Shown: positions 1 to 64,000, counted from the stretch's first letter. The stretch: 64,000 bases of DNA from Candidatus Micrarchaeota archaeon (GCA_020854825.1 JAHKLY010000002.1:175485-239484); one strand, 5' to 3'. Notes: generated by a model not told the origin, from the letters alone. Numbers and translations are program-made.

Positions 1-687
1 ATATATTCCATACCTATTTCTAGAATTAAAGCCTTGATTCAAAAAAATGATCAAAGAACCGCAAAAAATATTATAGAACAAAGTATCAATAGATGTGACT
101 TTAATATTGGCACGATAGATAAAAAAATACAAACTGCAACTGATATATGGAAAAATTGGAAAATTAAATTTGATTTATTATTAAAAGAGAAAGGAGAAAT
201 TAGAAAAGAAATGTTAATTGATATCCCAAGAACTTGGAGAAGTTGGACAATTGAAAAATATTTAACAGAAAACTTAGATGAAAATTTGATAATAGAAGGG
301 GGAATCCTTAAGAAAACGACTATGCCTGTAGTTAAGAAAAAAGGGATAGTTGATATTTTAAATTCTTTAAAAAACGAAAAAATAAAAAATGCATCAATAA
401 TACAAATGGATGGAAAAACACTTGCGTCATCATTTGATAAAAACATTAATAAATCCCTCGTTGCAGTATTAGTATCTAGAATGATCAAAGCAGTTAAAAT
501 AATTGAGACAAAAGCAAAAACTGGAAATACTGATTATTTAGTTGCACGTTCAGGTAAAGATCTTTTTTTCGTAAGACCAATAAATAATTTAATCCTATTT
601 TGTATTACTGATTCTAAAATATCCTTAACTACTCTAATAGAATTAACAAATAAAACTGCTGAAGAATTAGATAAAACAGATTCTTAA
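1..687 (+). CDS. Protein with C-terminal Roadblock/LC7-like domain (5'-partial)
   Basis: Frame is open from base 1. C-terminal ~110 aa (IKNASIIQMDGKTLASS...LFCITDSKISL) follow the roadblock pattern. Confidence 0.6.
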   Translation: MYSIPISRIKALIQKNDQRTAKNIIEQSINRCDFNIGTIDKKIQTATDIWKNWKIKFDLLLKEKGEIRKEMLIDIPRTWRSWTIEKYLTENLDENLIIEGGILKKTTMPVVKKKGIVDILNSLKNEKIKNASIIQMDGKTLASSFDKNINKSLVAVLVSRMIKAVKIIETKAKTGNTDYLVARSGKDLFFVRPINNLILFCITDSKISLTTLIELTNKTAEELDKTDS

Positions 688-761
688 GTTCCGAACAATA
701 GTATCAATATTTTTAAATGAAAGAGTTCACAAAAGATAATATAAATCTTGGAGGAGATTAA

Positions 762-2660
762 ATGAGAAAAATAATTTTAGTATTTGGATTGACTGCATTT
801 ATTTTCTTAATGCTTAATGGATGTACATTTATAGAACCACACGAAAATAGAAGTATTCTGAATTTATTTGATGCTGAAAAAGAATTAGATTTTTTTCCTG
901 CTAAAACAATAGAAAATATTGAAAATGCAATAAAATTATCTGAACAGCCTTATTATTATGGGAGTACAAATTTAATAAGATTTGAAACAGATGCAATAAT
1001 GGCAGAAAGTATTATGACAAAAGCGAGTCCTTCAGATTATTCTACAACAAATGTTCAAGTTTTAGGCATTGATGAATTAGATATTGTTAAAATTGACAGT
1101 TTAACAGGTAATAAAATCTACTATCTAAATAGCAACAAATTAAGTTTAATTAATTCATTTCCTACAAAAGATATGGAAGTATATAAAACTATAAACACTG
1201 AATATGGACAAGGTTTATATGAACACGAAAATTCTATAATGACATTATCATATAATAAAATTAATGTGATTGATAAAGAAGGAAATACAAAATGGTATGC
1301 AAATTTAAATTCTACATATATTGATTCTAGAATGAAAGATGGAATTGTGTACTTAATTTTAATGGAATATCCAAACTACCCTTATATCCCAAAACCATTA
1401 ACAGTATGTAATGAAATATGTAAAGAAATTAACATAAATTATGACAACATTTATCTACCTAGAAATATAGACGCTCAAGTTTTTTATGATATCATCTCTA
1501 TTAAAATAGAAACCGGAGAAGTAATTGATAAAAAAACATTTATGGGTCCCTATTCCTCAAATGTATATGTATCAAATGAAAATATTTATTTTGGAATGCA
1601 TAAAATAAAATCAGATAGTGAAGTTATGTTTTATTATCTTTTAGAGCAGGGAGAAGATATTTTATCTGAAACCCAGTATGAAAGATTAATTTATTTAAAT
1701 TCTTTAAATATATCAGACGCAGCAAAAGCTTTAGAATTTAATAATTTAATACAAGAAATTTATTATGGGTTAACACTAGAAGCAAAAGCAGAATTACAAA
1801 ATAAATTAACTAAAGGGTATTCTTTATATTTATCCTCAAATCCAGAGAAAAAAGAATATACTGGAATTTTAAAGATAAATTATGAATTGGGTGCCTTAAA
1901 TATGAGCGAAACTGCCACCATTCCTGGAAGATTATTAAACCAATTTTCGATGGATGAATATGATCATAATTTAAGAGCTGCATATACATTTGATTTTGGA
2001 GTTAATTCAGAAAATGGATTGATAATCTTAGATGAGAACATGGGTGAACTTTCAAGAATAACTGGATTAGCTGAAGGTGAAAGAATTTATGCAGTAAGAT
2101 TTATGGGCGAAACTGGATATATTGTTACCTTTAGACAAATAGATCCATTATTTGTTATTGATTTATCTAATGCCTCAAATCCAGAAGTTAAAGGAGAATT
2201 AAAAATACCTGGATATTCAACATATTTACATCCAATAGGAGAAGGTAAATTACTAGGTGTTGGACAAGAAGACTGGAAAATGAAATTATCTCTCTTTGAT
2301 GTTTCAAACCCAAGTAAACCAACAGAATTAGATTCATTTATAACAGAAGAAGGATGGAGCGAAGCATTATATAATCATCATGCTTTCTTATGGAATCCAA
2401 ATGAAAATTTTGTTATATTACCTATGGGAAGTAAAAACTATGTATTTGAGATAAAAAATAATAAAATAGGTATGAGAAAAATAATAAATGAAAATGCAGT
2501 TAGAAACATATATGCAGATAATGTATTATATGTAATAACTAGACAAAATATAATTGCATATTCAATGGATGATTTCTCCGAAATAAATCAAATATCAGTT
2601 GAAGGAAACGAGTATTATTACGGTCCTTATAGATACACAACAGATATAGATAGATCTTAA
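762..2660 (+). CDS. Secreted beta-propeller domain lipoprotein (Beta_propel family)
   Basis: GGAGGAG RBS, LNGC lipobox, family motifs YSTTNVQVLGIDELDIVK, LLNQFSMDE, GERIYAVRF, GELKIPGYSTYLHP. Confidence 0.85.
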   Translation: MRKIILVFGLTAFIFLMLNGCTFIEPHENRSILNLFDAEKELDFFPAKTIENIENAIKLSEQPYYYGSTNLIRFETDAIMAESIMTKASPSDYSTTNVQVLGIDELDIVKIDSLTGNKIYYLNSNKLSLINSFPTKDMEVYKTINTEYGQGLYEHENSIMTLSYNKINVIDKEGNTKWYANLNSTYIDSRMKDGIVYLILMEYPNYPYIPKPLTVCNEICKEININYDNIYLPRNIDAQVFYDIISIKIETGEVIDKKTFMGPYSSNVYVSNENIYFGMHKIKSDSEVMFYYLLEQGEDILSETQYERLIYLNSLNISDAAKALEFNNLIQEIYYGLTLEAKAELQNKLTKGYSLYLSSNPEKKEYTGILKINYELGALNMSETATIPGRLLNQFSMDEYDHNLRAAYTFDFGVNSENGLIILDENMGELSRITGLAEGERIYAVRFMGETGYIVTFRQIDPLFVIDLSNASNPEVKGELKIPGYSTYLHPIGEGKLLGVGQEDWKMKLSLFDVSNPSKPTELDSFITEEGWSEALYNHHAFLWNPNENFVILPMGSKNYVFEIKNNKIGMRKIINENAVRNIYADNVLYVITRQNIIAYSMDDFSEINQISVEGNEYYYGPYRYTTDIDRS

Positions 2661-2694
2661 AATATATAGATTGGGCAATGATCTAAAAAATAAC

Positions 2695-2740
2695 AAAAGG
2701 TCTTTTGACCTTTTTTTATTTTTCTTTTAATTTTTTTTTA
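2695..2740 (+). terminator. Hairpin plus T-tract between convergent genes
   Basis: AAAAGGTC-TTTT-GACCTTTT followed by long T runs. Confidence 0.55.
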
Positions 2741-2754
2741 TTTAAAATTCATTC

Positions 2755-3441
2755 TTATTGTGGCAATTCAAAAACTGAATCCCCTACATTATAATCAATA
2801 TTTTTTAAAGACTGTGTAAATTCTGTTCCATCTGAATTTGTTATATGTAAATATAATTGCGCGCCTGTATCTAAAAAGCACTGTTCAATGGTTTCCAAAT
2901 CATTTGAAAACATAAAACAAATACCTGTTTTATTCATAACAGTTCTCGTAGGTAATTTAACTATTTGTGCTGAATCTAAATTATCAAAAAAAACATTTGG
3001 ATTACTAGACGTTTTAAGAGTATTACACACAACATTACCAATTGCATCAATACATGAATAATTACCTTCTGGGATTAAATACAATGAAACTATCGTCTCT
3101 TCAGTCCCAATTATTGAATCGTGTCTATACTTATCTCCTTTTGAATAAATAATAATATTTCCAGTTATAACTTTGTCTTTATCTAAAAAAACTGTAGTAT
3201 ATGTTGCCTTATATTCTAAATTATTTTTAAGAGATAAAATGCTATTTAAATCAACAGAATCAGAATCCAATGCTCTATTTACAATCCCACCTACTTGATG
3301 TGATTGTTCTATAGAACTATTTTGAATATTATTAGATTCATTTTCTTCATTTGCATTTAATTCCTCATCAACAGATGAATTAATACAACCAAATATCAAT
3401 AAGAACATTATTGGTAATACAAATAGTATATTAAATTTCAT
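2755..3441 (-). CDS. Hypothetical lipoprotein
   Basis: Start reassigned to ATG 3441 (GGTGAG RBS, signal MKFNILFVLPIMFLLIFGC). Ends in the DSVFELP motif. Confidence 0.7.
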   Translation of the reverse strand: MKFNILFVLPIMFLLIFGCINSSVDEELNANEENESNNIQNSSIEQSHQVGGIVNRALDSDSVDLNSILSLKNNLEYKATYTTVFLDKDKVITGNIIIYSKGDKYRHDSIIGTEETIVSLYLIPEGNYSCIDAIGNVVCNTLKTSSNPNVFFDNLDSAQIVKLPTRTVMNKTGICFMFSNDLETIEQCFLDTGAQLYLHITNSDGTEFTQSLKNIDYNVGDSVFELPQ

Positions 3442-3574
3442 AAACTCACCAATTAAATTAAAATACGAAAGTTTATATTTGTAATTACAAGTTTTTAATA
3501 TACGAAAGGTTTTTATTGGTAAAACAATACATATATATGTGATGTATGTGGCTATTAATAATATTAGGAATGAG

Positions 3575-5710
3575 ATGGCAATTATCTCTACATTTATTCT
3601 TATATTATTTTTATGTTTAGCATTCATATCTCTAGATATTGGTTCTCTTAATAAACTATCTGCAGTTGGGCCTTCACCTTTACCTCCTGCCGAAGTATAT
3701 AGACCTAAAAGTAGCTTTAGAGATTACTATGAAGAACAGCAACAATTAATTTTAACTCCTCCTTTAAATCAAGTAGTCGAGGCTTGTCCAGGGGGATGTA
3801 TTTACTATCATGGATGTGTTGATGAAGGTCAATGTATAATTGAAGGGTACATTTGTGAAAAAGGAAGATTTATTGAAAGTTGTGGAAATAAAAAATGTGA
3901 ATATGAATGTGAAACTCCAGATAGTTGTCCTGAAGATTGTGAATTTCAGATTTCATTTTTTGGATATAATCTTGATGATGATAATCACTATATAGGTTGG
4001 ACAAGCGATTATTATAAATACCCTAAAATTCCTAAAGGATCCTATAAACAAACTAGTTATTTATATGAAATATATGAAAATGAATTTAATATTAATTTTA
4101 AAAATGGAAATAGAGAGATTATAAGTTCAATAGTTGAAGAAGGTAAAATACCTAAGCTTACTAGTATGATATTAAAAGTTGATTCTATAAATTGTATGAT
4201 TGACATAAGAAGCTTATTTAAAAAAGAGGGACGAATTGTTAATTATTATAAAAATACAAATTTACTTGTAATTGAAACTCCTTGGTATTTAGTTGATGAC
4301 ATTTCAAAAAATCCTTGTGTAAGAAAAGTATATCCAGATAATTTAATAACTGCTGAATTAGATGTTTCAACACAGAATACAAAAACAAAAGATGTTTGGA
4401 ATATGTTAAGTTTTTATGAACATTGTTATGATGTAAATATTGGTATTGGAACATATCAAGAATGCATTACTCTCTTCCCATATATATCTCATGTTAAAGG
4501 TGACGGAATTGAAATTGCATTTGTAGACACAGGTATTGATACTACTCACATGGATTTTGAAGGAAAAATAACAAAACAAATGAATGTTAGGGGTAGTGTT
4601 CCTGATACTTCAGATGTTACTGATTTAAATGGACATGGAACTCATTGTGCATCAATTGCTTTAGGAACTGGACAAGGTTCTAATAGATATATAGGAAACG
4701 CACCAGATGCAGATATATGGGCAATAAAAGCATTGGACTCTGGAGGATATGGTATGCAATCTTATGTATTAAGGGGCATAAATTATGCTGCAGATCCAAA
4801 TGAAGATGGAGACTGTTCAGATCATGTTGATATTCTTTCTTTAAGTTTAGGCTATTATTTAGGATCAGATGGAACAACACCAGATTCAATTGCAGTTCAA
4901 CATGCAGCTGATTGTGGAGTGTTGGTAGTTAAATCTGCAGGAAATGGAGGAACTTATGGTCATGGTTCAATAACTTCTCCTGGAGATATCGAAGATGTTA
5001 TAACAGTTGGAGCAATTGATAAATTTGATAATATATATTATAAATCTTCTATAGGCCCAGTAGATAATAGGATATTGAAACCAGATTTAGTTGCTCCGGG
5101 GGTAAATATAATCGCTGCAGTTGCTTATGATTCAGAATGGTGGAGAGATTACATAGGTATCCGTGATATTTATGATGAAGTGTATACAAATTCAACTGGA
5201 ACTTCTATGGCAGCACCCCAAGTTGCAGGTGCAGCTGCATTAATTAAAAGTGAAGACCCTGGATTAACAAACACTCAAATAAAATCAAAATTAATGTTAA
5301 GCGCAACACCTTTAGGAAACTCTGTATTTAAAGAGGGGGCCGGAAAATTGAATACTTTAAAAGCACTTCATTGCCCAATTGCAACTTATCCCCAAAATGC
5401 ATTTTTCAATTCACCTAGAATAGGTGATTCTAAAACATTTCAAATCCACAATTTAGAAACAGATTTACTAGAAATACATCTAATCCCTACTCCAATATAT
5501 AGTGAAAGTGGAGAGGTATTAACAACTCAAACACAAGTTACTCCTCAAACTTTTTATTTAGAAAGAGGAGAAATAAAAGAATTTGATTTAGAATTTACTG
5601 AAGTATCTTCAATTACTACTTGGCAATATGGAAGAATTCAAATAATTGTAAGACCATATGGTAAAAGTACTAGCACTGCATATCATATCCCATTTGGAAT
5701 TAAAAAATAA
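3575..5710 (+). CDS. Secreted subtilisin-like S8 serine protease with Cys-rich N-terminal region
   Basis: Catalytic motifs VDTG, HGTH, SAGN, GTSMAAP. N-terminal hydrophobic signal. Start approximate. Confidence 0.9.
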   Translation: MAIISTFILILFLCLAFISLDIGSLNKLSAVGPSPLPPAEVYRPKSSFRDYYEEQQQLILTPPLNQVVEACPGGCIYYHGCVDEGQCIIEGYICEKGRFIESCGNKKCEYECETPDSCPEDCEFQISFFGYNLDDDNHYIGWTSDYYKYPKIPKGSYKQTSYLYEIYENEFNINFKNGNREIISSIVEEGKIPKLTSMILKVDSINCMIDIRSLFKKEGRIVNYYKNTNLLVIETPWYLVDDISKNPCVRKVYPDNLITAELDVSTQNTKTKDVWNMLSFYEHCYDVNIGIGTYQECITLFPYISHVKGDGIEIAFVDTGIDTTHMDFEGKITKQMNVRGSVPDTSDVTDLNGHGTHCASIALGTGQGSNRYIGNAPDADIWAIKALDSGGYGMQSYVLRGINYAADPNEDGDCSDHVDILSLSLGYYLGSDGTTPDSIAVQHAADCGVLVVKSAGNGGTYGHGSITSPGDIEDVITVGAIDKFDNIYYKSSIGPVDNRILKPDLVAPGVNIIAAVAYDSEWWRDYIGIRDIYDEVYTNSTGTSMAAPQVAGAAALIKSEDPGLTNTQIKSKLMLSATPLGNSVFKEGAGKLNTLKALHCPIATYPQNAFFNSPRIGDSKTFQIHNLETDLLEIHLIPTPIYSESGEVLTTQTQVTPQTFYLERGEIKEFDLEFTEVSSITTWQYGRIQIIVRPYGKSTSTAYHIPFGIKK

Positions 5711-5712
5711 AA

Positions 5713-5874
5713 TTATTTGATAAATTTACCTTTAATACAAGCAACACAAATTCCTTCTTTTTGATGTTTGGTACAAACTGATTTTCCACATAATATACAA
5801 GAAATAGCTGCAGGTTCATTACAGATATAACACAAACTTTTAATCTCATTTGTTCTATTTAATAAATTATCCAC
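5713..5874 (-). CDS. Small zinc-finger protein (53 aa, absent from ORF track)
   Basis: GTG start overlaps the eIF2gamma stop. Translation MDNLLNRTNEIKSLCYICNEPAAISCILCGKSVCTKHQKEGICVACIKGKFIK has 7 Cys + 1 His. Confidence 0.7.
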   Translation of the reverse strand: MDNLLNRTNEIKSLCYICNEPAAISCILCGKSVCTKHQKEGICVACIKGKFIK

Positions 5875-7057
5875 TTAATACACCAAAACCACTTAAACGC
5901 CATCTTTGGCCTACTCTTCTACTTATGGCAATTTTAGAATCTTCATCAACACAAACAGATCTTTTTAATGAAACCGTCATTTCATCTCCTTTTATTTTGG
6001 ATATTACTCCAAGTGTGGTTGCAGTACCAATACTTATAACTAAAGGTTCTCCTATTTTTAAAGGAGGATTATCAAAATCTGTTCTATTAAACAACTGATA
6101 TCCAATATTTATAATCTCTTTAGGTTTATCTATTAATCCGGGTTGTAATATAACATTTCCAATTAATCTGTCTCCTTTCGTAATTGCAGGATCAAGTTTA
6201 GTTCCAATTCCAACTAGCCCCCCAGGAATAACTTCTTTTACAGATTTATTCCCAGAATATAAACTTTCAACTTTTAAATTTATTGGATTAATTTCTTCAC
6301 TATCTATTGCTTTTTTAATACCTGGAGATAATTCTACAATATCTCCAATTTTAATTTTGCCTTGTATAACAGACCCCCCAATTACTCCCCCAACTAACTT
6401 ATCAAGATTAGATCCGGGTTTATTTATATCAAAGGATCTTGCCACAAATAATTTAATAGGTAGTGTTTCATCTCTTTTTGGTGTTGGAATTATTTTTTCT
6501 ATAGTTTCAACTAATGCACTAATATTTGTTTCAAAATTAGCAGACATAGGAATAATAGGTGCTTCTTTAAAACCGAAATCATCTAAAAAAAATCTTATTT
6601 CTTTATAATTTTCTATTGCTTTTTCTTTTGAAACTAAATCTATTTTATTTTGTATAACTACAATCTTAGATATTCCTAATGCTTGCAAAACCATCAAATG
6701 TTCTTTTGTTTGGGGCTGTGGACATTTTTCATTTGCTGCAATAACTAATAAAACTCCATCCATTATACTTGAAGCTGAAATTGCTGTTGCCATAAGTGTT
6801 TCATGACCTGGTGCATCTAAAAAAGAAACTTTTCTTAATTCAGTATTTTTTTTACCACAACATTTATCATTGACTCCATATTTATTACACTTTGAACAAT
6901 GATAAAAGGTAGTATCAGCATACCCTATCCTTATTGAAATTCCTCTTTTTAGTTCTTCACTATAAGTATCTGTCCAAACTCCACTAAGTGCTCTTGTAAT
7001 TGACGTCTTTCCATGATCTACATGACCTAATAATCCTATATTTACTTCAGCTTGCAA
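5867..7057 (-). CDS. eif2g: Translation initiation factor 2 gamma subunit
   Basis: QAEVNIG..GHVDHGKT, EELKRGISIRIGY, DAPGHE, PQPQTKEH, NKID. TTG start with GGTGAGG RBS. Confidence 0.97.
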   Translation of the reverse strand: MQAEVNIGLLGHVDHGKTSITRALSGVWTDTYSEELKRGISIRIGYADTTFYHCSKCNKYGVNDKCCGKKNTELRKVSFLDAPGHETLMATAISASSIMDGVLLVIAANEKCPQPQTKEHLMVLQALGISKIVVIQNKIDLVSKEKAIENYKEIRFFLDDFGFKEAPIIPMSANFETNISALVETIEKIIPTPKRDETLPIKLFVARSFDINKPGSNLDKLVGGVIGGSVIQGKIKIGDIVELSPGIKKAIDSEEINPINLKVESLYSGNKSVKEVIPGGLVGIGTKLDPAITKGDRLIGNVILQPGLIDKPKEIINIGYQLFNRTDFDNPPLKIGEPLVISIGTATTLGVISKIKGDEMTVSLKRSVCVDEDSKIAISRRVGQRWRLSGFGVLSG

Positions 7058-7066
7058 TACCTCACC

Positions 7067-7471
7067 TTATTGTTTTTCTTCTGTTGCTTCTTTAGGAGCT
7101 TCTTCTTTACCAAATAATTTTCCAAGAGATGTAGGTCCTTCTTTTGTAACTATTACATTTATTTGATTTACATCTTGACCAATTTGTTTTCCATGAATCA
7201 TTTTTTTTCTTCTTTCTCCAGCAGATTTTTTCTTAAATCCAGGTCCTTTGGACATTAGTACTTTTTGTTTTCCAGACCCTTCTACATCATATCTCATTGG
7301 AAACCCGCTTAAGTCACTTCCCCCTGTAATTTTAAAGGAATAACCTGTAACTCCAATTTGACTTCCTTCAATCGTATCTCCTATTTTTTTACCCATTAAT
7401 GTTCCAATATTTTCTTGTGGAACTTCAACTTGGTATGATTTACCATCTTTATTTCCTATAACTACTTTCAT
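7067..7471 (-). CDS. rps6e: 30S ribosomal protein S6e
   Basis: ITGGSDLSGFPMR, GERRKK motifs. Conserved position upstream of eIF2gamma. Confidence 0.95.
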   Translation of the reverse strand: MKVVIGNKDGKSYQVEVPQENIGTLMGKKIGDTIEGSQIGVTGYSFKITGGSDLSGFPMRYDVEGSGKQKVLMSKGPGFKKKSAGERRKKMIHGKQIGQDVNQINVIVTKEGPTSLGKLFGKEEAPKEATEEKQ

Positions 7472-7667
7472 AAATCCTCACCTTTAATTATTATCTAAAA
7501 TATACCTAATAATAAGTAGTATTGTATATATACACAGAGGTTTATAAATGTTTTTCATATTAAAAAGTCTAATTTTCTATTAAATATATAAAAAATATAA
7601 ATCAGATAGAAATATTTAAATAATATTGGGGAGAACATAAATTCATAATATAATTACTGGTGATTAA

Positions 7668-7937
7668 ATGAAAGTATTAAAGTTTGGGGCTGTCTGGTGT
7701 CAAGGTTGCTTAATTATGAAACCAAGATGGAAAAAACTTGAAGAAAAAAATCCTTGGTTGCATACAGAATATTATGATTATGATAATGACAAAGAAATGG
7801 TTAAAAAATATAATATTAATGATAAATTACCTACCTTTGTTTTTTTAGATAAAGATAACAATGAATTTTTAAGACTTTATGGAGAAATTGAAGAAGACAA
7901 ACTTCAAAAAATTTTAGATGAAAATAAAAATAGATGA
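7668..7937 (+). CDS. Thioredoxin family protein
   Basis: WCQGC active site and LPTFVF cis-Pro motif. Confidence 0.85.
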   Translation: MKVLKFGAVWCQGCLIMKPRWKKLEEKNPWLHTEYYDYDNDKEMVKKYNINDKLPTFVFLDKDNNEFLRLYGEIEEDKLQKILDENKNR

Positions 7938-7941
7938 TTAA

Positions 7942-9084
7942 ATGATAAATAAAAAAATCAACATAACACTTATTTTATTGTTATTAATTAGTTTTACTTT
8001 TGCATCTCCAGATATGTTAGGACATTCCCCAATGAAATCAGAACAAGTAGATTTGTATTTATTTTGGTCTCATGGATGCCCACATTGTGAACATGAAAAA
8101 GACTTTTTAGAAACCTTAGAAATTAAATATTCAAATCTTAATATTCATGAATTTGAAGTTAGCAGAAACAAAACAAATTTTGATTTAATGATCAAAATGG
8201 CTGATAAACTTAATACTACTGTAACTGGAGTACCATTTACAATTGTTGGAGATAACTACTTTAAAGGATGGAATAGTGAAGAAACGACAGGAAAATCCAT
8301 TGAACAAGCAATTTTAGATATTAAGCAAACAAATGGAGATATAATAGACCTTCCTTTTTTTGGAGAAATAGATGTAAAAACCGTTTCTCTCCCAGTATTA
8401 ACAATTATGATTGCAGCGTTAGATGGTTTTAACCCTTGTGCAATGTGGGTGTTATTATTTTTGATTACATTATTATTAGGTATTGAAAATAGATTTAAAA
8501 GATGGCTCTTTGGGGGGGTCTTTATAGGTGCATCTGCACTCGTATATTTTATTATAATGGCTGCATGGTTAAACTTATTTTTATTAGTAGGTTTTATATG
8601 GTGGATAAGATTAGTCATTGGATTAGTTGCAATTGGTGCAGGACTTTATAATTTAAAAAAATATCAAACCAATATTGAAGGTGTTTGTAAAGTAACTGGT
8701 GATGAAAAAAGACAAAAGATTTTTGATAATTTAAAAAATATTGTTCATAAAGAACATATTGTATTTGCATTAATTGGATTAATAATTTTAGCTTTTGCAG
8801 TTAATGTTGTTGAATTAGTTTGTTCTGCTGGTTTTCCTGCTGTTTATACAAATATATTATCTTTAAGCAATTTAACTGCTTTTGAATATTATGCATATTT
8901 AGTTTTATATGTTTTTATATTTCTATTAGATGATTTAATTATATTTATAGTCGCAATGAGAACCTTAGAAATAACTGGAATCTCAACTAAATATAGTAGA
9001 ATGTCTCATTTAATAGGAGGCATACTTATGTTGATATTAGGCGCAATATTAATATTAAAACCTGAACTTATCATGTTTGGTTAA
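7942..9084 (+). CDS. Glutaredoxin-like domain fused to CcdA/DsbD-like membrane domain
   Basis: Signal peptide, GCPHC, then DGFNPCAMWVL and VELVCSAGFP in a multi-TM region. Confidence 0.85.
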   Translation: MINKKINITLILLLLISFTFASPDMLGHSPMKSEQVDLYLFWSHGCPHCEHEKDFLETLEIKYSNLNIHEFEVSRNKTNFDLMIKMADKLNTTVTGVPFTIVGDNYFKGWNSEETTGKSIEQAILDIKQTNGDIIDLPFFGEIDVKTVSLPVLTIMIAALDGFNPCAMWVLLFLITLLLGIENRFKRWLFGGVFIGASALVYFIIMAAWLNLFLLVGFIWWIRLVIGLVAIGAGLYNLKKYQTNIEGVCKVTGDEKRQKIFDNLKNIVHKEHIVFALIGLIILAFAVNVVELVCSAGFPAVYTNILSLSNLTAFEYYAYLVLYVFIFLLDDLIIFIVAMRTLEITGISTKYSRMSHLIGGILMLILGAILILKPELIMFG

Positions 9085-9755
9085 ATTTGCTCTTTCCATC
9101 CATGTAATCTTTGTAATTCTCGTATTTTCTCTTTTATATCCTCAGAATAATAATCTGGAATAATTAGAGGCATGACCTCATGATAACATTTTGAACAAAG
9201 TGCTTCATAATCCTCTTTTCCACCTACTTTAATTGCTTCTGTTTTTTCGATAATAGCATGAGTAAAATAAGCCTCTGCTTGACATTTTGAACAAAACGCA
9301 TTATGGACTATAATTTGAGAATGATGAATGCCTGCCAACAAATCTCCCATATGTGGACAACCTGTATTTGGATCTGCATCTTTAAATGGAAAAGGTTTAT
9401 TTTCAGAAGTAGTTGAAAGACCAGAATAATAAATATTCTTACCAAAAGATAATAATATTCTTATATGATCTATTATTTTACTTTCAAAAAACTGTATTTC
9501 ATCAATAAAAATATCAGTTACTGGGAATTCAGAAAAATCTATAATTATCTGATATCCATCTTCTTTAATTACATTAGCAGGAATAGTTATCCCATTATTA
9601 GTAACTACATCAGTTATATCATACCTATTATCTTTTTTTGGTTTATAAACTTTAAAAGTTCTACCTGCATATTTTTCTCTATTAACTAATCTAACAAGTT
9701 CTTCTGTTTTACCTGAAAACATAGGCCCTAAACACGCAATTAAATTCCCTGCCAT
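9081..9755 (-). CDS. tdk: Thymidine kinase
   Basis: GPMFSGKTEEL, IDEIQFF, Zn lasso with VGGKEDYEALC. Confidence 0.93.
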   Translation of the reverse strand: MAGNLIACLGPMFSGKTEELVRLVNREKYAGRTFKVYKPKKDNRYDITDVVTNNGITIPANVIKEDGYQIIIDFSEFPVTDIFIDEIQFFESKIIDHIRILLSFGKNIYYSGLSTTSENKPFPFKDADPNTGCPHMGDLLAGIHHSQIIVHNAFCSKCQAEAYFTHAIIEKTEAIKVGGKEDYEALCSKCYHEVMPLIIPDYYSEDIKEKIRELQRLHGWKEQI

Positions 9756-9918
9756 TAAATCACCCCATTAAAATTAAAATAATATTAAATACCCAATATA
9801 TTTAAAACCCATAGAGAAACAGAATGGAAAAAACTAGAAAAAACAAACATTTAAATATATAAGCACACACAAATATATTATCTTTATTAATAATTAAACT
9901 AAGTGGAGGGAGATAAAT

Positions 9919-10812
9919 ATGAAAACTGCTGAAATTATGGAAAGAATTGCTAAAAGAGATCCTGCTATTATTGCAACTGGGAACCATTTAATTTGTAATC
10001 CAAGAAACCCTAAATTTTTGAAGGAATATTTAAAGGGAGCAAATACTTCAAATAATTTTCAACGACTATTAACTTTTATGCGAAAACAATGGGACACTGC
10101 AAATGAATTCAATTGTTTAGCAGACGAATTTGAAAAGATGATACCAGATCAAATTATAGGCTTAAATATAATAGAACTTAACAAATTACACTCCAACTTA
10201 TTTGAAATAACTAAAGACTTTTATACATCAATCCCAGAAAATCCCTCTTTTCAAGATTATTTAACTATAAATTCAGAATTCATTCAAATACTAGAATTAA
10301 TTAATGTTTTTTCACAAGATTCTACTGAAATTAAAGGATATTTAATTAAAGAAAGAATTAAAAAAATAGAGGAAGAGCTTGATAAAGAAGCAACAATATT
10401 TTTTAAAACGTTTACCACTTATGCAAGATTAGCAAAATATCCTCAAAGACACAAACTAGGTTTATGGTTTGATAAAATAACTGCAAGAAGAGAAGCATCA
10501 ATATATGGAAAAACCACTTGGGCGTATGAAATTGCTGAAGCACATGCAAATGGGCTTTTGTATTTAATTGATAAATTTGGATATCCTGAATGGGATTCTG
10601 AAAAAGTAGATATTTTTTCAACCGAAATTAATAATTTAAAACAAAAAAGAATAGGTAACATAATCACAAGAGTTAGTAATATTCTAGAAAAAACACATTC
10701 AAAATTCATTGAAAATGTAAATCTAATTAGAGAAATATTCACAAACGCTATAATAAAAAAAATTGATATAACTGAAAAAAGAATTGGTAGTAAAAATGGG
10801 TACTACATATAA
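9919..10812 (+). CDS. Hypothetical protein
   Basis: 297-aa ORF with GGAGGGAG RBS and no recognisable motif. Confidence 0.6.
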   Translation: MKTAEIMERIAKRDPAIIATGNHLICNPRNPKFLKEYLKGANTSNNFQRLLTFMRKQWDTANEFNCLADEFEKMIPDQIIGLNIIELNKLHSNLFEITKDFYTSIPENPSFQDYLTINSEFIQILELINVFSQDSTEIKGYLIKERIKKIEEELDKEATIFFKTFTTYARLAKYPQRHKLGLWFDKITARREASIYGKTTWAYEIAEAHANGLLYLIDKFGYPEWDSEKVDIFSTEINNLKQKRIGNIITRVSNILEKTHSKFIENVNLIREIFTNAIIKKIDITEKRIGSKNGYYI

Positions 10813-11350
10813 ATATAAAACTAATAAAAAAATACTACCGTCACTTTCTTTTTTGTTACCTGTCATCAATGGATATAGAAACGGAATTGGAACAGACCAG
10901 CATAAATATGCCCTAACTGAAAAAGAATTAAAAGAAGGCTGTCTTTTCAAATTAGGAGGTGTTAAAATACCAAATATTAAAGTTCTATCTAATTCTGATG
11001 GAGATGTTGTTTATCATGCATTATGGGATGCAATTTCAAGCGCAATTGGAGGAAGTTCAATAGGAAAAACATACCCTAAAGATAACAGATCAAGTGATGT
11101 ATTTTTAAAAGAGTTAAAAGAAATAATGGATGAACAAGGATATGCAATAAATAATATTTCTATTGTTATTGAATGCACTAAACCAAAGATTTTACCAATA
11201 GAAGAAGAAATGAAAAAAAACATAGCAGAAATATTCAAAATAAACTTAGATCAAATAGGGATTACTGCTAAATCAGGCGAAGGTTTAACAGAATTTGGCA
11301 AAGGAAAAGGCGTTGAAGCAATAGTAAACGTCAGTCTTTTCAGATATTAA
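10796..11350 (+). CDS. ispF: IspF-like (MECDP synthase family) protein
   Basis: GIGTDQH, LGGVKIP, SDGDVVYHALWDA, PKILP, AKSGEGL..GKGKGVEA. Start uncertain. Confidence 0.85.
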   Translation: MGTTYKYKTNKKILPSLSFLLPVINGYRNGIGTDQHKYALTEKELKEGCLFKLGGVKIPNIKVLSNSDGDVVYHALWDAISSAIGGSSIGKTYPKDNRSSDVFLKELKEIMDEQGYAINNISIVIECTKPKILPIEEEMKKNIAEIFKINLDQIGITAKSGEGLTEFGKGKGVEAIVNVSLFRY

Positions 11351-11532
11351 ACAACTAACTTTCTCTTCTTATCCTAAATGTGTAAATGCATGAAAATATG
11401 CGTTTTAACGACGTAAGAGTAAGCTTTAAATACTCTCTCATTTATAATATAAACATAGAAAAAAGGTCTGATTTTAAGATCCAAAAAACAATAAAATAAA
11501 TTAAAAGAAGAGTAAATTTAAGAGGTAAAACC

Positions 11533-13458
11533 ATGGGTGAGCAAACCAAACAAAATAATGAAAAAGCTACTTATAATAATGAAGACTACTCAGCTAAAAA
11601 TATCAAAATTTTAGAAGGTTTAGAAGCAGTTAGAAAAAGACCTGCAATGTATATTGGAGATACAGGAGAACATGGTTTGCATCATTTAGTCTATGAAGTT
11701 GTTGATAATTCAATTGATGAAGCAGTTGCTGGTCACTGTAAAAATATTGATATCGTAATTAAAAAAGATAACTCTATATTAGTTAAAGACGACGGTAGAG
11801 GAATACCAGTTGAACAGCATGATAGTGGAGTTTCAGCATTAGAAGTCGTTTTAACTAAATTACATGCAGGTGGAAAATTTGATAAAGATTCATATAAAGT
11901 TAGTGGAGGATTGCATGGAGTAGGTATAAGTGTAGTTAATGCATTATCAGAATGGATGGAGATTCAAGTTAAAAGAAACGGCAGTATATACTCACAAAAT
12001 TATAAAAGAGGAAATCCTGAAAAACCTGTTGAAATAATAAGTACGGCTGAAAAAACAGGAACACAAGTTAGGTTCAAACCAGATAATGAAATATTTTCAA
12101 GTATGGTTTTTGATTATGATATATTAGCTTCAAGATTAAGAGAACTTGCATTTCTAAACGCAGGAATAAAAATTTCTATTTTTGATGAAAGGAATGAAGA
12201 AAATAAGGAAGTGTTCCAATATGAGGGGGGGATAAAATCTTTTGTTGAATATTTAAATAGAAATAAAGCCCCGATACATTCTCCAGTATATTTCAAAAAA
12301 GAGGAAGCAGAGTATGAAGTAGAAATTGCTTTACAATATACTGATTCATATTCATCAAACATTTTAACATTTGCAAATAATATTAATACAATTGAGGGAG
12401 GAACTCATTTAATTGGATTTAAAACTGCTTTAACAAGAACAATAAACGACTACATTAATTCAAATAATTTAAAAGTAGATAAATTAACAGGTAATGATTT
12501 AAACGAAGGATTAACTACAGTTATATCAGTTAAGGTTCCAGAACCGCAATTTGAAGGACAAACAAAAACAAAACTTGGTAATAATAATGTTAAAGGAATT
12601 GTCGAAAGAATAACAAACGAACAATTAAGATATTACCTTGAAGAACATCCTGCTGAAGCAAAAGTAATGATTGAAAAAGCATTAACTGCATTAAGAGCAA
12701 GAATGGCAGCAAAAAAAGCAAAGGAATTAATCAGAAGAAAAGGGGTTTTAGAAGGTACAATATTACCCGGAAAATTAGCAGACTGTATAAAAAAAGATCC
12801 TGATAAATGTGAAATATATTTAGTTGAAGGAGATAGTGCAGGTGGTTCAGGAAAACAAGGAAGAGATAGAAATTTTCAAGCAATTTTACCATTACGAGGA
12901 AAGATATTAAATGTTGAAAAAGCACCACTTGATAAAATACTAGCAAATAATGAGATAAAATCCATGGTTAAGGCATTTGGAACTAGTATAGGAGATGACT
13001 TTGATATTTCTAAATTAAGATATGGAAAAATAATTATAATGACTGATGCCGACGTTGATGGTGCACATATTAGAACTTTAATTTTAACTTTCTTTTATAG
13101 ATACTTAAAAGAATTAATTGAAAAAGGTAATATATACATAGCAAATGCACCTTTATATAAAATCAAAAAAGGAAAATTAACAAAATATGTTTATTCTGAT
13201 GAAGAATTAAATTCTGTATTAAATGAGATTGGAGAAAAAGGTGCGTCTCATCAAAGATTTAAAGGATTGGGAGAAATGAACCCTGAAGAACTTTGGGAAA
13301 CTACTATGAACCCAGAAAACAGAATTTTAATAAAAATAACATTGGATGATGCAGCATTAGCAGATGAACTATTTACTATACTCATGGGAACTGAAGTTGA
13401 ACCAAGAAGAGAATTTATTCAAAAACATGCTAAAGAAGTTAAAAATATTGATATTTAA
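11533..13458 (+). CDS. gyrB: DNA gyrase subunit B
   Basis: VRKRPAMYIG, EVVDNSIDE, EGDSAGG, PLRGKILN, MTDADVDG, KGLGEMN. Confidence 0.98.
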   Translation: MGEQTKQNNEKATYNNEDYSAKNIKILEGLEAVRKRPAMYIGDTGEHGLHHLVYEVVDNSIDEAVAGHCKNIDIVIKKDNSILVKDDGRGIPVEQHDSGVSALEVVLTKLHAGGKFDKDSYKVSGGLHGVGISVVNALSEWMEIQVKRNGSIYSQNYKRGNPEKPVEIISTAEKTGTQVRFKPDNEIFSSMVFDYDILASRLRELAFLNAGIKISIFDERNEENKEVFQYEGGIKSFVEYLNRNKAPIHSPVYFKKEEAEYEVEIALQYTDSYSSNILTFANNINTIEGGTHLIGFKTALTRTINDYINSNNLKVDKLTGNDLNEGLTTVISVKVPEPQFEGQTKTKLGNNNVKGIVERITNEQLRYYLEEHPAEAKVMIEKALTALRARMAAKKAKELIRRKGVLEGTILPGKLADCIKKDPDKCEIYLVEGDSAGGSGKQGRDRNFQAILPLRGKILNVEKAPLDKILANNEIKSMVKAFGTSIGDDFDISKLRYGKIIIMTDADVDGAHIRTLILTFFYRYLKELIEKGNIYIANAPLYKIKKGKLTKYVYSDEELNSVLNEIGEKGASHQRFKGLGEMNPEELWETTMNPENRILIKITLDDAALADELFTILMGTEVEPRREFIQKHAKEVKNIDI

Positions 13459-13461
13459 GGT

Positions 13462-15927
13462 GTGAAAATGACTGAAAAAGAAATTGAAGAAACTATTATT
13501 CCAAAAACCATAGAAAAAGAAATGAAAAACTCATATATGGAATATGCAATGAGTGTAATAGTAGGTAGAGCATTGCCAGATGTAAGAGATGGATTAAAAC
13601 CAGTTCATAGAAGAGTACTATTCGCTATGCATGAGTTAGGAAATACACATGATAAACCATATAAAAAATCAGCAAGAATAACTGGGGAAGTAATGGGTAA
13701 GTTTCACCCCCATGGAGATCAAGCTATTTATGATACAATCGTTAGAATGACACAGAATTTTTCATTAAGATATCCATTAATTGATGGGCAAGGTAATTTT
13801 GGTTCAATTGATGGAGATAATGCTGCTGCAATGAGATATACTGAAATTAGAATGAATAAGATATGCGAAGAAATGGTAACAGATATTGATAAAGAGACAG
13901 TTGGCTTTGTACCTAATTTTGATGGTACACTTATTGAACCTGTTGTTTTACCTTCAAAAATACCTAATCTTTTAATAAATGGATCATCTGGTATTGCAGT
14001 AGGCATGGCAACAAATATACCCCCACATAATTTAACTGAAGTTGTAGATGCACTTACTGCTTTTATTGATAATCCAGAAATCGAATTACACGAATTAATG
14101 CAAATTCTTCCTGGCCCTGATTTTCCAACAGGAGGTAAAATTGTAGGTAAATCTGGAATTTTAAGTGCTTATTCAACAGGTAGGGGAATTATTTCTATAA
14201 GAGGAAAAACAGAGATACTTGAAGACAATCACACTATTAAGATAGTTGAATTACCTTATCAGGTTAATAAAGCAGAATTAGTTAAAAAAATTGCTCATTT
14301 AGTTAGATTAAAAAGTATTGAAGAAATTTCAGATATTAAAGATAAATCAGATAGAACTGGAATGGAAATAGAAATAAATTTGAAAAAAGGTTCTGACCCA
14401 AACGTTGTATTAAATAAATTATATGTTAAAACTGATTTAGAAAAAGTTTTTGGAATAATAAATCTAGCATTAGTCAATAATGAACCAAAATTTTTAAGTA
14501 TAAAACAGATGCTTAGAGAATTCATAAGATTTAGGACTGATATTGTAACTAAAAGATGTAAATTTGAACTTAAAAAATCAGAAGAAAGACACCATATTTT
14601 ATGTGGCCTTATAATTGCATTAGAAAATATTGATGAAGTAGTTGCATTAATTAAAAAATCAGATAATCCTCAAAAAGCGAGAGAAGAATTAATTATAAAA
14701 TACCTATTAACTGAAATTCAAGCAAATTCTATTTTAGATATGAAATTAAGTAGATTGACAGGCTTAGAAAGAACTAAAATAGAAGAAGAGCAAAAGAGTT
14801 TAGAAGAAAAAATAAAAGGATTAAAAGAAATTTTAGAAAATAAACTAAAATTGTTAGAAATAATAAAACAAGAGTTAGAAGAAATAAAAACTAAATATGG
14901 AAATAAAAGAAAAACAGAACTATTAGAAGATGAGGAAGATATTGTATTAGAACAATTAATACCTCATGAAGAATCAGTTATAATAATAACACAAAATGAC
15001 TATGTTAAAAGAATATCCTTAGACGAATATAAAACTCAAAAAAGAGGAGGAAAAGGTATGATTGCAACTGGAACAAAAGAAGAAGACATAGTTAAAGACG
15101 CAATTATATGCGATACTCATGATTATTTGATGTTTTTCTCAAACAAAGGAGTAGTTAGATGGATGAAAGCATATAGAGTACCTCAAACTATGAGATATGC
15201 TATGGGAAAACCGATAATTAACTTATTAGAAATGGAAAATGAAGAAAAAATCCAGTCTTTAATTAAAGTATCCAATTTCTCAGAAGCAGAATTCTTAGTT
15301 ATGACAACTAAAAAAGGATTAATAAAAAGAACCTCCTTAGAATCATTTAGCAAACCAAGAAAAGGAGGGATAATAGCTATTAAATTAACGGATGGGGATG
15401 AATTAATTGATGTTAGAAAAACATCTGGTAATGATGAAATATTCATAGCAACTAAAAATGGATTTGCGATACATTTTGAAGAATCACAAATACGAGAAAC
15501 AGGACGAGTTGCACAAGGAGTAAGAGGGATTAGATTAAGAAAAGAAGACGAAGTAGTAGGTATTTCAATAAATATTTCACCTGTTGTTTTGACAATAACT
15601 GAAAACGGGTTTGGAAAAAGAACTCTACTTGAAGAATATAGAAAACAAACAAGAGGAGGAAAAGGAATAATCAACATTCAAACAAAAGGAAGAAATGGAA
15701 ATGTAGTGGGAATACTTGCAGTTAATGATAATGATGAAGTAATCTTAATCAGTTCATCAAGTAAAATAATTCGAATGCAGGTTTCAAATATTTCAATGGT
15801 AGGGAGAAATACAAAAGGAGTTCGCTTAATGAGATTAGATGAAAATGAACAAATTACAGCTATCGCACATATACCATTTAACGAAGAAAAAAATGAAGAA
15901 AATACTAATATAACTGAAACTCAATAA
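13462..15927 (+). CDS. gyrA: DNA gyrase subunit A
   Basis: RALPDVRDGLKPV, HPHGD, catalytic AAMRYTE, GyrA-box QKRGGKG, pinwheel CTD repeats. Confidence 0.98.
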   Translation: MKMTEKEIEETIIPKTIEKEMKNSYMEYAMSVIVGRALPDVRDGLKPVHRRVLFAMHELGNTHDKPYKKSARITGEVMGKFHPHGDQAIYDTIVRMTQNFSLRYPLIDGQGNFGSIDGDNAAAMRYTEIRMNKICEEMVTDIDKETVGFVPNFDGTLIEPVVLPSKIPNLLINGSSGIAVGMATNIPPHNLTEVVDALTAFIDNPEIELHELMQILPGPDFPTGGKIVGKSGILSAYSTGRGIISIRGKTEILEDNHTIKIVELPYQVNKAELVKKIAHLVRLKSIEEISDIKDKSDRTGMEIEINLKKGSDPNVVLNKLYVKTDLEKVFGIINLALVNNEPKFLSIKQMLREFIRFRTDIVTKRCKFELKKSEERHHILCGLIIALENIDEVVALIKKSDNPQKAREELIIKYLLTEIQANSILDMKLSRLTGLERTKIEEEQKSLEEKIKGLKEILENKLKLLEIIKQELEEIKTKYGNKRKTELLEDEEDIVLEQLIPHEESVIIITQNDYVKRISLDEYKTQKRGGKGMIATGTKEEDIVKDAIICDTHDYLMFFSNKGVVRWMKAYRVPQTMRYAMGKPIINLLEMENEEKIQSLIKVSNFSEAEFLVMTTKKGLIKRTSLESFSKPRKGGIIAIKLTDGDELIDVRKTSGNDEIFIATKNGFAIHFEESQIRETGRVAQGVRGIRLRKEDEVVGISINISPVVLTITENGFGKRTLLEEYRKQTRGGKGIINIQTKGRNGNVVGILAVNDNDEVILISSSSKIIRMQVSNISMVGRNTKGVRLMRLDENEQITAIAHIPFNEEKNEENTNITETQ

Positions 15928-16057
15928 AATAGTGATTAATTATATAAATCTATGAATGACCTATTACTTTAAAATACTATGCAAACTATGAATAATCGAC
16001 TTATAACTATCCTATTGTGAGTCACACATGCCATTAGGCAAATGTGGGGTGAAGTAT

Positions 16058-16174
16058 ATGAAAATTAAAATATGGGACCCAGAAGATGATGACTTCGAAG
16101 ATGATGAAGACTTTGAAGACGATGAAGAATGGGACGAAGAAGACGGCGATGAAGACTGGGATGACGAAGAATAA
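16058..16174 (+). CDS. 38-aa hyperacidic peptide (absent from ORF track)
   Basis: GGGGTGA RBS, then MKIKIWDPEDDDFEDDEDFEDDEEWDEEDGDEDWDDEE*. Synonymous codons vary. T-tract follows. Confidence 0.7.
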   Translation: MKIKIWDPEDDDFEDDEDFEDDEEWDEEDGDEDWDDEE

Positions 16175-16256
16175 ATCTCAAAAATAATAAGTAAATCTTC
16201 TTTTTCTTTTTTATTTTTTAATAAACTTTAAAAAATAGTATATTTATAATACATTT

Positions 16257-16670
16257 ATGAAAAATTATCAAAAGCAATTAAAAATAGAAAAAATTGTAAC
16301 CTCAAAAGGAAAAATATTAAAATATTTTTTTGATGGTATCTCAGTAGAATCTGAATTTAATATCTTATTTTTAAAAAGACAAATATTACATATATTAGAA
16401 CCAGATAAATACCTTAAACCAATAAAATTTAAAATAGGAATATTCGGGAAATGCATTACTATTTTTGAAAGAAACTTTGATCATCAAATATGGTGCCCAG
16501 ACTATTGTTTACCCACTACAAATAATTTAAATCAAAAAATTGAAAAAATACAAAATCCATATACTCAAGATGATCTTTTTAGATTGATTGATGAAATATA
16601 TAAACTACAAAAACAATTAACCTTTGAAATACCAAATTCATTTGGAGACCCACTAACATCTAAAAATTAA
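16257..16670 (+). CDS. Hypothetical protein
   Basis: 137-aa ORF between a T-tract and the next promoter. No motif. Confidence 0.5.
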   Translation: MKNYQKQLKIEKIVTSKGKILKYFFDGISVESEFNILFLKRQILHILEPDKYLKPIKFKIGIFGKCITIFERNFDHQIWCPDYCLPTTNNLNQKIEKIQNPYTQDDLFRLIDEIYKLQKQLTFEIPNSFGDPLTSKN

Positions 16671-16719
16671 TACTATTTATTGAATTAAATTCATTTTGAC
16701 CAAAACCTTTTAAATAATT

Positions 16720-16735
16720 ATGAATATATATTCAT
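16720..16735. promoter_or_regulatory. Perfect 16-bp palindrome, candidate DUF134 operator
   Basis: ATGAATAT-ATATTCAT directly after TATA-like TTTTAAAT upstream of an HTH gene. Confidence 0.55.
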
Positions 16736-16772
16736 TATACAAACCAGTTATTTCTGGTATGGAGGTAGTTCG

Positions 16773-17252
16773 ATGGTAAGACCAAGAAGATGCAGACGTG
16801 TAAGATGTGAACCAAATGTAGATTATTTTAAACCATCTGGAATACGCGTTCGTGATACTGATATAATAAACTTAACAGTTGATGAATTTGAAGCAATTAG
16901 GTTAGTTGATAATGAAAACATGGAGCAGATAAAGGCTGCTCAAAAAATGGAAATATCACAGCCTACTTTACATAGATTATTATCTTCAGCACATAACAAA
17001 ATCGCTGATGCACTTTGCAATGGTAAAGCAATCAAAATTAAAGGAGGTGAATATATGATAGAAGAAAAAGGAGTTCCAAAAAGAGACGGCTCAGGAAAAG
17101 GAATAAGAAAGAATAGGGGACGAGGAGGATGTAATCCTACACAAGATAAAAATGCAAGACAAGAAACAGACAGAGGACCTGGTAGAGTTCTTGGAAGAGG
17201 ACAAGGACCTTGTGGAAGAGGATTAGCAAACAGACGTGGAAGAAACAGATAA
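16773..17252 (+). CDS. DUF134 (UPF0251) HTH protein with Gly/Arg-rich DUF5320-like tail
   Basis: MVRPRRCRRV..YFKP, DEFEAIRLVD, AAQKMEISQPT. Tail PKRDGSG...GRGQGPCGRG. Confidence 0.88.
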   Translation: MVRPRRCRRVRCEPNVDYFKPSGIRVRDTDIINLTVDEFEAIRLVDNENMEQIKAAQKMEISQPTLHRLLSSAHNKIADALCNGKAIKIKGGEYMIEEKGVPKRDGSGKGIRKNRGRGGCNPTQDKNARQETDRGPGRVLGRGQGPCGRGLANRRGRNR

Positions 17253-17267
17253 TTTCTGTTTCTTTTT

Positions 17268-18377
17268 TTACCCAAAAATCCTGCCCCAAAAACCTTGATC
17301 TTTAATTGTATCTTTTGAAAATAAGTCTTTAAGCGCATCTTTTTGCGCACTGTCTAATTTAGTAGGTGTATGGACAATTACTTTTACTATTAAATCACCG
17401 TGGCCTCTGCTTCTTATGCGAGGCATACCTTCACCTTTAAGAATAAATGTTTCATGTGTTTGTGTTCCTATAGGTATTTTTAATTTCTGTTTCCCGTTTT
17501 GCAATGTTGGAATTTCTATTTCATCTCCTAAAGCTGCTTGTCCAAATGAAATAGGTATTTCTAATATTAAATCATCTCCGTCCCTTTTAAATAAGTCATG
17601 TGGTTTTACATGAATATGAATATATAAATCTCCAGATATATCTTTTGCATAATCTCCTTGCCCTTCTAATCTTAAAGTTGCACCATCAAATATTCCTTTT
17701 GGGACGTCTAATGTGATCTTCTCTGTTTTTCTATCTCTTCCTATTCCATCACAATTTGAACATTTATTTTTAATTATAAACCCTTTCCCTCTACAATTAG
17801 GACACGCACCTGTTGATACAAATCTCATCCCTCCAAAATTTCTTGCTTGTTGAACCATTCCTCTTCCATGACATGTTGAACATGTTTCTTTTCCTGTTCC
17901 TCCTTGCCCTTTACATTTTTCACATTTAACTGCATGTCTTAATTCAAATTTCTTCTTAACTCCTTTAGCTGCTTCTTCTAAAGTTACTTCTAAATATGTT
18001 TCTAAATCAGCTCCTCTTTCAACTCTTCTTCCACGTCCACCAAAAGCTGAACCAAATAAATCTGCAAATGAATTAGAGCCTCTACTACCCATATTTCCAA
18101 AACCAAATTCTCTAAAAATATCTTCAAAATTAAAATGTCTGAAAATATCTTCCTGGCTGAATTGCTGGTGGAATCCTTCATCACCATAACTATCATACAT
18201 TTGTTTTTTCTGCGGGTCGCTGAGAACTGCATATGCTTCGCTTAATTCTTTGAATTTTTCTTGATCTCCCCCTTTATCTGGATGGTGCTTCATAGCCATT
18301 TTACGATAAGCTTTCTTAATTTCATCAGTACTTGCATTTTTTGATACTCCTAAAATTTCATAATAATCTTTTGACAT
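17268..18377 (-). CDS. dnaJ: Chaperone DnaJ
   Basis: J domain with HPD, G/F region, four CxxCxGxG repeats. Confidence 0.97.
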
Positions 18378-18721
18378 TATTTAACCCCCAAAACTACTAA
18401 AGCAAAAATAAAAAAAATTAATCCAAAAATAAATGATACAATTGTATAAAATTCTCCTTTTCTAACCAAATAACAAGGCACCATAGACCAAATATGGGCT
18501 TTTTCATTTTTTTGTATTGCAGCCCAATAGGATAATTTAAATAAGTTTTGAGAAAATAATAAACATAATACTACTAAACCTTCATAAGGAACAAAATCAT
18601 AAATCCATTTATATATTCCAATAAATAATGCGAATAAAATAAAAATTAAAAAATCATATTTTAACCACCATGGATCGTCTTTATTAATAAAAATATTAAC
18701 TATTTTATTTTTTAATTTCAT
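18377..18721 (-). CDS. Small membrane protein
   Basis: Three hydrophobic segments. Stop overlaps the dnaJ start. Confidence 0.6.
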
Positions 18722-18730
18722 TTTTTAACC

Positions 18731-19165
18731 TCATAAATTTTTTCTCATTAGATATTTTGCTGTTTCAAACCCTAATTTTTCATAGAATTTAACTGCGCGC
18801 TCATTTTCTGTACTTACATCCAACGTTATTTCATCAAAACCTTGTTCTTTAGCTTTTTTTTCAATATCTTTCATAAGCGCTTTACCATAACCTTTTCCTT
18901 GTTCTCTTTTATCTATTATAACACTGGATATATAAAGTCTTCTTCTTGGACCCATGTATTTTGGTTCTGTTTTAATAAAACCAATAATTTGGTTGTTGGC
19001 ATCAGATTCTAAAACATAATAATATTTTTTAGAATTTTGTAACTCTTTTTTCAACTGTGTCATAAATTTATCTTTATCAAAAACAATAAAACAAGGATTG
19101 CTTGCTTCATTTAAAAATAACTTACACGCAGCATCCCAGTCTTTTATTTCAGCTCGTCTTATCAT
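18731..19165 (-). CDS. GNAT acetyltransferase
   Basis: QGKGYGKALM acetyl-CoA motif and NERAVKFYEKLGF. Confidence 0.9.
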   Translation of the reverse strand: MIRRAEIKDWDAACKLFLNEASNPCFIVFDKDKFMTQLKKELQNSKKYYYVLESDANNQIIGFIKTEPKYMGPRRRLYISSVIIDKREQGKGYGKALMKDIEKKAKEQGFDEITLDVSTENERAVKFYEKLGFETAKYLMRKNL

Positions 19166-19263
19166 CTATTCATCTCTTTTTTTCCATTTTTTCATTATGC
19201 TCTTTATTTTCACTATTTTATTTTACTTGTTTTCCTTATCCTAATCCTCTTATTATTTTATTA

Positions 19264-19318
19264 TTTTCTTTCTTTTTCGTTAACGTTTTTCTTTCTTTTT
19301 TGAAAAGAAAGAAAAAGG
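19264..19318 (-). repeat. Y-R1-N8-R2 inverted plus mirror repeat element just after the dnaK stop
   Basis: Sense: CC T5CT3CT4 CAA A4GA3GA5 CGTTAACG A5GA3GA4. Same layout as in four tRNA introns. Confidence 0.75.
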
Positions 19319-21166
19319 TTATTCTTTTGTAAAATCTGCATTTATTGTATCATCTGTACCTTGTGCATTTTGTTGATCTTCTGAAGGAGCTTGTTGTGCT
19401 CCTGCTTGTTGTGCGCCTTGTGCTTTTTGATATATTTCTGATCCTATCTTTTGTAATTCTTTTGTTAATGCTTCTGTTTTTTGTTTTATTTCTTGTGCAT
19501 TTTCACTTGATTGTACTTTTTTAACTTCTTCTATTTTTTCTTGTATTCTCTTTTTAATATCTTCAGGTATTTTATCTTTATATTCATCTAATGTTTTTTC
19601 ACTTGAATAAACCATTGATTCCGCTTCATTTTGCGCTTCAATTAATTCTTTTCTTTGTTTATCTTCATACTCATGTACTTCTGCATCTTTCATAGCTTTT
19701 TCAACATCTTCATCATTCATTTTGTGTGGTGCTGTTATAGTAATTTTTTGTTCTTTTCCAGTACCCTTATCTTTAGCAGAAACATTCAATAACCCATTTG
19801 CATCTATATCAAAAGTTACTTCTATTTGAGGAACCCCTCTTGGTGCTGGTGGTATACCAGTTAATTGGAAATTACCTAATTCAATATTATCTTTTGCTAT
19901 TGCTCTTTCCCCTTGGAATATATGTATATCTACTGCAGGTTGGTTATCTGCAGCTGTTGAAAATATTTGACTTTTCTTTGTAGGTATAGTTGTATTCCTA
20001 TCAATTAATTTTGTAAATACTCCTCCCATTGTTTCAATACCTAAGGATAAAGGAGTAACATCTAATAAAACTAAATCTTTAACTTCACCAGATAATACTC
20101 CTGCTTGAATTGCTGCACCCATTGCAACACATTCCATTGGATCAATACCTCGTTCTGCTTTTTTACCTACAAAATCTTCAACAAATTTTCTTACAATTGG
20201 CATTCTTGTTGGTCCACCAACCAAAATAATTTTTGTTATTTGATCTGGGGATATTTTAGCATCTTGTAATGCATTATGTATAGGTTCTTTACATCTTTGA
20301 ACTGTTGATTGAACCAAACTTTCTAATTTTGCTCTTGTTAATTTATGTTGAAAATTAACAGGTTCATTATTTTTCTGAGTTAAAAATGGTAAATTTATAT
20401 CAGTTTCAACTACTGTTGATAATTCTATTTTAGCTTTTTCAGCTGCTTCTTTTAATCTTCTCATTGCAGTTGTGTCCTTACTTATATCTACTCCTTCTTT
20501 TTTATTTAGATCTTCAAGTAAATATTTTACAATCGATTCATCCATGTCTTCTCCACCTAAATTAGTATCACCATTTGTTGAAATAACTTCAAAAACCCCT
20601 TCGCCAAAATCCATTATTGTAACATCTAATGTTCCACCACCCAAATCAAAAACTAAAATTTTATGGTCTTGATCTGCTTTGTCTAATCCAAAAGCTAATG
20701 AAGCTGCTGTTGGTTCATTAATTATCCTAACTACATCTAATCCTGCAATTTTACCTGCATCTTTTGTTGCTTGTCTTTGATTATCATTAAAATAAGCTGG
20801 AACTGTAATTACTGCTTTTTCAACTTTATCTCCTAAAAATTCTTCGGCATCTTTTTTTATTTTTTGTAAAACAAATGCAGATAACTGTTGAGGAGTATAT
20901 TCTTTATCTCCTAATTTATATTTATGATCCGTACCCATTTTTCTTTTAAATGCAGTAAATGTCCTATCTGGATTTGTAACTGCTTGTCTTCTTGCAGGTT
21001 CGCCAACTAACATTTGATTATCTTTTGTAAATGCAACAATTGATGGAAATGCTTTTCCATACATTGTATTACCTTCTGCACTTGGTATTATCTTTGGTCT
21101 TCCGCCTTCTAATACTGATGCTGCGCTGTTTGATGTTCCTAAATCTATTCCTATTATTTTACTCAT
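19319..21166 (-). CDS. dnaK: Chaperone DnaK (Hsp70)
   Basis: [37 protein letters not shown]. Confidence 0.98.
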
Positions 21167-21742
21167 TTAATCTACCTCCTCTTTTCCGATACAAACACAT
21201 GCGTGTCTAATTACTTCTCCATTTAGTAAATATCCTTTTTTCAAAACTTTTGTAATTTCTCCTTCTTTGCCTTTTTCATACATAAGAGCTTCATGTTTAT
21301 ATGGATCAAATTCTTTGCATTCCATTACTTCTAATCCTCTTTTTTTCAAAGTAGATAATAGTTTTTCATGCAACATTATTAATCCTTTTTTAATATTTTC
21401 ATTATTTTTATCTTCTTTAATATGTTTCATAGATTCTTCTAATTCATCTAAAAATTCTAATAAATCTAATATTAATTCTTTATTAGCTGTCTTTTTTAAT
21501 TTTTCAATTTCTTTATCTGTTCTTTTATGATAATTATCAAATTCTGCATGTAATCTTAGAAGTTTCTCTTCTAATTCTTCAATCTTTTTTGTATTTTCTA
21601 TTTGATTATTTTCTGTTTTTTCACAATCACAATTTTCATCATTACAATCGCAGTTTTCATCATTACAATCGCAGTTTTCATCATTACAATTGCAATTCTG
21701 ATTTTCACAATTACAGTATTGGTTTTCACATTCTTTTTTCAT
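21167..21742 (-). CDS. grpE: Nucleotide exchange factor GrpE with Cys-rich repeat N-terminus
   Basis: RLHAEFDNYHKR, FDPYKHEAL, KGYLLNGEVIRHA. Directly upstream of dnaK. Confidence 0.93.
   Translation of the reverse strand: MKKECENQYCNCENQNCNCNDENCDCNDENCDCNDENCDCEKTENNQIENTKKIEELEEKLLRLHAEFDNYHKRTDKEIEKLKKTANKELILDLLEFLDELEESMKHIKEDKNNENIKKGLIMLHEKLLSTLKKRGLEVMECKEFDPYKHEALMYEKGKEGEITKVLKKGYLLNGEVIRHACVCIGKEEVD
21623..21730 (-). repeat. 21-bp coding tandem repeat (5 units) encoding (NDENCDC)n
   Basis: ACAATCGCAGTTTTCATCATT exact at 21644 and 21665, with variants at 21623, 21686 and 21707. Confidence 0.9.
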
Positions 21743-21746
21743 ATTT

Positions 21747-22127
21747 TCACCCGTCTTTTATTTCAATTTTTCTTCTTTTTTCTGTTATTATGAATTCTTT
21801 ATCCATCCTTTCTGCCATATTCTCTAATTCTTCAAACATTCTAATCATTTTTTTTCTTCTAAAATCAACATAATCTTCTATTGAATTAAATTTCATTTTA
21901 TATTTTCCTTTTTTTTCTTCTAATAATCCTTGTTCTTTTAATCTTTCTAAATGGTGTCTAACTGTTAAGCGGTGAAGACCGCTTAACTTAGATAATTCAG
22001 TGCTAGTTATTGGTTCTTCTTTTTTACATAAAACTGATTTAAATACAATCACTGTTGTTCCTTCTGTATCCCTTTTTGAGAGCAATCTTGCTTTTTTACA
22101 AAATTCTTCTATCTCTTTTTGATTCAT
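21747..22127 (-). CDS. Winged-HTH regulator in the heat-shock operon
   Basis: ITSTELSKLSGLHRLTVRHHLERLKEQGLL. Lies between hsp20 and grpE. Confidence 0.85.
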   Translation of the reverse strand: MNQKEIEEFCKKARLLSKRDTEGTTVIVFKSVLCKKEEPITSTELSKLSGLHRLTVRHHLERLKEQGLLEEKKGKYKMKFNSIEDYVDFRRKKMIRMFEELENMAERMDKEFIITEKRRKIEIKDG

Positions 22128-22137
22128 TATTGCACCT

Positions 22138-22584
22138 TTAATTTACTTCAATTCTTTTTTTCTCCTTTTTTGAATCTGGTTTTTTCTTTACTGTTATTTC
22201 TAATACTCCATTTTTGTATGTTGCATTTACTTGATTTGGATCTGCAGTTTCTGGTAATGCGAATGTTCGTTTAAATCCCCCATATGATCTTTCATATCTT
22301 ATATATCCTTCGGCTTCTCTTTTTATTTCTTCTTTTTTCTCAGTTTTAACTTCTAATCTATTTCCAATTACTTCTAATTGTATATCTTTTTTTTCTACTC
22401 CAGGTATATCCATTATATACACTATCTCATCTTCTTTTTCAATGATATCACTTAGTGGTGCTGAATATGTATTTATCCCTTGTTTGTTTGTTAGCATAGG
22501 CAAATTACTTTGTCTTAAATTAAACAAACTATCCATTTCTTCTTGCATTCTTTGTACCTCATCCCAAATAGTCCATCTTCTCAT
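22138..22584 (-). CDS. Small heat-shock protein (Hsp20)
   Basis: DIPGVEKKDI, ERSYGGFKRTFALP, ATYKNGVLEI, terminal IEV motif. Confidence 0.95.
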   Translation of the reverse strand: MRRWTIWDEVQRMQEEMDSLFNLRQSNLPMLTNKQGINTYSAPLSDIIEKEDEIVYIMDIPGVEKKDIQLEVIGNRLEVKTEKKEEIKREAEGYIRYERSYGGFKRTFALPETADPNQVNATYKNGVLEITVKKKPDSKKEKKRIEVN

Positions 22585-22603
22585 ATTTATACACCTCCTA
22601 TTT

Positions 22604-22666
22604 TGTTAATAAGATATTAACTATTTAAAAACGAAATATTTAAAAAGTGTTAGTATGGTATTAACA
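22604..22666. promoter_or_regulatory. Two palindromic candidate operators flanking the hsp20-dnaK TATA box
   Basis: TGTTAATA-AGA-TATTAACT (22604-22622) and TGTTAGTA-TGG-TATTAACA (22648-22666) around minus-strand TTTTTAAATA. Confidence 0.65.
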
Positions 22667-22733
22667 TTTTTAATTATTAAATCTTTTAAAAAATAACAAA
22701 AGTTTATATACTTTTTAATATTATTAAAATATA

Positions 22734-24485
22734 ATGAAAAAAATCTTATTAATATTATTACTATTTACTATCTTAGTATTTGCTAAATCCTATTCTATAG
22801 GGCCAATGACTCAAGAAATTTATATTAATTTAGATGGAACTGTTGATATTAATGAAACTCTATCTTATTCTTTTAATTCCGGTTCATTTTCAGAAGTTTA
22901 TAGAACTATCCCATTATCTTGGCAAGGCGCTGTTTTTGAAATTTTAGAATGTCAAGTTTATGAAGATGGAAAACCTATTAATACACGAGTAGATAGCATA
23001 GGAAATAATAAAATAGAGTTAATTGGATATAGTTCATGGAAGAATGAAGTACACGATTATACTTTTTCATATAAAATTTCGCATATTATTGTATGCTATG
23101 AAGATGTATGTGATTTTTACTGGAAATTAAAGGGAACTGAATGGGATAAACCTTTTCCTTCGTTAAAATCAAAAATATATTTACCCTCCAATATTTCTAA
23201 AGAAAATTATAAAGCATGGGGACATGGACCATCAAATGGAAATGTAGAATTGTTTGACAATTATGCTTATTATACTGCAAGTGATATTGCAGGTTCGCAA
23301 TATGTTGAAGCACGCTTAGCTTTTCCTTCTGAATTAATAACAGACAAATCAAATACAATAATAAAAAATGAAATGGGTTTAGAAAAAATAATAAATGAAG
23401 AGCTATCATTTTATGAAAATAATGATTTATCAACTTATGAAGAAAAAGAGGATTCATTAATAATATTTTTATTAATTTTTATTTGGATTTGCGGACTAAT
23501 TAGTATTTATTTTATTTGGAAAAAATATGGTAAAGAACCAGAAATTAATTTTGATGCAAAATATTATAGAGAATTACCCAATAACTATTCTCCTGCTGTT
23601 TTAGGATGTTTGATAGATGCAATTAATAAAAAACCAAGGACAAACGATATAGTTGCTTGTATCTTAGATTTAGCCCAAAAAGGATACCTAAAAATAAAAG
23701 AAGTTCCTGCTAAAAAAACATGGGGTATTTTTGGAAAGGATACACATACAATTATAATCCGAACAAATAAAGAGGATACAAACTTATTAAGTTTTGAAAA
23801 AGATCTTTTAACTTTCCTATTTAAAAATAAAAAGGAAGTTGATCTAGATAACAAATTTAAAAAATATAATTCTACAAATTATTCTTTTTTCGAAGAATGG
23901 AAAGATAATGTTAAAAAACATGTAGAAAAATATAAATTCCATAATTTAGAAGATGCAAAAACAGGAAAAATATATACTCTACTTGTAATTCTAATAGTAA
24001 CATTCTTATCTCTGATTATATCCTCAATATCTATTTGTTTATGCCCATTAGTAGCCATGTTAATACCATTCATAGTTATGTTTAGTATTATATTTTATTT
24101 TGGACTATCAAAACCATTTGAAAAAAGGACTGAAAAAGGTGCATTAGAATACGAACAATGGATGGCTTTCAAAAGATTTTTAGAAGATTTAACTTTAATG
24201 AAAGAAAAACCTCCATCTGCAGTTGAATTATGGGGCCATTATTTAATCTATGCAGTTTCATTAGGCGTTGGAGAAAAAGTAATAAAATATATTAATTTAG
24301 AATATCCTAACAACTCTCCTAACTGGTATATATCAAATAACATAAATACTACATTTACTATGGCTTCTTTTATGGCATTGAATACAACTATGGCATCAAT
24401 TTCTCCTTCCTCATCAGGTTCTGGTGGAGGCTTCGGAAGCGGAGGAGGTTTCGGAGGAGGTGGTGGTGGCGGAGGCGCCAGGTGA
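22734..24485 (+). CDS. DUF2207 family membrane protein
   Basis: Signal peptide, LDGTVDINETLSY, SPAVLG, WGHYLIYAVSLGV, Ser/Gly-rich tail GGGFGGGGGGGGAR. Confidence 0.9.
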   Translation: MKKILLILLLFTILVFAKSYSIGPMTQEIYINLDGTVDINETLSYSFNSGSFSEVYRTIPLSWQGAVFEILECQVYEDGKPINTRVDSIGNNKIELIGYSSWKNEVHDYTFSYKISHIIVCYEDVCDFYWKLKGTEWDKPFPSLKSKIYLPSNISKENYKAWGHGPSNGNVELFDNYAYYTASDIAGSQYVEARLAFPSELITDKSNTIIKNEMGLEKIINEELSFYENNDLSTYEEKEDSLIIFLLIFIWICGLISIYFIWKKYGKEPEINFDAKYYRELPNNYSPAVLGCLIDAINKKPRTNDIVACILDLAQKGYLKIKEVPAKKTWGIFGKDTHTIIIRTNKEDTNLLSFEKDLLTFLFKNKKEVDLDNKFKKYNSTNYSFFEEWKDNVKKHVEKYKFHNLEDAKTGKIYTLLVILIVTFLSLIISSISICLCPLVAMLIPFIVMFSIIFYFGLSKPFEKRTEKGALEYEQWMAFKRFLEDLTLMKEKPPSAVELWGHYLIYAVSLGVGEKVIKYINLEYPNNSPNWYISNNINTTFTMASFMALNTTMASISPSSSGSGGGFGSGGGFGGGGGGGGAR

Positions 24486-24489
24486 TAAA

Positions 24490-25338
24490 TTGCATTTAAT
24501 AATTGGAATAGATCCAGGAACAACAACAGGAATTTCAGCTCTTAATCTAAACGGAAAACTAATTAAAATAATTAATATGAGAAATGCAGGAAAATCAGAA
24601 GTAATAAAACAAATATTGGAAATTGGAACTCCAAGTATTATCGCTACAGACAAAAAACCTTGCCCAGATTCTGTTTTAAAAATAGCAGCAAGTTTTAATA
24701 TAAGATTATTTGTTCCAAAAAAAGAGTTATCACAAGAAGAAAAAAAGAGAATAATAAAAGAACAAAACATCAAAGTTGAAAATAATCATGAAAGAGATGC
24801 ATATTCTGCTGCATATAAAGCATATCATGAATTTAGCAATAGGTTGCAACAAATAGAAAATAAAATTGAATTTATAGAAAAGGAAAGAGATTATTTAAAA
24901 CATTTAGTATTAAATGGCCACTCTTTAAATAATGCAATACTCTTCTTAAAAAAACCAGTAGAAAATATAGAAAAAGAAATAAAAACAAAACCGACTACAA
25001 AAGAAAAAACTATTGAAACCTTTATATTTGAAATTAAAACTTTATCTAATAAAAATCAAGAGTTAAAAAAATCAGTCGAAAGATTAAAAATTGAAAAAAC
25101 CTCACTTGAACTAATTATCAACCATGAGAAAAATGAAAGAAAAAAAGAAATTGAAAAAAACAAAGAAGTAATTCGTCTCAAAAATGAAATTATTAGATTA
25201 AAACTATATATTGAAAATACTAAAAAAAAGAAAAAACCCAAAAAAAAGCAGAAAAAAGATAATAGAAAGTATTTAAAAAACTTAGTTGAAAATATTATTA
25301 CTGAATACAGAGACAAAAGAAAAAAAGAATTAAACTAG
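24490..25338 (+). CDS. DUF460 domain protein (RNase H-like fold with coiled coil)
   Basis: IIGIDPGTTTG, IIATD..P, HERDAYSAA. TTG start after GGTGA RBS. Confidence 0.85.
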   Translation: MHLIIGIDPGTTTGISALNLNGKLIKIINMRNAGKSEVIKQILEIGTPSIIATDKKPCPDSVLKIAASFNIRLFVPKKELSQEEKKRIIKEQNIKVENNHERDAYSAAYKAYHEFSNRLQQIENKIEFIEKERDYLKHLVLNGHSLNNAILFLKKPVENIEKEIKTKPTTKEKTIETFIFEIKTLSNKNQELKKSVERLKIEKTSLELIINHEKNERKKEIEKNKEVIRLKNEIIRLKLYIENTKKKKKPKKKQKKDNRKYLKNLVENIITEYRDKRKKELN

Positions 25339-25350
25339 GAGGTGTCATAT

Positions 25351-25629
25351 ATGACAGAAAAAGAAGACAATACAGTTTTTATAGGAAAAAAGAATATTAT
25401 GGGATATGTATTAGCAGTAGTAACCCAATTTAATAACGGAGCAAATGCAGTAGAAATAAAAGCGAGAGGAAAAACCATATCCAAAGCAGTAGATGTAGCT
25501 GAAATTGTAAGAAATAGATTCATGCCAGATGTAACTGTAGAAAAAATTGAAATCAAAACTGAAGAACTAATGTCTGAAGATGGATCAAAATCAAAAGTCT
25601 CTGCAATTGAAATTAAATTAAAGAGATAA
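25351..25629 (+). CDS. albA: DNA/RNA-binding protein Alba
   Basis: [37 protein letters not shown]. Confidence 0.96.
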
Positions 25630-25675
25630 ATAATACATCTCTTTTTTTATTTTTCTTTTTTAAATATGTGATTAA

Positions 25676-27004
25676 ATGGAAAGAACATTAATAAATAATC
25701 TAAAAAATAGAATAGATAAAGAAGTGCTAATCAAATGTTGGGTAGCAAATATTAGAGATAAAAATAAGATAAAATTTATAATAATCAGAGATAGGACTGG
25801 AGAAACGCAAGGAATTGCATTAGAAGAAGACTGTGAAAAAGAATCATTTGGTTTAATATCTACTATCTACCGAGAATCAGCAGTTGAAATTAAAGGAATT
25901 GTTAAAAAAAGTGAACAAGCAAAGGAAGGCTATGAAGTTCTTATAAAAAATATTAAAATTTTATCTCCTTCAGAACCTAAACTTCCAACAGAAGTTTATG
26001 GTAAAATAGAATCAAATTTAGATACACGATTGGATAATAGATTTTTAGACACTAGAAGAAAGGAGATTAATGCTATTTTTAGAATACGATCACAAGTATT
26101 TAAATCTGCTGTTGAATATCTAGATTCACAAGAATTTACAAAAATTGCTACTCCTAAAATTACAGTTTTAGGTTTAGAAGGAACATCAAATAATGAAAAA
26201 AGTGGATCTGAATTATTTACAATAGATTATTTTGGAAAAAAAGCATATCTAGCTCAATCTCCTCAGCTATATAAACAAATGTTTGTTGCAGGAGGTTTTG
26301 AAAGAGTTTATGATATAGGACCTGTATTTAGAGCTGAAAAATCACATACTACAAGACATGTAACTGAATTTACAGGTATTGATTTTGAAATGGGTTTTAT
26401 TGAAAATGAAAATGAAATAATAGATGTTGCAGAAGGATTGATAAAATATATTACTACTAAAATAAATGAAAAATGTAAAAAAGAATTAGAAATTTTAAAT
26501 AGGGAAATTTCTATTCCTAAAAAAATACCTCGTTTAGATATAAATGAAATAAGAGAAATCTTAAAACAAAAAGGAAAAGAAATACCTATTGACGAGGATT
26601 TAGATGCGGAAGGAGAAAAAATATTAAGTGAATATATTAAAGAAGAATATGATGAAGAATTTGTATTTGCATTAAATTACCCATTCAAAAAAAGACCATT
26701 TTATCATATGAAACCTGAAAATGATCCAAACGGAACAAAATCATTTGATTTAATTTATAATGGAGTAGAAATAGCAACCGGTTCTCAAAGAGAACATAGA
26801 ATTGATATTTTAGCAAAACAAGCAAAAGAAAAAGGTTTAGATTTAGATCAAATGCCAGAATATAAAAAAATATTTATGTATGGATGTCCACCTCATGGGG
26901 GGATGGGATTGGGTTTAGATAGAATAGTTGAAAAAATATTAAAATTAGATAATATTAGAGAAACAATTTTATTACCAAGAGATCCAGAAAGATTAAAACC
27001 TTAA
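25676..27004 (+). CDS. aspS: Aspartyl-tRNA synthetase, archaeal type
   Basis: LAQSPQLYKQ, FRAEKSHTTRH, PPHGGMGLGLDR, PRDPERLKP. Confidence 0.95.
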   Translation: MERTLINNLKNRIDKEVLIKCWVANIRDKNKIKFIIIRDRTGETQGIALEEDCEKESFGLISTIYRESAVEIKGIVKKSEQAKEGYEVLIKNIKILSPSEPKLPTEVYGKIESNLDTRLDNRFLDTRRKEINAIFRIRSQVFKSAVEYLDSQEFTKIATPKITVLGLEGTSNNEKSGSELFTIDYFGKKAYLAQSPQLYKQMFVAGGFERVYDIGPVFRAEKSHTTRHVTEFTGIDFEMGFIENENEIIDVAEGLIKYITTKINEKCKKELEILNREISIPKKIPRLDINEIREILKQKGKEIPIDEDLDAEGEKILSEYIKEEYDEEFVFALNYPFKKRPFYHMKPENDPNGTKSFDLIYNGVEIATGSQREHRIDILAKQAKEKGLDLDQMPEYKKIFMYGCPPHGGMGLGLDRIVEKILKLDNIRETILLPRDPERLKP

Positions 27005-27016
27005 AAATATTTAAAA

Positions 27017-27192
27017 GCCTCTGTAGCTCAGCTTGGTAGAGCGCTTGCTTGGTAAGCACTTTCTTTACGCCTTCGGCGCAAAGAACCTGCACTAAGAAAA
27101 TCTAAAAAGCAAGAGGTCGTGGGTTCAAAAATCTTTGAATGATAAATCATTCAAAATTTACCAATCAAAGATTGACAATCCCATCGGAGGCT
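27017..27192 (+). tRNA. tRNA-Thr(GGT) with introns at 37/38 (27055-27107, 53 nt) and 59/60 (27130-27178, 49 nt)
   Basis: Acceptor GCCTCTG/CGGAGGC, D stem GCTC/GAGC, anticodon stem CTTGC/GCAAG, T stem GTGGG/CCCAT. BHB central helices TTGG/CTAA and TTCA/TGAC (3 of 4 bp). Confidence 0.92.
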
Positions 27193-27209
27193 TTTTTACA
27201 GTGATAAAT

Positions 27210-27788
27210 ATGAATTACACAGAATATCAAAAAATGCTTGAAACTGCTTGTAATACAATTTTAAACGGAGGGATAATTCTTTATCCAACTGATACTGTTT
27301 TTGGTTTAGGTTGCAATGGGTTAAATGAAAAAGCAGTTAAAAAAATAGAAAAAATAAAAAAAGTAGAAGAAAAAAAACCAATTTCTGCAGTGTTTGGACA
27401 TATTGATATAATTAAACAGTATTGCAAAGTTTCTAAAGAACAAGAAGAAATATTAAATATATATTTACCTGGCCCATACACGTTTATTTTACCTTTAAAA
27501 AAACAACTTCCTTTATCGACTAATAACACATTGGGTGTAAGAATTCCCAATGATAAATTTTGTATTGATTTAGGAAAAACATTAAAACTCCCAATTGCAT
27601 CAACAAGCGCAAATATTAACAAAGAACCAACACAATTCCAATTAAATGAAATAAACAAAGAAATAATTGAACAAGTAGATTATATAATAAAAGGAGAATG
27701 CAAAGAAAAAGAAGCTTCAACAATAGTTAATTTAATAAATAATATCTCAATAATAAGACAAGGTACAGGAATTTTTGAAATTAGGTGA
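27210..27788 (+). CDS. tsaC: Threonylcarbamoyl-AMP synthase (YrdC/TsaC domain only)
   Basis: YPTDTVFGLGC, PGPYTFIL, GVRIP, STSAN. Start moved downstream of the tRNA. Confidence 0.92.
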   Translation: MNYTEYQKMLETACNTILNGGIILYPTDTVFGLGCNGLNEKAVKKIEKIKKVEEKKPISAVFGHIDIIKQYCKVSKEQEEILNIYLPGPYTFILPLKKQLPLSTNNTLGVRIPNDKFCIDLGKTLKLPIASTSANINKEPTQFQLNEINKEIIEQVDYIIKGECKEKEASTIVNLINNISIIRQGTGIFEIR

Positions 27789-27792
27789 AAAC

Positions 27793-28326
27793 ATGAAAAA
27801 AGTAATATTAGTAGATAAAGACGGCAACCAAATAGGAGAAGAAGAAAAACAAAAAGCACATTTAGAAGGTAAACTACATAGTGCTTTTTCAATTTTAATT
27901 TTTAATAGTAAAAAAGAATTATTAATTCATAAACGAGAACGCAGTAAATATCACTCTGGAGGATTATGGACAAATACTGTTTGTAGCCATCCAAAACCAG
28001 GAGAAAAAATTGAAGATGCAGTAAACAGACGGTTAAAAGAAGAAATGGGATTAACAGCAAAACTTACAGAAATAGGAAAATTTACATATAAAACACAAAT
28101 AAAAGATTTAATAGAACACGAGATAGATCATATTTTCATAGGATTTTCAGATGAATTACCAAAACCAGACTCAAAAGAAATTGAAGAGTATAAATATATT
28201 TCAATAAAAGAATTAAAAAAAAATATGCATAATAATCCAAATAAATATACATATTGGTTTAAAATAATAATAAATAACTATGAAAAAGATATCCATACCT
28301 TTATAAACTCCAAAAATGATAATTAA
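27793..28326 (+). CDS. idi: Isopentenyl-diphosphate delta-isomerase type 1
   Basis: AH..GKLHSAFS, WTNTVCSHP, RRLKEEMG, EHEIDH. Confidence 0.93.
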   Translation: MKKVILVDKDGNQIGEEEKQKAHLEGKLHSAFSILIFNSKKELLIHKRERSKYHSGGLWTNTVCSHPKPGEKIEDAVNRRLKEEMGLTAKLTEIGKFTYKTQIKDLIEHEIDHIFIGFSDELPKPDSKEIEEYKYISIKELKKNMHNNPNKYTYWFKIIINNYEKDIHTFINSKNDN

Positions 28327-28376
28327 AGTAATAAGAATAAACAAAAATTAGTGAAATACTACTTATTTTGTTTTGA

Positions 28377-29573
28377 ATGGTGAATAAAATGATGAATAAA
28401 TTAAATACAAAAACTACCCAATCATTAAAAAAAATGGGTTTTGAGAATTTAACAGAAGTACAAAAAAAAGTAATTCCTTTTATATTAGAAGGTAAAGAGG
28501 TAATCTGTAGAAGTAAAACCGGAACAGGAAAAACAGCTGCTTTTGGAATTGGACTAATAGAACGTTTAGTTGAAGAAAAATCAAAAAAAGGACTAATTAT
28601 TACTCCCACTAGGGAATTAGCTGTTCAGGTTTCAAAAGAATTACACCAAATAGGAAAGATACACAGAATTGAAGTTCTAACTATATATGGAGGGGTTAGT
28701 ATTGATAATCAAATTTCAAACTTAAGACATAACCCAGAAATTGTTGTTGCAACACCTGGAAGATTATTAGATTTAATACAAAGAGGAAATATAAATCCAA
28801 AAAAATTTGATATGGTAATTCTAGACGAAGCAGACATTATGTTAGATATGGGATTTATTGATGACATTGATAAAGTATTACAAATGATTCAACCACCCCC
28901 CTTAATTGCACTTTTTTCAGCAACTGTTGATGAACAAATATTAAATATTGCAAAAAAGTATATGAGAAATTATGAATTTATTGAAATATCAGATATGTCT
29001 AAACCGATTGAGATAAGCGAAAAAATAATTGATGTAACTAAAAATGAAAAATTTGGTGCATTATTAGATATACTTTTTGAAGATAAAAATAGAAAAACTT
29101 TGATTTTTTTGAATACAAAACGAGGTGTTGAAAGAGTAGCTGAAAAAATAGAACAAAAAAGATTTAAAGTTGGTACTTTACATGGGAATATGTCTCAAAA
29201 TAAAAGAGAATTTGTACTACAGCAATTTAAAGAAAATAAAATAAATATATTAATTGCAACAGATGTAGCTGCTAGAGGAATACACATAAATAACGTAGAT
29301 TTAGTTATAAATTTTGATTTGGCTAAAACAGCAAAAACACATTTACATAGAATCGGGAGAACTGGAAGAATGAATCAGAAAGGAAATGCAATTTCATTTA
29401 ACACTGTAAATGAATTACGTAGTGAATATATCGGTTATTTACCACCTGTTGAAAGTGAATCATATACTTATAAAGAAAGAGGAGAAAATAAACAAAAAAG
29501 AAAAGGAAGAAAACAAGAAAGAAATAAAGGAAATTATAATCCCCAATATGGTGATCCTAATTACTCATATTAA
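28377..29573 (+). CDS. DEAD-box RNA helicase
   Basis: TGTGKT, PTRELA, DEAD, FSAT, ARGI, HRIGRTGR. Start approximate. Confidence 0.95.
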   Translation: MVNKMMNKLNTKTTQSLKKMGFENLTEVQKKVIPFILEGKEVICRSKTGTGKTAAFGIGLIERLVEEKSKKGLIITPTRELAVQVSKELHQIGKIHRIEVLTIYGGVSIDNQISNLRHNPEIVVATPGRLLDLIQRGNINPKKFDMVILDEADIMLDMGFIDDIDKVLQMIQPPPLIALFSATVDEQILNIAKKYMRNYEFIEISDMSKPIEISEKIIDVTKNEKFGALLDILFEDKNRKTLIFLNTKRGVERVAEKIEQKRFKVGTLHGNMSQNKREFVLQQFKENKINILIATDVAARGIHINNVDLVINFDLAKTAKTHLHRIGRTGRMNQKGNAISFNTVNELRSEYIGYLPPVESESYTYKERGENKQKRKGRKQERNKGNYNPQYGDPNYSY

Positions 29574-31386
29574 AAAAAGATTCTAAATGATTTCCGATAT
29601 ATTCAGATGGAAAATATTCAAAATCTTTTGGAAAGTATCTTTTATATTTCTCCCAATTAAATCTTTCATCTAATAAGATTATTGCACATTTATCTTTATC
29701 CCCCCTTATGCCTCTGCCTGCTGATTGTAATACTTTATTTACTGCAGGTATCATATATGTATATTCATTACCTTTTCCCCCGCCAAATTTTTTATCAAAA
29801 TACTGAACTAGGTGTTTTTTCTCTAAAGAAGGGGGATCTAACGGTATTCCAACAATTAATATTCCTTTTAGCTTGTTATTCTCAAAATCAATACCCTCTG
29901 AAAAGGACCCTCTTTGAACTCCTAATAAGGTTAGTGATTTTTTAGTTTGCATATTCTCCAATACTATTTTTTTATCTTCTTTCTTCCAGTCTGAACTTTC
30001 TAAAACTATTTCATTATGAGAATCAATATAATTTGCAACTTCTTCCATTAATTTATATGATGGAAAAAATACTGCACTATTATCTGGAATATATTCAATA
30101 AGTTCAGACACTGCATACCCTATCTTCTTAAACTCATCTTCATTTCTTTTATGATAAACTGTTGATAATAAATTTGAAGATAAAATTAACCTATTCTCCT
30201 TTGGGAATATTGAACTATACTCCTTAAGTATGGGATTTTCAATTCCAAGTACATCTGCATATACCTTGGGAGGATATAAAGTTCCACTCATCAATATTGA
30301 AGAATGTACTGATGAAAAAATGGGTTGGGTTATATCTGATGGGTCTAATGGAAATAAAGAAATTTCATTTTCTTTTACTATTCTTAAAATATGTTCATTA
30401 TCCTTCATCCAAGTAAAAAAGAAATAAAGCATTTCAGATAAATTTAAATATTCAAAATCATTCTCCTTTTTTGAAGAAGCATATTCTTCTGCTTGTTCTA
30501 ATTTTTTAAGAAAACTATCAAAATCAAATTCAGACACAAATGAGTTCTGAAATAATGAATTTATTTTGTTTATCAAATCTTTCTTTTCTATTATCTTTTC
30601 TTTTTTTCCATCAAGAATCTCAAAAATATTTTTAAAAATATTAAACGCCCTTGATAAAACTGGATCTGGTGCATATTCCTTTAATTCTTTTTTACAATTA
30701 GAAATAAGATTTTTAGATAGGGTAAATGTCATTAACTCTCGTGCTCTCTCAGGTAGATTATGTGCTTCATCTACAATTAAAATTATATCTTCTATCCCAA
30801 TATTCATTTTAGATAAAACAATATTTCTAATTGAAGAATCAAAAATATAATTATAATCACATACAAGAACATCTGCATCTATAATTAATTTAGATTCAGC
30901 AGAATGAGGACAAGCACCATATTGTTTGCATATCTCTTTAGCTTCTTCAACATGATAAATATCTTCTTTTAAAGCCATTAAACAAAAACCTTTGACATAA
31001 CCATATGGGCATTTTTTTGCTTTTGTTTGATGATAACAAAAAGAATCAAAATCATTCCTTTTCATATCTTTAGATTCTGATAATAGACACATATGCTGTT
31101 TGTTTATTATATCTGCTACAACTAAATCTAGATTATTTTTTTCTTTTATTAATTTTAAAGTATTAATTGCAATTGTATGCTGGGAGTGTCTAGAAGTTGT
31201 AAAAATTATTTTTTTATCATACTTTTTTGCATATTCTAAAACAGCACTTAAAACAGCTGCTGTTTTTCCTATACCTGTAGGCGCATAAGCTAACAAGGTA
31301 GATCCCATAAGACAAGCTTCTTTACAATCTTCATAAAACTGTTTCTGAACTGGTCTTATATCTTCAAAAGGAAAAAACATATACAC
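29557..31386 (-). CDS. XPD/Rad3-family Fe-S DNA helicase
   Basis: APTGIGKT, Fe-S cysteines, DEAHN, SGTL, SEGIDF, QSAGRGIR. Confidence 0.93.
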   Translation of the reverse strand: MYMFFPFEDIRPVQKQFYEDCKEACLMGSTLLAYAPTGIGKTAAVLSAVLEYAKKYDKKIIFTTSRHSQHTIAINTLKLIKEKNNLDLVVADIINKQHMCLLSESKDMKRNDFDSFCYHQTKAKKCPYGYVKGFCLMALKEDIYHVEEAKEICKQYGACPHSAESKLIIDADVLVCDYNYIFDSSIRNIVLSKMNIGIEDIILIVDEAHNLPERARELMTFTLSKNLISNCKKELKEYAPDPVLSRAFNIFKNIFEILDGKKEKIIEKKDLINKINSLFQNSFVSEFDFDSFLKKLEQAEEYASSKKENDFEYLNLSEMLYFFFTWMKDNEHILRIVKENEISLFPLDPSDITQPIFSSVHSSILMSGTLYPPKVYADVLGIENPILKEYSSIFPKENRLILSSNLLSTVYHKRNEDEFKKIGYAVSELIEYIPDNSAVFFPSYKLMEEVANYIDSHNEIVLESSDWKKEDKKIVLENMQTKKSLTLLGVQRGSFSEGIDFENNKLKGILIVGIPLDPPSLEKKHLVQYFDKKFGGGKGNEYTYMIPAVNKVLQSAGRGIRGDKDKCAIILLDERFNWEKYKRYFPKDFEYFPSEYIGNHLESFFNMSN

Positions 31387-31397
31387 ACCATTAAATT

Positions 31398-32285
31398 TTA
31401 CATGAAATTTATTAATTCCTCTAATTTATTAATATTAATAATCGGTTTTTCAAACCTTTCATAATCTTCTATAATTCTTGGACATGCAGTATTTATATAT
31501 GCGTCAAATAAATTAAAATTCTGTAACGCAATATGATTAATCTCATTGCTTATTAAAATTACTGCGCTTTTTCCTTTTTCTTCTAATTTCTTTTTAGCTT
31601 CTTCTGCACCTTGTAAATTAAACTGCCCAATTTTTGTTGATACTAAAATACCAAATGCCTTTGCTTCGCTTGATTTTAATAACGCGCCTTGTAATTTTTT
31701 ATTATACTGTTGTATTTCATCATTTACTCTTTTGAATTCTCCATTTGGACTTATAATAAAAACAGGAATTTCATAATTTAATGTTAAATAATGAAACTTT
31801 CCCCCTCCAATATATAAAACACATTCTATTTTATCTAATATTTCATCTATTGCTCCTGTGTCGCATCCAAGAACCTGTCCTTTGTAAAAACATTTCGGAC
31901 CTTTCCCTATAAAAATTTCTTTATGATTTTTTTCTAATACTTGTTTTATCTCATCTAATTGATGAATATACTGTACTGTTGTTATTAAACCTATTTTTGT
32001 AAAATTCTTTATTCTTCCTAAATGCTTTTTTATAAGTTCTAAATCAATATCTTGATGAAATTCTTTATATTCAACTGGTATTTCTGTCTTACCTACAAAA
32101 GGTGCATGACCATAATGTATAATTTTGTCTGCTTTTACTTTTTTAGCTTCATCAATAGCTAAATCACATGCGCCATAACAGCTTGCGCTGGATACAAACA
32201 CTTCATTGCCTTGTTTTTCCAATTCTTTCTGCTCCTCAAGCGCTTTTGATTTAAGGCCTTCTGGAAACTGGAGTAATATGCGCAT
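31398..32285 (-). CDS. dph2: Diphthamide biosynthesis enzyme Dph2
   Basis: LQFPEGLK, CYGACD, GQVLGC, TACPRI. Start at ATG 32285. Confidence 0.94.
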   Translation of the reverse strand: MRILLQFPEGLKSKALEEQKELEKQGNEVFVSSASCYGACDLAIDEAKKVKADKIIHYGHAPFVGKTEIPVEYKEFHQDIDLELIKKHLGRIKNFTKIGLITTVQYIHQLDEIKQVLEKNHKEIFIGKGPKCFYKGQVLGCDTGAIDEILDKIECVLYIGGGKFHYLTLNYEIPVFIISPNGEFKRVNDEIQQYNKKLQGALLKSSEAKAFGILVSTKIGQFNLQGAEEAKKKLEEKGKSAVILISNEINHIALQNFNLFDAYINTACPRIIEDYERFEKPIININKLEELINFM

Positions 32286-32342
32286 ATTAAGAATTTGTGG
32301 GGTTTTATTTATAAAGGCTTTTAGAGAGTACATTTCCGGCTT

Positions 32343-32489
32343 TTAATATTTTGACCAAACTTCATCCTCTTTTGGATTATCCCAAACTTCTTTTAATGCA
32401 GATTCTGAAGCCAAATATACAAATCTATCAAATTCTTTATCTTCTATTGATTTATTTTTTTTATGATTTATTTTCTGTGTATCTCTCAT
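32343..32489 (-). CDS. 48-aa DUF2281-like antitoxin-type microprotein (absent from ORF track)
   Basis: MRDTQKINHKKNKSIEDKEFDRFVYLASESALKEVWDNPKEDEVWSKY. ASExxLxxxWxxPxEDxxW motif recognised from memory. Confidence 0.6.
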   Translation of the reverse strand: MRDTQKINHKKNKSIEDKEFDRFVYLASESALKEVWDNPKEDEVWSKY

Positions 32490-32505
32490 TTTAAAAACCA
32501 AAAAA

Positions 32506-34902
32506 TTAGATCTTTTCATCCAGCCAGTCGTCTTTATCGCGCATTAAATGCACTCTTGCGTGTTTTAACATCAAAGCGCTTTCAGCGCTTGCTACTATTC
32601 TACGTGTTCTTTCAATAGTATCTGGATTAACGGACATGGATGTAAATCCATATTCAACTAAACGTTTTGCGAATTCAGGATAAACAGAAGGCGCTTGTCC
32701 ACATACTGAACATGTAATATTTCTTTTATTACATACTTCTCCTATATGTTTTAAAGATTTTAAAACTGCACTATTTCTCTCATCAAAATCATGTGCTAAA
32801 CGCGCATTATCTCTATCAACACCCAATGTCAATTGAGTTAAATCATTTGTACCAACAGAAACTCCATCAATACCTACATCAATAAATTCATCTAATAAAA
32901 TAACTGTTGATGGAACTTCAACCATCATCCAAAGTTTAAAATCTTTAGTTCTAAATAATCCGGTATTATGCATTATTCTTTTAACCTGCATTAATTCTCC
33001 TACTCTTCTTACAAATGGAATCATTAACCACAAATTTTTTAAATTAAATTCATCTCTGACTTTTTTAATTGCTTCTAGCTCCATCTTAAAAACTTCTGGA
33101 TCTGAAACATATCTTGATGCTCCTCTAAAACCCATCATCGGATTTTCTTCATTCATCTCATATTTTTCTCCACCTTTCAAAGATCTATATTCATTTGTTT
33201 TAAAATCTGTAGCTCTATAAACAACAGGTCTTGGATAAAAAGCAGACGCAAATTTTCTTAACTCAATTGCTAAATTATTAATAAATTCTTCTTGTCTATT
33301 TTCATCTACAAATACTCTTGGATGTTCTCCCATGTCTGCAATAATAAATTCAGCTCTTAATAATCCAATACCATCTACATTTTGTTCTGCTATTTCTTCT
33401 ACTCTATCAGAACTTGCTAAATTAACATAAATTTTTGTCCCTGTTATTGGAGAATATCTTTCATTTTTATGGATTTTTTTAATATTCTTATTTTTAATAT
33501 CTACTATTCCTTCATAAACTATGCCTCGTATAGCATCTACTGTTATCTCCATTCCATCACTCAATTTTTTAGTAGCTTCATTAGTTCCCACAATACAGGG
33601 TATTCCCAATTCTCTTGAAACAATAGCTGCATGAGAAGTAGAACCTCCATGATCTGTTATTATTGCTCCTGCACGTTTCATTGCAGGAACAAAATCTGGT
33701 GAAGTCATAGATGTAACTAATATATCTCCTTTTTCAACTTTATCAATATCTTCATTTGAAGGAGTTAATTTTACTTTACCAAAATAAATTCCTGGTGATG
33801 CTCCTAAACCCTTTAATAAAACCTCCCCTACTACTCCTTCAGGTGCATAATATGAAGGACTATCTTCCTCCTCATAATATAAAGAATACTTGCCATCAGT
33901 ATCTGCTAAAGAGTCTAATAGATTGGAAATTTCATCTTTATTTTCATCTAATGTTGTTATTGGTCTTGATTGAACTATATATAATCTATCATTTTCAAAT
34001 GCCCATTCTATATCTTGTGGAACTCCATAGTGTTTTTCTATTTTTCTGCAAATTTTTGCTAGTTCAATTATTTGCGCATCAGATAGTTTTTGTACATCTT
34101 GTTCTGCAGAAACAATATCTACATTTTCGTTTTTTCCATTAAATAAAACCGTTTTCCAAGTTTGATGAGCAATATACCTTTCCTTAATTTCTAAACTATC
34201 TTTTGTAATAGAATACCTATCTGGAGTTAACGCCCCAGAAACAACTGCTTCTCCTAATCCATACGCTCCTTCTATCTGTATACTATTCTTATCTTGGGAT
34301 ATTGGATCAACAGTAAATGCCACACCTGCAACTTCAGATTGAACCATTTTTTGTACTACTGCCGATAATCCTACATTTAAATGATCAAATTTATTTTCTG
34401 TCCTATAAAAAATAGCTCTTGATTCAAAAAGTGATGCCCAACAATCCTTGACTGATTGAACTACATCTTCTGGACCTTGAATATTCAAAAACGTTGATTG
34501 TTGACCTGCAAATGAAAATCCTGCAAGGTCTTCAGCAGTTGCACTAGATCTAACAGCAACATACACTTGTTCTCCATATTTTTGACACAATTTATTATAT
34601 GCATCCATTATCTCTGTTTTAATATTCTCTGGGATTTTTCCTGCTAAAATTGCGTTTTTAATAAAAACAGATGCCTCATTTAATTTTTTAGTATCATGAA
34701 CATTTAAATCTTGAGTATATTCTTTTATTATACTTTCAATATTATTTAATTTTATAAATTCAAAATATGCTCCACTCGATACACAAAAACCATCTGGTAT
34801 TGGAAATTCATTATTAATCATTTCACCTAAATTAGCTCCTTTACCCCCAACTTCTTCAATGTCTTTTTTATGAATTTCCTTAAACCAATAAATATTTTTC
34901 AT
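32506..34902 (-). CDS. ppsA: Phosphoenolpyruvate synthase
   Basis: VGGKGANLGEM, AVRSSATAED, phospho-His motif TSHAAIVSRELG, GIGLLRAEF, GTNDLTQ. Confidence 0.96.
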   Translation of the reverse strand: MKNIYWFKEIHKKDIEEVGGKGANLGEMINNEFPIPDGFCVSSGAYFEFIKLNNIESIIKEYTQDLNVHDTKKLNEASVFIKNAILAGKIPENIKTEIMDAYNKLCQKYGEQVYVAVRSSATAEDLAGFSFAGQQSTFLNIQGPEDVVQSVKDCWASLFESRAIFYRTENKFDHLNVGLSAVVQKMVQSEVAGVAFTVDPISQDKNSIQIEGAYGLGEAVVSGALTPDRYSITKDSLEIKERYIAHQTWKTVLFNGKNENVDIVSAEQDVQKLSDAQIIELAKICRKIEKHYGVPQDIEWAFENDRLYIVQSRPITTLDENKDEISNLLDSLADTDGKYSLYYEEEDSPSYYAPEGVVGEVLLKGLGASPGIYFGKVKLTPSNEDIDKVEKGDILVTSMTSPDFVPAMKRAGAIITDHGGSTSHAAIVSRELGIPCIVGTNEATKKLSDGMEITVDAIRGIVYEGIVDIKNKNIKKIHKNERYSPITGTKIYVNLASSDRVEEIAEQNVDGIGLLRAEFIIADMGEHPRVFVDENRQEEFINNLAIELRKFASAFYPRPVVYRATDFKTNEYRSLKGGEKYEMNEENPMMGFRGASRYVSDPEVFKMELEAIKKVRDEFNLKNLWLMIPFVRRVGELMQVKRIMHNTGLFRTKDFKLWMMVEVPSTVILLDEFIDVGIDGVSVGTNDLTQLTLGVDRDNARLAHDFDERNSAVLKSLKHIGEVCNKRNITCSVCGQAPSVYPEFAKRLVEYGFTSMSVNPDTIERTRRIVASAESALMLKHARVHLMRDKDDWLDEKI

Positions 34903-35024
34903 GCATACACCTTGTATTATAACAAAGATTAGATTTAAAATTCTGTTGTACATATAAAAAAATGACTTTTGGGTAAGAGATAACATTTAAATACATATAC
35001 CTATTTAAATATTTTACAATTTTT

Positions 35025-35162
35025 GGGCTCGTAACTCAGCTAATCTAAAATTAATTTATTTTAGGTCTGAAATGGTAGAGTGGCTGGCTTTTAACCAGTA
35101 AGTCGAGGGTTCAATGACCTTTTTCTTTAAAGAAATTGGTGGAACAGATCCCTTCGGGCCCG
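35025..35162 (+). tRNA. tRNA-Lys(TTT) with introns at 17/17a (35042-35072, 31 nt) and 58/59 (35115-35147, 33 nt)
   Basis: GGGCTCG/CGGGCCC, GCTGG-CT-TTT-AA-CCAGT. BHB helices TCAG/CTGA and GTTC/GAAC with 3-nt bulges. Confidence 0.93.
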
Positions 35163-35210
35163 CTTTTTATTTATAGAAATCATTATAAAGTTCCTAGGAG
35201 ATAATTAAAT

Positions 35211-35819
35211 ATGGAAATAGAATTCAAAGATAGAGAAATAATTTGTAATAAAAATTTTCTAAATTTAGATAAATTTACTTTTGATTTTTGTTCTGTCTTA
35301 AATCAAACAAAAATAAATTATGTAATTATTTCGGGGTATATACCTGTATTTTTTGGAAGAAACAGAACCTCTGAAGATATAGATATGTTTATTGATAAAA
35401 TCCCATTGGAGGAATTCAAAGAAATTTGGGAAAAATTAAAAACTAATAATTTTGAATGTATAAACACAAAAGATTATGAAAAAGCATATTCTTCTTATTT
35501 ATGTAATGGAGATTCAATAAGATTTGCATTAAAAAATACGTTTATACCAAATATAGAAATAAAATTTAGAAAAAAGATATTAGATAAAAAAGCTATGGAT
35601 GAAAAAATAAAAATTATTTCAAATGATAAAATAACTTATTTTGGCCCATTAGAATTACAAATCGTATATAAATTATTTTTAGATTCAGAGAAAGATATTG
35701 AAGATGCAAGATTCTTATTTAAGCTTTTTAAAAATAAATTAAAAAAAGAAGAAATAAAAAAAATAAGTAACTATTTAAATGTTAAAAACAAATTACATTC
35801 AATTGGGTGGGAAGAATGA
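35211..35819 (+). CDS. Nucleotidyltransferase-fold protein
   Basis: YVIISGY...GRNRTSEDID and KDIEDA motifs. Confidence 0.75.
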   Translation: MEIEFKDREIICNKNFLNLDKFTFDFCSVLNQTKINYVIISGYIPVFFGRNRTSEDIDMFIDKIPLEEFKEIWEKLKTNNFECINTKDYEKAYSSYLCNGDSIRFALKNTFIPNIEIKFRKKILDKKAMDEKIKIISNDKITYFGPLELQIVYKLFLDSEKDIEDARFLFKLFKNKLKKEEIKKISNYLNVKNKLHSIGWEE

Positions 35820-35959
35820 ATATTGATTTGGAAGAATTAAAAAAAGATAAAGAAAAGAATTTTCAAGATAGATTAAAATTTATTGATGAGTATGTAGAAT
35901 GGCTCAAAAAAACACCAAATGATGTCTGGTCGAAACAACAAAAAAAAGCTTTAGAATAA
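35816..35959 (+). CDS. 47-aa helical protein coupled to the upstream NTase (absent from ORF track)
   Basis: ATGA overlap. MNIDLEELKKDKEKNFQDRLKFIDEYVEWLKKTPNDVWSKQQKKALE. Confidence 0.7.
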   Translation: MNIDLEELKKDKEKNFQDRLKFIDEYVEWLKKTPNDVWSKQQKKALE

Positions 35960-35971
35960 TAGGTAATTAAA

Positions 35972-36634
35972 ATGGAAAAAATAATAGAAAAATTCCCAGA
36001 AGTATTTGAGATAAATGGAAAAATTGCTACTAAAAACTTAATTAAAGGTAATCCTGTATATGGTGAAAGGATAGTTAACATAAATAATACAGAATATAGA
36101 TTTTGGGATCCTAACAGAAGTAAATTATGTGCTGCAATTAAAAAAGGTTTACAAAATATATACTTAAAAAAAGGAGATACAATCTTATATTTAGGAGCTG
36201 CGACAGGAACTACCTCATCACATATTGCAGACATAATTGGTGAAAAAGGAATTGAATACTGTATTGAGTTTGCACCAATATCTTTTAGAAAATTAATACC
36301 CATTTGTGAAAAAAGAACAAATATGATACCTATAATGGGAGATGCAAGAAAACCAGATATATATAAAGACGTAGGAAAAGTTGATATTGTATATGAAGAT
36401 GTGGCTCAACCAGATTTAGGAGAAATTTTATTAACTAATTGTAGATATTTCTTAAAAAAAGGAGGGTATGCAATGCTTGCAGTTAAATCACAAAGTATTG
36501 ATGTAACTAAAAATCCTGAAGATATTTACAAAAAAACCATAAAACAATTACAAAAGGAACTAAAAATTATTGAAACTATTATTTTAGATCCTTATGAAAA
36601 AGACCACATGTTTATTGTAGCACAAAAACTTTAA
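35972..36634 (+). CDS. flpA: Fibrillarin-like 2'-O-methyltransferase
   Basis: VYGE, WDPNRSKL, LYLGAATGTTSSH, EDVAQP, LDPYEKDH. Confidence 0.96.
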   Translation: MEKIIEKFPEVFEINGKIATKNLIKGNPVYGERIVNINNTEYRFWDPNRSKLCAAIKKGLQNIYLKKGDTILYLGAATGTTSSHIADIIGEKGIEYCIEFAPISFRKLIPICEKRTNMIPIMGDARKPDIYKDVGKVDIVYEDVAQPDLGEILLTNCRYFLKKGGYAMLAVKSQSIDVTKNPEDIYKKTIKQLQKELKIIETIILDPYEKDHMFIVAQKL

Positions 36635-37380
36635 CCCCCAAAATATAATTTTACTGCATACATAAATCCTATTCCTATTACAAACATTATAAATGCAAGA
36701 ACTGATCTTTTAACATCTTTTTGTTTATGTAATTCAGGTATTAAATCTGATGATGCAATATAAATGAAACCTCCTGCTGCGAATGGAAGTAAAAATGAGG
36801 TAAACTGAGGCACTGAAGAATATGCAAGTGCACCAATTACTGTTCCTAATACTGCTGTTAAACCGGATGCAAAATTAAATAATAATGCTTTTTTCTTTTT
36901 CCAACCCCCATATAATAAAACTGCAAAATCTCCTATTTCTTGAGGAATTTCATGAGCTATTATAGCTATTGTAGTCGTAATTCCAAAAGGAATACTCACT
37001 ATAAATCCTGTTACTATTATTAAACCATCAATAAAATTATGAACTCCATCACCTATTAAATTCATATATGTAAATGAATGTATTTCACATTTTTGATGTT
37101 CATGACAGTGATGCCAAAATAAGAACTTTTCAAGTAAAAAGAATATTGAAAAACCAAATAATACACATATAAATGGATCACAACTACTAGATGATTCAAG
37201 TGCTTCAGGTAATAAATGTAAAAATGCACCTCCCATTAAGGCACCTGCTGAAAAAGCAACTAACAAAATTAGTATTTTTTTAAGATGTTTTTCTTTTAAT
37301 CCTAATGTAAATACTCCTATAAATGAGATTAAAGAAACAATAAAAGTTGCAATAACTGAATATAATAAAATATCATCCAT
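36631..37380 (-). CDS. ZIP family metal transporter
   Basis: HLLPEA, His-rich loop, GDGVHNFIDG, HEIPQEIGD. Confidence 0.94.
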   Translation of the reverse strand: MDDILLYSVIATFIVSLISFIGVFTLGLKEKHLKKILILLVAFSAGALMGGAFLHLLPEALESSSSCDPFICVLFGFSIFFLLEKFLFWHHCHEHQKCEIHSFTYMNLIGDGVHNFIDGLIIVTGFIVSIPFGITTTIAIIAHEIPQEIGDFAVLLYGGWKKKKALLFNFASGLTAVLGTVIGALAYSSVPQFTSFLLPFAAGGFIYIASSDLIPELHKQKDVKRSVLAFIMFVIGIGFMYAVKLYFGG

Positions 37381-37470
37381 ATTAACACCTATTTTTAAAT
37401 ATAAAAATTTTAAACAAATCATATTTATAAACCATAGCTTTATAAACGAAAAGCACTTATAATATAAATA

Positions 37471-37531
37471 GGCAATGAAGTCACCGTCCCAGTATGAGAT
37501 TAACGATGATTACCGGAGTAGCTACTGAGCC
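37471..37531 (+). ncRNA. Box C/D guide sRNA (predicted 23S Gm2251 and Um2438, E. coli numbering)
   Basis: GGC/GCC terminal stem, C ATGAAGT, D' ATGA, C' ACGATGA, D CTGA. Guides CACCGTCCCAGT and CCGGAGTAGCT match conserved 23S segments. TTTATAAA about 25 nt upstream. Confidence 0.85.
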
Positions 37532-37640
37532 CATTATTATATTTATACTTCTTCTAAAAACATATGTGTATAAATCTTTTGTAATATTATATATTAAAAC
37601 TTTGAATACTAAAATTTATTTAAAAAATGAAGGTGTTAAT

Positions 37641-38861
37641 ATGAGTGTTTTTGAAAATAATATAAAAAGACTAGAAAATTTAAAAGAAATTATTAATATT
37701 ACTGATGAACAGATGCAAATTTTATTGAAGCCTAAAAGAGAACTTAAAGGTAATATAAAAATAAATGGAAAAGAATACGAAGCATATAGAATAATATTTA
37801 ATGATGCATTAGGACCTGGAAAAGGAGGAATAAGATTCCATCCAAAAGTAAATGAAGATGAAGTAAAATCTCTAGCCTTTTGGATGGCTTTAAAAAACTC
37901 ATTAGTTGGATTGCCTTATGGAGGAGCCAAAGGAGGAGTAAGTATTGATCCTAAACAATTAACAAAAAAAGAATTAGAAGATGTTAGCAGACAATATATG
38001 CAATTATTTTATGAAAACTTTGGACAAAATAAAGATATCCCTGCACCAGATGTAAATACTAATTCCCAAGTAATGGCTTGGATGCTTGATGAATATGAAA
38101 AAATTAAGAAAAAACATGAATTTTCAATGATAACTGGAAAACCAATTGAGTTAGGAGGGTGCGAATTAAGAGCAGGAGCAACAGGACAAGGAGGAGCAAT
38201 TGTTTTAGATAATATAATAAAAAAAATTGGAAAAAATCCACATGAAACTACTGTTGCTATCCAAGGCTTTGGAAATGTTGGTTCATATTTAGCTAAATTT
38301 TTGTATGACAAAGGATACAAAATAATAGCCATCAGTGATATTACTGGAATGGTTTATGAAAATAATGGATTAAATATACATGAAATATTGGAAAATTTAA
38401 AAGATAAAACTTATTTAAATGAATTAGATCTTGAAATAAAAGATAATAACGAATTATTATATTTGCCTGTTGATGTTTTAGCACCTTCTGCATTAGAAAA
38501 TCAAATAACAAAGGAAAACGCAGATAAAGTTAAAGCAAAAATAATTTTAGAAATGGCAAATGGTCCTACAACCTCTGAAGCAGATGAGATATTAAATAAA
38601 AATAATATTTTAGTTATACCTGATATTTTAGTTAATTCAGGAGGAGTTATTGTAAGTTATTTTGAATGGGTTCAAAATAAATTAGGGAATTTCTTTGAGA
38701 TGGAAGATCTAGAAATAAAATTAGAAAAAATATTAAACAAAGCCACAGATAATGTTTTTAATCATAAATTAAAAGAAAAACATGATTTAAGAACAGTAGC
38801 TTATGCGCTTTCTATAAACAGAATTTTAGACGCAGAAAAACTAAGAGGAAATTGTGAATAA
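37641..38861 (+). CDS. gdhA: Glutamate dehydrogenase
   Basis: GPGKGGIRFHP, GGAKGG, DIPAPDV, QGFGNVG, SYFEWVQN. Start moved past the sRNA. Confidence 0.94.
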   Translation: MSVFENNIKRLENLKEIINITDEQMQILLKPKRELKGNIKINGKEYEAYRIIFNDALGPGKGGIRFHPKVNEDEVKSLAFWMALKNSLVGLPYGGAKGGVSIDPKQLTKKELEDVSRQYMQLFYENFGQNKDIPAPDVNTNSQVMAWMLDEYEKIKKKHEFSMITGKPIELGGCELRAGATGQGGAIVLDNIIKKIGKNPHETTVAIQGFGNVGSYLAKFLYDKGYKIIAISDITGMVYENNGLNIHEILENLKDKTYLNELDLEIKDNNELLYLPVDVLAPSALENQITKENADKVKAKIILEMANGPTTSEADEILNKNNILVIPDILVNSGGVIVSYFEWVQNKLGNFFEMEDLEIKLEKILNKATDNVFNHKLKEKHDLRTVAYALSINRILDAEKLRGNCE

Positions 38862-38924
38862 TTTACAAGACATAAATAAACTAAGAATTCTTTAATACTT
38901 TCTTTTTTATTTCTTTTTTGAAAT

Positions 38925-40628
38925 CTATTTCAATTGTTTTTTTAGATCTTTTACTGTCTTTGCAGTTGTTATCATATCCTTATCTTGCGCCCAGCCTCTT
39001 CTTGCAGTTCCAATTCCTAATTCAATAAATCTTAAATGATCAATTGAATGCGCATCAGTCCCAATTGAAAGTTTAACTCCTTGTTGTATTGCGCGTCTTA
39101 CATTATCTGCATTTAAATCTAATCTATTTGCATAACAGTCTATTTCTAAAATAGTATCTGTTTGTTTTGCTTTTTCAAATATCTTATCTAAATCTACTTC
39201 ATATCCATTTCTTTTTCCTATAACTCTCCCTGTTGGATGCGCTATTATATCAACGTGTTCATTCTCCATTGCTTTCATAATTCTTTCTGTCATTTTTTCT
39301 TTTGGCATTTTAAAATTAGAATGAACTGCACCTAAAACTATATCTAACTCTTTTAATATTTTATTTGGAACATCAACTGATCCATCTTTTTTAATATTTG
39401 CTTCGACTCCTTTAAGCACAGTAATTCCATTTAATTTTTTATTTACATTATCAATTTCTTTAGCTTGTTTCTTAAAATCAGATTCTTTTAATCCTTGAGC
39501 AATTGTTAAATCTGCTAAAGAATGGTCAGTTATCAAAATATATTCATGCCCTAATTTCTTTGCCGCTTTAGCCATTTCTTCTATTGTATATGCTCCATCA
39601 CTCCATTTAGAATGCATTTGCAAATCGCCGTAAACTTTTGAAATTAAATTAGGTATTTTATTTTTTTGTGCTAATTCAACTTCTCCTTTATTTTCTCTCA
39701 TCTCAGGAGGAACAAATTGAAGATTTAGTTTTGAATATATATCTTTTTCTGTTTTACTTGCTATTGATTTTTTATCCTTAAACAAACCATATTCATTTAA
39801 TTTTAAATTATGTTTTAGTGCAATTCTCCTTAATGCAATATTATGTTCTTTAGATCCTGTAAAATACATCATTGCAGCCCCAAATTCTTCTGCATTAAAA
39901 ATTCTTAAATCACAATCAATTCCAATATCTAAAAATACTGTACTTTTAGTTTTTCCTTTTGATTTAATTTTTTCAACATATTTTAAAGAAGTAAATTTAT
40001 CCATTACTTGTTTTGGTTTATTTGAAACTACTAAAATATCTATATCCCCTATTGTTTCTTTCATTCTTCTTAATGAACCTACTACTTCTATTTGAGTAAT
40101 TGTTTTATCTTTTTTTAATTCTTGTTTTATTTCATTTGCTATTGGTAATACATAACCTAATAATTGCCTTCCTTTTATTTTTGAAAGCATTTGAATCCCA
40201 CTTAAAATTTCTTCTTCTGATTTTTCTCCAAACCCCTCTAATTTTCTTATTTTTTTAGATTTAACTGCTTTTTCGAGATCTTTTAAATTTTTTATATTTA
40301 ATTCTTCATAAAGATGTTTTATTTTTTTAGGACCTAAAGAAGGTATTTTTCTTAAATTATAATATTCAATCGGGATTTCTTTTTTTAATTTAGTATGTGT
40401 TCCTATTTTCTCAGTTTCTATATACTCTATTATTTTTTCTTTTATTGATTTTCCAACTCCTGAAATACTCTCTAATCTATCTTTTTTATATAATACTTCT
40501 ATATCTTCAGATAAGGATTCAATTGCTTGTGCTGCATTTCTATATGCTCTAGGACTCCATGCAATTCCTTTAAGATCTAATAAATCCGCTATTTCATAAA
40601 AAATTCTCGCTATTTCTCTGTTTTTCAT
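38925..40628 (-). CDS. polX: DNA polymerase X with PHP domain
   Basis: RAYRNAA, GSLRRMKETIGDIDIL, YFTGSKEHN, DLQMHSKWSDG, GTDAH. Confidence 0.96.
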   Translation of the reverse strand: MKNREIARIFYEIADLLDLKGIAWSPRAYRNAAQAIESLSEDIEVLYKKDRLESISGVGKSIKEKIIEYIETEKIGTHTKLKKEIPIEYYNLRKIPSLGPKKIKHLYEELNIKNLKDLEKAVKSKKIRKLEGFGEKSEEEILSGIQMLSKIKGRQLLGYVLPIANEIKQELKKDKTITQIEVVGSLRRMKETIGDIDILVVSNKPKQVMDKFTSLKYVEKIKSKGKTKSTVFLDIGIDCDLRIFNAEEFGAAMMYFTGSKEHNIALRRIALKHNLKLNEYGLFKDKKSIASKTEKDIYSKLNLQFVPPEMRENKGEVELAQKNKIPNLISKVYGDLQMHSKWSDGAYTIEEMAKAAKKLGHEYILITDHSLADLTIAQGLKESDFKKQAKEIDNVNKKLNGITVLKGVEANIKKDGSVDVPNKILKELDIVLGAVHSNFKMPKEKMTERIMKAMENEHVDIIAHPTGRVIGKRNGYEVDLDKIFEKAKQTDTILEIDCYANRLDLNADNVRRAIQQGVKLSIGTDAHSIDHLRFIELGIGTARRGWAQDKDMITTAKTVKDLKKQLK

Positions 40629-40681
40629 AGTATTCTAAAACATGCAAGGTTTAAAAAAATAAGTAAAAAAAGAAGATGGAA

Positions 40682-42772
40682 TTACTCTTCTGGATTTTCT
40701 TCTGTTTCAGTTTTTTGTGTTTCATTTTCTTCAGTTTTATTAGCTGATTCTGTTATTTCTTCACTTTGTTCTATTAATTTAAGTTTTACTTGTCTATCTG
40801 TTATATTACAGGAATATATACTTTTGTCTGATAAAGAACCTAATATCTCTTGAATAGTTATTGTATATTTTCCTGCTGAAAATGCTTCACCTTCTTCTAC
40901 AGTTTTTGTTGTTTCACTTCCTTCAGTCCCAAAAACTAATTCTGCTTCTTTATTTTTAATAACACACTTACCATCTGATTCTGTAGTTTCAAAATTTAGA
41001 TTTTCAATAGTCAATTTTAAATCTCCGAAATTTTCTGTATCTTTTTCCCCTAATACTATATCTTCAGACATTGGCTCTAAAATTCTGAATTCCGCTCTTT
41101 TATTTGAAACCTTGCAAGATTTGCCACTTAACTCTACATCTCCCAATACATCCTCTAACTTAACTCCAATATCTCCAATAGATATAGAATTACCAACAAG
41201 TACATTGGACTTTGATTTTCCATAACTTAAGATAACATCTCCTTTTATAGGAATACATGCAGATTCAACTTTTACAGTCAAAGTAACTTTTTCATCAGTA
41301 ACAATACATTTATCAGTAACTTCATTGTAATCAACAGAAATATCAAATTCATCAACTGAAACTAATATATTATTTTTTGCTCCAGTTGTTGCATTATTTC
41401 CAGAATCTAATTTTAAAGTGTGTGTTTTTGTCCCCTCAATTACTTTCAACTGAACTTTATGGTTTGAAGAAGTACATTCATTAGAAGGTAAAACTAATGT
41501 TAATTTAACTTTTTCATTACTTATATTACAAGTACCATTAATTGAACTGTCCATATCTTCTGTTATTGCATTTACTTTTACTCTTTCACCAGTTATAAAT
41601 ACTTTTTCATCACCATAACCCAAAGTGAATATTTCTGTGCTTAAATCAGGAAATAATAATTCTAAGTCTACTTCTCTATTAGTTAAAGTACATTCAGTAT
41701 TATAAGTTGTTATTCTTAAAGTTACTTCTTTATCAGAAACTACACATTCGTCTTCAATACATTCAATATTTGAATTTACCTCTGTTACTTGTACTCTTAT
41801 TCTATTACTTACAAATTCTGAATCTCCTTCATTTAAAATAAAGGTTTTTGCAGTTCTTGAACCTTCTGGTTTAACTTTTAGCGTAACTTTCTCAGATACA
41901 ATCTCACAATCTTCAGTACAATTTTCAGTTTCTATTTCTATTTTATATATCTGAATATTTGTTCTTTCATCCAAAGTTACTTGATTACTTTCTCCATAAG
42001 TTGCAATTAATACATCTGTATCTGGTGAACCTACAACTTGATTTATATCTCTAATTTTAAGTGTATAATCACTAGGTAAAGACGCTTGTGAATTTTCTGA
42101 TTTTGTAATTGCTGTTTCTGCCATATCTCCTATGGAGGTACCTTCAGTTATAGATACAACTTCAATTGTGATATCATTCCCTACTTCTTTTGATGTTCCT
42201 TCTTCATATGTATATGTATTAGAAAAAGAATTGATGTATTCTGCAGTCATAGAAATAGATTCAACTAAAATTTCAGTACCTGAAGAAATTTCAAACTTTT
42301 CTGTAACCGGTACTACTTCTCCCCTAGATGCTAGCTCTGATGAAATAACATTCAATTTTATTTGTTTATCTTGTACTTCACAACCTTGTTGTTTAATATT
42401 AAATATTTGATTAATATCTTCAATAAATAAACTACTTACGGCAGATAATTTCTCTTCATCTCCTTCAGTTAAAGTTACTGTTCTTTTTTCTTCTCCTTTT
42501 GATAATTCTAATTTAACTTTTTCATTTGATATCACACACACTCCGTTTTCATATTTACTCCCTTCTGTTATGCTTTTTACTACTATATTCCAACCATCTA
42601 AAGTTATATTTTCACCATTTCTTAAATTAATCGACTCATCAATTGAAACACAAGTACAGTCTTCTAATTGTTTAAAACCTTCTGGACATTCTGTTTCACA
42701 CTCCGATGTTTCAATACACCCGAAAAATATTAATGCCATTAATAATATTCCCAACACCATATACTGTTTCAT
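40682..42772 (-). CDS. Large acidic beta-rich repeat lipoprotein (S-layer/surface-like)
   Basis: FFGC lipobox. Recurrent [VI]xxI...C.V.[ND]xxVxL units. Confidence 0.7.
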   Translation of the reverse strand: MKQYMVLGILLMALIFFGCIETSECETECPEGFKQLEDCTCVSIDESINLRNGENITLDGWNIVVKSITEGSKYENGVCVISNEKVKLELSKGEEKRTVTLTEGDEEKLSAVSSLFIEDINQIFNIKQQGCEVQDKQIKLNVISSELASRGEVVPVTEKFEISSGTEILVESISMTAEYINSFSNTYTYEEGTSKEVGNDITIEVVSITEGTSIGDMAETAITKSENSQASLPSDYTLKIRDINQVVGSPDTDVLIATYGESNQVTLDERTNIQIYKIEIETENCTEDCEIVSEKVTLKVKPEGSRTAKTFILNEGDSEFVSNRIRVQVTEVNSNIECIEDECVVSDKEVTLRITTYNTECTLTNREVDLELLFPDLSTEIFTLGYGDEKVFITGERVKVNAITEDMDSSINGTCNISNEKVKLTLVLPSNECTSSNHKVQLKVIEGTKTHTLKLDSGNNATTGAKNNILVSVDEFDISVDYNEVTDKCIVTDEKVTLTVKVESACIPIKGDVILSYGKSKSNVLVGNSISIGDIGVKLEDVLGDVELSGKSCKVSNKRAEFRILEPMSEDIVLGEKDTENFGDLKLTIENLNFETTESDGKCVIKNKEAELVFGTEGSETTKTVEEGEAFSAGKYTITIQEILGSLSDKSIYSCNITDRQVKLKLIEQSEEITESANKTEENETQKTETEENPEE

Positions 42773-42820
42773 ATAAAATCACCACTTTAAATAATTATAA
42801 TAAACTATTTAAATATGATG

Positions 42821-43696
42821 TTATTCTTTTTTAATATAACAAAGAATTAGGATTACTATTAAAACATATAAATTAAGTAAATTAATTCTATAAAATGTAT
42901 GTAAGTGTTGATTTATTATTATAAAAATAATATAAAAAATTAACCCATAAAAATATTTTTTTGGCATTAATTTAAATAATAGGTCTACTTTATCTAAATA
43001 AGACGTTTTGTAAACTTCACCAAATCTTAACTCAATCTTTTTTAATCCTCCAAAATCTTCTGAAAATATAGTTTTTTCCAATTTATTTAAAAACTCTAAA
43101 ATTTCGGTTTTATTTTCTAAAGTTATTGTTTTTAATTTAAGAATTTCATCTAATGAAAAAAGTAGTGAATTTATTTCTTCCATTAATGAAGGATTGAGAT
43201 CCTGCATATTTGCATCTATTAATGAATTTTTAATTTTGAAAAATTCTAATTTTAAGTCTTTTACTGACTTTTTAACTTCATCTAAATATACTCCTTTATT
43301 CAAAGGCTCTTCTAGTGTTCTTTCTGTTTTAACAATTAAATATTTTAGATAATCGCTATATGTAAATCCGTAATTCTTTTTGAAATAAGATAAAAATAAT
43401 TTTAATGAAGGTCTAATTATTTGTATATTTAAAAATGATAATAATTTTTCTAATAAAAAAACTATAATCAAAAGAAAAAGAGTAATTAAAAATAATGCAA
43501 GAAATGAGGCCAGTATTGAAAAAATAAAAAATATAGAAATATTAACAGGATCTAAAAAATTTGAATAAAAAGTTATTAAATAATAGAAAATAGATAAAAA
43601 AGATAAGAGATACACAACCCCATGCCACCATCTTCTAAATGAGACAGCATCTGAAATATCTTCATATACTATACTACCATTTGTTTTAGATTTCAT
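42821..43696 (-). CDS. Hypothetical membrane protein
   Basis: TM segments at both ends, helical middle. GTGGTGTGA upstream. Confidence 0.6.
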   Translation of the reverse strand: MKSKTNGSIVYEDISDAVSFRRWWHGVVYLLSFLSIFYYLITFYSNFLDPVNISIFFIFSILASFLALFLITLFLLIIVFLLEKLLSFLNIQIIRPSLKLFLSYFKKNYGFTYSDYLKYLIVKTERTLEEPLNKGVYLDEVKKSVKDLKLEFFKIKNSLIDANMQDLNPSLMEEINSLLFSLDEILKLKTITLENKTEILEFLNKLEKTIFSEDFGGLKKIELRFGEVYKTSYLDKVDLLFKLMPKKYFYGLIFYIIFIIINQHLHTFYRINLLNLYVLIVILILCYIKKE

Positions 43697-43803
43697 CTAT
43701 CACACCACACTAGTATATATTAGAGTATTTTATTTTATAAAGGTTTTCTTTTATGGAAAATTACGATTTTTAGAAAAAATAATTAAAAACTAAGTAAATA
43801 AAT

Positions 43804-43890
43804 AGCCTGCCTCAGACTCTGTCAGCCTTCACATTGCAACATCATAATAAATCATAATGCGCTAGACGGTTGTTCATGTCATCATCGGCT
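43804..43890 (-). ncRNA. Box C/D-like sRNA with 23-nt spacers
   Basis: GCC G ATGATGA-23 nt-ATGA-TTTATT-ATGATGT-23 nt-CTGA-GGC, in a GC-enriched intergenic patch. Confidence 0.65.
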
Positions 43891-43987
43891 TATACCAATA
43901 ATTATGATTGCTTGCGCGTTCATATATTATCGGCATTTATTTAATAAATTTTTTCCTTTATAAACCTTTGTCCTTTATTAAATTAAT

Positions 43988-44887
43988 TTATTCTAATTTT
44001 ATTTTTCTTAAAATGTCTTTTGTTTTTTCAATTAATGTTTCGGCTCTTTCTTTTCCTTTTATTGCAAAAACTCCAACCCGTTTATGGCCCCCTCCACCAT
44101 ATTGACTTGCATATTCTCCAGCATTAAAATCAGTATTAATATCCTTCCTAAACATATTATATGAGACATTAATTTTTATTAAATCGGGTCTTTTTTTACT
44201 TTCATATATAATTATACCAAATGGAACTGTTGAATATAAAGCATGAACTAAAAACTTTGCTATTTTTGAAGCTTGTTTTCCATTTCTCATATCTAAAACA
44301 AAAAATTTATTATCTTCAATTGTAGTCCAAGTTTTTATTATATCTTTATAAAATTCTATATCTTGTAATATTTTTTCAGCATTTTCTTTAACTTCAGGTA
44401 TTTCTAAAATTTCTTCAGGTGTTTTTGTAGACAGCCAGTCTATCATCTTTAATAAATATTTATCTGTTTCCCAAGGATTTTCAATAACTATACAAGAAAA
44501 AGCAATTAAGATATAAGATTTTGGATCTAATATATCTTGTATTTCATATTCTGCCGAATCAATTGTATTTGTTGCTTCAATTAACTCTTTATATTTATCT
44601 AAATATGGATTTTCATAATAATTATAAATTACTTGAGCACAACTTTTTTCTAAAGAAAAACTTCCTTTAATATTTAAATTATTTTTATTAGTTATATGAT
44701 GATCAAACCACATACCACATTTTTTATTATATGGTAAATCAGAAATTATATCATGTTTTGAAATATAAATTTTATTTCTATATATAACATTAGGAGTTGT
44801 AAAAATAATTTTATCAATTTGTTCCATTTGTTTTAATAAAATAGCAGAAACCATTCCATCAAAATCTCGATGAGTTATTAATCTCAT
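43988..44887 (-). CDS. DHH-family phosphoesterase (exopolyphosphatase-like)
   Basis: DFDG, DLPY, WFDHH, GGGGH. Confidence 0.88.
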   Translation of the reverse strand: MRLITHRDFDGMVSAILLKQMEQIDKIIFTTPNVIYRNKIYISKHDIISDLPYNKKCGMWFDHHITNKNNLNIKGSFSLEKSCAQVIYNYYENPYLDKYKELIEATNTIDSAEYEIQDILDPKSYILIAFSCIVIENPWETDKYLLKMIDWLSTKTPEEILEIPEVKENAEKILQDIEFYKDIIKTWTTIEDNKFFVLDMRNGKQASKIAKFLVHALYSTVPFGIIIYESKKRPDLIKINVSYNMFRKDINTDFNAGEYASQYGGGGHKRVGVFAIKGKERAETLIEKTKDILRKIKLE

Positions 44888-44917
44888 AATGGTTTGTTAA
44901 TTAGAAAGAAATAAAAG

Positions 44918-45176
44918 TGCTCCGGCCGGGATTGTCAGTCTACTGGCAATACTTGACATATGCCAATACATTTGAATTCCCGGACCTACAGGGTTCTTTT
45001 CTTTCCCTGGGGTTTCTTTTCTTACAAGAAAAGAAAGGCCACCCGGGTCGCCAGGAATCTCTGACCTCTTTTCTTTTTTCTTTCTTTTCCCGCAACGTAC
45101 GGCTTTTCTTTCTTTTTAAAGAAAGAAAAGGGGCCGTGAGAGCCTGGTATCCTTGACCGGACTAGACGACCGGAGC
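44918..45176 (-). tRNA. tRNA-Glu(CTC) with three introns: 37/38 (45057-45136, 80 nt), 53/54 (44977-45041, 65 nt), 59/60 (44932-44970, 39 nt)
   Basis: Spliced 75-nt cloverleaf GCTCCGG...CCAGG-CT-CTC-AT-CCTGG-CGAC-CCGGG-TTCAAAT-CCCGG-CCGGAGC-A. BHB helices CTCT/AGAG, CCCG/CGGG, TTCA/TGAC (3 of 4 bp). Confidence 0.9.
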
Positions 45177-45301
45177 AAACAAACATTAGTGAGCTTGAGA
45201 TGTCCATTTGATACATATCAAATAGGACAGGAGCAAAAAATAAAATTAAGTGATAATAATGACTAGCACTATTTAAAAAAATAACTAAAAAAAGAAAAAA
45301 A

Positions 45302-45898
45302 TTAAAAAGGGTACATCATTGATGATACTAATGTTCCCGATGATTGCATTATAGAGTATATTAAAACAAAATAAAATACTAATAATACTCCAAGCATAAA
45401 TGCAGAAACTCCTACTAATGCAATTATCATATCTGTTTTAAAGAATGTTTTAACACCATTATACATAGTTGCAGTTCCAAGCAAAACAAAAGGAGTTGCA
45501 ATTAAAAAGGCTAATAACATTCCTAAATCTGGGATTTTAAATAATAATGAAGCTAATAAAAATCCTACTGAAATTGGTACTAATGAATATGCAAAAGTAC
45601 TTACTCCAGCAAAATAAGAGGATTTTGTCCCTAATGCTTCCATAACTTTATACAAGAAAAATCCTTTTATTAATCCTGCCAATATTATCAATACTGCACA
45701 AATTATTGCAAAAAACACTAATCCTATAATATTTAGGGAAGTAAATGATGCTGCAATATTTGAAAATAGTATAGCAAAAGCTAAAGCCATTAAAATAGCT
45801 CCTATTATCAATACTACTATTGAATCTTTAATCTCTTTCTTTTTTACTGCCTCATCTACTGCTAGATTAGGTTTCCAAATCAAATTTATAAAATTCAT
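45302..45898 (-). CDS. Yip1-like membrane protein
   Basis: LIWKP..A start, about five TM helices, AYSLVP. GGAGGTG RBS. Confidence 0.7.
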   Translation of the reverse strand: MNFINLIWKPNLAVDEAVKKKEIKDSIVVLIIGAILMALAFAILFSNIAASFTSLNIIGLVFFAIICAVLIILAGLIKGFFLYKVMEALGTKSSYFAGVSTFAYSLVPISVGFLLASLLFKIPDLGMLLAFLIATPFVLLGTATMYNGVKTFFKTDMIIALVGVSAFMLGVLLVFYFVLIYSIMQSSGTLVSSMMYPF

Positions 45899-46009
45899 AA
45901 ATACACCTCCAAGTATATATAAAATTCAATTAAAAATTGGAAGGGTATTCTTTTAAATCTTATGATTGTAAAAAATATAATAAACCTTTAACCTTGAGGT
46001 GATTGATAA

Positions 46010-46210
46010 ATGGCAGAGAAAAAAATTATAGACTGGATCGCTTATGTACTATTAATTATTGGCGGTCTGAATTGGGGGCTTTATGGATTACTAAATATGG
46101 ATTTAGTAGCTCTATTATTAGGAACAATCCCAATATTAGCAACAATTGTATATCTATTAGTAGGTATATCCGCAATATATGTATTATATGTATTAGTTGC
46201 TAAAAAATAA
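46010..46210 (+). CDS. DUF378 small membrane protein
   Basis: LLIIGGLNWGL..NMDLV...IVYLLVGISA. Confidence 0.9.
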   Translation: MAEKKIIDWIAYVLLIIGGLNWGLYGLLNMDLVALLLGTIPILATIVYLLVGISAIYVLYVLVAKK

Positions 46211-46337
46211 ATTTTTCTTTTTTTTTCTTTTTTTACAAATTAAAACTCGATTTTTGAATTTTAAATTTTAGGCTTAAGATTATAAATCTTATACTTGATA
46301 AATTTCTTAACTAAATTAGTTAAAATGAGGTGAAAAT

Positions 46338-47021
46338 ATGACAGATTTTGCAAACGCAATTAAGAAACCATTTTCAGATATGAAAAACTTAGGCATAGGT
46401 GTAGTATTAGGAGCAATCCCAATAGTAAATATGCTTACAGTATATGGATATGGAATAAATTGCGCAAAACATGCTGATAAAAAAAGCTTACCAAAATGGG
46501 AAGATATTGTTCCACATATAACAACAAGCATAATAGCAATAGTAATTGCTCTTGTGTATATGATACCCGCAATTATTGTAGGATTATTTATGGCAGGACC
46601 TTTAATTGATACTTTAGTCTCTTCTATGACTAATATGAATGAAATAATGGATCCAATGGTACTAACTAATATGTTAGGAACAATAGCTATTGGAATTATA
46701 CCATTTGTATTATTAGTATTGATTGCCGCCTTCTTCCTACCTTTGGCATTAACAAGATATGCATTAAAAGGTAAAATAGGAGAAGCTTTTGCATTTGGTA
46801 AGATAATTAAAAGAGCTTTAACTGGCGAATATATTATAACCTTGATAGTATACATAGGATATGCTTTCATAGTAGGAATTATTTTGGGAATCCTTATGGG
46901 TATATTAAATATAATACCTGTACTTGATTCAATAATCGGAATGCTACTTGGAGGCTTTGGAATGTATATTTCCTATGTAACGGGTTATACCTTATTTGGC
47001 CAATTAAAATGGAAAGATTAA
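46338..47021 (+). CDS. DUF4013-like membrane protein
   Basis: AIKKPFSD, IPIV...GY, LPKWED, EAFAFGKI. Confidence 0.8.
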   Translation: MTDFANAIKKPFSDMKNLGIGVVLGAIPIVNMLTVYGYGINCAKHADKKSLPKWEDIVPHITTSIIAIVIALVYMIPAIIVGLFMAGPLIDTLVSSMTNMNEIMDPMVLTNMLGTIAIGIIPFVLLVLIAAFFLPLALTRYALKGKIGEAFAFGKIIKRALTGEYIITLIVYIGYAFIVGIILGILMGILNIIPVLDSIIGMLLGGFGMYISYVTGYTLFGQLKWKD

Positions 47022-47042
47022 TAAGTTCCTTCTCTTTTTTTT

Positions 47043-47750
47043 TTATTTTTTAAACTTAAAATAAACTCTTCTATTATTTTTTCCTTTGTTTTTTAATTCA
47101 ATTATTTCTATTTTTGGAACTTCTTTAAGATTTTTTACATGACAGCCACCATCTGCTTGTGTATCTATTTCCCCTATTTTTACAATTCTTAATTCTTTAA
47201 CTGCAGGAGGTAAAACACTTGCTAATTTAACCATGCCTGGTAATTGTAACGCTTCTTCTCTAGGCATATAAAAAACAGAAACAGGTATATCAATTCCAAA
47301 ATACGAATTAACTTTTTCTACCTGTTTTTCTAAAATTTCTCTATTAAAATCTTCAAGATCAAAATCAAATCTAGTTTTATCTAAATCTATCTGATTTCCA
47401 GTTATCAACGCACCAGTATCAGTATTTAACGTTCCTGCTAAAACATGGGCAGCTGTATGATATTGCATTAACGTATATCTTCTATCCCAATCAATAGCGC
47501 ATTTAATATTATCTCCTTTTTGTAATCCTTCTCTATTAACATAATGGATTATTCTCCCATCCTCTTTAATAACTTTTAAAACAATAAATTCTTCTCCTAA
47601 TTTAAGAAATTTTCCAATATCACAAGGCAATCCTCCTCCTTGTGGATAAAACACAGTTTGATTTAATACAATTTTGCAATTATCTACCTCTTCAATAATC
47701 GATTCGCATTCTTTCATATAAGAGTCATTCATATACAATAACTTAGTCAT
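47043..47750 (-). CDS. AlaX alanyl-tRNA editing protein
   Basis: FYPQGGG, HTAAH, DGGCH, KGKNNRRVY. Confidence 0.92.
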   Translation of the reverse strand: MTKLLYMNDSYMKECESIIEEVDNCKIVLNQTVFYPQGGGLPCDIGKFLKLGEEFIVLKVIKEDGRIIHYVNREGLQKGDNIKCAIDWDRRYTLMQYHTAAHVLAGTLNTDTGALITGNQIDLDKTRFDFDLEDFNREILEKQVEKVNSYFGIDIPVSVFYMPREEALQLPGMVKLASVLPPAVKELRIVKIGEIDTQADGGCHVKNLKEVPKIEIIELKNKGKNNRRVYFKFKK

Positions 47751-47825
47751 AAAAATCACCTAATAACAATTTATTCAAATACAATTAAAAAAGGTATTCA
47801 ATATAATATTAATGTTGGTGATATT

Positions 47826-49139
47826 GTGAAAGATTTTCATTTTCCTCCGGGAATTTTAGTAAAACAGCAGATTACAAATGCAATAGGCAATAATATGATT
47901 AAGCTTAAAGCAAAAAAGGAGATAATACATATAAATAGAGATGATGAAACAATAGGAGATTTTCTTCATTCAACACAAAATGAAATATCAAAAATTAAAA
48001 TTAAAAAAAATGAAAATGATATGGTAATAGACCAAAAACAAATCCAACCTGCATCATTAGATTTAACTTTAAGCAACACTGTTTATCACCTACCCTTTAC
48101 ATTTTTAGATTATAGAAGAAACGTTAGCGAGATTATTGAAAAATTTTCAGATATATATTTTGATATCTCAAATGGAAACAAAACTATTTTACATAAAAAT
48201 CAAACATATATTATACCTTTAAATGAAGAATTGGATTTAAATCATGATATTTATGCAAGGTGTAATCCAAAAAGTTCAACTGGAAGAATTGATGTATTTG
48301 TAAGAACTATTGTAGATAAAGGATTAGAATTTGATAAAATTCCTCCTGGATATAAAGGAAAATTATATTTATTGATAATCCCCCAATCTTTTGATATTAT
48401 AATAACTGAAAATATATCCTTAAATCAAATAAGATTTTGTAAAGAAAAATTAGATGAAAATATAATACAAGATAGATCTATGGAAACAATAAGTAGAAAA
48501 TTAGGTATCGCATATGAAAATGACGAATTAGCATTGGGTGAACGACATTTCAATAAAAATGATGGGTCAATACGATTAGGAGTTAAATTAAAAGGAATAG
48601 GAGATTCAAAAATCATTGGTTTTAAAACAAAAAAAAATATAATGGACATAATGGATTTAACAAAAATAAATTATTATAACCCAGAAGATTTTTTTGATCC
48701 TATCTATGAAGAACAAATAAAAGAAAAACCCTTAGTATTAAATCATGGAGAATTTTATCTATTAGCTTCTGATTTAAAAATAGGGATTCCTCCCCAATAC
48801 TGTGCAGAACTAAATAGTTATAATGAAGGATATGGAGAACACAGAAGTCATTATGCTGGATTTTTTGACCCTGGTTTTGGCTGGGCACTTGATCATAAAG
48901 GAAATAGGAATTTAAAAGGAAGTTATGTTGTATATGAAGTTAGATTAAACGGACCAAATGTCGCCTTATTCTCAGATAAAAATGGAAACAGCCAGAGTAA
49001 ATTTGTTAAACTTCAATTTTATAAAAACTCACAAATACCTGATGTTTTATATGGGGCAGATGTAGGCTCTAATTATCAAAATCAAGGATTAAATTTAGCT
49101 AAATATTTTAAAAAGAACTGGGAAGATAAATACAAATAA
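47826..49139 (+). CDS. dcd: dCTP deaminase, long two-domain bacterial-type
   Basis: IQPASLDL, NPKSSTGRIDVFVR, HYAGFFDPGFG, SNYQNQGLNLAKYF. Confidence 0.88.
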   Translation: MKDFHFPPGILVKQQITNAIGNNMIKLKAKKEIIHINRDDETIGDFLHSTQNEISKIKIKKNENDMVIDQKQIQPASLDLTLSNTVYHLPFTFLDYRRNVSEIIEKFSDIYFDISNGNKTILHKNQTYIIPLNEELDLNHDIYARCNPKSSTGRIDVFVRTIVDKGLEFDKIPPGYKGKLYLLIIPQSFDIIITENISLNQIRFCKEKLDENIIQDRSMETISRKLGIAYENDELALGERHFNKNDGSIRLGVKLKGIGDSKIIGFKTKKNIMDIMDLTKINYYNPEDFFDPIYEEQIKEKPLVLNHGEFYLLASDLKIGIPPQYCAELNSYNEGYGEHRSHYAGFFDPGFGWALDHKGNRNLKGSYVVYEVRLNGPNVALFSDKNGNSQSKFVKLQFYKNSQIPDVLYGADVGSNYQNQGLNLAKYFKKNWEDKYK

Positions 49140-49169
49140 TATAAAAAGATTCGCTTATTAAAAACATAT

Positions 49170-51827
49170 ATGATTCCTACAAAAAATGAACTTAGAAAAC
49201 AATTTTCAAAAGACTGGAAAAAACATTACAATTTAAAAGTTTTACATAAATATGGTTTTCAAAGACAACAATGTAAAAAATGCGGAAAAAATTTTTGGTC
49301 AAAACAAAAACAAGACCATTGCGAAGATCCATCTTGTATAGGTTATCAATTTGTGGGAAAGCCAACAGGAAAAAAACATTCATATATAGAAGCATGGAAA
49401 ACAATTGAAAAATATTTTACAAAAAACAAACATAAATCAATTTATACTTATCCTTCAGTAGCAAGATGGAGAGACGATTTATATTTTACAATTGCTTCTA
49501 TCTCTGATTTTCAACCTTATGTAGTAACAGGTGAAGTTAAACCTCCAGGAAATCCGTTAATAATACCCCAAGCATGTATACGATTTGGAGATTTATCAAA
49601 CGTAGGAGTAACAGGAAGACATATGACTTCTTTTACAATGATTGGTCAGCATGCATTTAATACAGATAAATTATTTTACTGGAAAGATGAAGCTTTAGAA
49701 CACGATATAAAACTGCTTAAAGAATTTGGAATTAAAGAAGAAGAAATTTCCTTTATAGAAGATGTTTGGATGGGAGGAGGAAATTTTGGACCTTGCATTG
49801 AATATTTTGTTAAAGGAATGGAAATTGGAAATTGTGTTTTTATGCAATATCAATTCTTACCAAATGGAGAATCTAAAGAACTAAAAACAAAAGTTATAGA
49901 TATGGGTGCAGGATTAGAAAGATTTGCATGGATAACACAAGGAACAGCTACAATTTATGAACCAACATATGAATTTGTTTTAGATAATATACTAAAAAAT
50001 GCAGGATTAAAAATTGATAAAAAATTAACAACTGCATTTTGGTCAAAAGCAGGCGGATTAGATATTGAAGAAGGAAAAATATCCCAAGAAAAAACAAAAA
50101 TAGCACAAGAATTAGGAATGAGTGAAAAAGAATTATTCAATCAAATAAAACCTTTACAATCTGCCTTTGCATGCACTGACCATCTAAAAACAATTTTATT
50201 TGCATCAACAGATGGTATGCTCCCAAGTAACGGCGGGGGGGGATATAACCTAAGAATGATTTTAAGAAGAACTTTTGGATTTAATGAAGAATTTAATTTA
50301 AATTTAGATTATGATAGAATATTTGAAGACCATGCTAAATTATTAAAACCACTATATCCACATTATTCTGAAGGAGTAATAACAGCACAAGAAGTTGTAA
50401 AAGAAGAATTAAAAAAATATAAAAACACAAAGGAAAAAGCACAAGGTAAATTAATAAATGTTATTTCAAAAGCTAAAAAACAAGGAGGGTTGCAATTAAG
50501 TGAATTAATTACATTATACGAAAGTGATGGAATACCCGTAGAATTAATACAAGAAATAGCAAAAAATAATAACTTAGATCTGGCCATTCCAGATAATTTT
50601 TATGACTATATAAAAAAGAAAGATGAAGAAATAGAAGAAAAATCCCAATATTGTGTAGATAATTTTTGTCAGACAAAATCAGAATATTATAACAAAACCG
50701 AATGTACTTCAAAAGTAATCGGAATATTAAATGATTATATTATAACAGATAAGTCCTGTTTTTATCCAGAAAGTGGGGGGCAAGTAGGTGATATCGGCAC
50801 AATAAACAATGAAGAAATATTAGAAACAATAAAACAAAAAGGAGTTATATTACACAAAGTTAAAAACCCAAATAAATTCAAAAAAGGAGATAAAGTTAAA
50901 TTAAAAATAAATGAAATAAGAAGAAAACAAATTTCAATGCATCACACAGGAGCACATTTGCTTAATGCTGCTACAAGAAATATTTTAGGAAGACATGTTT
51001 GGCAGGCAGGCTCATATAAAAATGAATATAAAGGACAATTAGATTTAACACATTATAAAAGAATTACACAAGAAGAATTAGATAAAATTGAATTAAAAGT
51101 AAATGAATATATAAGACAAAATTTACTAATAAAAACTGAAGAATTAGAAAGGAACAAAGCAGAAGAACAATATGGAATGAGAATATATCAAGGAGGTGCT
51201 GTTCCTGGAAGTAAATTAAGAATTGTGTCTATAGGAGATATAGATCATGAAGCATGCGGAGGAACACATTCAACATTCAAACAAACAGGTGAATTTGGAG
51301 TATTTAAAATAATAAAAAGAGAAGGAGTAAAAGATGGAATAGAAAGAATTTCATTTAAATGTGGAGATTCAGCAATAAAATATATCCAAGAAAAAGAAGA
51401 CTTAATAAGAAAAACTGCAGAAATAATTTCTGTACCTGAAGATAAGTTAAAATTAAGTATTGAAAACTTATTTGAAGATTGGAAACAAAGAGGAAAAGTA
51501 TTAATTTCGTTAAGACAAGAATTTGCAAAAAGAGAAGTTGATAGACTTGAAAAAATTCATGAACAAAAGAAAAAAATTATAATTAGGTCAATAAATGCAA
51601 ATATTGAAACTTTAAAAGAGATTGGCGCTGAAATAACAAACAGAGATAGTGAAATGGCAGTTATTTTAGTAAATAAAACAAATAACATAGTTTGCGCAGT
51701 AGGCAAAAAATCAAAACAAAGCGCTAAAGACATTTTAGGAAACACATGTAAACAATACGGAGGTTCTGGAGGTGGAAGTATAAAAATAGCCTTCGGAAAA
51801 ACAACAAAAATCATAAAAAAGGATTAA
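49170..51827 (+). CDS. alaS: Alanyl-tRNA synthetase, archaeal type
   Basis: N-terminal Zn motif, ARWRDD.YFTIASI.DFQP, HTGAH, ACGGTH, GGSGGG. Confidence 0.96.
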   Translation: MIPTKNELRKQFSKDWKKHYNLKVLHKYGFQRQQCKKCGKNFWSKQKQDHCEDPSCIGYQFVGKPTGKKHSYIEAWKTIEKYFTKNKHKSIYTYPSVARWRDDLYFTIASISDFQPYVVTGEVKPPGNPLIIPQACIRFGDLSNVGVTGRHMTSFTMIGQHAFNTDKLFYWKDEALEHDIKLLKEFGIKEEEISFIEDVWMGGGNFGPCIEYFVKGMEIGNCVFMQYQFLPNGESKELKTKVIDMGAGLERFAWITQGTATIYEPTYEFVLDNILKNAGLKIDKKLTTAFWSKAGGLDIEEGKISQEKTKIAQELGMSEKELFNQIKPLQSAFACTDHLKTILFASTDGMLPSNGGGGYNLRMILRRTFGFNEEFNLNLDYDRIFEDHAKLLKPLYPHYSEGVITAQEVVKEELKKYKNTKEKAQGKLINVISKAKKQGGLQLSELITLYESDGIPVELIQEIAKNNNLDLAIPDNFYDYIKKKDEEIEEKSQYCVDNFCQTKSEYYNKTECTSKVIGILNDYIITDKSCFYPESGGQVGDIGTINNEEILETIKQKGVILHKVKNPNKFKKGDKVKLKINEIRRKQISMHHTGAHLLNAATRNILGRHVWQAGSYKNEYKGQLDLTHYKRITQEELDKIELKVNEYIRQNLLIKTEELERNKAEEQYGMRIYQGGAVPGSKLRIVSIGDIDHEACGGTHSTFKQTGEFGVFKIIKREGVKDGIERISFKCGDSAIKYIQEKEDLIRKTAEIISVPEDKLKLSIENLFEDWKQRGKVLISLRQEFAKREVDRLEKIHEQKKKIIIRSINANIETLKEIGAEITNRDSEMAVILVNKTNNIVCAVGKKSKQSAKDILGNTCKQYGGSGGGSIKIAFGKTTKIIKKD

Positions 51828-52567
51828 AAATTAATAAATACAAATCTAACTTCTGATGAGGGGGGTCTATCAGTATAAATTGCATCTGCATCTGAAAACA
51901 TACCTCTTTGAATCCAAGTTATCATTTTTCGTGGAGATCTAATAAAAACACGTTTTTTCCCAGGAAATATTTTTGATCCATTGTTATGTCCTAATGGACA
52001 ATATACTCTTTTATCTACTCTTTCATATGTATTTTCTATAGGTATAACAAATGAAACTATGCCTTTTGGATCACATATAATTTCAAAAATATTATTTTCA
52101 CATTTTAAAACCGAATAATAACGAGGATGACAAAATACTGCTGTATCTGGTGTGTTTAAACAAGATTTAGGTACTCTTAACATATATTTAACATTAGTAA
52201 ACTCATCTGTGTATTCAAAATATTCGGACAATTTTTTTCCTTTATCAGGATAGGCTATCAAAGTTCCAGTCCCAACAGTACAAGGATTTCCAAATACTTT
52301 TTGTAATTCAATATTAGGAGTACCCCACGCTGTTATTAGATGACTATCAAAAATAGGATTAGGGGGATTTTGTAATTTTAAGTCTTGAGCTATCAATACC
52401 CCTTCTATTTGGGGTCCTTTAGGTCTATCATTCATAATCTGGAACGTCTCCCGTTTTCCATCTCGTGTTATTGCGCTTTCACTAATTATTTCTCCATATT
52501 TTGGATGATATACTCTAGAAACCATATTATTCATATTAATCTTAATGTTGTCTGAGTTTATAAACAT
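51824..52567 (-). CDS. Hypothetical protein, DPANN-type family (possible C-type lectin-like fold)
   Basis: TGTLIAYP..GKKL...EYTD....Y...VP pattern recalled from Micrarchaeota paralogue families. Start uncertain. Confidence 0.55.
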   Translation of the reverse strand: MFINSDNIKINMNNMVSRVYHPKYGEIISESAITRDGKRETFQIMNDRPKGPQIEGVLIAQDLKLQNPPNPIFDSHLITAWGTPNIELQKVFGNPCTVGTGTLIAYPDKGKKLSEYFEYTDEFTNVKYMLRVPKSCLNTPDTAVFCHPRYYSVLKCENNIFEIICDPKGIVSFVIPIENTYERVDKRVYCPLGHNNGSKIFPGKKRVFIRSPRKMITWIQRGMFSDADAIYTDRPPSSEVRFVFINF

Positions 52568-52578
52568 TGTTAATCGGT

Positions 52579-53091
52579 TTAATAATTAAGAACATACATT
52601 CCAAGATATGCAAGGAGTATAAAACGAAATGTTTTACCTAAAATCGCAGCTATTAAAAATTTCCATATATTCATATGCATTGCTCCTGCTGTTATCCCTA
52701 TAATATCAAAAACTGGGTTTGGTAAAAATGAAAATACAAATACTGCTAAACACCCGTATTTATTGACATACTCTGAATATTGTTTTGCCTTTTTTTCTTT
52801 ATTTAGTAAATGTGTTCCTCCTTTTCCTAAATAATATCCTGTTAATTCACCTATCCCACCCCCTAATCCTGCCATTATACCTAAAATAATTGGATTATAA
52901 CTTTTAGACATAATAAAAACAACTGCCCAAGAAGGAATAGGAAAAATAATCGTTGCACTCCCTATTAAAGAAATTACAAATGCACCCATATAACCAAATG
53001 ATTCAAAAAACGGGAGGTATTCAATTAATAAAAAAGCAATAATAGAAATTAAAATAACCAATCCAATGCTTAAAATGGGTTTCTTATCCAA
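52579..53091 (-). CDS. DedA/VTT-family membrane protein
   Basis: GELTGYYLG, LPNPVFDIIGITAG, GKTFR. Confidence 0.88.
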   Translation of the reverse strand: MDKKPILSIGLVILISIIAFLLIEYLPFFESFGYMGAFVISLIGSATIIFPIPSWAVVFIMSKSYNPIILGIMAGLGGGIGELTGYYLGKGGTHLLNKEKKAKQYSEYVNKYGCLAVFVFSFLPNPVFDIIGITAGAMHMNIWKFLIAAILGKTFRFILLAYLGMYVLNY

Positions 53092-53100
53092 ACTCTTCCC

Positions 53101-53682
53101 TCATCTAAATAAACATCCACATTTATTGCACTTTTCAGCATTAGAAGGATTTGTTGCACCACATTCTGGACAAATGCGTGATTTTTCTTTATCTTCGAGT
53201 GTCTCTTGTTTACCAAATTCTCTTGGTCTTGGTTTAGCATCTTGTAAACCAAAAGATTTTCCTTCATTATCATAAACAACTAATTTTTCACGTTTTAATT
53301 TTTCAATAATTAAAGAGATAATTATCATAAATTCCTCTAAATCAACTTCATGTTGAATGGATGTTTTATAAGATTTCTCTAATAAATTAACTAAACTTCT
53401 TAAAAAAGCAGCATCTAATTCTACTCCTTTTTCCTCTTTTTTTGAAGCATCTTTTAATTTTTCACTTAAGATTAATTGAGTCATAGATAATTCTTTATGT
53501 ATTTTTCTAAGTTCCTTAGATTCTTCTTTAATTTTTATCTGAAATTCAATAGCTAGATTTGCTATCGTCCCCCATGATAATTCAGCCAAATTTTCTTTAA
53601 ATCCAGGGGGTAACTTATCTTTATATTTATGAATCAATTCTTGAGTATCAATATCTTCCTTATATCCGACTGTTTGTTTCAT
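53101..53682 (-). CDS. Hypothetical protein with C-terminal zinc ribbon
   Basis: CPECGATNPSNAEKCNKCG. Confidence 0.7.
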   Translation of the reverse strand: MKQTVGYKEDIDTQELIHKYKDKLPPGFKENLAELSWGTIANLAIEFQIKIKEESKELRKIHKELSMTQLILSEKLKDASKKEEKGVELDAAFLRSLVNLLEKSYKTSIQHEVDLEEFMIIISLIIEKLKREKLVVYDNEGKSFGLQDAKPRPREFGKQETLEDKEKSRICPECGATNPSNAEKCNKCGCLFR

Positions 53683-53717
53683 ATCTTCATATTCAACATA
53701 GACATTTATATATGTTT

Positions 53718-55046
53718 TTATCTCTTCTTACTTTTATGTTTTGAAATTACTTTTTGGATTTTCTCTGCCTTAAAATCTTTTTTAACAAAAAGATATGATA
53801 AAATATATCCTAATATAACAACTCCTGCACCAAATAGAAGTATTGAACCTTCCATTTGAAGTATCAATACAAAACAGGATATTGCGCCCAAGAATGATAA
53901 AACTGGAAACTTTCCAATATTAATAGGAGTTTTGAACTTTCTTTTAAGTTTAATATTCTTATATCTTAAAACAATTGCAGATATATTTATAACAAAAAAG
54001 GTTGATAAAATTGTTACATTTGTCATATTTGCAACTGTTCCTATGTTTCCAATTGTAACAAAAATAATAGATGCTAACAACAATAAAATTATTGCAACCC
54101 AAGGTGTTTGTCTAACACTATGTAATTTTCCGACTATTTTTGGTAATACATTTCCTCTTGCCATCCCATACATCATTCTAGAACCTGCTAATAAAATTAA
54201 TAAAACTGTATTTGCTGTTGCAAATAATGCAATAGCACCTAATAACATAAAAGCATTATTCCCTAAAGAAACAGAAGCTACTTCAGCTAATGGTGCACTA
54301 GATTGAGATAATGCTTCCCACCCCATCACACTCACAGATGCAATTCCTACTAAAATGTATAATACTGTTGAAATTATTATTGACATAACAATAGCATTGG
54401 GTACAGAATGTGTTGGATTTTTTACTTCCTCTGCCATATTGGCCATATCTTCAAAACCGATATATGCAAAAAATACTAAAGCTCCTGCTGCTAATACGCC
54501 AGCAAAACCTAATTCTGGTGGAAGTTCAAAATAATCCACAGAACCAAAATATGGAATTCCTAAAAATATTATAATTATTAATCCTATAATCTCAATAATT
54601 GCACAGATTATGGCAAACCATGCTGATTCTTTTATTCCATAAAAAAGTATAAATGATAAAAATATCAATGCTCCGATTGCAGTTAAAATTATGGGCGTAT
54701 TAAAAAAAGCACTAAAATATCCAGCAAAACCCAATGAAACTGCTGCTGCAGAGATAATTGGAGTTACTAATAACAGCCAACCTATTATAAATGCTAATCG
54801 TTTGTTAAATGCTTTTTCAGTAAAAACAAATTCTGCTCCTGCTTTTGGAAATAAAGATGCTAACTCTGCATAACTTAAACCAGTTAAAGACGCGACTACT
54901 GCTGCAACAATAAATGACAACCAAACCATATTTCCAGATAATCCTGCTGCTTCACCAATAAGTACATAAATCCCTGCACCTAATATGATACCTACTCCTA
55001 CTAATGTTAATTCCCAAAAACTTAATGCTCTTTTTAATGTTACCAT
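53718..55046 (-). CDS. APC-family amino acid permease (copy 2)
   Basis: GIILGAGIY, SYAELAS, FFAYIGFE, EEVKNP, about 12 TM helices. Confidence 0.93.
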   Translation of the reverse strand: MVTLKRALSFWELTLVGVGIILGAGIYVLIGEAAGLSGNMVWLSFIVAAVVASLTGLSYAELASLFPKAGAEFVFTEKAFNKRLAFIIGWLLLVTPIISAAAVSLGFAGYFSAFFNTPIILTAIGALIFLSFILFYGIKESAWFAIICAIIEIIGLIIIIFLGIPYFGSVDYFELPPELGFAGVLAAGALVFFAYIGFEDMANMAEEVKNPTHSVPNAIVMSIIISTVLYILVGIASVSVMGWEALSQSSAPLAEVASVSLGNNAFMLLGAIALFATANTVLLILLAGSRMMYGMARGNVLPKIVGKLHSVRQTPWVAIILLLLASIIFVTIGNIGTVANMTNVTILSTFFVINISAIVLRYKNIKLKRKFKTPINIGKFPVLSFLGAISCFVLILQMEGSILLFGAGVVILGYILSYLFVKKDFKAEKIQKVISKHKSKKR

Positions 55047-55079
55047 AAAAATATAATAAACCTAAATTTTAAAAAGGTA

Positions 55080-56432
55080 TTATTTTTTTTTCTTACGCTT
55101 TTTATATACTTTTTTATGGTTTCTAGTATGTATTTTTTCTTGAATCACAACTGGTTTTATATTATCTTTAACAAAAATGTAAGATAATAAAAATCCTATT
55201 ATAATTATACTAGAACCAAAAAGTATTACTTCAAATTCCATTTGAATAATTAATAATACACAAGTTAAAGCTCCAAAAAAAGGTATTATGGGAAACTTAC
55301 CTATACTTAAAGGAATTTTAAAATTACGATGAATACCTGGTAATTTGTACCTTAAAATTATTGCAGAACAATTGACAATAAAGAAAGAAGCTAAAATAGC
55401 AATATTTGTCATATTTGCAACTATTCCTATTTTTCCAATCAAAACAAAAATTGAAGAACATATCAATAAAATTATAATTGCAACCCAAGGGGTTTTCCAC
55501 TTTGGATGTAATTTTGCTAATACAATAGGTAGTCCATTTCCTTCAGCCATTCCATAAGTTAATCTTGAAGCTGCTAATAAAATTAATAAAATAGTACTTG
55601 TAGTTGCAAAAAGAGCAACAAAACCTAATATCAAAAACGCATTACTTCCTAATGATTCTGCTGCAACATCTGCTAATGGTGCACTAGATTGAGATAATGC
55701 TTCCCACCCCATCACACTTACCGAAGATATTGCTACAAGAATATACAATACTGTAGAAATTACAATTGCAATTATTGTAGCTTCTGGAACAACAACTTTA
55801 GGATTTTTTGTTTCTTCTCCCATATTAATCATAGTATCAAAACCGATGTATGCAAAAAATACTAAAGAAGCAGCTGACAAAACTCCAGCAAATCCCAATT
55901 CAGGAACCATTTCAAAATAATTAATAGAATCAAAGTAGGGAATTCCAAATACAATAACTCCTAAAAGTCCTAATATTGTTATAATAGCACAAATTATTGC
56001 AAATCTCGCAGAGGTTTTTATTCCTAATATTTGAATAATTGATAAAACTATCAATGCTCCGATTGCAGTTAAAATTATAGGTGTATTAAAAAAAGCACTA
56101 AAATATCCAGCAAAACCTAATGCAACTGCTGATGCAGAAACAATACATGCAGTTATCAACAGCCAACCTATTATAAATGCTAATCGTTTGTTAAATGCTT
56201 TTTCAGTAAAAACAAATTCTGCTCCTGCTTTTGGGAATAAAGATGCTAACTCTGCATAACTTAAACCAGTTAAAGCTGCTACTACTCCTGCAATTATGAA
56301 TGACATCCATATCATATTTCCAGATAATCCTGCTGCTTCACCAATAAGTACATAAATCCCTGCACCTAATATGATACCTATTCCTGTTAATGTTAATTCC
56401 CATAATGTTAATTCACGTTTTAATTTTACCAT
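55080..56432 (-). CDS. APC-family amino acid permease (copy 1)
   Basis: Same motifs (FFAYIGFD, EETKNP). Tandem paralogue. Confidence 0.93.
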   Translation of the reverse strand: MVKLKRELTLWELTLTGIGIILGAGIYVLIGEAAGLSGNMIWMSFIIAGVVAALTGLSYAELASLFPKAGAEFVFTEKAFNKRLAFIIGWLLITACIVSASAVALGFAGYFSAFFNTPIILTAIGALIVLSIIQILGIKTSARFAIICAIITILGLLGVIVFGIPYFDSINYFEMVPELGFAGVLSAASLVFFAYIGFDTMINMGEETKNPKVVVPEATIIAIVISTVLYILVAISSVSVMGWEALSQSSAPLADVAAESLGSNAFLILGFVALFATTSTILLILLAASRLTYGMAEGNGLPIVLAKLHPKWKTPWVAIIILLICSSIFVLIGKIGIVANMTNIAILASFFIVNCSAIILRYKLPGIHRNFKIPLSIGKFPIIPFFGALTCVLLIIQMEFEVILFGSSIIIIGFLLSYIFVKDNIKPVVIQEKIHTRNHKKVYKKRKKKK

Positions 56433-56499
56433 CCTTATTTTTAAAATACTAAGATTTAAAAATGATGTGTTTTAATATTTCATAAAGGAGGATGATATT

Positions 56500-57189
56500 A
56501 TGAAAAAAATATTAGCTATGTTTGCTTTAGTTGCAGTACTATTATTTTTTATGGGGTGCACTGAAACAACAAAGAACACAGAAATTGCTCCAACAAATGG
56601 AGAAACACAAGAATCTACAACAGAATCTGTTGAAAAACCTTCCACAGACTCTAATTTATTCAAAGGATTTATAGATTGGGAACCTGGGATGTGGGTAGAA
56701 TGGAAATCTGACGATATGATTACAAAAATGGCAATTGTAGAAAAAAGTGAAGGAATTTTAAAATTCCAAAGTGAAACTGAAATAGAAGGTATGTCTTCAA
56801 TTTCACAAATATGGTACGATGAAAATACAATGGAATTAATAAAATATATTACAAAAACTGAAGGAATGGTAATATGTTTTGACGGACAAACAACTGAAGA
56901 ATCTGTAAAATTAGAGACAGATGAAGCATATTCTGGACAAGTACCAAATATGGGATATGGAACATATACAACTCCAACTGGTAAAACAGTAAATGTTGCT
57001 AAATTTACAACAACAGATGGGGAATATTGGGTTTCAGATGAAGTTCCATTTGGAATGGTTAAAATATCATTTGGAGATATAGATCAAATGCTATTAAATG
57101 ACTTTGGAACAATAGGTGCAGTAAATAAAATAACAAGCGAAGATATTGCAAACTGCCAAGATTTAGGTTCAATGTTCCCAACACAATAA
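56500..57189 (+). CDS. Hypothetical lipoprotein
   Basis: FMGC lipobox, GMWVEW and WVSDEVPFGMVK motifs, GGAGG RBS. Confidence 0.75.
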   Translation: MKKILAMFALVAVLLFFMGCTETTKNTEIAPTNGETQESTTESVEKPSTDSNLFKGFIDWEPGMWVEWKSDDMITKMAIVEKSEGILKFQSETEIEGMSSISQIWYDENTMELIKYITKTEGMVICFDGQTTEESVKLETDEAYSGQVPNMGYGTYTTPTGKTVNVAKFTTTDGEYWVSDEVPFGMVKISFGDIDQMLLNDFGTIGAVNKITSEDIANCQDLGSMFPTQ

Positions 57190-57239
57190 CTTTCTTCTTT
57201 TTTTTATTTTTTTAAAATTAGATATATATTAAAAATAAA

Positions 57240-57418
57240 TGGGCCCGGTGAGATTTATTCAACTTATTTTCTCTTTTTAATGAAGGTTTTTCTCTTTTTC
57301 AAAAGAGAAAAAAGTTCTTGAACACACGGCCTCTCGATTATCAGTCGAGCGCTCCAACCATTTTAGGCTATTATTTAAAATATTTATTAAATAATACAGC
57401 TGACTAAGCTACGGGCCC
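57240..57418 (-). tRNA. tRNA-Ile(GAT) with introns at 17/17a (57361-57401, 41 nt) and 58/59 (57255-57317, 63 nt)
   Basis: GGGCCCG/CGGGCCC, CTCGA-CT-GAT-AA-TCGAG. BHB helices TTAG/CTAA and GTTC/GAAT. One T-T mismatch in the T stem. Confidence 0.92.
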
Positions 57419-57470
57419 TTTAAATTAGAAAATATTGAGTACAGAAGAGTATAAAAAGTTTTTGTTTTTT

Positions 57471-58397
57471 TTAATTTTCTAATTGCTCTGAAATTTTTGT
57501 TAAATCTGTTTGTTTTAATCTAGTTACCTCTATTTTTGTAACTTTAGAAGCATCTTCCCCTTGAATAAGCTTTTCTCTTTTTGCTAAACAAGTTAAATAC
57601 TCTCTTTGTAATTCAATAAATCTATTCTCCTCTTCTGGATCAAAGGTTTTAACTTGTTTTTTTGCAGTCATTGCCTGGATTTCTCTTGTAACTTCAATTA
57701 ATTTATCTTCATTATGATCAAATTGATTTATTAATAAATGTGAAACCCACACAGATTTATTTTTTACTGCTCGCTTCTCTTCTGGATTCCAATTAATAAC
57801 TCTTTCTCCTTTATATTCCCCAGTAACCAATCTATTGTTTTTAATACAACATTTAAATCCTAACCTATTAAGAACTTGAATTAAGTTTTTTTGTTTTCCT
57901 AAAGATAAATGAGATAAATCTACTGCCCAATCACTAGGAGTTGAAAATGTTTCTATTGCTTCTTTTATTTCCTCAGCATCACTTTGGGGCATTGAATTAA
58001 GTATCAAAACAAGATCTGCTATTTCTTCTCTTTGTTCATAATTTTCTTTTGTTAATTTTCCTCTTTTTTTCATTTTTTCATAAAGTGTCCCCTGTTTAGA
58101 CCTTGCAGCTTCCATCATTTCTCCAAGAGTATGAGAATTAATAGAATCATTTAATTCATCGATTACGTTTCTGTGAATCATTACTGTTAATATTCCTGCA
58201 GATTTAATTTTAGTTTCTAAAGGTATTAAATTAACTTTAGTTTCATCAATGAAACCATTAATTGCTTGAATATGAACATCTTTATGTTCTGCTCCATTTT
58301 GTAATAAATAATCTCTTTTAAATACTAACTCCCCCATTCTTCTTGAGAGAGAACTGTAATTTACCAAATCTGTATGTGTAATTGTCATTTCTACCAA
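57471..58397 (-). CDS. Hypothetical coiled-coil protein
   Basis: 308-aa ORF, TTG start after GGTGA RBS, no motif recognised. Confidence 0.7.
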   Translation of the reverse strand: MVEMTITHTDLVNYSSLSRRMGELVFKRDYLLQNGAEHKDVHIQAINGFIDETKVNLIPLETKIKSAGILTVMIHRNVIDELNDSINSHTLGEMMEAARSKQGTLYEKMKKRGKLTKENYEQREEIADLVLILNSMPQSDAEEIKEAIETFSTPSDWAVDLSHLSLGKQKNLIQVLNRLGFKCCIKNNRLVTGEYKGERVINWNPEEKRAVKNKSVWVSHLLINQFDHNEDKLIEVTREIQAMTAKKQVKTFDPEEENRFIELQREYLTCLAKREKLIQGEDASKVTKIEVTRLKQTDLTKISEQLEN

Positions 58398-58402
58398 TTA
58401 AA

Positions 58403-58585
58403 TCACCATTCCCTTTTGTAAATATAAAGGGGAAAAAGGCAGAACACAAAAAGAGAATAGTGTGTTGGTGTTGTGGGAGGTGAAAACTGCCTTTTATTTC
58501 CCCCTGCTCTTTTTTGCCACACGGCAAAAATAAAATTTGGAGAAAAATCTCCATTGTGGGTCGCCTTGCCAGCGTGTATAGCAAG
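58403..58585 (-). ncRNA. Candidate structured leader RNA with anti-SD pseudoknot
   Basis: GC-enriched intergenic region with five stems. UCACCUCCC in a loop is complementary to the downstream GGGA-AU-GGUGA RBS. Confidence 0.5.
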
Positions 58586-58593
58586 TATAATAT

Positions 58594-59019
58594 TTATTTC
58601 AATTTGAAATAAACCTTTCTTCCTACTTGTTGTTTAACAAGTAGTTCTTTTGAACAAAGCCTATTCAAACGAGCACTTGCTGCGTTTACTCCTTTGTATT
58701 TAAATTGTTTTTTAACTTCATTAGCACAAACTGCTTCTTTTTGTTTTATAAAATCAATGATTTTTTGATCAACATCTGGAAGTAATTCTTGTTTTAATTC
58801 ACTTTCATTTGATAATTCCTTTTCAATCCTATCTAATCTTTCTATTATTGTCTTAAACATTCTATTTGAATTCTCTCTTTCTTCTGATAGTAAATGTAAT
58901 AATCCAGCAAATACTATGGGGTCTTTAAATTTTGGCAGTTCTTTTTCAATATCTACCAAAATATCTTGCATTGCTGATTTTTCAGCGATAGGTTTATAAA
59001 TTTCATTTTCCTTTACCAT
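58594..59019 (-). CDS. Coiled-coil plus C-terminal winged-HTH protein
   Basis: DQKIIDFIK...CANEVKK...NAASARLNRL...LLVKQQVGRKVYF. Confidence 0.75.
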   Translation of the reverse strand: MVKENEIYKPIAEKSAMQDILVDIEKELPKFKDPIVFAGLLHLLSEERENSNRMFKTIIERLDRIEKELSNESELKQELLPDVDQKIIDFIKQKEAVCANEVKKQFKYKGVNAASARLNRLCSKELLVKQQVGRKVYFKLK

Positions 59020-59084
59020 ATCAAAACCTGTTATACGTATGGTTCACACACATCTGGTCTGTTTAATAAAACAGACTATTATAG

Positions 59085-59127
59085 TATCACAATAATACTA
59101 TATAACTATCATGATATAATCATGATA
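59085..59127. promoter_or_regulatory. Helically phased TATCATGATA-like boxes
   Basis: TATCACAATA 59085, TATCATGATA 59107, AATCATGATA 59118 (multiples of 11 bp), next to a TATA-like tract. Confidence 0.5.
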
Positions 59128-59250
59128 CATTTTTAAAGCTTATAGTTGATCCGTCGTGAATTTTTTTAAAAATTTATACTTATTTTATTATTATTAAACA
59201 CAAAATTCAAAAACATAAGATATAAATATGTTTTCTGATTAGTTCTAACT

Positions 59251-59799
59251 ATGTATACCCAATTTATTTTGGAAAAAACAAAAAAAATAAAGCAAGCCTT
59301 CAAAAATAAGAATGTAAATTTACTAAAAAAAGTACAATATGAATGTATAGAACATTTAGCAATCGAATTTAATAATACAGTATATACTCTAGCAGTACTG
59401 TGTTATATGCTTTCTAAAATGACCTCCAAACCGCGTTATTGGCAAAATAAAGGGATAATTAATTATTTAAAAAAAATAGAAAATTCTTTAGATAATGTAA
59501 TACAAAATTACCAAAATGAAGAAAAAATAACAAAAGCTCTCCAAGATATAATAAAAACTATTCATACTCTTGATATACATGATAAAAAATATGTTTATAA
59601 TTTAATAGAAGGTGCAAAAATAAAAATAGGATCTTCTTTATACGCAAAAGGAATGACCTTAGGTGTGGCATCAGATCTATCTGGGGCAGACAGAATAGAA
59701 ATCATGCAATATGTAGGTAAAACTACAATTTATGAAAATATGAAAGAACCTATTGAAATTAAAGAAAGAATTGAAAGAGTAAGAAAAATATTTGGGTGA
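59251..59799 (+). CDS. Hypothetical protein with C-terminal UPF0175-like HTH
   Basis: LYAKGMTLGVASDLSGADRIEIMQYVG. Precedes a PIN gene. Confidence 0.65.
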   Translation: MYTQFILEKTKKIKQAFKNKNVNLLKKVQYECIEHLAIEFNNTVYTLAVLCYMLSKMTSKPRYWQNKGIINYLKKIENSLDNVIQNYQNEEKITKALQDIIKTIHTLDIHDKKYVYNLIEGAKIKIGSSLYAKGMTLGVASDLSGADRIEIMQYVGKTTIYENMKEPIEIKERIERVRKIFG

Positions 59800-59803
59800 A
59801 AAT

Positions 59804-60490
59804 ATGGGACAACAAGCAATAATTTGTGATGCAAGTTCGTTAATCTCACTAACAGATTCAGGTTTTCTTTGGGTATTATATAATTTTAAAAAAAGAAATA
59901 ATATATTTTTTATGGTTCCTCAAAAAGTAAAATATGAATGCATAACTAGACCATTAGGGATTAAAAAATATGCAATGCACGCAATACGATTACAAGATGC
60001 AGTTAATGATGAAATAATTAATGTTGCTGATTTAAATGTTGAAAAAGAAGGAATAGAAGTTATGGAAATAGCAAATAATATTTTCTTTTCAAAAGGAAAA
60101 CCTATTCATTTAGTTGATGCTGGCGAGGCAGAAATGATTGCACTTACTAAAAAATTAGGTATTGAAAATTTATTAATAGACGAAAGAAATACTCGTATGT
60201 TAATTGAAAATCCAGAAGATCTTAAAAAACAGCAAGAAAGAGAACTAAAAGTTAGTATTACATACAACAAAAAAAATCTTGAAATTTTTAAAAACATAGT
60301 TAAAAACCTATTTGTCTTTAGAAGTTCGGAAGTTTTAGGAATAGCATATGAAAAAGGTATGTTTAATAAATTTCAAGGTATTGAAAAACAAGCATTAGAA
60401 GCGGGTTTAAATAGTTTAAAATTTAATGGGTGTTCGATTAGTTTTGAAGAAGTTGGAAAATTAATGTATAATCTTAAAAATCCCAAATAG
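59804..60490 (+). CDS. PIN-domain protein
   Basis: ICDASSLI, DAGEAEMIAL, LLIDERNTR acidic motifs. Confidence 0.8.
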   Translation: MGQQAIICDASSLISLTDSGFLWVLYNFKKRNNIFFMVPQKVKYECITRPLGIKKYAMHAIRLQDAVNDEIINVADLNVEKEGIEVMEIANNIFFSKGKPIHLVDAGEAEMIALTKKLGIENLLIDERNTRMLIENPEDLKKQQERELKVSITYNKKNLEIFKNIVKNLFVFRSSEVLGIAYEKGMFNKFQGIEKQALEAGLNSLKFNGCSISFEEVGKLMYNLKNPK

Positions 60491-60498
60491 GTGATTGT

Positions 60499-61134
60499 TT
60501 GCCAATCAAAATTCATATGGATAGAAGAGAGGATGAATTTATAAAAGAACTTTTACTAGATTTAGGTGCTGATGTTGAAGTATCTACTTTAACTATTGGG
60601 GATTTCATATGTTCTGAAAAAACTGTTGTTGAAAGAAAAACAAAACATGATTTAGAAGCTTCTATAATAGATGGTAGATTATTTGAACAATTAACTAGAT
60701 TAAGAAAAACTTTTGAATGTGTTATATTATTAGTTGAAGGAACAAAAGAAGCTGAGCGCATCAATAAGAATGCTCTTAAAGGCGCCCATGCTTCAATAAT
60801 GACTGACTATGGTGCATCATTAATATTTACAAGAGATAAACATGAAACAGCAGATATGATATTTTCTATTGCTAAACATGATCAAACAGCTAGAAAACAA
60901 AAGTTGCGTATTAAAGCAAATAAAAAGGCGCATTCATTAGGAGAACAACAGAGAGCAATTATTGAAGCGCTTCCTTTAGTTGGTCCTCAATTAGCTATAG
61001 ATTTATTAAACCATTTTGGAACTATAGAAAATATCGCAAGCGCGAGAGAAGATGAATTAGCAGAAGTAGATAAAGTAGGCAAGAAAAAGGCGCATTTGAT
61101 AAAAAAAGTTTTAAACGAAATTTATATTGAATAA
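60499..61134 (+). CDS. Short XPF/ERCC4 nuclease with HhH domain
   Basis: DRRE, GDF...VERKT..DL..SI.DGRL..Q, HhH LPLVGP and VGKKKA. Confidence 0.93.
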   Translation: MPIKIHMDRREDEFIKELLLDLGADVEVSTLTIGDFICSEKTVVERKTKHDLEASIIDGRLFEQLTRLRKTFECVILLVEGTKEAERINKNALKGAHASIMTDYGASLIFTRDKHETADMIFSIAKHDQTARKQKLRIKANKKAHSLGEQQRAIIEALPLVGPQLAIDLLNHFGTIENIASAREDELAEVDKVGKKKAHLIKKVLNEIYIE

Positions 61135-61164
61135 AAAAGATAAAAAAAAGAGAAAAATAAATAC

Positions 61165-61810
61165 TCAATTAGTTATTGAGTACTTTATATATCCCCTATC
61201 AGAATCATAATAATTTGTATATTCAAAATATAAATCTCCTGAATCTAATTCTAATGGAACTTTAATTGGAACCCACCCAGACATTTTTGTATTTGGAGAC
61301 AACTGTTTAAACCAATCAAGAGTTTTTGAATATTTATCATCAAGTCCAATCGCAATAGTATCATCATATCTTTCACTATCCTGAGAAACAAGATATATAT
61401 TTGGCGAAATATACTCATTTTTATCTCCTATATTTTTTATTTCAAAATTAGCCATTAAAAATTTTTCATCTGTATAATATTCGCTTTGAGCAAATGCAAG
61501 TTCTTTTAATGTTATCTCATATTCTGCTGAAACATAATTCACAGTATACGTTTTACCAACAATACCATTTTCCTCTACTAAAAGGCTTTTTTCTTTAATA
61601 TCTGGAATTACATTTGTGGCTGATTGTTCTTTTTCATTATTTACTGCTTCAGTTTCAGGATGATATTTTATAGTCGTTTGATCCTCCTTACTATTCACAC
61701 TTTTTTTCAGTGCTTGTACATCCAAAAAGCAGAAACACCATTAACACAAAAGAAGAAATTAAAAATATCTTTTTCAGTTTAATAAATGTATTTGGTTTTT
61801 TAATACTCAT
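61165..61810 (-). pseudogene. DUF4352-like lipoprotein split across reading frames
   Basis: Signal KKIFLISSFVLMVFLLFGC is out of frame with the Ig-like body at an A7 run (61701-61707). The RBS-linked ATG at 61810 is in a third frame. Confidence 0.6.
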
Positions 61811-61911
61811 TATTCTCACCGCTTAAAATATTAAATACCCAAAGTTTATAAATAATATAGTAATTCATTTGGTAATACTTAGTAATATATACGGTTTTCG
61901 TTTGTATCATT

Positions 61912-62199
61912 ATGAGTAACTTAAATACACTTTCATTCATAATGCGCTCTAAAAACAGGATAAAGGTATTAAATACATTAAATAAAGGAAAAATGATTTC
62001 AGCACAAATTGAAAAGCAAACAAAGATGTATAAATCACACACAAACAGAACATTAAAAGAGTTAAAAGATAAAAAATTAATTAAATGTATTAACCCAACA
62101 GATAGGGAGTATAAATTTTATATTATAACAAAAGAAGGTAAAAAAGCACTTTCTGAAGCTAATAAAATTATTGAAGAAGTAAAAAAAGATAAAAAATAA
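61912..62199 (+). CDS. Winged-HTH transcriptional regulator
   Basis: SKNRIKVL...SHTNRTLKELKDKKLI...YIITKEGK. Confidence 0.85.
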   Translation: MSNLNTLSFIMRSKNRIKVLNTLNKGKMISAQIEKQTKMYKSHTNRTLKELKDKKLIKCINPTDREYKFYIITKEGKKALSEANKIIEEVKKDKK

Positions 62200-62337
62200 A
62201 GAAAAAAATTCAAAAATATTATATAAACAAATCCAAAATATCTTGAAATAATGACTATATGTTTTTTTTAAATACTATTAATAATTTCTTATGAAAAACC
62301 CTTTAAAAGGAAAATTTTTGTAGTCAATTTTATTGTT

Positions 62338-62958
62338 TTATTGTTTTAATGTTTTTAGAATTTCTTTTTTCCATTTTTTAAATTCCATAAAATCCATTCC
62401 TGTGTATGTATGATCATCAAAAGTATTAATTAATTTAATTAAATATTCAAAATAATCATTTAATTTATATTCTTTTAATAATTGTTTGTATTTTTTAAAG
62501 CCTATCCCACTGTATTTTAATAAAGTTATAATATCTATTGCATCTTTTTTTCCTTTTATTGAATCTTTTCTATCAATATACGCACATTGTTTTAATATTA
62601 ACAGAACTTCTGGCTGAACAGTTTTTATTCCTTGTATTCTAGGATTTTTCATTTTAAGAATATCCTCTACTGGTATTGGTAGTTCAGAAAAATAAGGAAC
62701 ATAAATATCAATATCAAATCCCTGGTCTTCTAGTTCGTATTTTTTAAGATTAACATTCTTTTTTAAGTCATAATTATTTTTGATTGAATATAGAGTATCC
62801 ATATCAATTAAAATATCTATATCTTTTGATTTATTGATCCGTGTATATAAAAATAAACTCCATCCTCCTATTAAAACAAAATCAAATTCATTTATTAATT
62901 GTGTTAATCGTTCCCAGCTTTGTTTTGTAATATTATCAGACCAAAATTCTTTTACCAT
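62338..62958 (-). CDS. Nucleotidyltransferase (AbiEii-like)
   Basis: FVLIGGW...SKDIDI and LILK...R....KGKKDAID. Confidence 0.75.
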   Translation of the reverse strand: MVKEFWSDNITKQSWERLTQLINEFDFVLIGGWSLFLYTRINKSKDIDILIDMDTLYSIKNNYDLKKNVNLKKYELEDQGFDIDIYVPYFSELPIPVEDILKMKNPRIQGIKTVQPEVLLILKQCAYIDRKDSIKGKKDAIDIITLLKYSGIGFKKYKQLLKEYKLNDYFEYLIKLINTFDDHTYTGMDFMEFKKWKKEILKTLKQ

Positions 62959-63015
62959 TTAAATTTCACCTCTGTTCTTCTCCCGGAAATTTAAATAATT
63001 GAAAACTTATATTTT

Positions 63016-63609
63016 TCAATACCATTTAAATTTCACCTTTTTCTTTATATCTTCTAGAAAATCTTTTGCATACCATTCTGGAAGATTCCATAAATCAACA
63101 AATATTAATGGAAGGGGTACAATATTATTTTTTGAAAATTTCTTTAATAAATTTTCTTCTTTTAAAACGATAATATTTTTTGGACCTTCTCTTTTAGGAA
63201 ATCTTTGTTTTATTTCTTTAAGATTATCTGAATAAAAATAAATTTCTCCATAATCAGCAGGAGCAATTTCTTCTAAAATCTTATAACCTGAATATCCAGT
63301 GAAATATACTTCATTTGGCATTAATGCTTCAATTTTTTCAGTTTTATCAGGATAAAAAGTTGAATATACAATATCTTTTTGTATATCTCTTAAAGTAGCC
63401 CAATATACAAGAATTTTTTCAAAATCTCTTAAAATAAATTCTCTTGATTTAATTTCAATTGCATGCATTTTTTCTAAAGGTTTTAATGCGTTGTTTACTG
63501 TACTTAAAGAAATATTTAAATATTCTGATATTTCCTTCTGAGTAAATCTAGTTCTTTTCTTGAAATAAGAGTCTAAAATAAATAAATACACAAATTCTTT
63601 TTTTAACAT
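63016..63609 (-). CDS. HTH protein with AbiEi-like C-terminal domain
   Basis: FTQKEISEYLNISLSTVNNALKPL, FTGYSG...AP.DY, PLIFVDLWN. Upstream of the NTase. Confidence 0.7.
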   Translation of the reverse strand: MLKKEFVYLFILDSYFKKRTRFTQKEISEYLNISLSTVNNALKPLEKMHAIEIKSREFILRDFEKILVYWATLRDIQKDIVYSTFYPDKTEKIEALMPNEVYFTGYSGYKILEEIAPADYGEIYFYSDNLKEIKQRFPKREGPKNIIVLKEENLLKKFSKNNIVPLPLIFVDLWNLPEWYAKDFLEDIKKKVKFKWY

Positions 63610-63743
63610 GTTTCTATTTATGTGTTCCTTCCTTTTTAAATCTTTCGATGTTTATCGAAACATATAAAGATGATTAGATTTTTAATAATTTTATAGTTCC
63701 TTCTCAAAAGGAAACTTTAAGAAAGATTTTTTAATAAAATCAA

Positions 63744-63800
63744 GTTGTCAGTGCTCCAGGTCATCTTCCGCGATGTGAGGAGTGCTAATTATATCAGCGA
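63744..63800 (-). ncRNA. Possible degenerate C/D-like sRNA
   Basis: GC-rich 55-nt patch with AAGATGA-CCTGGAGCA-CTGA. The 5' C box is poor. Confidence 0.3.
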
Positions 63801-63833
63801 TATATTTAAATTAATATAAGAACCAAAAAACAT

Positions 63834-64000
63834 ATGAAAACGGCTAATATCCTAATTTCAATTATCTTATTTAGTTTATTCTTTTTTGGTTGTATAGATA
63901 ATATAGATAGAGAAACTTTGACTCCAGAACCTGAATCAAATAATGATTCTATTGAGATATATTTTAAGGACCAATATATCTATAATGAAAGTGATATTAA
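63834..64000 (+). CDS. Lipoprotein, 3'-partial
   Basis: MKTANILISIILFSLFFFGCID..., open to the window end. Confidence 0.7.
   Translation, partial: MKTANILISIILFSLFFFGCIDNIDRETLTPEPESNNDSIEIYFKDQYIYNESDI

What the first reader, a model, noticed from the sequence alone, without database searches (positions are those of the whole stretch)
19264..57314. Recurrent three-tract element (Y, R1, 8-nt linker, mirror R2) in four tRNA introns and after dnaK: candidate triple-helix or switch family
Seen: five loci share the same order on the transcribed strand. dnaK 3' (19264-19318): T5CT3CT4 / A4GA3GA5 / CGTTAACG / A5GA3GA4. Thr 37/38 intron (27061-27099): T2CT3 / A3GA2 / CCTGCACT / A2GA3. Glu 53/54 intron (44994-45038): CCT3CT4CT2 / A2GA4GA3 / CCCCAGGG / A3GA4GA2, with the linker's last GG matching the CC. 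Glu 37/38 intron (45077-45132): CCCT4CT3CT3 / A3GA3GA4G / longer CCG..CGG linker / GGGA4GA3GA3. Ile 58/59 intron (57267-57313): T5CTCT4 / A4GAGA5 / CCTTCATT / A5GAGA4. R1 is the reverse complement of Y, while R2 is its parallel complement (mirror of R1) over 14, 6, 13, 15 and 12 nt. Tract sequences differ between loci but change together in all three strands. The linker is 8 nt and C-initiated in 4 of 5 cases, and each hairpin sits on a short basal stem with a C-rich internal loop or bulge. Established: homopurine mirror repeats are the signature of intramolecular triplexes and H-DNA, and U-tracts are archaeal termination signals. Inference: a structural module that could be (a) a triplex on RNA or on negatively supercoiled DNA (gyrase is encoded here), (b) a Y:R1 versus Y:R2 switch that gates BHB formation and splicing, or (c) a small repeat that colonised introns. 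I know of no description of this. Caveats: the tract cores are nearly mirror-symmetric, so R2 can also pair antiparallel with Y, and the genome is AT-rich.
Basis: partly seen in the sequence, partly recalled or inferred. Interest (0 to 1): 0.88.

Follow-up and report, generated by a model that had tools for sequence, protein, structure and literature searches.

The report
Triplex-type repeat filling archaeal tRNA introns
The five look-alike sites belong to a large family of small repeat elements whose three tracts have the symmetry of a three-stranded helix; the elements come and go between closely related tiny archaea, form the core of many of their tRNA introns, and resemble triplex repeats so far described only in bacteria.

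Summary
All five sites exist as described. Genome-wide, the order pyrimidine tract / reverse-complement purine tract / short turn / mirror purine tract occurs at 43 loci (8-nt exact tracts) against 0.15 in shuffles; other tract orders give 0-3. The third tract is a mirror copy, not a direct copy: 35 v 7 unique elements in this genome plus a congener, and 29 v 3 in eight other genomes.

By my reading of flanks, 34 of 48 copies lie inside tRNA genes, always sense, and 6 lie just after stop codons or in short spacers behind genes. A same-genus genome lacks the dnaK copy and the tRNA-Ile intron, and carries a different element in the tRNA-Glu 37/38 intron. So this is a fast-turnover, probably mobile, repeat rather than a conserved regulator.

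One exact variant occurs in 75 stretches from several archaeal phyla and a few bacterial MAGs.

The closest described kind is the bacterial BoxC/PIT/TMECO class II intrastrand triplex repeat. Triplex formation is inferred, not shown, and purine-motif triplexes are poorly supported in RNA.

This scan had already noted the family on other DNA of this genome and in other DPANN genomes.

The parts
19264..19318 (-). Element after dnaK. It begins 2 nt after the TAA stop (19319-21). Order: CC, Y 19303-19316, C, R1 19286-19301, linker CGTTAACG 19278-19285, mirror R2 19264-19277.
   Evidence: Hsp70 ORF 19319-21166(-). Absent at the orthologous site of same-genus G001.
27060..27100 (+). Short-tract variant inside tRNA-Thr(GGT), in the anticodon-loop intron. 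Y TTTCTTT 27060-66, apical GC stem 27067-79, R1 27080-85, linker CCTGCACT 27086-93, R2 27094-27100.
   Evidence: tRNA-Thr(ggt) is called after removing about 27054-27110 and about 27126-27179. Tracts are too short to be significant alone.
44989..45040 (-). Element in the tRNA-Glu(CTC) T-stem (about 53/54) intron. GGCC, Y 45026-36, GT, R1 45013-23, linker CCCCAGGG 45005-12, R2 44994-45004, then CCCTG, which can pair with the linker.
   Evidence: Identical in G001.
45077..45135 (-). Element in the tRNA-Glu(CTC) anticodon-loop (about 37/38) intron. GGCCC, Y 45118-30, AA, R1 45103-15, 13-nt hairpin linker 45090-45102, R2 45077-89.
   Evidence: G001 has a different element here, with a different tract and linker, again mirror.
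57261..57317 (-). Element in the tRNA-Ile(GAT) T-loop (about 58/59) intron. GAACT, Y 57301-12, G, R1 57287-99, linker CCTTCATT 57279-86, R2 57267-78, and TAAGTT closing the inner helix.
   Evidence: The whole intron is absent from the G001 orthologue. The RNA MFE pairs Y with R2.
19319..21166 (-). dnaK (Hsp70) gene, whose stop codon abuts the element.
44931..45176 (-). tRNA-Glu(CTC) gene with three introns; the third, about 44931-44972, lacks the element. Gene ends are approximate.
57240..57418 (-). tRNA-Ile(GAT) gene with a D-loop intron (about 57364-57403, no element) and the T-loop intron. Gene ends are approximate.
27017..27192 (+). tRNA-Thr(GGT) gene with two introns; the T-loop one lacks the element. 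Gene ends are approximate.

Best explanation
The five sites are copies of a 45-55-nt non-autonomous repeat element of the 'intrastrand triplex' type. In the nomenclature of PMC4666352 it is class II: 5' pyrimidine tract, its reverse-complement purine tract, a tight turn, then a purine tract that mirrors the first. The family is spread through DPANN-type and other archaea.

Shown:
- The genome holds about 46 copies with strict polarity.
- They form the core of many non-canonical tRNA introns and also sit 1-3 nt behind stop codons.
- They are gained, lost or swapped as units between congeneric genomes.
- The genome encodes a three-unit splicing endonuclease that matches PDB 4fz2 over its full length.

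Inferred:
- The host tolerates the copies because they lie in RNA that is cut out or is untranslated. In the pre-tRNA the element is a self-contained rod (Y:R1, or Y:R2 stacked on the inner helix of the bulge-helix-bulge motif) that keeps the intron out of the tRNA fold.
- The mirror tract is kept because a three-stranded fold matters to the element itself (its spread, retention or recombination) and not to tRNA splicing.
- That fold is most likely made by single-stranded DNA of the sense strand (T-A.A and C-G.G triads with Mg2+), or by the complementary strand as U.A-U/C+.G-C.
For: Family and topology:
- 43 loci v 0.15 in shuffles; other tract orders 0-3. Backwards control 0+3 v 82+90.

Mirror, not direct:
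- 28 v 3, with 12 ties, among the 43 of 55 perfect hairpins that have a third tract.
- 35 v 7, with 16 ties, among 58 unique elements of G000 plus 725 kb of G001.
- 29 v 3, with 2 ties, among 34 usable of 44 composition-only places in 8 other genomes.
- Only 6 internal deviations of R2 from the mirror in 86 unique elements.

Turnover between G000 and same-genus G001:
- dnaK copy absent.
- Ile T-loop intron absent; D-loop intron of C4:81098 absent; three element-bearing introns present only in G001.
- Glu 37/38 element replaced.
- Copies behind genes at C1:12091 and C3:138847 absent although the stop codon is kept.

Polarity:
- 17 copies follow a sense T-loop motif; 1 is followed by the antisense motif.
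- 5 copies lie 1-3 nt after a same-strand ORF stop (one scored at 11 nt because of how the parser set the Y start); a sixth lies in a short spacer behind a gene. All are sense.
- In other lineages the Y end faces the tRNA in all 14 places where ARAGORN calls a neighbouring tRNA.

Spread:
- 131 of 301 sampled genomes of the phylum match, very unevenly by family.
- One exact variant is in 75 stretches of named MAGs of several archaeal phyla, in local GC of 30-61%.

Known parallel:
- Bacterial TMECO/BoxC has the same Y-R-R order, folds as a DNA triplex in vitro, is patchy between strains and is linked to rearranged loci (PMC4666352: abstract and sections 15, 16 read, plus passages).

Endonuclease:
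- One 414-aa protein with two catalytic-type domains, E 2e-136 to 4fz2_A.
Against: - No structure was probed, and no RNA data could be had.
- No Y1 transposase, reverse transcriptase or TnpB was found in this 97.6%-complete genome. No mobilising enzyme is identified, and 'mobile' rests on presence/absence alone, which deletion could also produce.
- In intron copies the inner helix closes 2-4 nt after R2. A full-length triplex (R2 running back up along R1) and that helix cannot coexist (my reading).
- Many tracts are near-symmetric, so for them mirror beats direct by only one position (26 of 58 unique elements; 13 of 34).
- Copies are related by descent, so counts are not independent events.
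- Isolated G (internal GG in 1 of 86 tracts v 12.0 expected) fits a pyrimidine-motif triplex on the other strand better than the purine motif on the sense strand.
- For TMECO, in vivo footprinting did not support a stable triplex (PMC4666352, discussion passage).
Confidence: 0.6

Rival explanations
1. RNA switch. In the pre-tRNA, Y pairs either with R1 or with R2, and the choice gates formation of the bulge-helix-bulge motif and hence splicing.
For: With R1 blocked, the mean energy is -11.4 kcal/mol, against -13.4 with R2 blocked (n=40). In several intron copies, tRNA-Ile included, the MFE is Y:R2 stacked on the closing helix.
Against: A switch needs R2 to be a direct copy of R1, but mirror wins 35 v 7 and 29 v 3. 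Strongly asymmetric tracts pair poorly with R2 (for example -6.2 v -17.6). The same element sits after protein genes and beside tRNA ends. Orthologous tRNAs do without the intron.
Confidence: 0.12
2. Transcription terminator or insulator. The T-rich Y tract stops the archaeal RNA polymerase right after the gene, and the element is kept for that purpose.
For: 5 copies lie 1-3 nt after a stop codon (one scored at 11 nt by the parser) and a sixth lies in a short spacer behind a gene. All are sense and all 6 carry a T5 run. That oligo-T is the archaeal termination signal is established knowledge (recalled).
Against: 21 of 37 other copies, mostly inside tRNA genes on the transcribed strand, also carry T5-T6 runs. 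An efficient terminator there would cut essential tRNAs short. It does not explain R1, the turn or the mirror R2. Earlier work found no terminator activity for bacterial PIT elements (PMC4666352, introduction passage).
Confidence: 0.15
3. Purine-motif RNA triple helix on the transcribed strand (the RNA form of the reader's reading a), stabilising the excised intron or the 3' UTR.
For: Mirror symmetry and the tight-turn linker. Sense polarity in transcribed regions.
Against: PMC4666352 states that purine-motif triplexes cannot form in RNA, and PMC7583470 calls the evidence mixed. No T.G (G.U-type) foot mismatch was seen in 86 elements. There is a geometric clash with the closing helix in introns.
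Confidence: 0.07
4. Chance product of an AT-rich, low-complexity genome.
For: The genome is 28% GC. At 6-nt tracts the background is appreciable (10 expected).
Against: 43 v 0.15 at 8 nt. The backwards control is near zero. The same AT-rich element occurs in stretches of 54-61% GC.
Confidence: 0.01

Closest known systems
BoxC / PIT / TMECO class II intrastrand triplex repeats of bacteria (Holder et al. 2015, PMC4666352: abstract and sections 15, 16 read, plus passages; Hoyne et al. 2000 known only as cited there)
   Same: Same strand order: pyrimidine tract, reverse-complement purine tract, short loop, second purine tract that mirrors the first. Many copies. Far above scrambled controls. Very uneven between close relatives. 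Linked to variable loci. Function unknown.
   Different: TMECO is G/C-rich with a fixed consensus (CCCTCNCCC...) and a 3-nt second loop, and lies between genes in Proteobacteria. The present family is A/T-rich with variable tracts and mostly an 8-nt turn, which exceeds the 1-6 nt loops of the ITxF search. It occurs in archaea, mostly inside tRNA introns on the transcribed strand. That paper has 0 occurrences of 'tRNA' or 'intron'.
Transposed non-canonical bulge-helix-bulge tRNA introns of Thermoproteales (Fujishima et al. 2010, seen only as summarised in PMC4090602 and PMC3239211; passages)
   Same: [quoted passage not shown] Recent gain. Mechanism unknown.
   Different: No triplex-type three-tract core is mentioned in the passages I read. 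The present element also occurs outside tRNA genes (behind stop codons, beside tRNA ends) and in a different lineage.
Disrupted tRNA genes and the three-unit (epsilon2) splicing endonuclease of ARMAN-type ultrasmall archaea (PMC3239211; passages)
   Same: Introns at 53/54 and 59/60 in the T-arm. A single long endonuclease: the one here matches PDB 4fz2_A at E 2e-136. That 4fz2 is the ARMAN-2 enzyme is recalled.
   Different: That paper does not use the words purine, pyrimidine, hairpin or repeat (0 occurrences each). The element itself is not described there.
MALAT1/MEN-beta 3'-end triple helix formed after RNase P cleavage upstream of a tRNA-like structure (recalled; general classification of RNA triplexes read in PMC7583470)
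   Same: On the complementary strand the element reads U-rich tract, turn, U-rich tract, A-rich tract. In 4 of 77 places elsewhere, this lies 3-9 nt upstream of a tRNA 5' end.
   Different: In the five window loci the transcribed strand is the other one (purine motif). There is no evidence of such transcripts. No sequence or Rfam relation was found.

Membership tests
Class II intrastrand triplex motif (PIT/ITxF definition) | 5' homopyrimidine tract followed by its reverse-complement homopurine tract | tested here: met
   55 perfect Y-first hairpins of at least 8 bp v 11 R-first. All five window loci qualify.
Class II intrastrand triplex motif (PIT/ITxF definition) | Third tract 3' of the hairpin, purine, like-with-like in antiparallel register (a mirror of R1) | tested here: met
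   Mirror v direct: 28 v 3, 35 v 7, 29 v 3.
Class II intrastrand triplex motif (PIT/ITxF definition) | Short loops (0-10 nt in Hoyne as cited; 1-6 nt in ITxF) | tested here: inconclusive
   Loop 1 is mostly 2-3 nt. Loop 2 has a mode of 8 nt (36 of 83), with a tail to 23. This is within the first limit and outside the second.
Class II intrastrand triplex motif (PIT/ITxF definition) | A triplex actually forms (CD, NMR, melting) | not testable with these tools
   No tool here models base triples.
TMECO/BoxC family proper | Consensus CCCTCNCCC N3-6 GGGNGAGGG N3 GGGNGAGGG | tested here: not met
   Tracts here are T/A-rich with isolated C/G (G fraction 0.185). It is the same kind of element but not the same family.
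Archaeal bulge-helix-bulge tRNA intron | Lies inside a tRNA gene, and its removal restores a tRNA | tested here: met
   ARAGORN calls Thr(ggt), Ile(gat) and Glu(ctc) only after removal. The intron-less Ile orthologue in G001 confirms this.
Archaeal bulge-helix-bulge tRNA intron | Bulge-helix-bulge motif at the exon-intron junctions | tested here: inconclusive
   Read by eye only. For example, Ile exon TTCAA pairs with intron TTGAA, and AACT with AGTT, leaving 3-nt bulges. No dedicated motif search was run.
Archaeal bulge-helix-bulge tRNA intron | A splicing endonuclease able to cut non-canonical positions is encoded | tested here: met
   One 414-aa ORF with two PF01974 hits, matching 4fz2_A over its full length at E 2e-136. 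Its activity was not tested.
IS200/IS605-derived hairpin element (PATE/REP-like) | A Y1 transposase (or TnpB) in the genome, or correlated with copy number | tested here: not met
   0 PF01797 and 0 PF07282 matches in G000. The element-rich genomes G004 and G007 also have 0 for both (G005 has 0 PF01797 but 4 PF07282 matches), while element-poor G003 has 4 PF01797 matches.
MALAT1-type ENE+A triple helix | Two U-rich tracts and a 3' A-rich tract on the transcribed strand, with the 3' end made by RNase P | tested here: not met
   In the five window loci the transcribed strand reads Y-R-R. The layout is met only on the complementary strand, and at 4 of 77 places elsewhere.

The most novel reading that the evidence does not exclude
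The element is a cross-phylum mobile module that makes a true triple helix and creates new tRNA introns wherever it lands.

Read from its other strand, it is an archaeal counterpart of the MALAT1 3'-end cap: U-rich tract, turn, U-rich tract, A-rich tract, then an RNase P site 3-9 nt away, as in the copies that sit just upstream of tRNA genes. RNase P cleavage would then leave a triplex-protected RNA end.

The isolated G residues (1 of 86 tracts with GG v 12 expected) fit such a U.A-U/C+.G-C helix.
Probability: 0.12. Interest if true: 0.9.

Novelty: new variant of a known kind. Interest (0 to 1): 0.74.

Why it matters
How archaeal tRNA genes gain introns at odd positions is unsolved. Here, the introns that differ between two congeneric genomes all carry one small element with a very unusual symmetry.

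If the triple-strand fold is real, this would be:
- the first triplex-type repeat family tied to intron gain;
- the first such family in archaea;
- a natural case in which three tracts change together.

Practical consequences:
- The element explains why standard tRNA finders miss nearly all tRNAs in these genomes (0 found in this window).
- It gives a simple marker for repairing tRNA annotation in DPANN and Altiarchaeota genomes.

Tried and rejected
- **Chance:** rejected.
- **Direct-repeat reading of R2:** rejected by the mirror v direct counts.
- **RNA evidence:** no RNA holder was listed for the stretch; there are only six DNA runs from sludge metagenomes.
- **Mobilising enzymes:** no Y1 transposase, RVT_1 or TnpB in G000, and no correlation among 31 relatives.
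- **Viral carrier:** 0 matches in viral contigs for the commonest variant.
- **Rfam:** nothing at gathering scores in the window. Only far sub-threshold hairpin look-alikes turned up.
- **Target-site duplication:** a possible TAAC repeat at C1:12091 is not seen at the other copies behind genes, so it was dropped.
- **Point-by-point three-way covariation in orthologous introns:** not found. The one differing orthologue (Glu 37/38) is a wholesale replacement.
- **Exact splice points:** ARAGORN accepts many boundary variants (1347 of 2744 for Thr, 1124 of 3969 for Ile, 1723 of 10000 for Glu), so positions 37/38, 53/54 and 58/59 are consistent but not pinned.
- **rRNA introns in this genome:** contig C6 and the first 20 kb of C7 gave no rRNA hit, so the two copies at C7:6339-6475 remain unplaced.
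- **Supplements of the papers:** closed. The ITxF tables of PMC4666352 may list archaeal hits that I could not see.


Full report
**What is there.**

The window is G000:C2:175485-239484 of an 828-kb, 7-contig, 28% GC genome that is 97.6% complete. Earlier notes of this scan call it Micrarchaeota. My own support for that is indirect. Its single 414-aa splicing endonuclease matches PDB 4fz2_A over its full length (E 2e-136), and named Micrarchaeota MAGs carry the same element.

The site 'after dnaK' starts 2 nt after the TAA of an Hsp70 ORF.

The four 'intron' sites lie inside genes that ARAGORN and Rfam miss (0 hits each). After in-silico removal of the inserted segments these become tRNA-Thr(ggt), tRNA-Ile(gat) and tRNA-Glu(ctc). 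Many boundary variants pass, so positions 37/38, 53/54 and 58/59 are consistent but not pinned.

The Thr copy has tracts of only 6-7 nt and would not be significant alone.

**More than chance, and more than five.**

- An exact scan for Y(8) / loop up to 20 / reverse complement / 3-16 nt / mirror finds 43 loci in the genome. Twenty block-wise dinucleotide shuffles gave a mean of 0.15 and a maximum of 1. Six other arrangements of the tracts gave 0-3.
- A pattern that fixes composition only (Y10, R10, R10) gives 82+90 overlapping matches. Read backwards, it gives 0+3.
- At 7-nt tracts I listed 48 loci with flanks, of which 2 look like chance.

By my own reading of those flanks (not a tool result), the 48 loci divide as follows:

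| Context | Copies |
|---|---|
| Inside tRNA genes, all sense (T-loop, D-loop, anticodon region, T-stem) | 34 |
| Directly after a stop codon or in a short spacer behind a gene | 6 |
| tRNA spacers or trailers | 3 |
| Just upstream of tRNA-Met on the opposite strand | 1 |
| Unplaced | 2 |
| Probably chance | 2 |

Tool-based checks of polarity:
- 17 of 43 copies have the T-loop motif within 16 nt before Y. Only 1 has its reverse complement after R2.
- 5 copies lie 1-3 nt after a same-strand ORF stop (one scored at 11 nt by the parser). None abuts a convergent ORF.

**The third tract is a mirror copy.**

Many tracts are nearly symmetric, so I scored, for each hairpin, the best ungapped match of the downstream region to the mirror and to the direct copy of R1.

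| Data set | Mirror better | Direct better | Tie |
|---|---|---|---|
| G000: the 43 of 55 perfect hairpins that have a third tract | 28 | 3 | 12 |
| 58 unique elements of G000 plus 725 kb of G001 | 35 | 7 | 16 |
| 34 usable of 44 composition-only places in eight other genomes of the phylum | 29 | 3 | 2 |

- In the third set I took every place that searches listed for those genomes, chance-like ones included. Of the 44 places, 34 had a hairpin of at least 8 bp and a third tract matching at 80% or more. The margin was 2-3 positions in 16 of those 34.
- Internal departures of R2 from the mirror are rare: 6 in 86 unique elements.
- The linker is usually 8 nt (36 of 83). It is often a self-complementary mini-turn such as CGTTAACG, CCCTAGGG or CCTCGG, or a short GC hairpin. 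That suits a strand folding straight back.
- The stem foot carries a conserved pyrimidine-pyrimidine mismatch, bridged by further pairs, in 44 of 86 elements.
- The 5 nt before Y resemble the 5 nt before R2: 181 of 415 identical positions, against 122.5 +/- 7.2 for shuffled partners.
- Copies are related by descent, so these counts are not independent events.

**It turns over fast.**

G001 is a same-genus genome (dnaK region 81% identical). Comparison of orthologous sites:

- **dnaK:** G001 has no element behind it, and its reading frame runs 15 codons further.
- **tRNA-Ile:** the G001 gene has an uninterrupted T-loop.
- **tRNA-Glu:** the 53/54 intron is identical in both genomes. The 37/38 intron carries another element in G001, with a different tract and an 8-nt linker in place of the 13-nt hairpin, and it again obeys the mirror rule. 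So the 'three tracts change together' pattern arises here by replacement, not by stepwise compensation.
- **Other introns:** the D-loop intron at C4:81098 is missing in G001. Three element-bearing introns exist only in G001.
- **Copies behind genes:** two (C1:12091, C3:138847) are missing in G001 although the stop codon is conserved. A third (C3:237015) has a variant.
- **Repeated copies:** three identical copies sit in three different tRNA genes of G000.

**It is widespread.**

- The composition-only pattern hits 131 of 301 sampled genomes of the phylum, very unevenly: families f17 15/15, f16 7/7, f6 17/23, against f13 5/75 and f14 6/54. Two unpublished genomes were in that sample with 1-2 matches, and nothing rests on them.
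- One exact variant (T5CT3CT3 / A3GA3GA5 / 6-12 nt / A5GA3GA3) occurs in 75 stretches of named MAGs:

| Record title | Stretches |
|---|---|
| Altiarchaeota-type | 25 |
| Unnamed 'archaeon' | 21 |
| Iainarchaeum / Diapherotrites | 9 |
| Bacterial MAGs | 8 |
| Micrarchaeota | 7 |
| 'Methanobacteriota' | 4 |
| Woesearchaeota | 1 |

- These stretches have local GC from 30 to 61%. The AT-rich tracts are therefore a property of the element and not of the host genome.
- No viral contig has this variant.
- Where ARAGORN calls a neighbouring tRNA (14 of 77 places), the Y end always faces the tRNA. Six lie 3' of the tRNA on the same strand (3-8 nt away), four lie 5' on the opposite strand (3-9 nt), and four lie inside in sense.

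**How it most likely works.**

Shown:
- A polar, multi-copy, fast-turnover element with triplex-type symmetry.
- It lies in RNA that is discarded.
- A three-unit endonuclease is encoded.

Inferred:
- The host tolerates the element because it is spliced out or untranslated.
- The mirror tract is kept because a three-stranded fold serves the element's own spread or retention.

On the transcribed strand the fold would be a purine-motif triplex. PMC4666352 says this motif cannot form in RNA, and PMC7583470 calls the evidence mixed. As DNA it is well known.

Three of my results bear on this:
1. No G.U-type foot mismatch was seen (0 T.G, against C.A 4).
2. G residues are isolated (internal GG in 1 of 86 tracts, against 12.0 expected and a minimum of 3 in 1000 shuffles). 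That suits C+.G-C triads of a pyrimidine-motif helix on the complementary strand better than a purine motif.
3. In introns the inner helix closes 2-4 nt after R2, so a full triplex and that helix exclude each other.

In RNA folding, Y:R2 is often almost as good as Y:R1, and it is the MFE for tRNA-Ile.

T5-T6 runs in 21 of 37 copies that are not behind genes argue against a general terminator role.

I found no enzyme that could move the element: no Y1 transposase, reverse transcriptase or TnpB.

**What is known.**

- The kind is described in bacteria. BoxC/PIT/TMECO are class II intrastrand triplex repeats with the same Y-R-R order. They fold as a DNA triplex in vitro, are patchy between strains, are linked to rearranged loci, and have no known function (PMC4666352: abstract, sections 15 and 16, and passages).
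- Transposition of tRNA introns is known from Thermoproteales, with an unknown mechanism (passages in PMC4090602 and PMC3239211).
- The ARMAN endonuclease paper does not mention purine, pyrimidine, hairpin or repeat.
- Searches for 'tRNA intron' with 'triple helix' and archaea, 'tRNA introns' with DPANN, 'mirror repeat' with tRNA, intron and archaea, and Micrarchaeota with tRNA, intron and splicing endonuclease found no description of this family.
- Supplements were closed.
- This scan had already noted the same family in this genome and in other DPANN genomes. My tests agree with those notes. They add the link to BoxC/PIT, the unbiased mirror test, the orthologue comparison and the polarity rule.

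**Verdict.**

I class it as a new variant of a known kind.

Noticed in passing
L113, L118, L123, L126, L140, L144, L168, L151; L126:6354-6405(+) and 6845-6896(-): The same AT-rich element, with identical tracts, occurs in 8 stretches of bacterial MAGs (Ruminococcaceae, Clostridia, Anaerolineae; local GC 54-61%). There it is embedded in a longer conserved repeat. In L126 two copies face each other about 440 nt apart. It could be real cross-domain spread or mis-binned contigs.
   Followed up: partly
L103, L120, L129, L139; in G000, C4:107262-107303(-), outside the window: Some copies sit 3-9 nt upstream of a tRNA 5' end on the opposite strand. The tRNA-sense strand then reads U-tract, turn, U-tract, A-tract, RNase P site, which is the layout recalled for the MALAT1 triple helix with mascRNA.
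   Followed up: partly
L018 (G001), orthologue of G000:C4:107262-107303: The G001 copy of this element carries a 43-nt hairpin-forming insertion in its apical loop, with TCTTG on both sides. This looks like a second small insertion element nested in the first.
   Followed up: no
window 44931-44972(-), 27126-27179(+), 57364-57403(-): Each of the three tRNA genes has a further intron without the element: Glu T-loop, Thr T-loop and Ile D-loop. These are plain hairpins. The Glu one has diverged between G000 and G001.
   Followed up: partly
G000:C4:106766-106975(+), outside the window: An archaeal RNase P RNA (RF00373, 90 bits) that covers the whole 288-position model in only 210 nt, so it is a much reduced form.
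   Followed up: no
G000:C7:6339-6475(-), outside the window: Two elements 50 nt apart in a region with no tRNA or Rfam call. One has the same 13-nt GC-hairpin linker type as the Glu 37/38 copy. The host transcript is unknown.
   Followed up: partly
G000:C3:138898 onward(+), outside the window: The copy after the gene at C3:138847 is followed by a tandem array of an 11-nt unit (AACAAAAGAAC-like).
   Followed up: no
window 19319-19365(-) v L001:1270-1345: The DnaK C-terminal tail differs between the congeners. G000 ends ...FTKE at the element. G001 continues for 15 more, mostly acidic or lysine, residues.
   Followed up: partly
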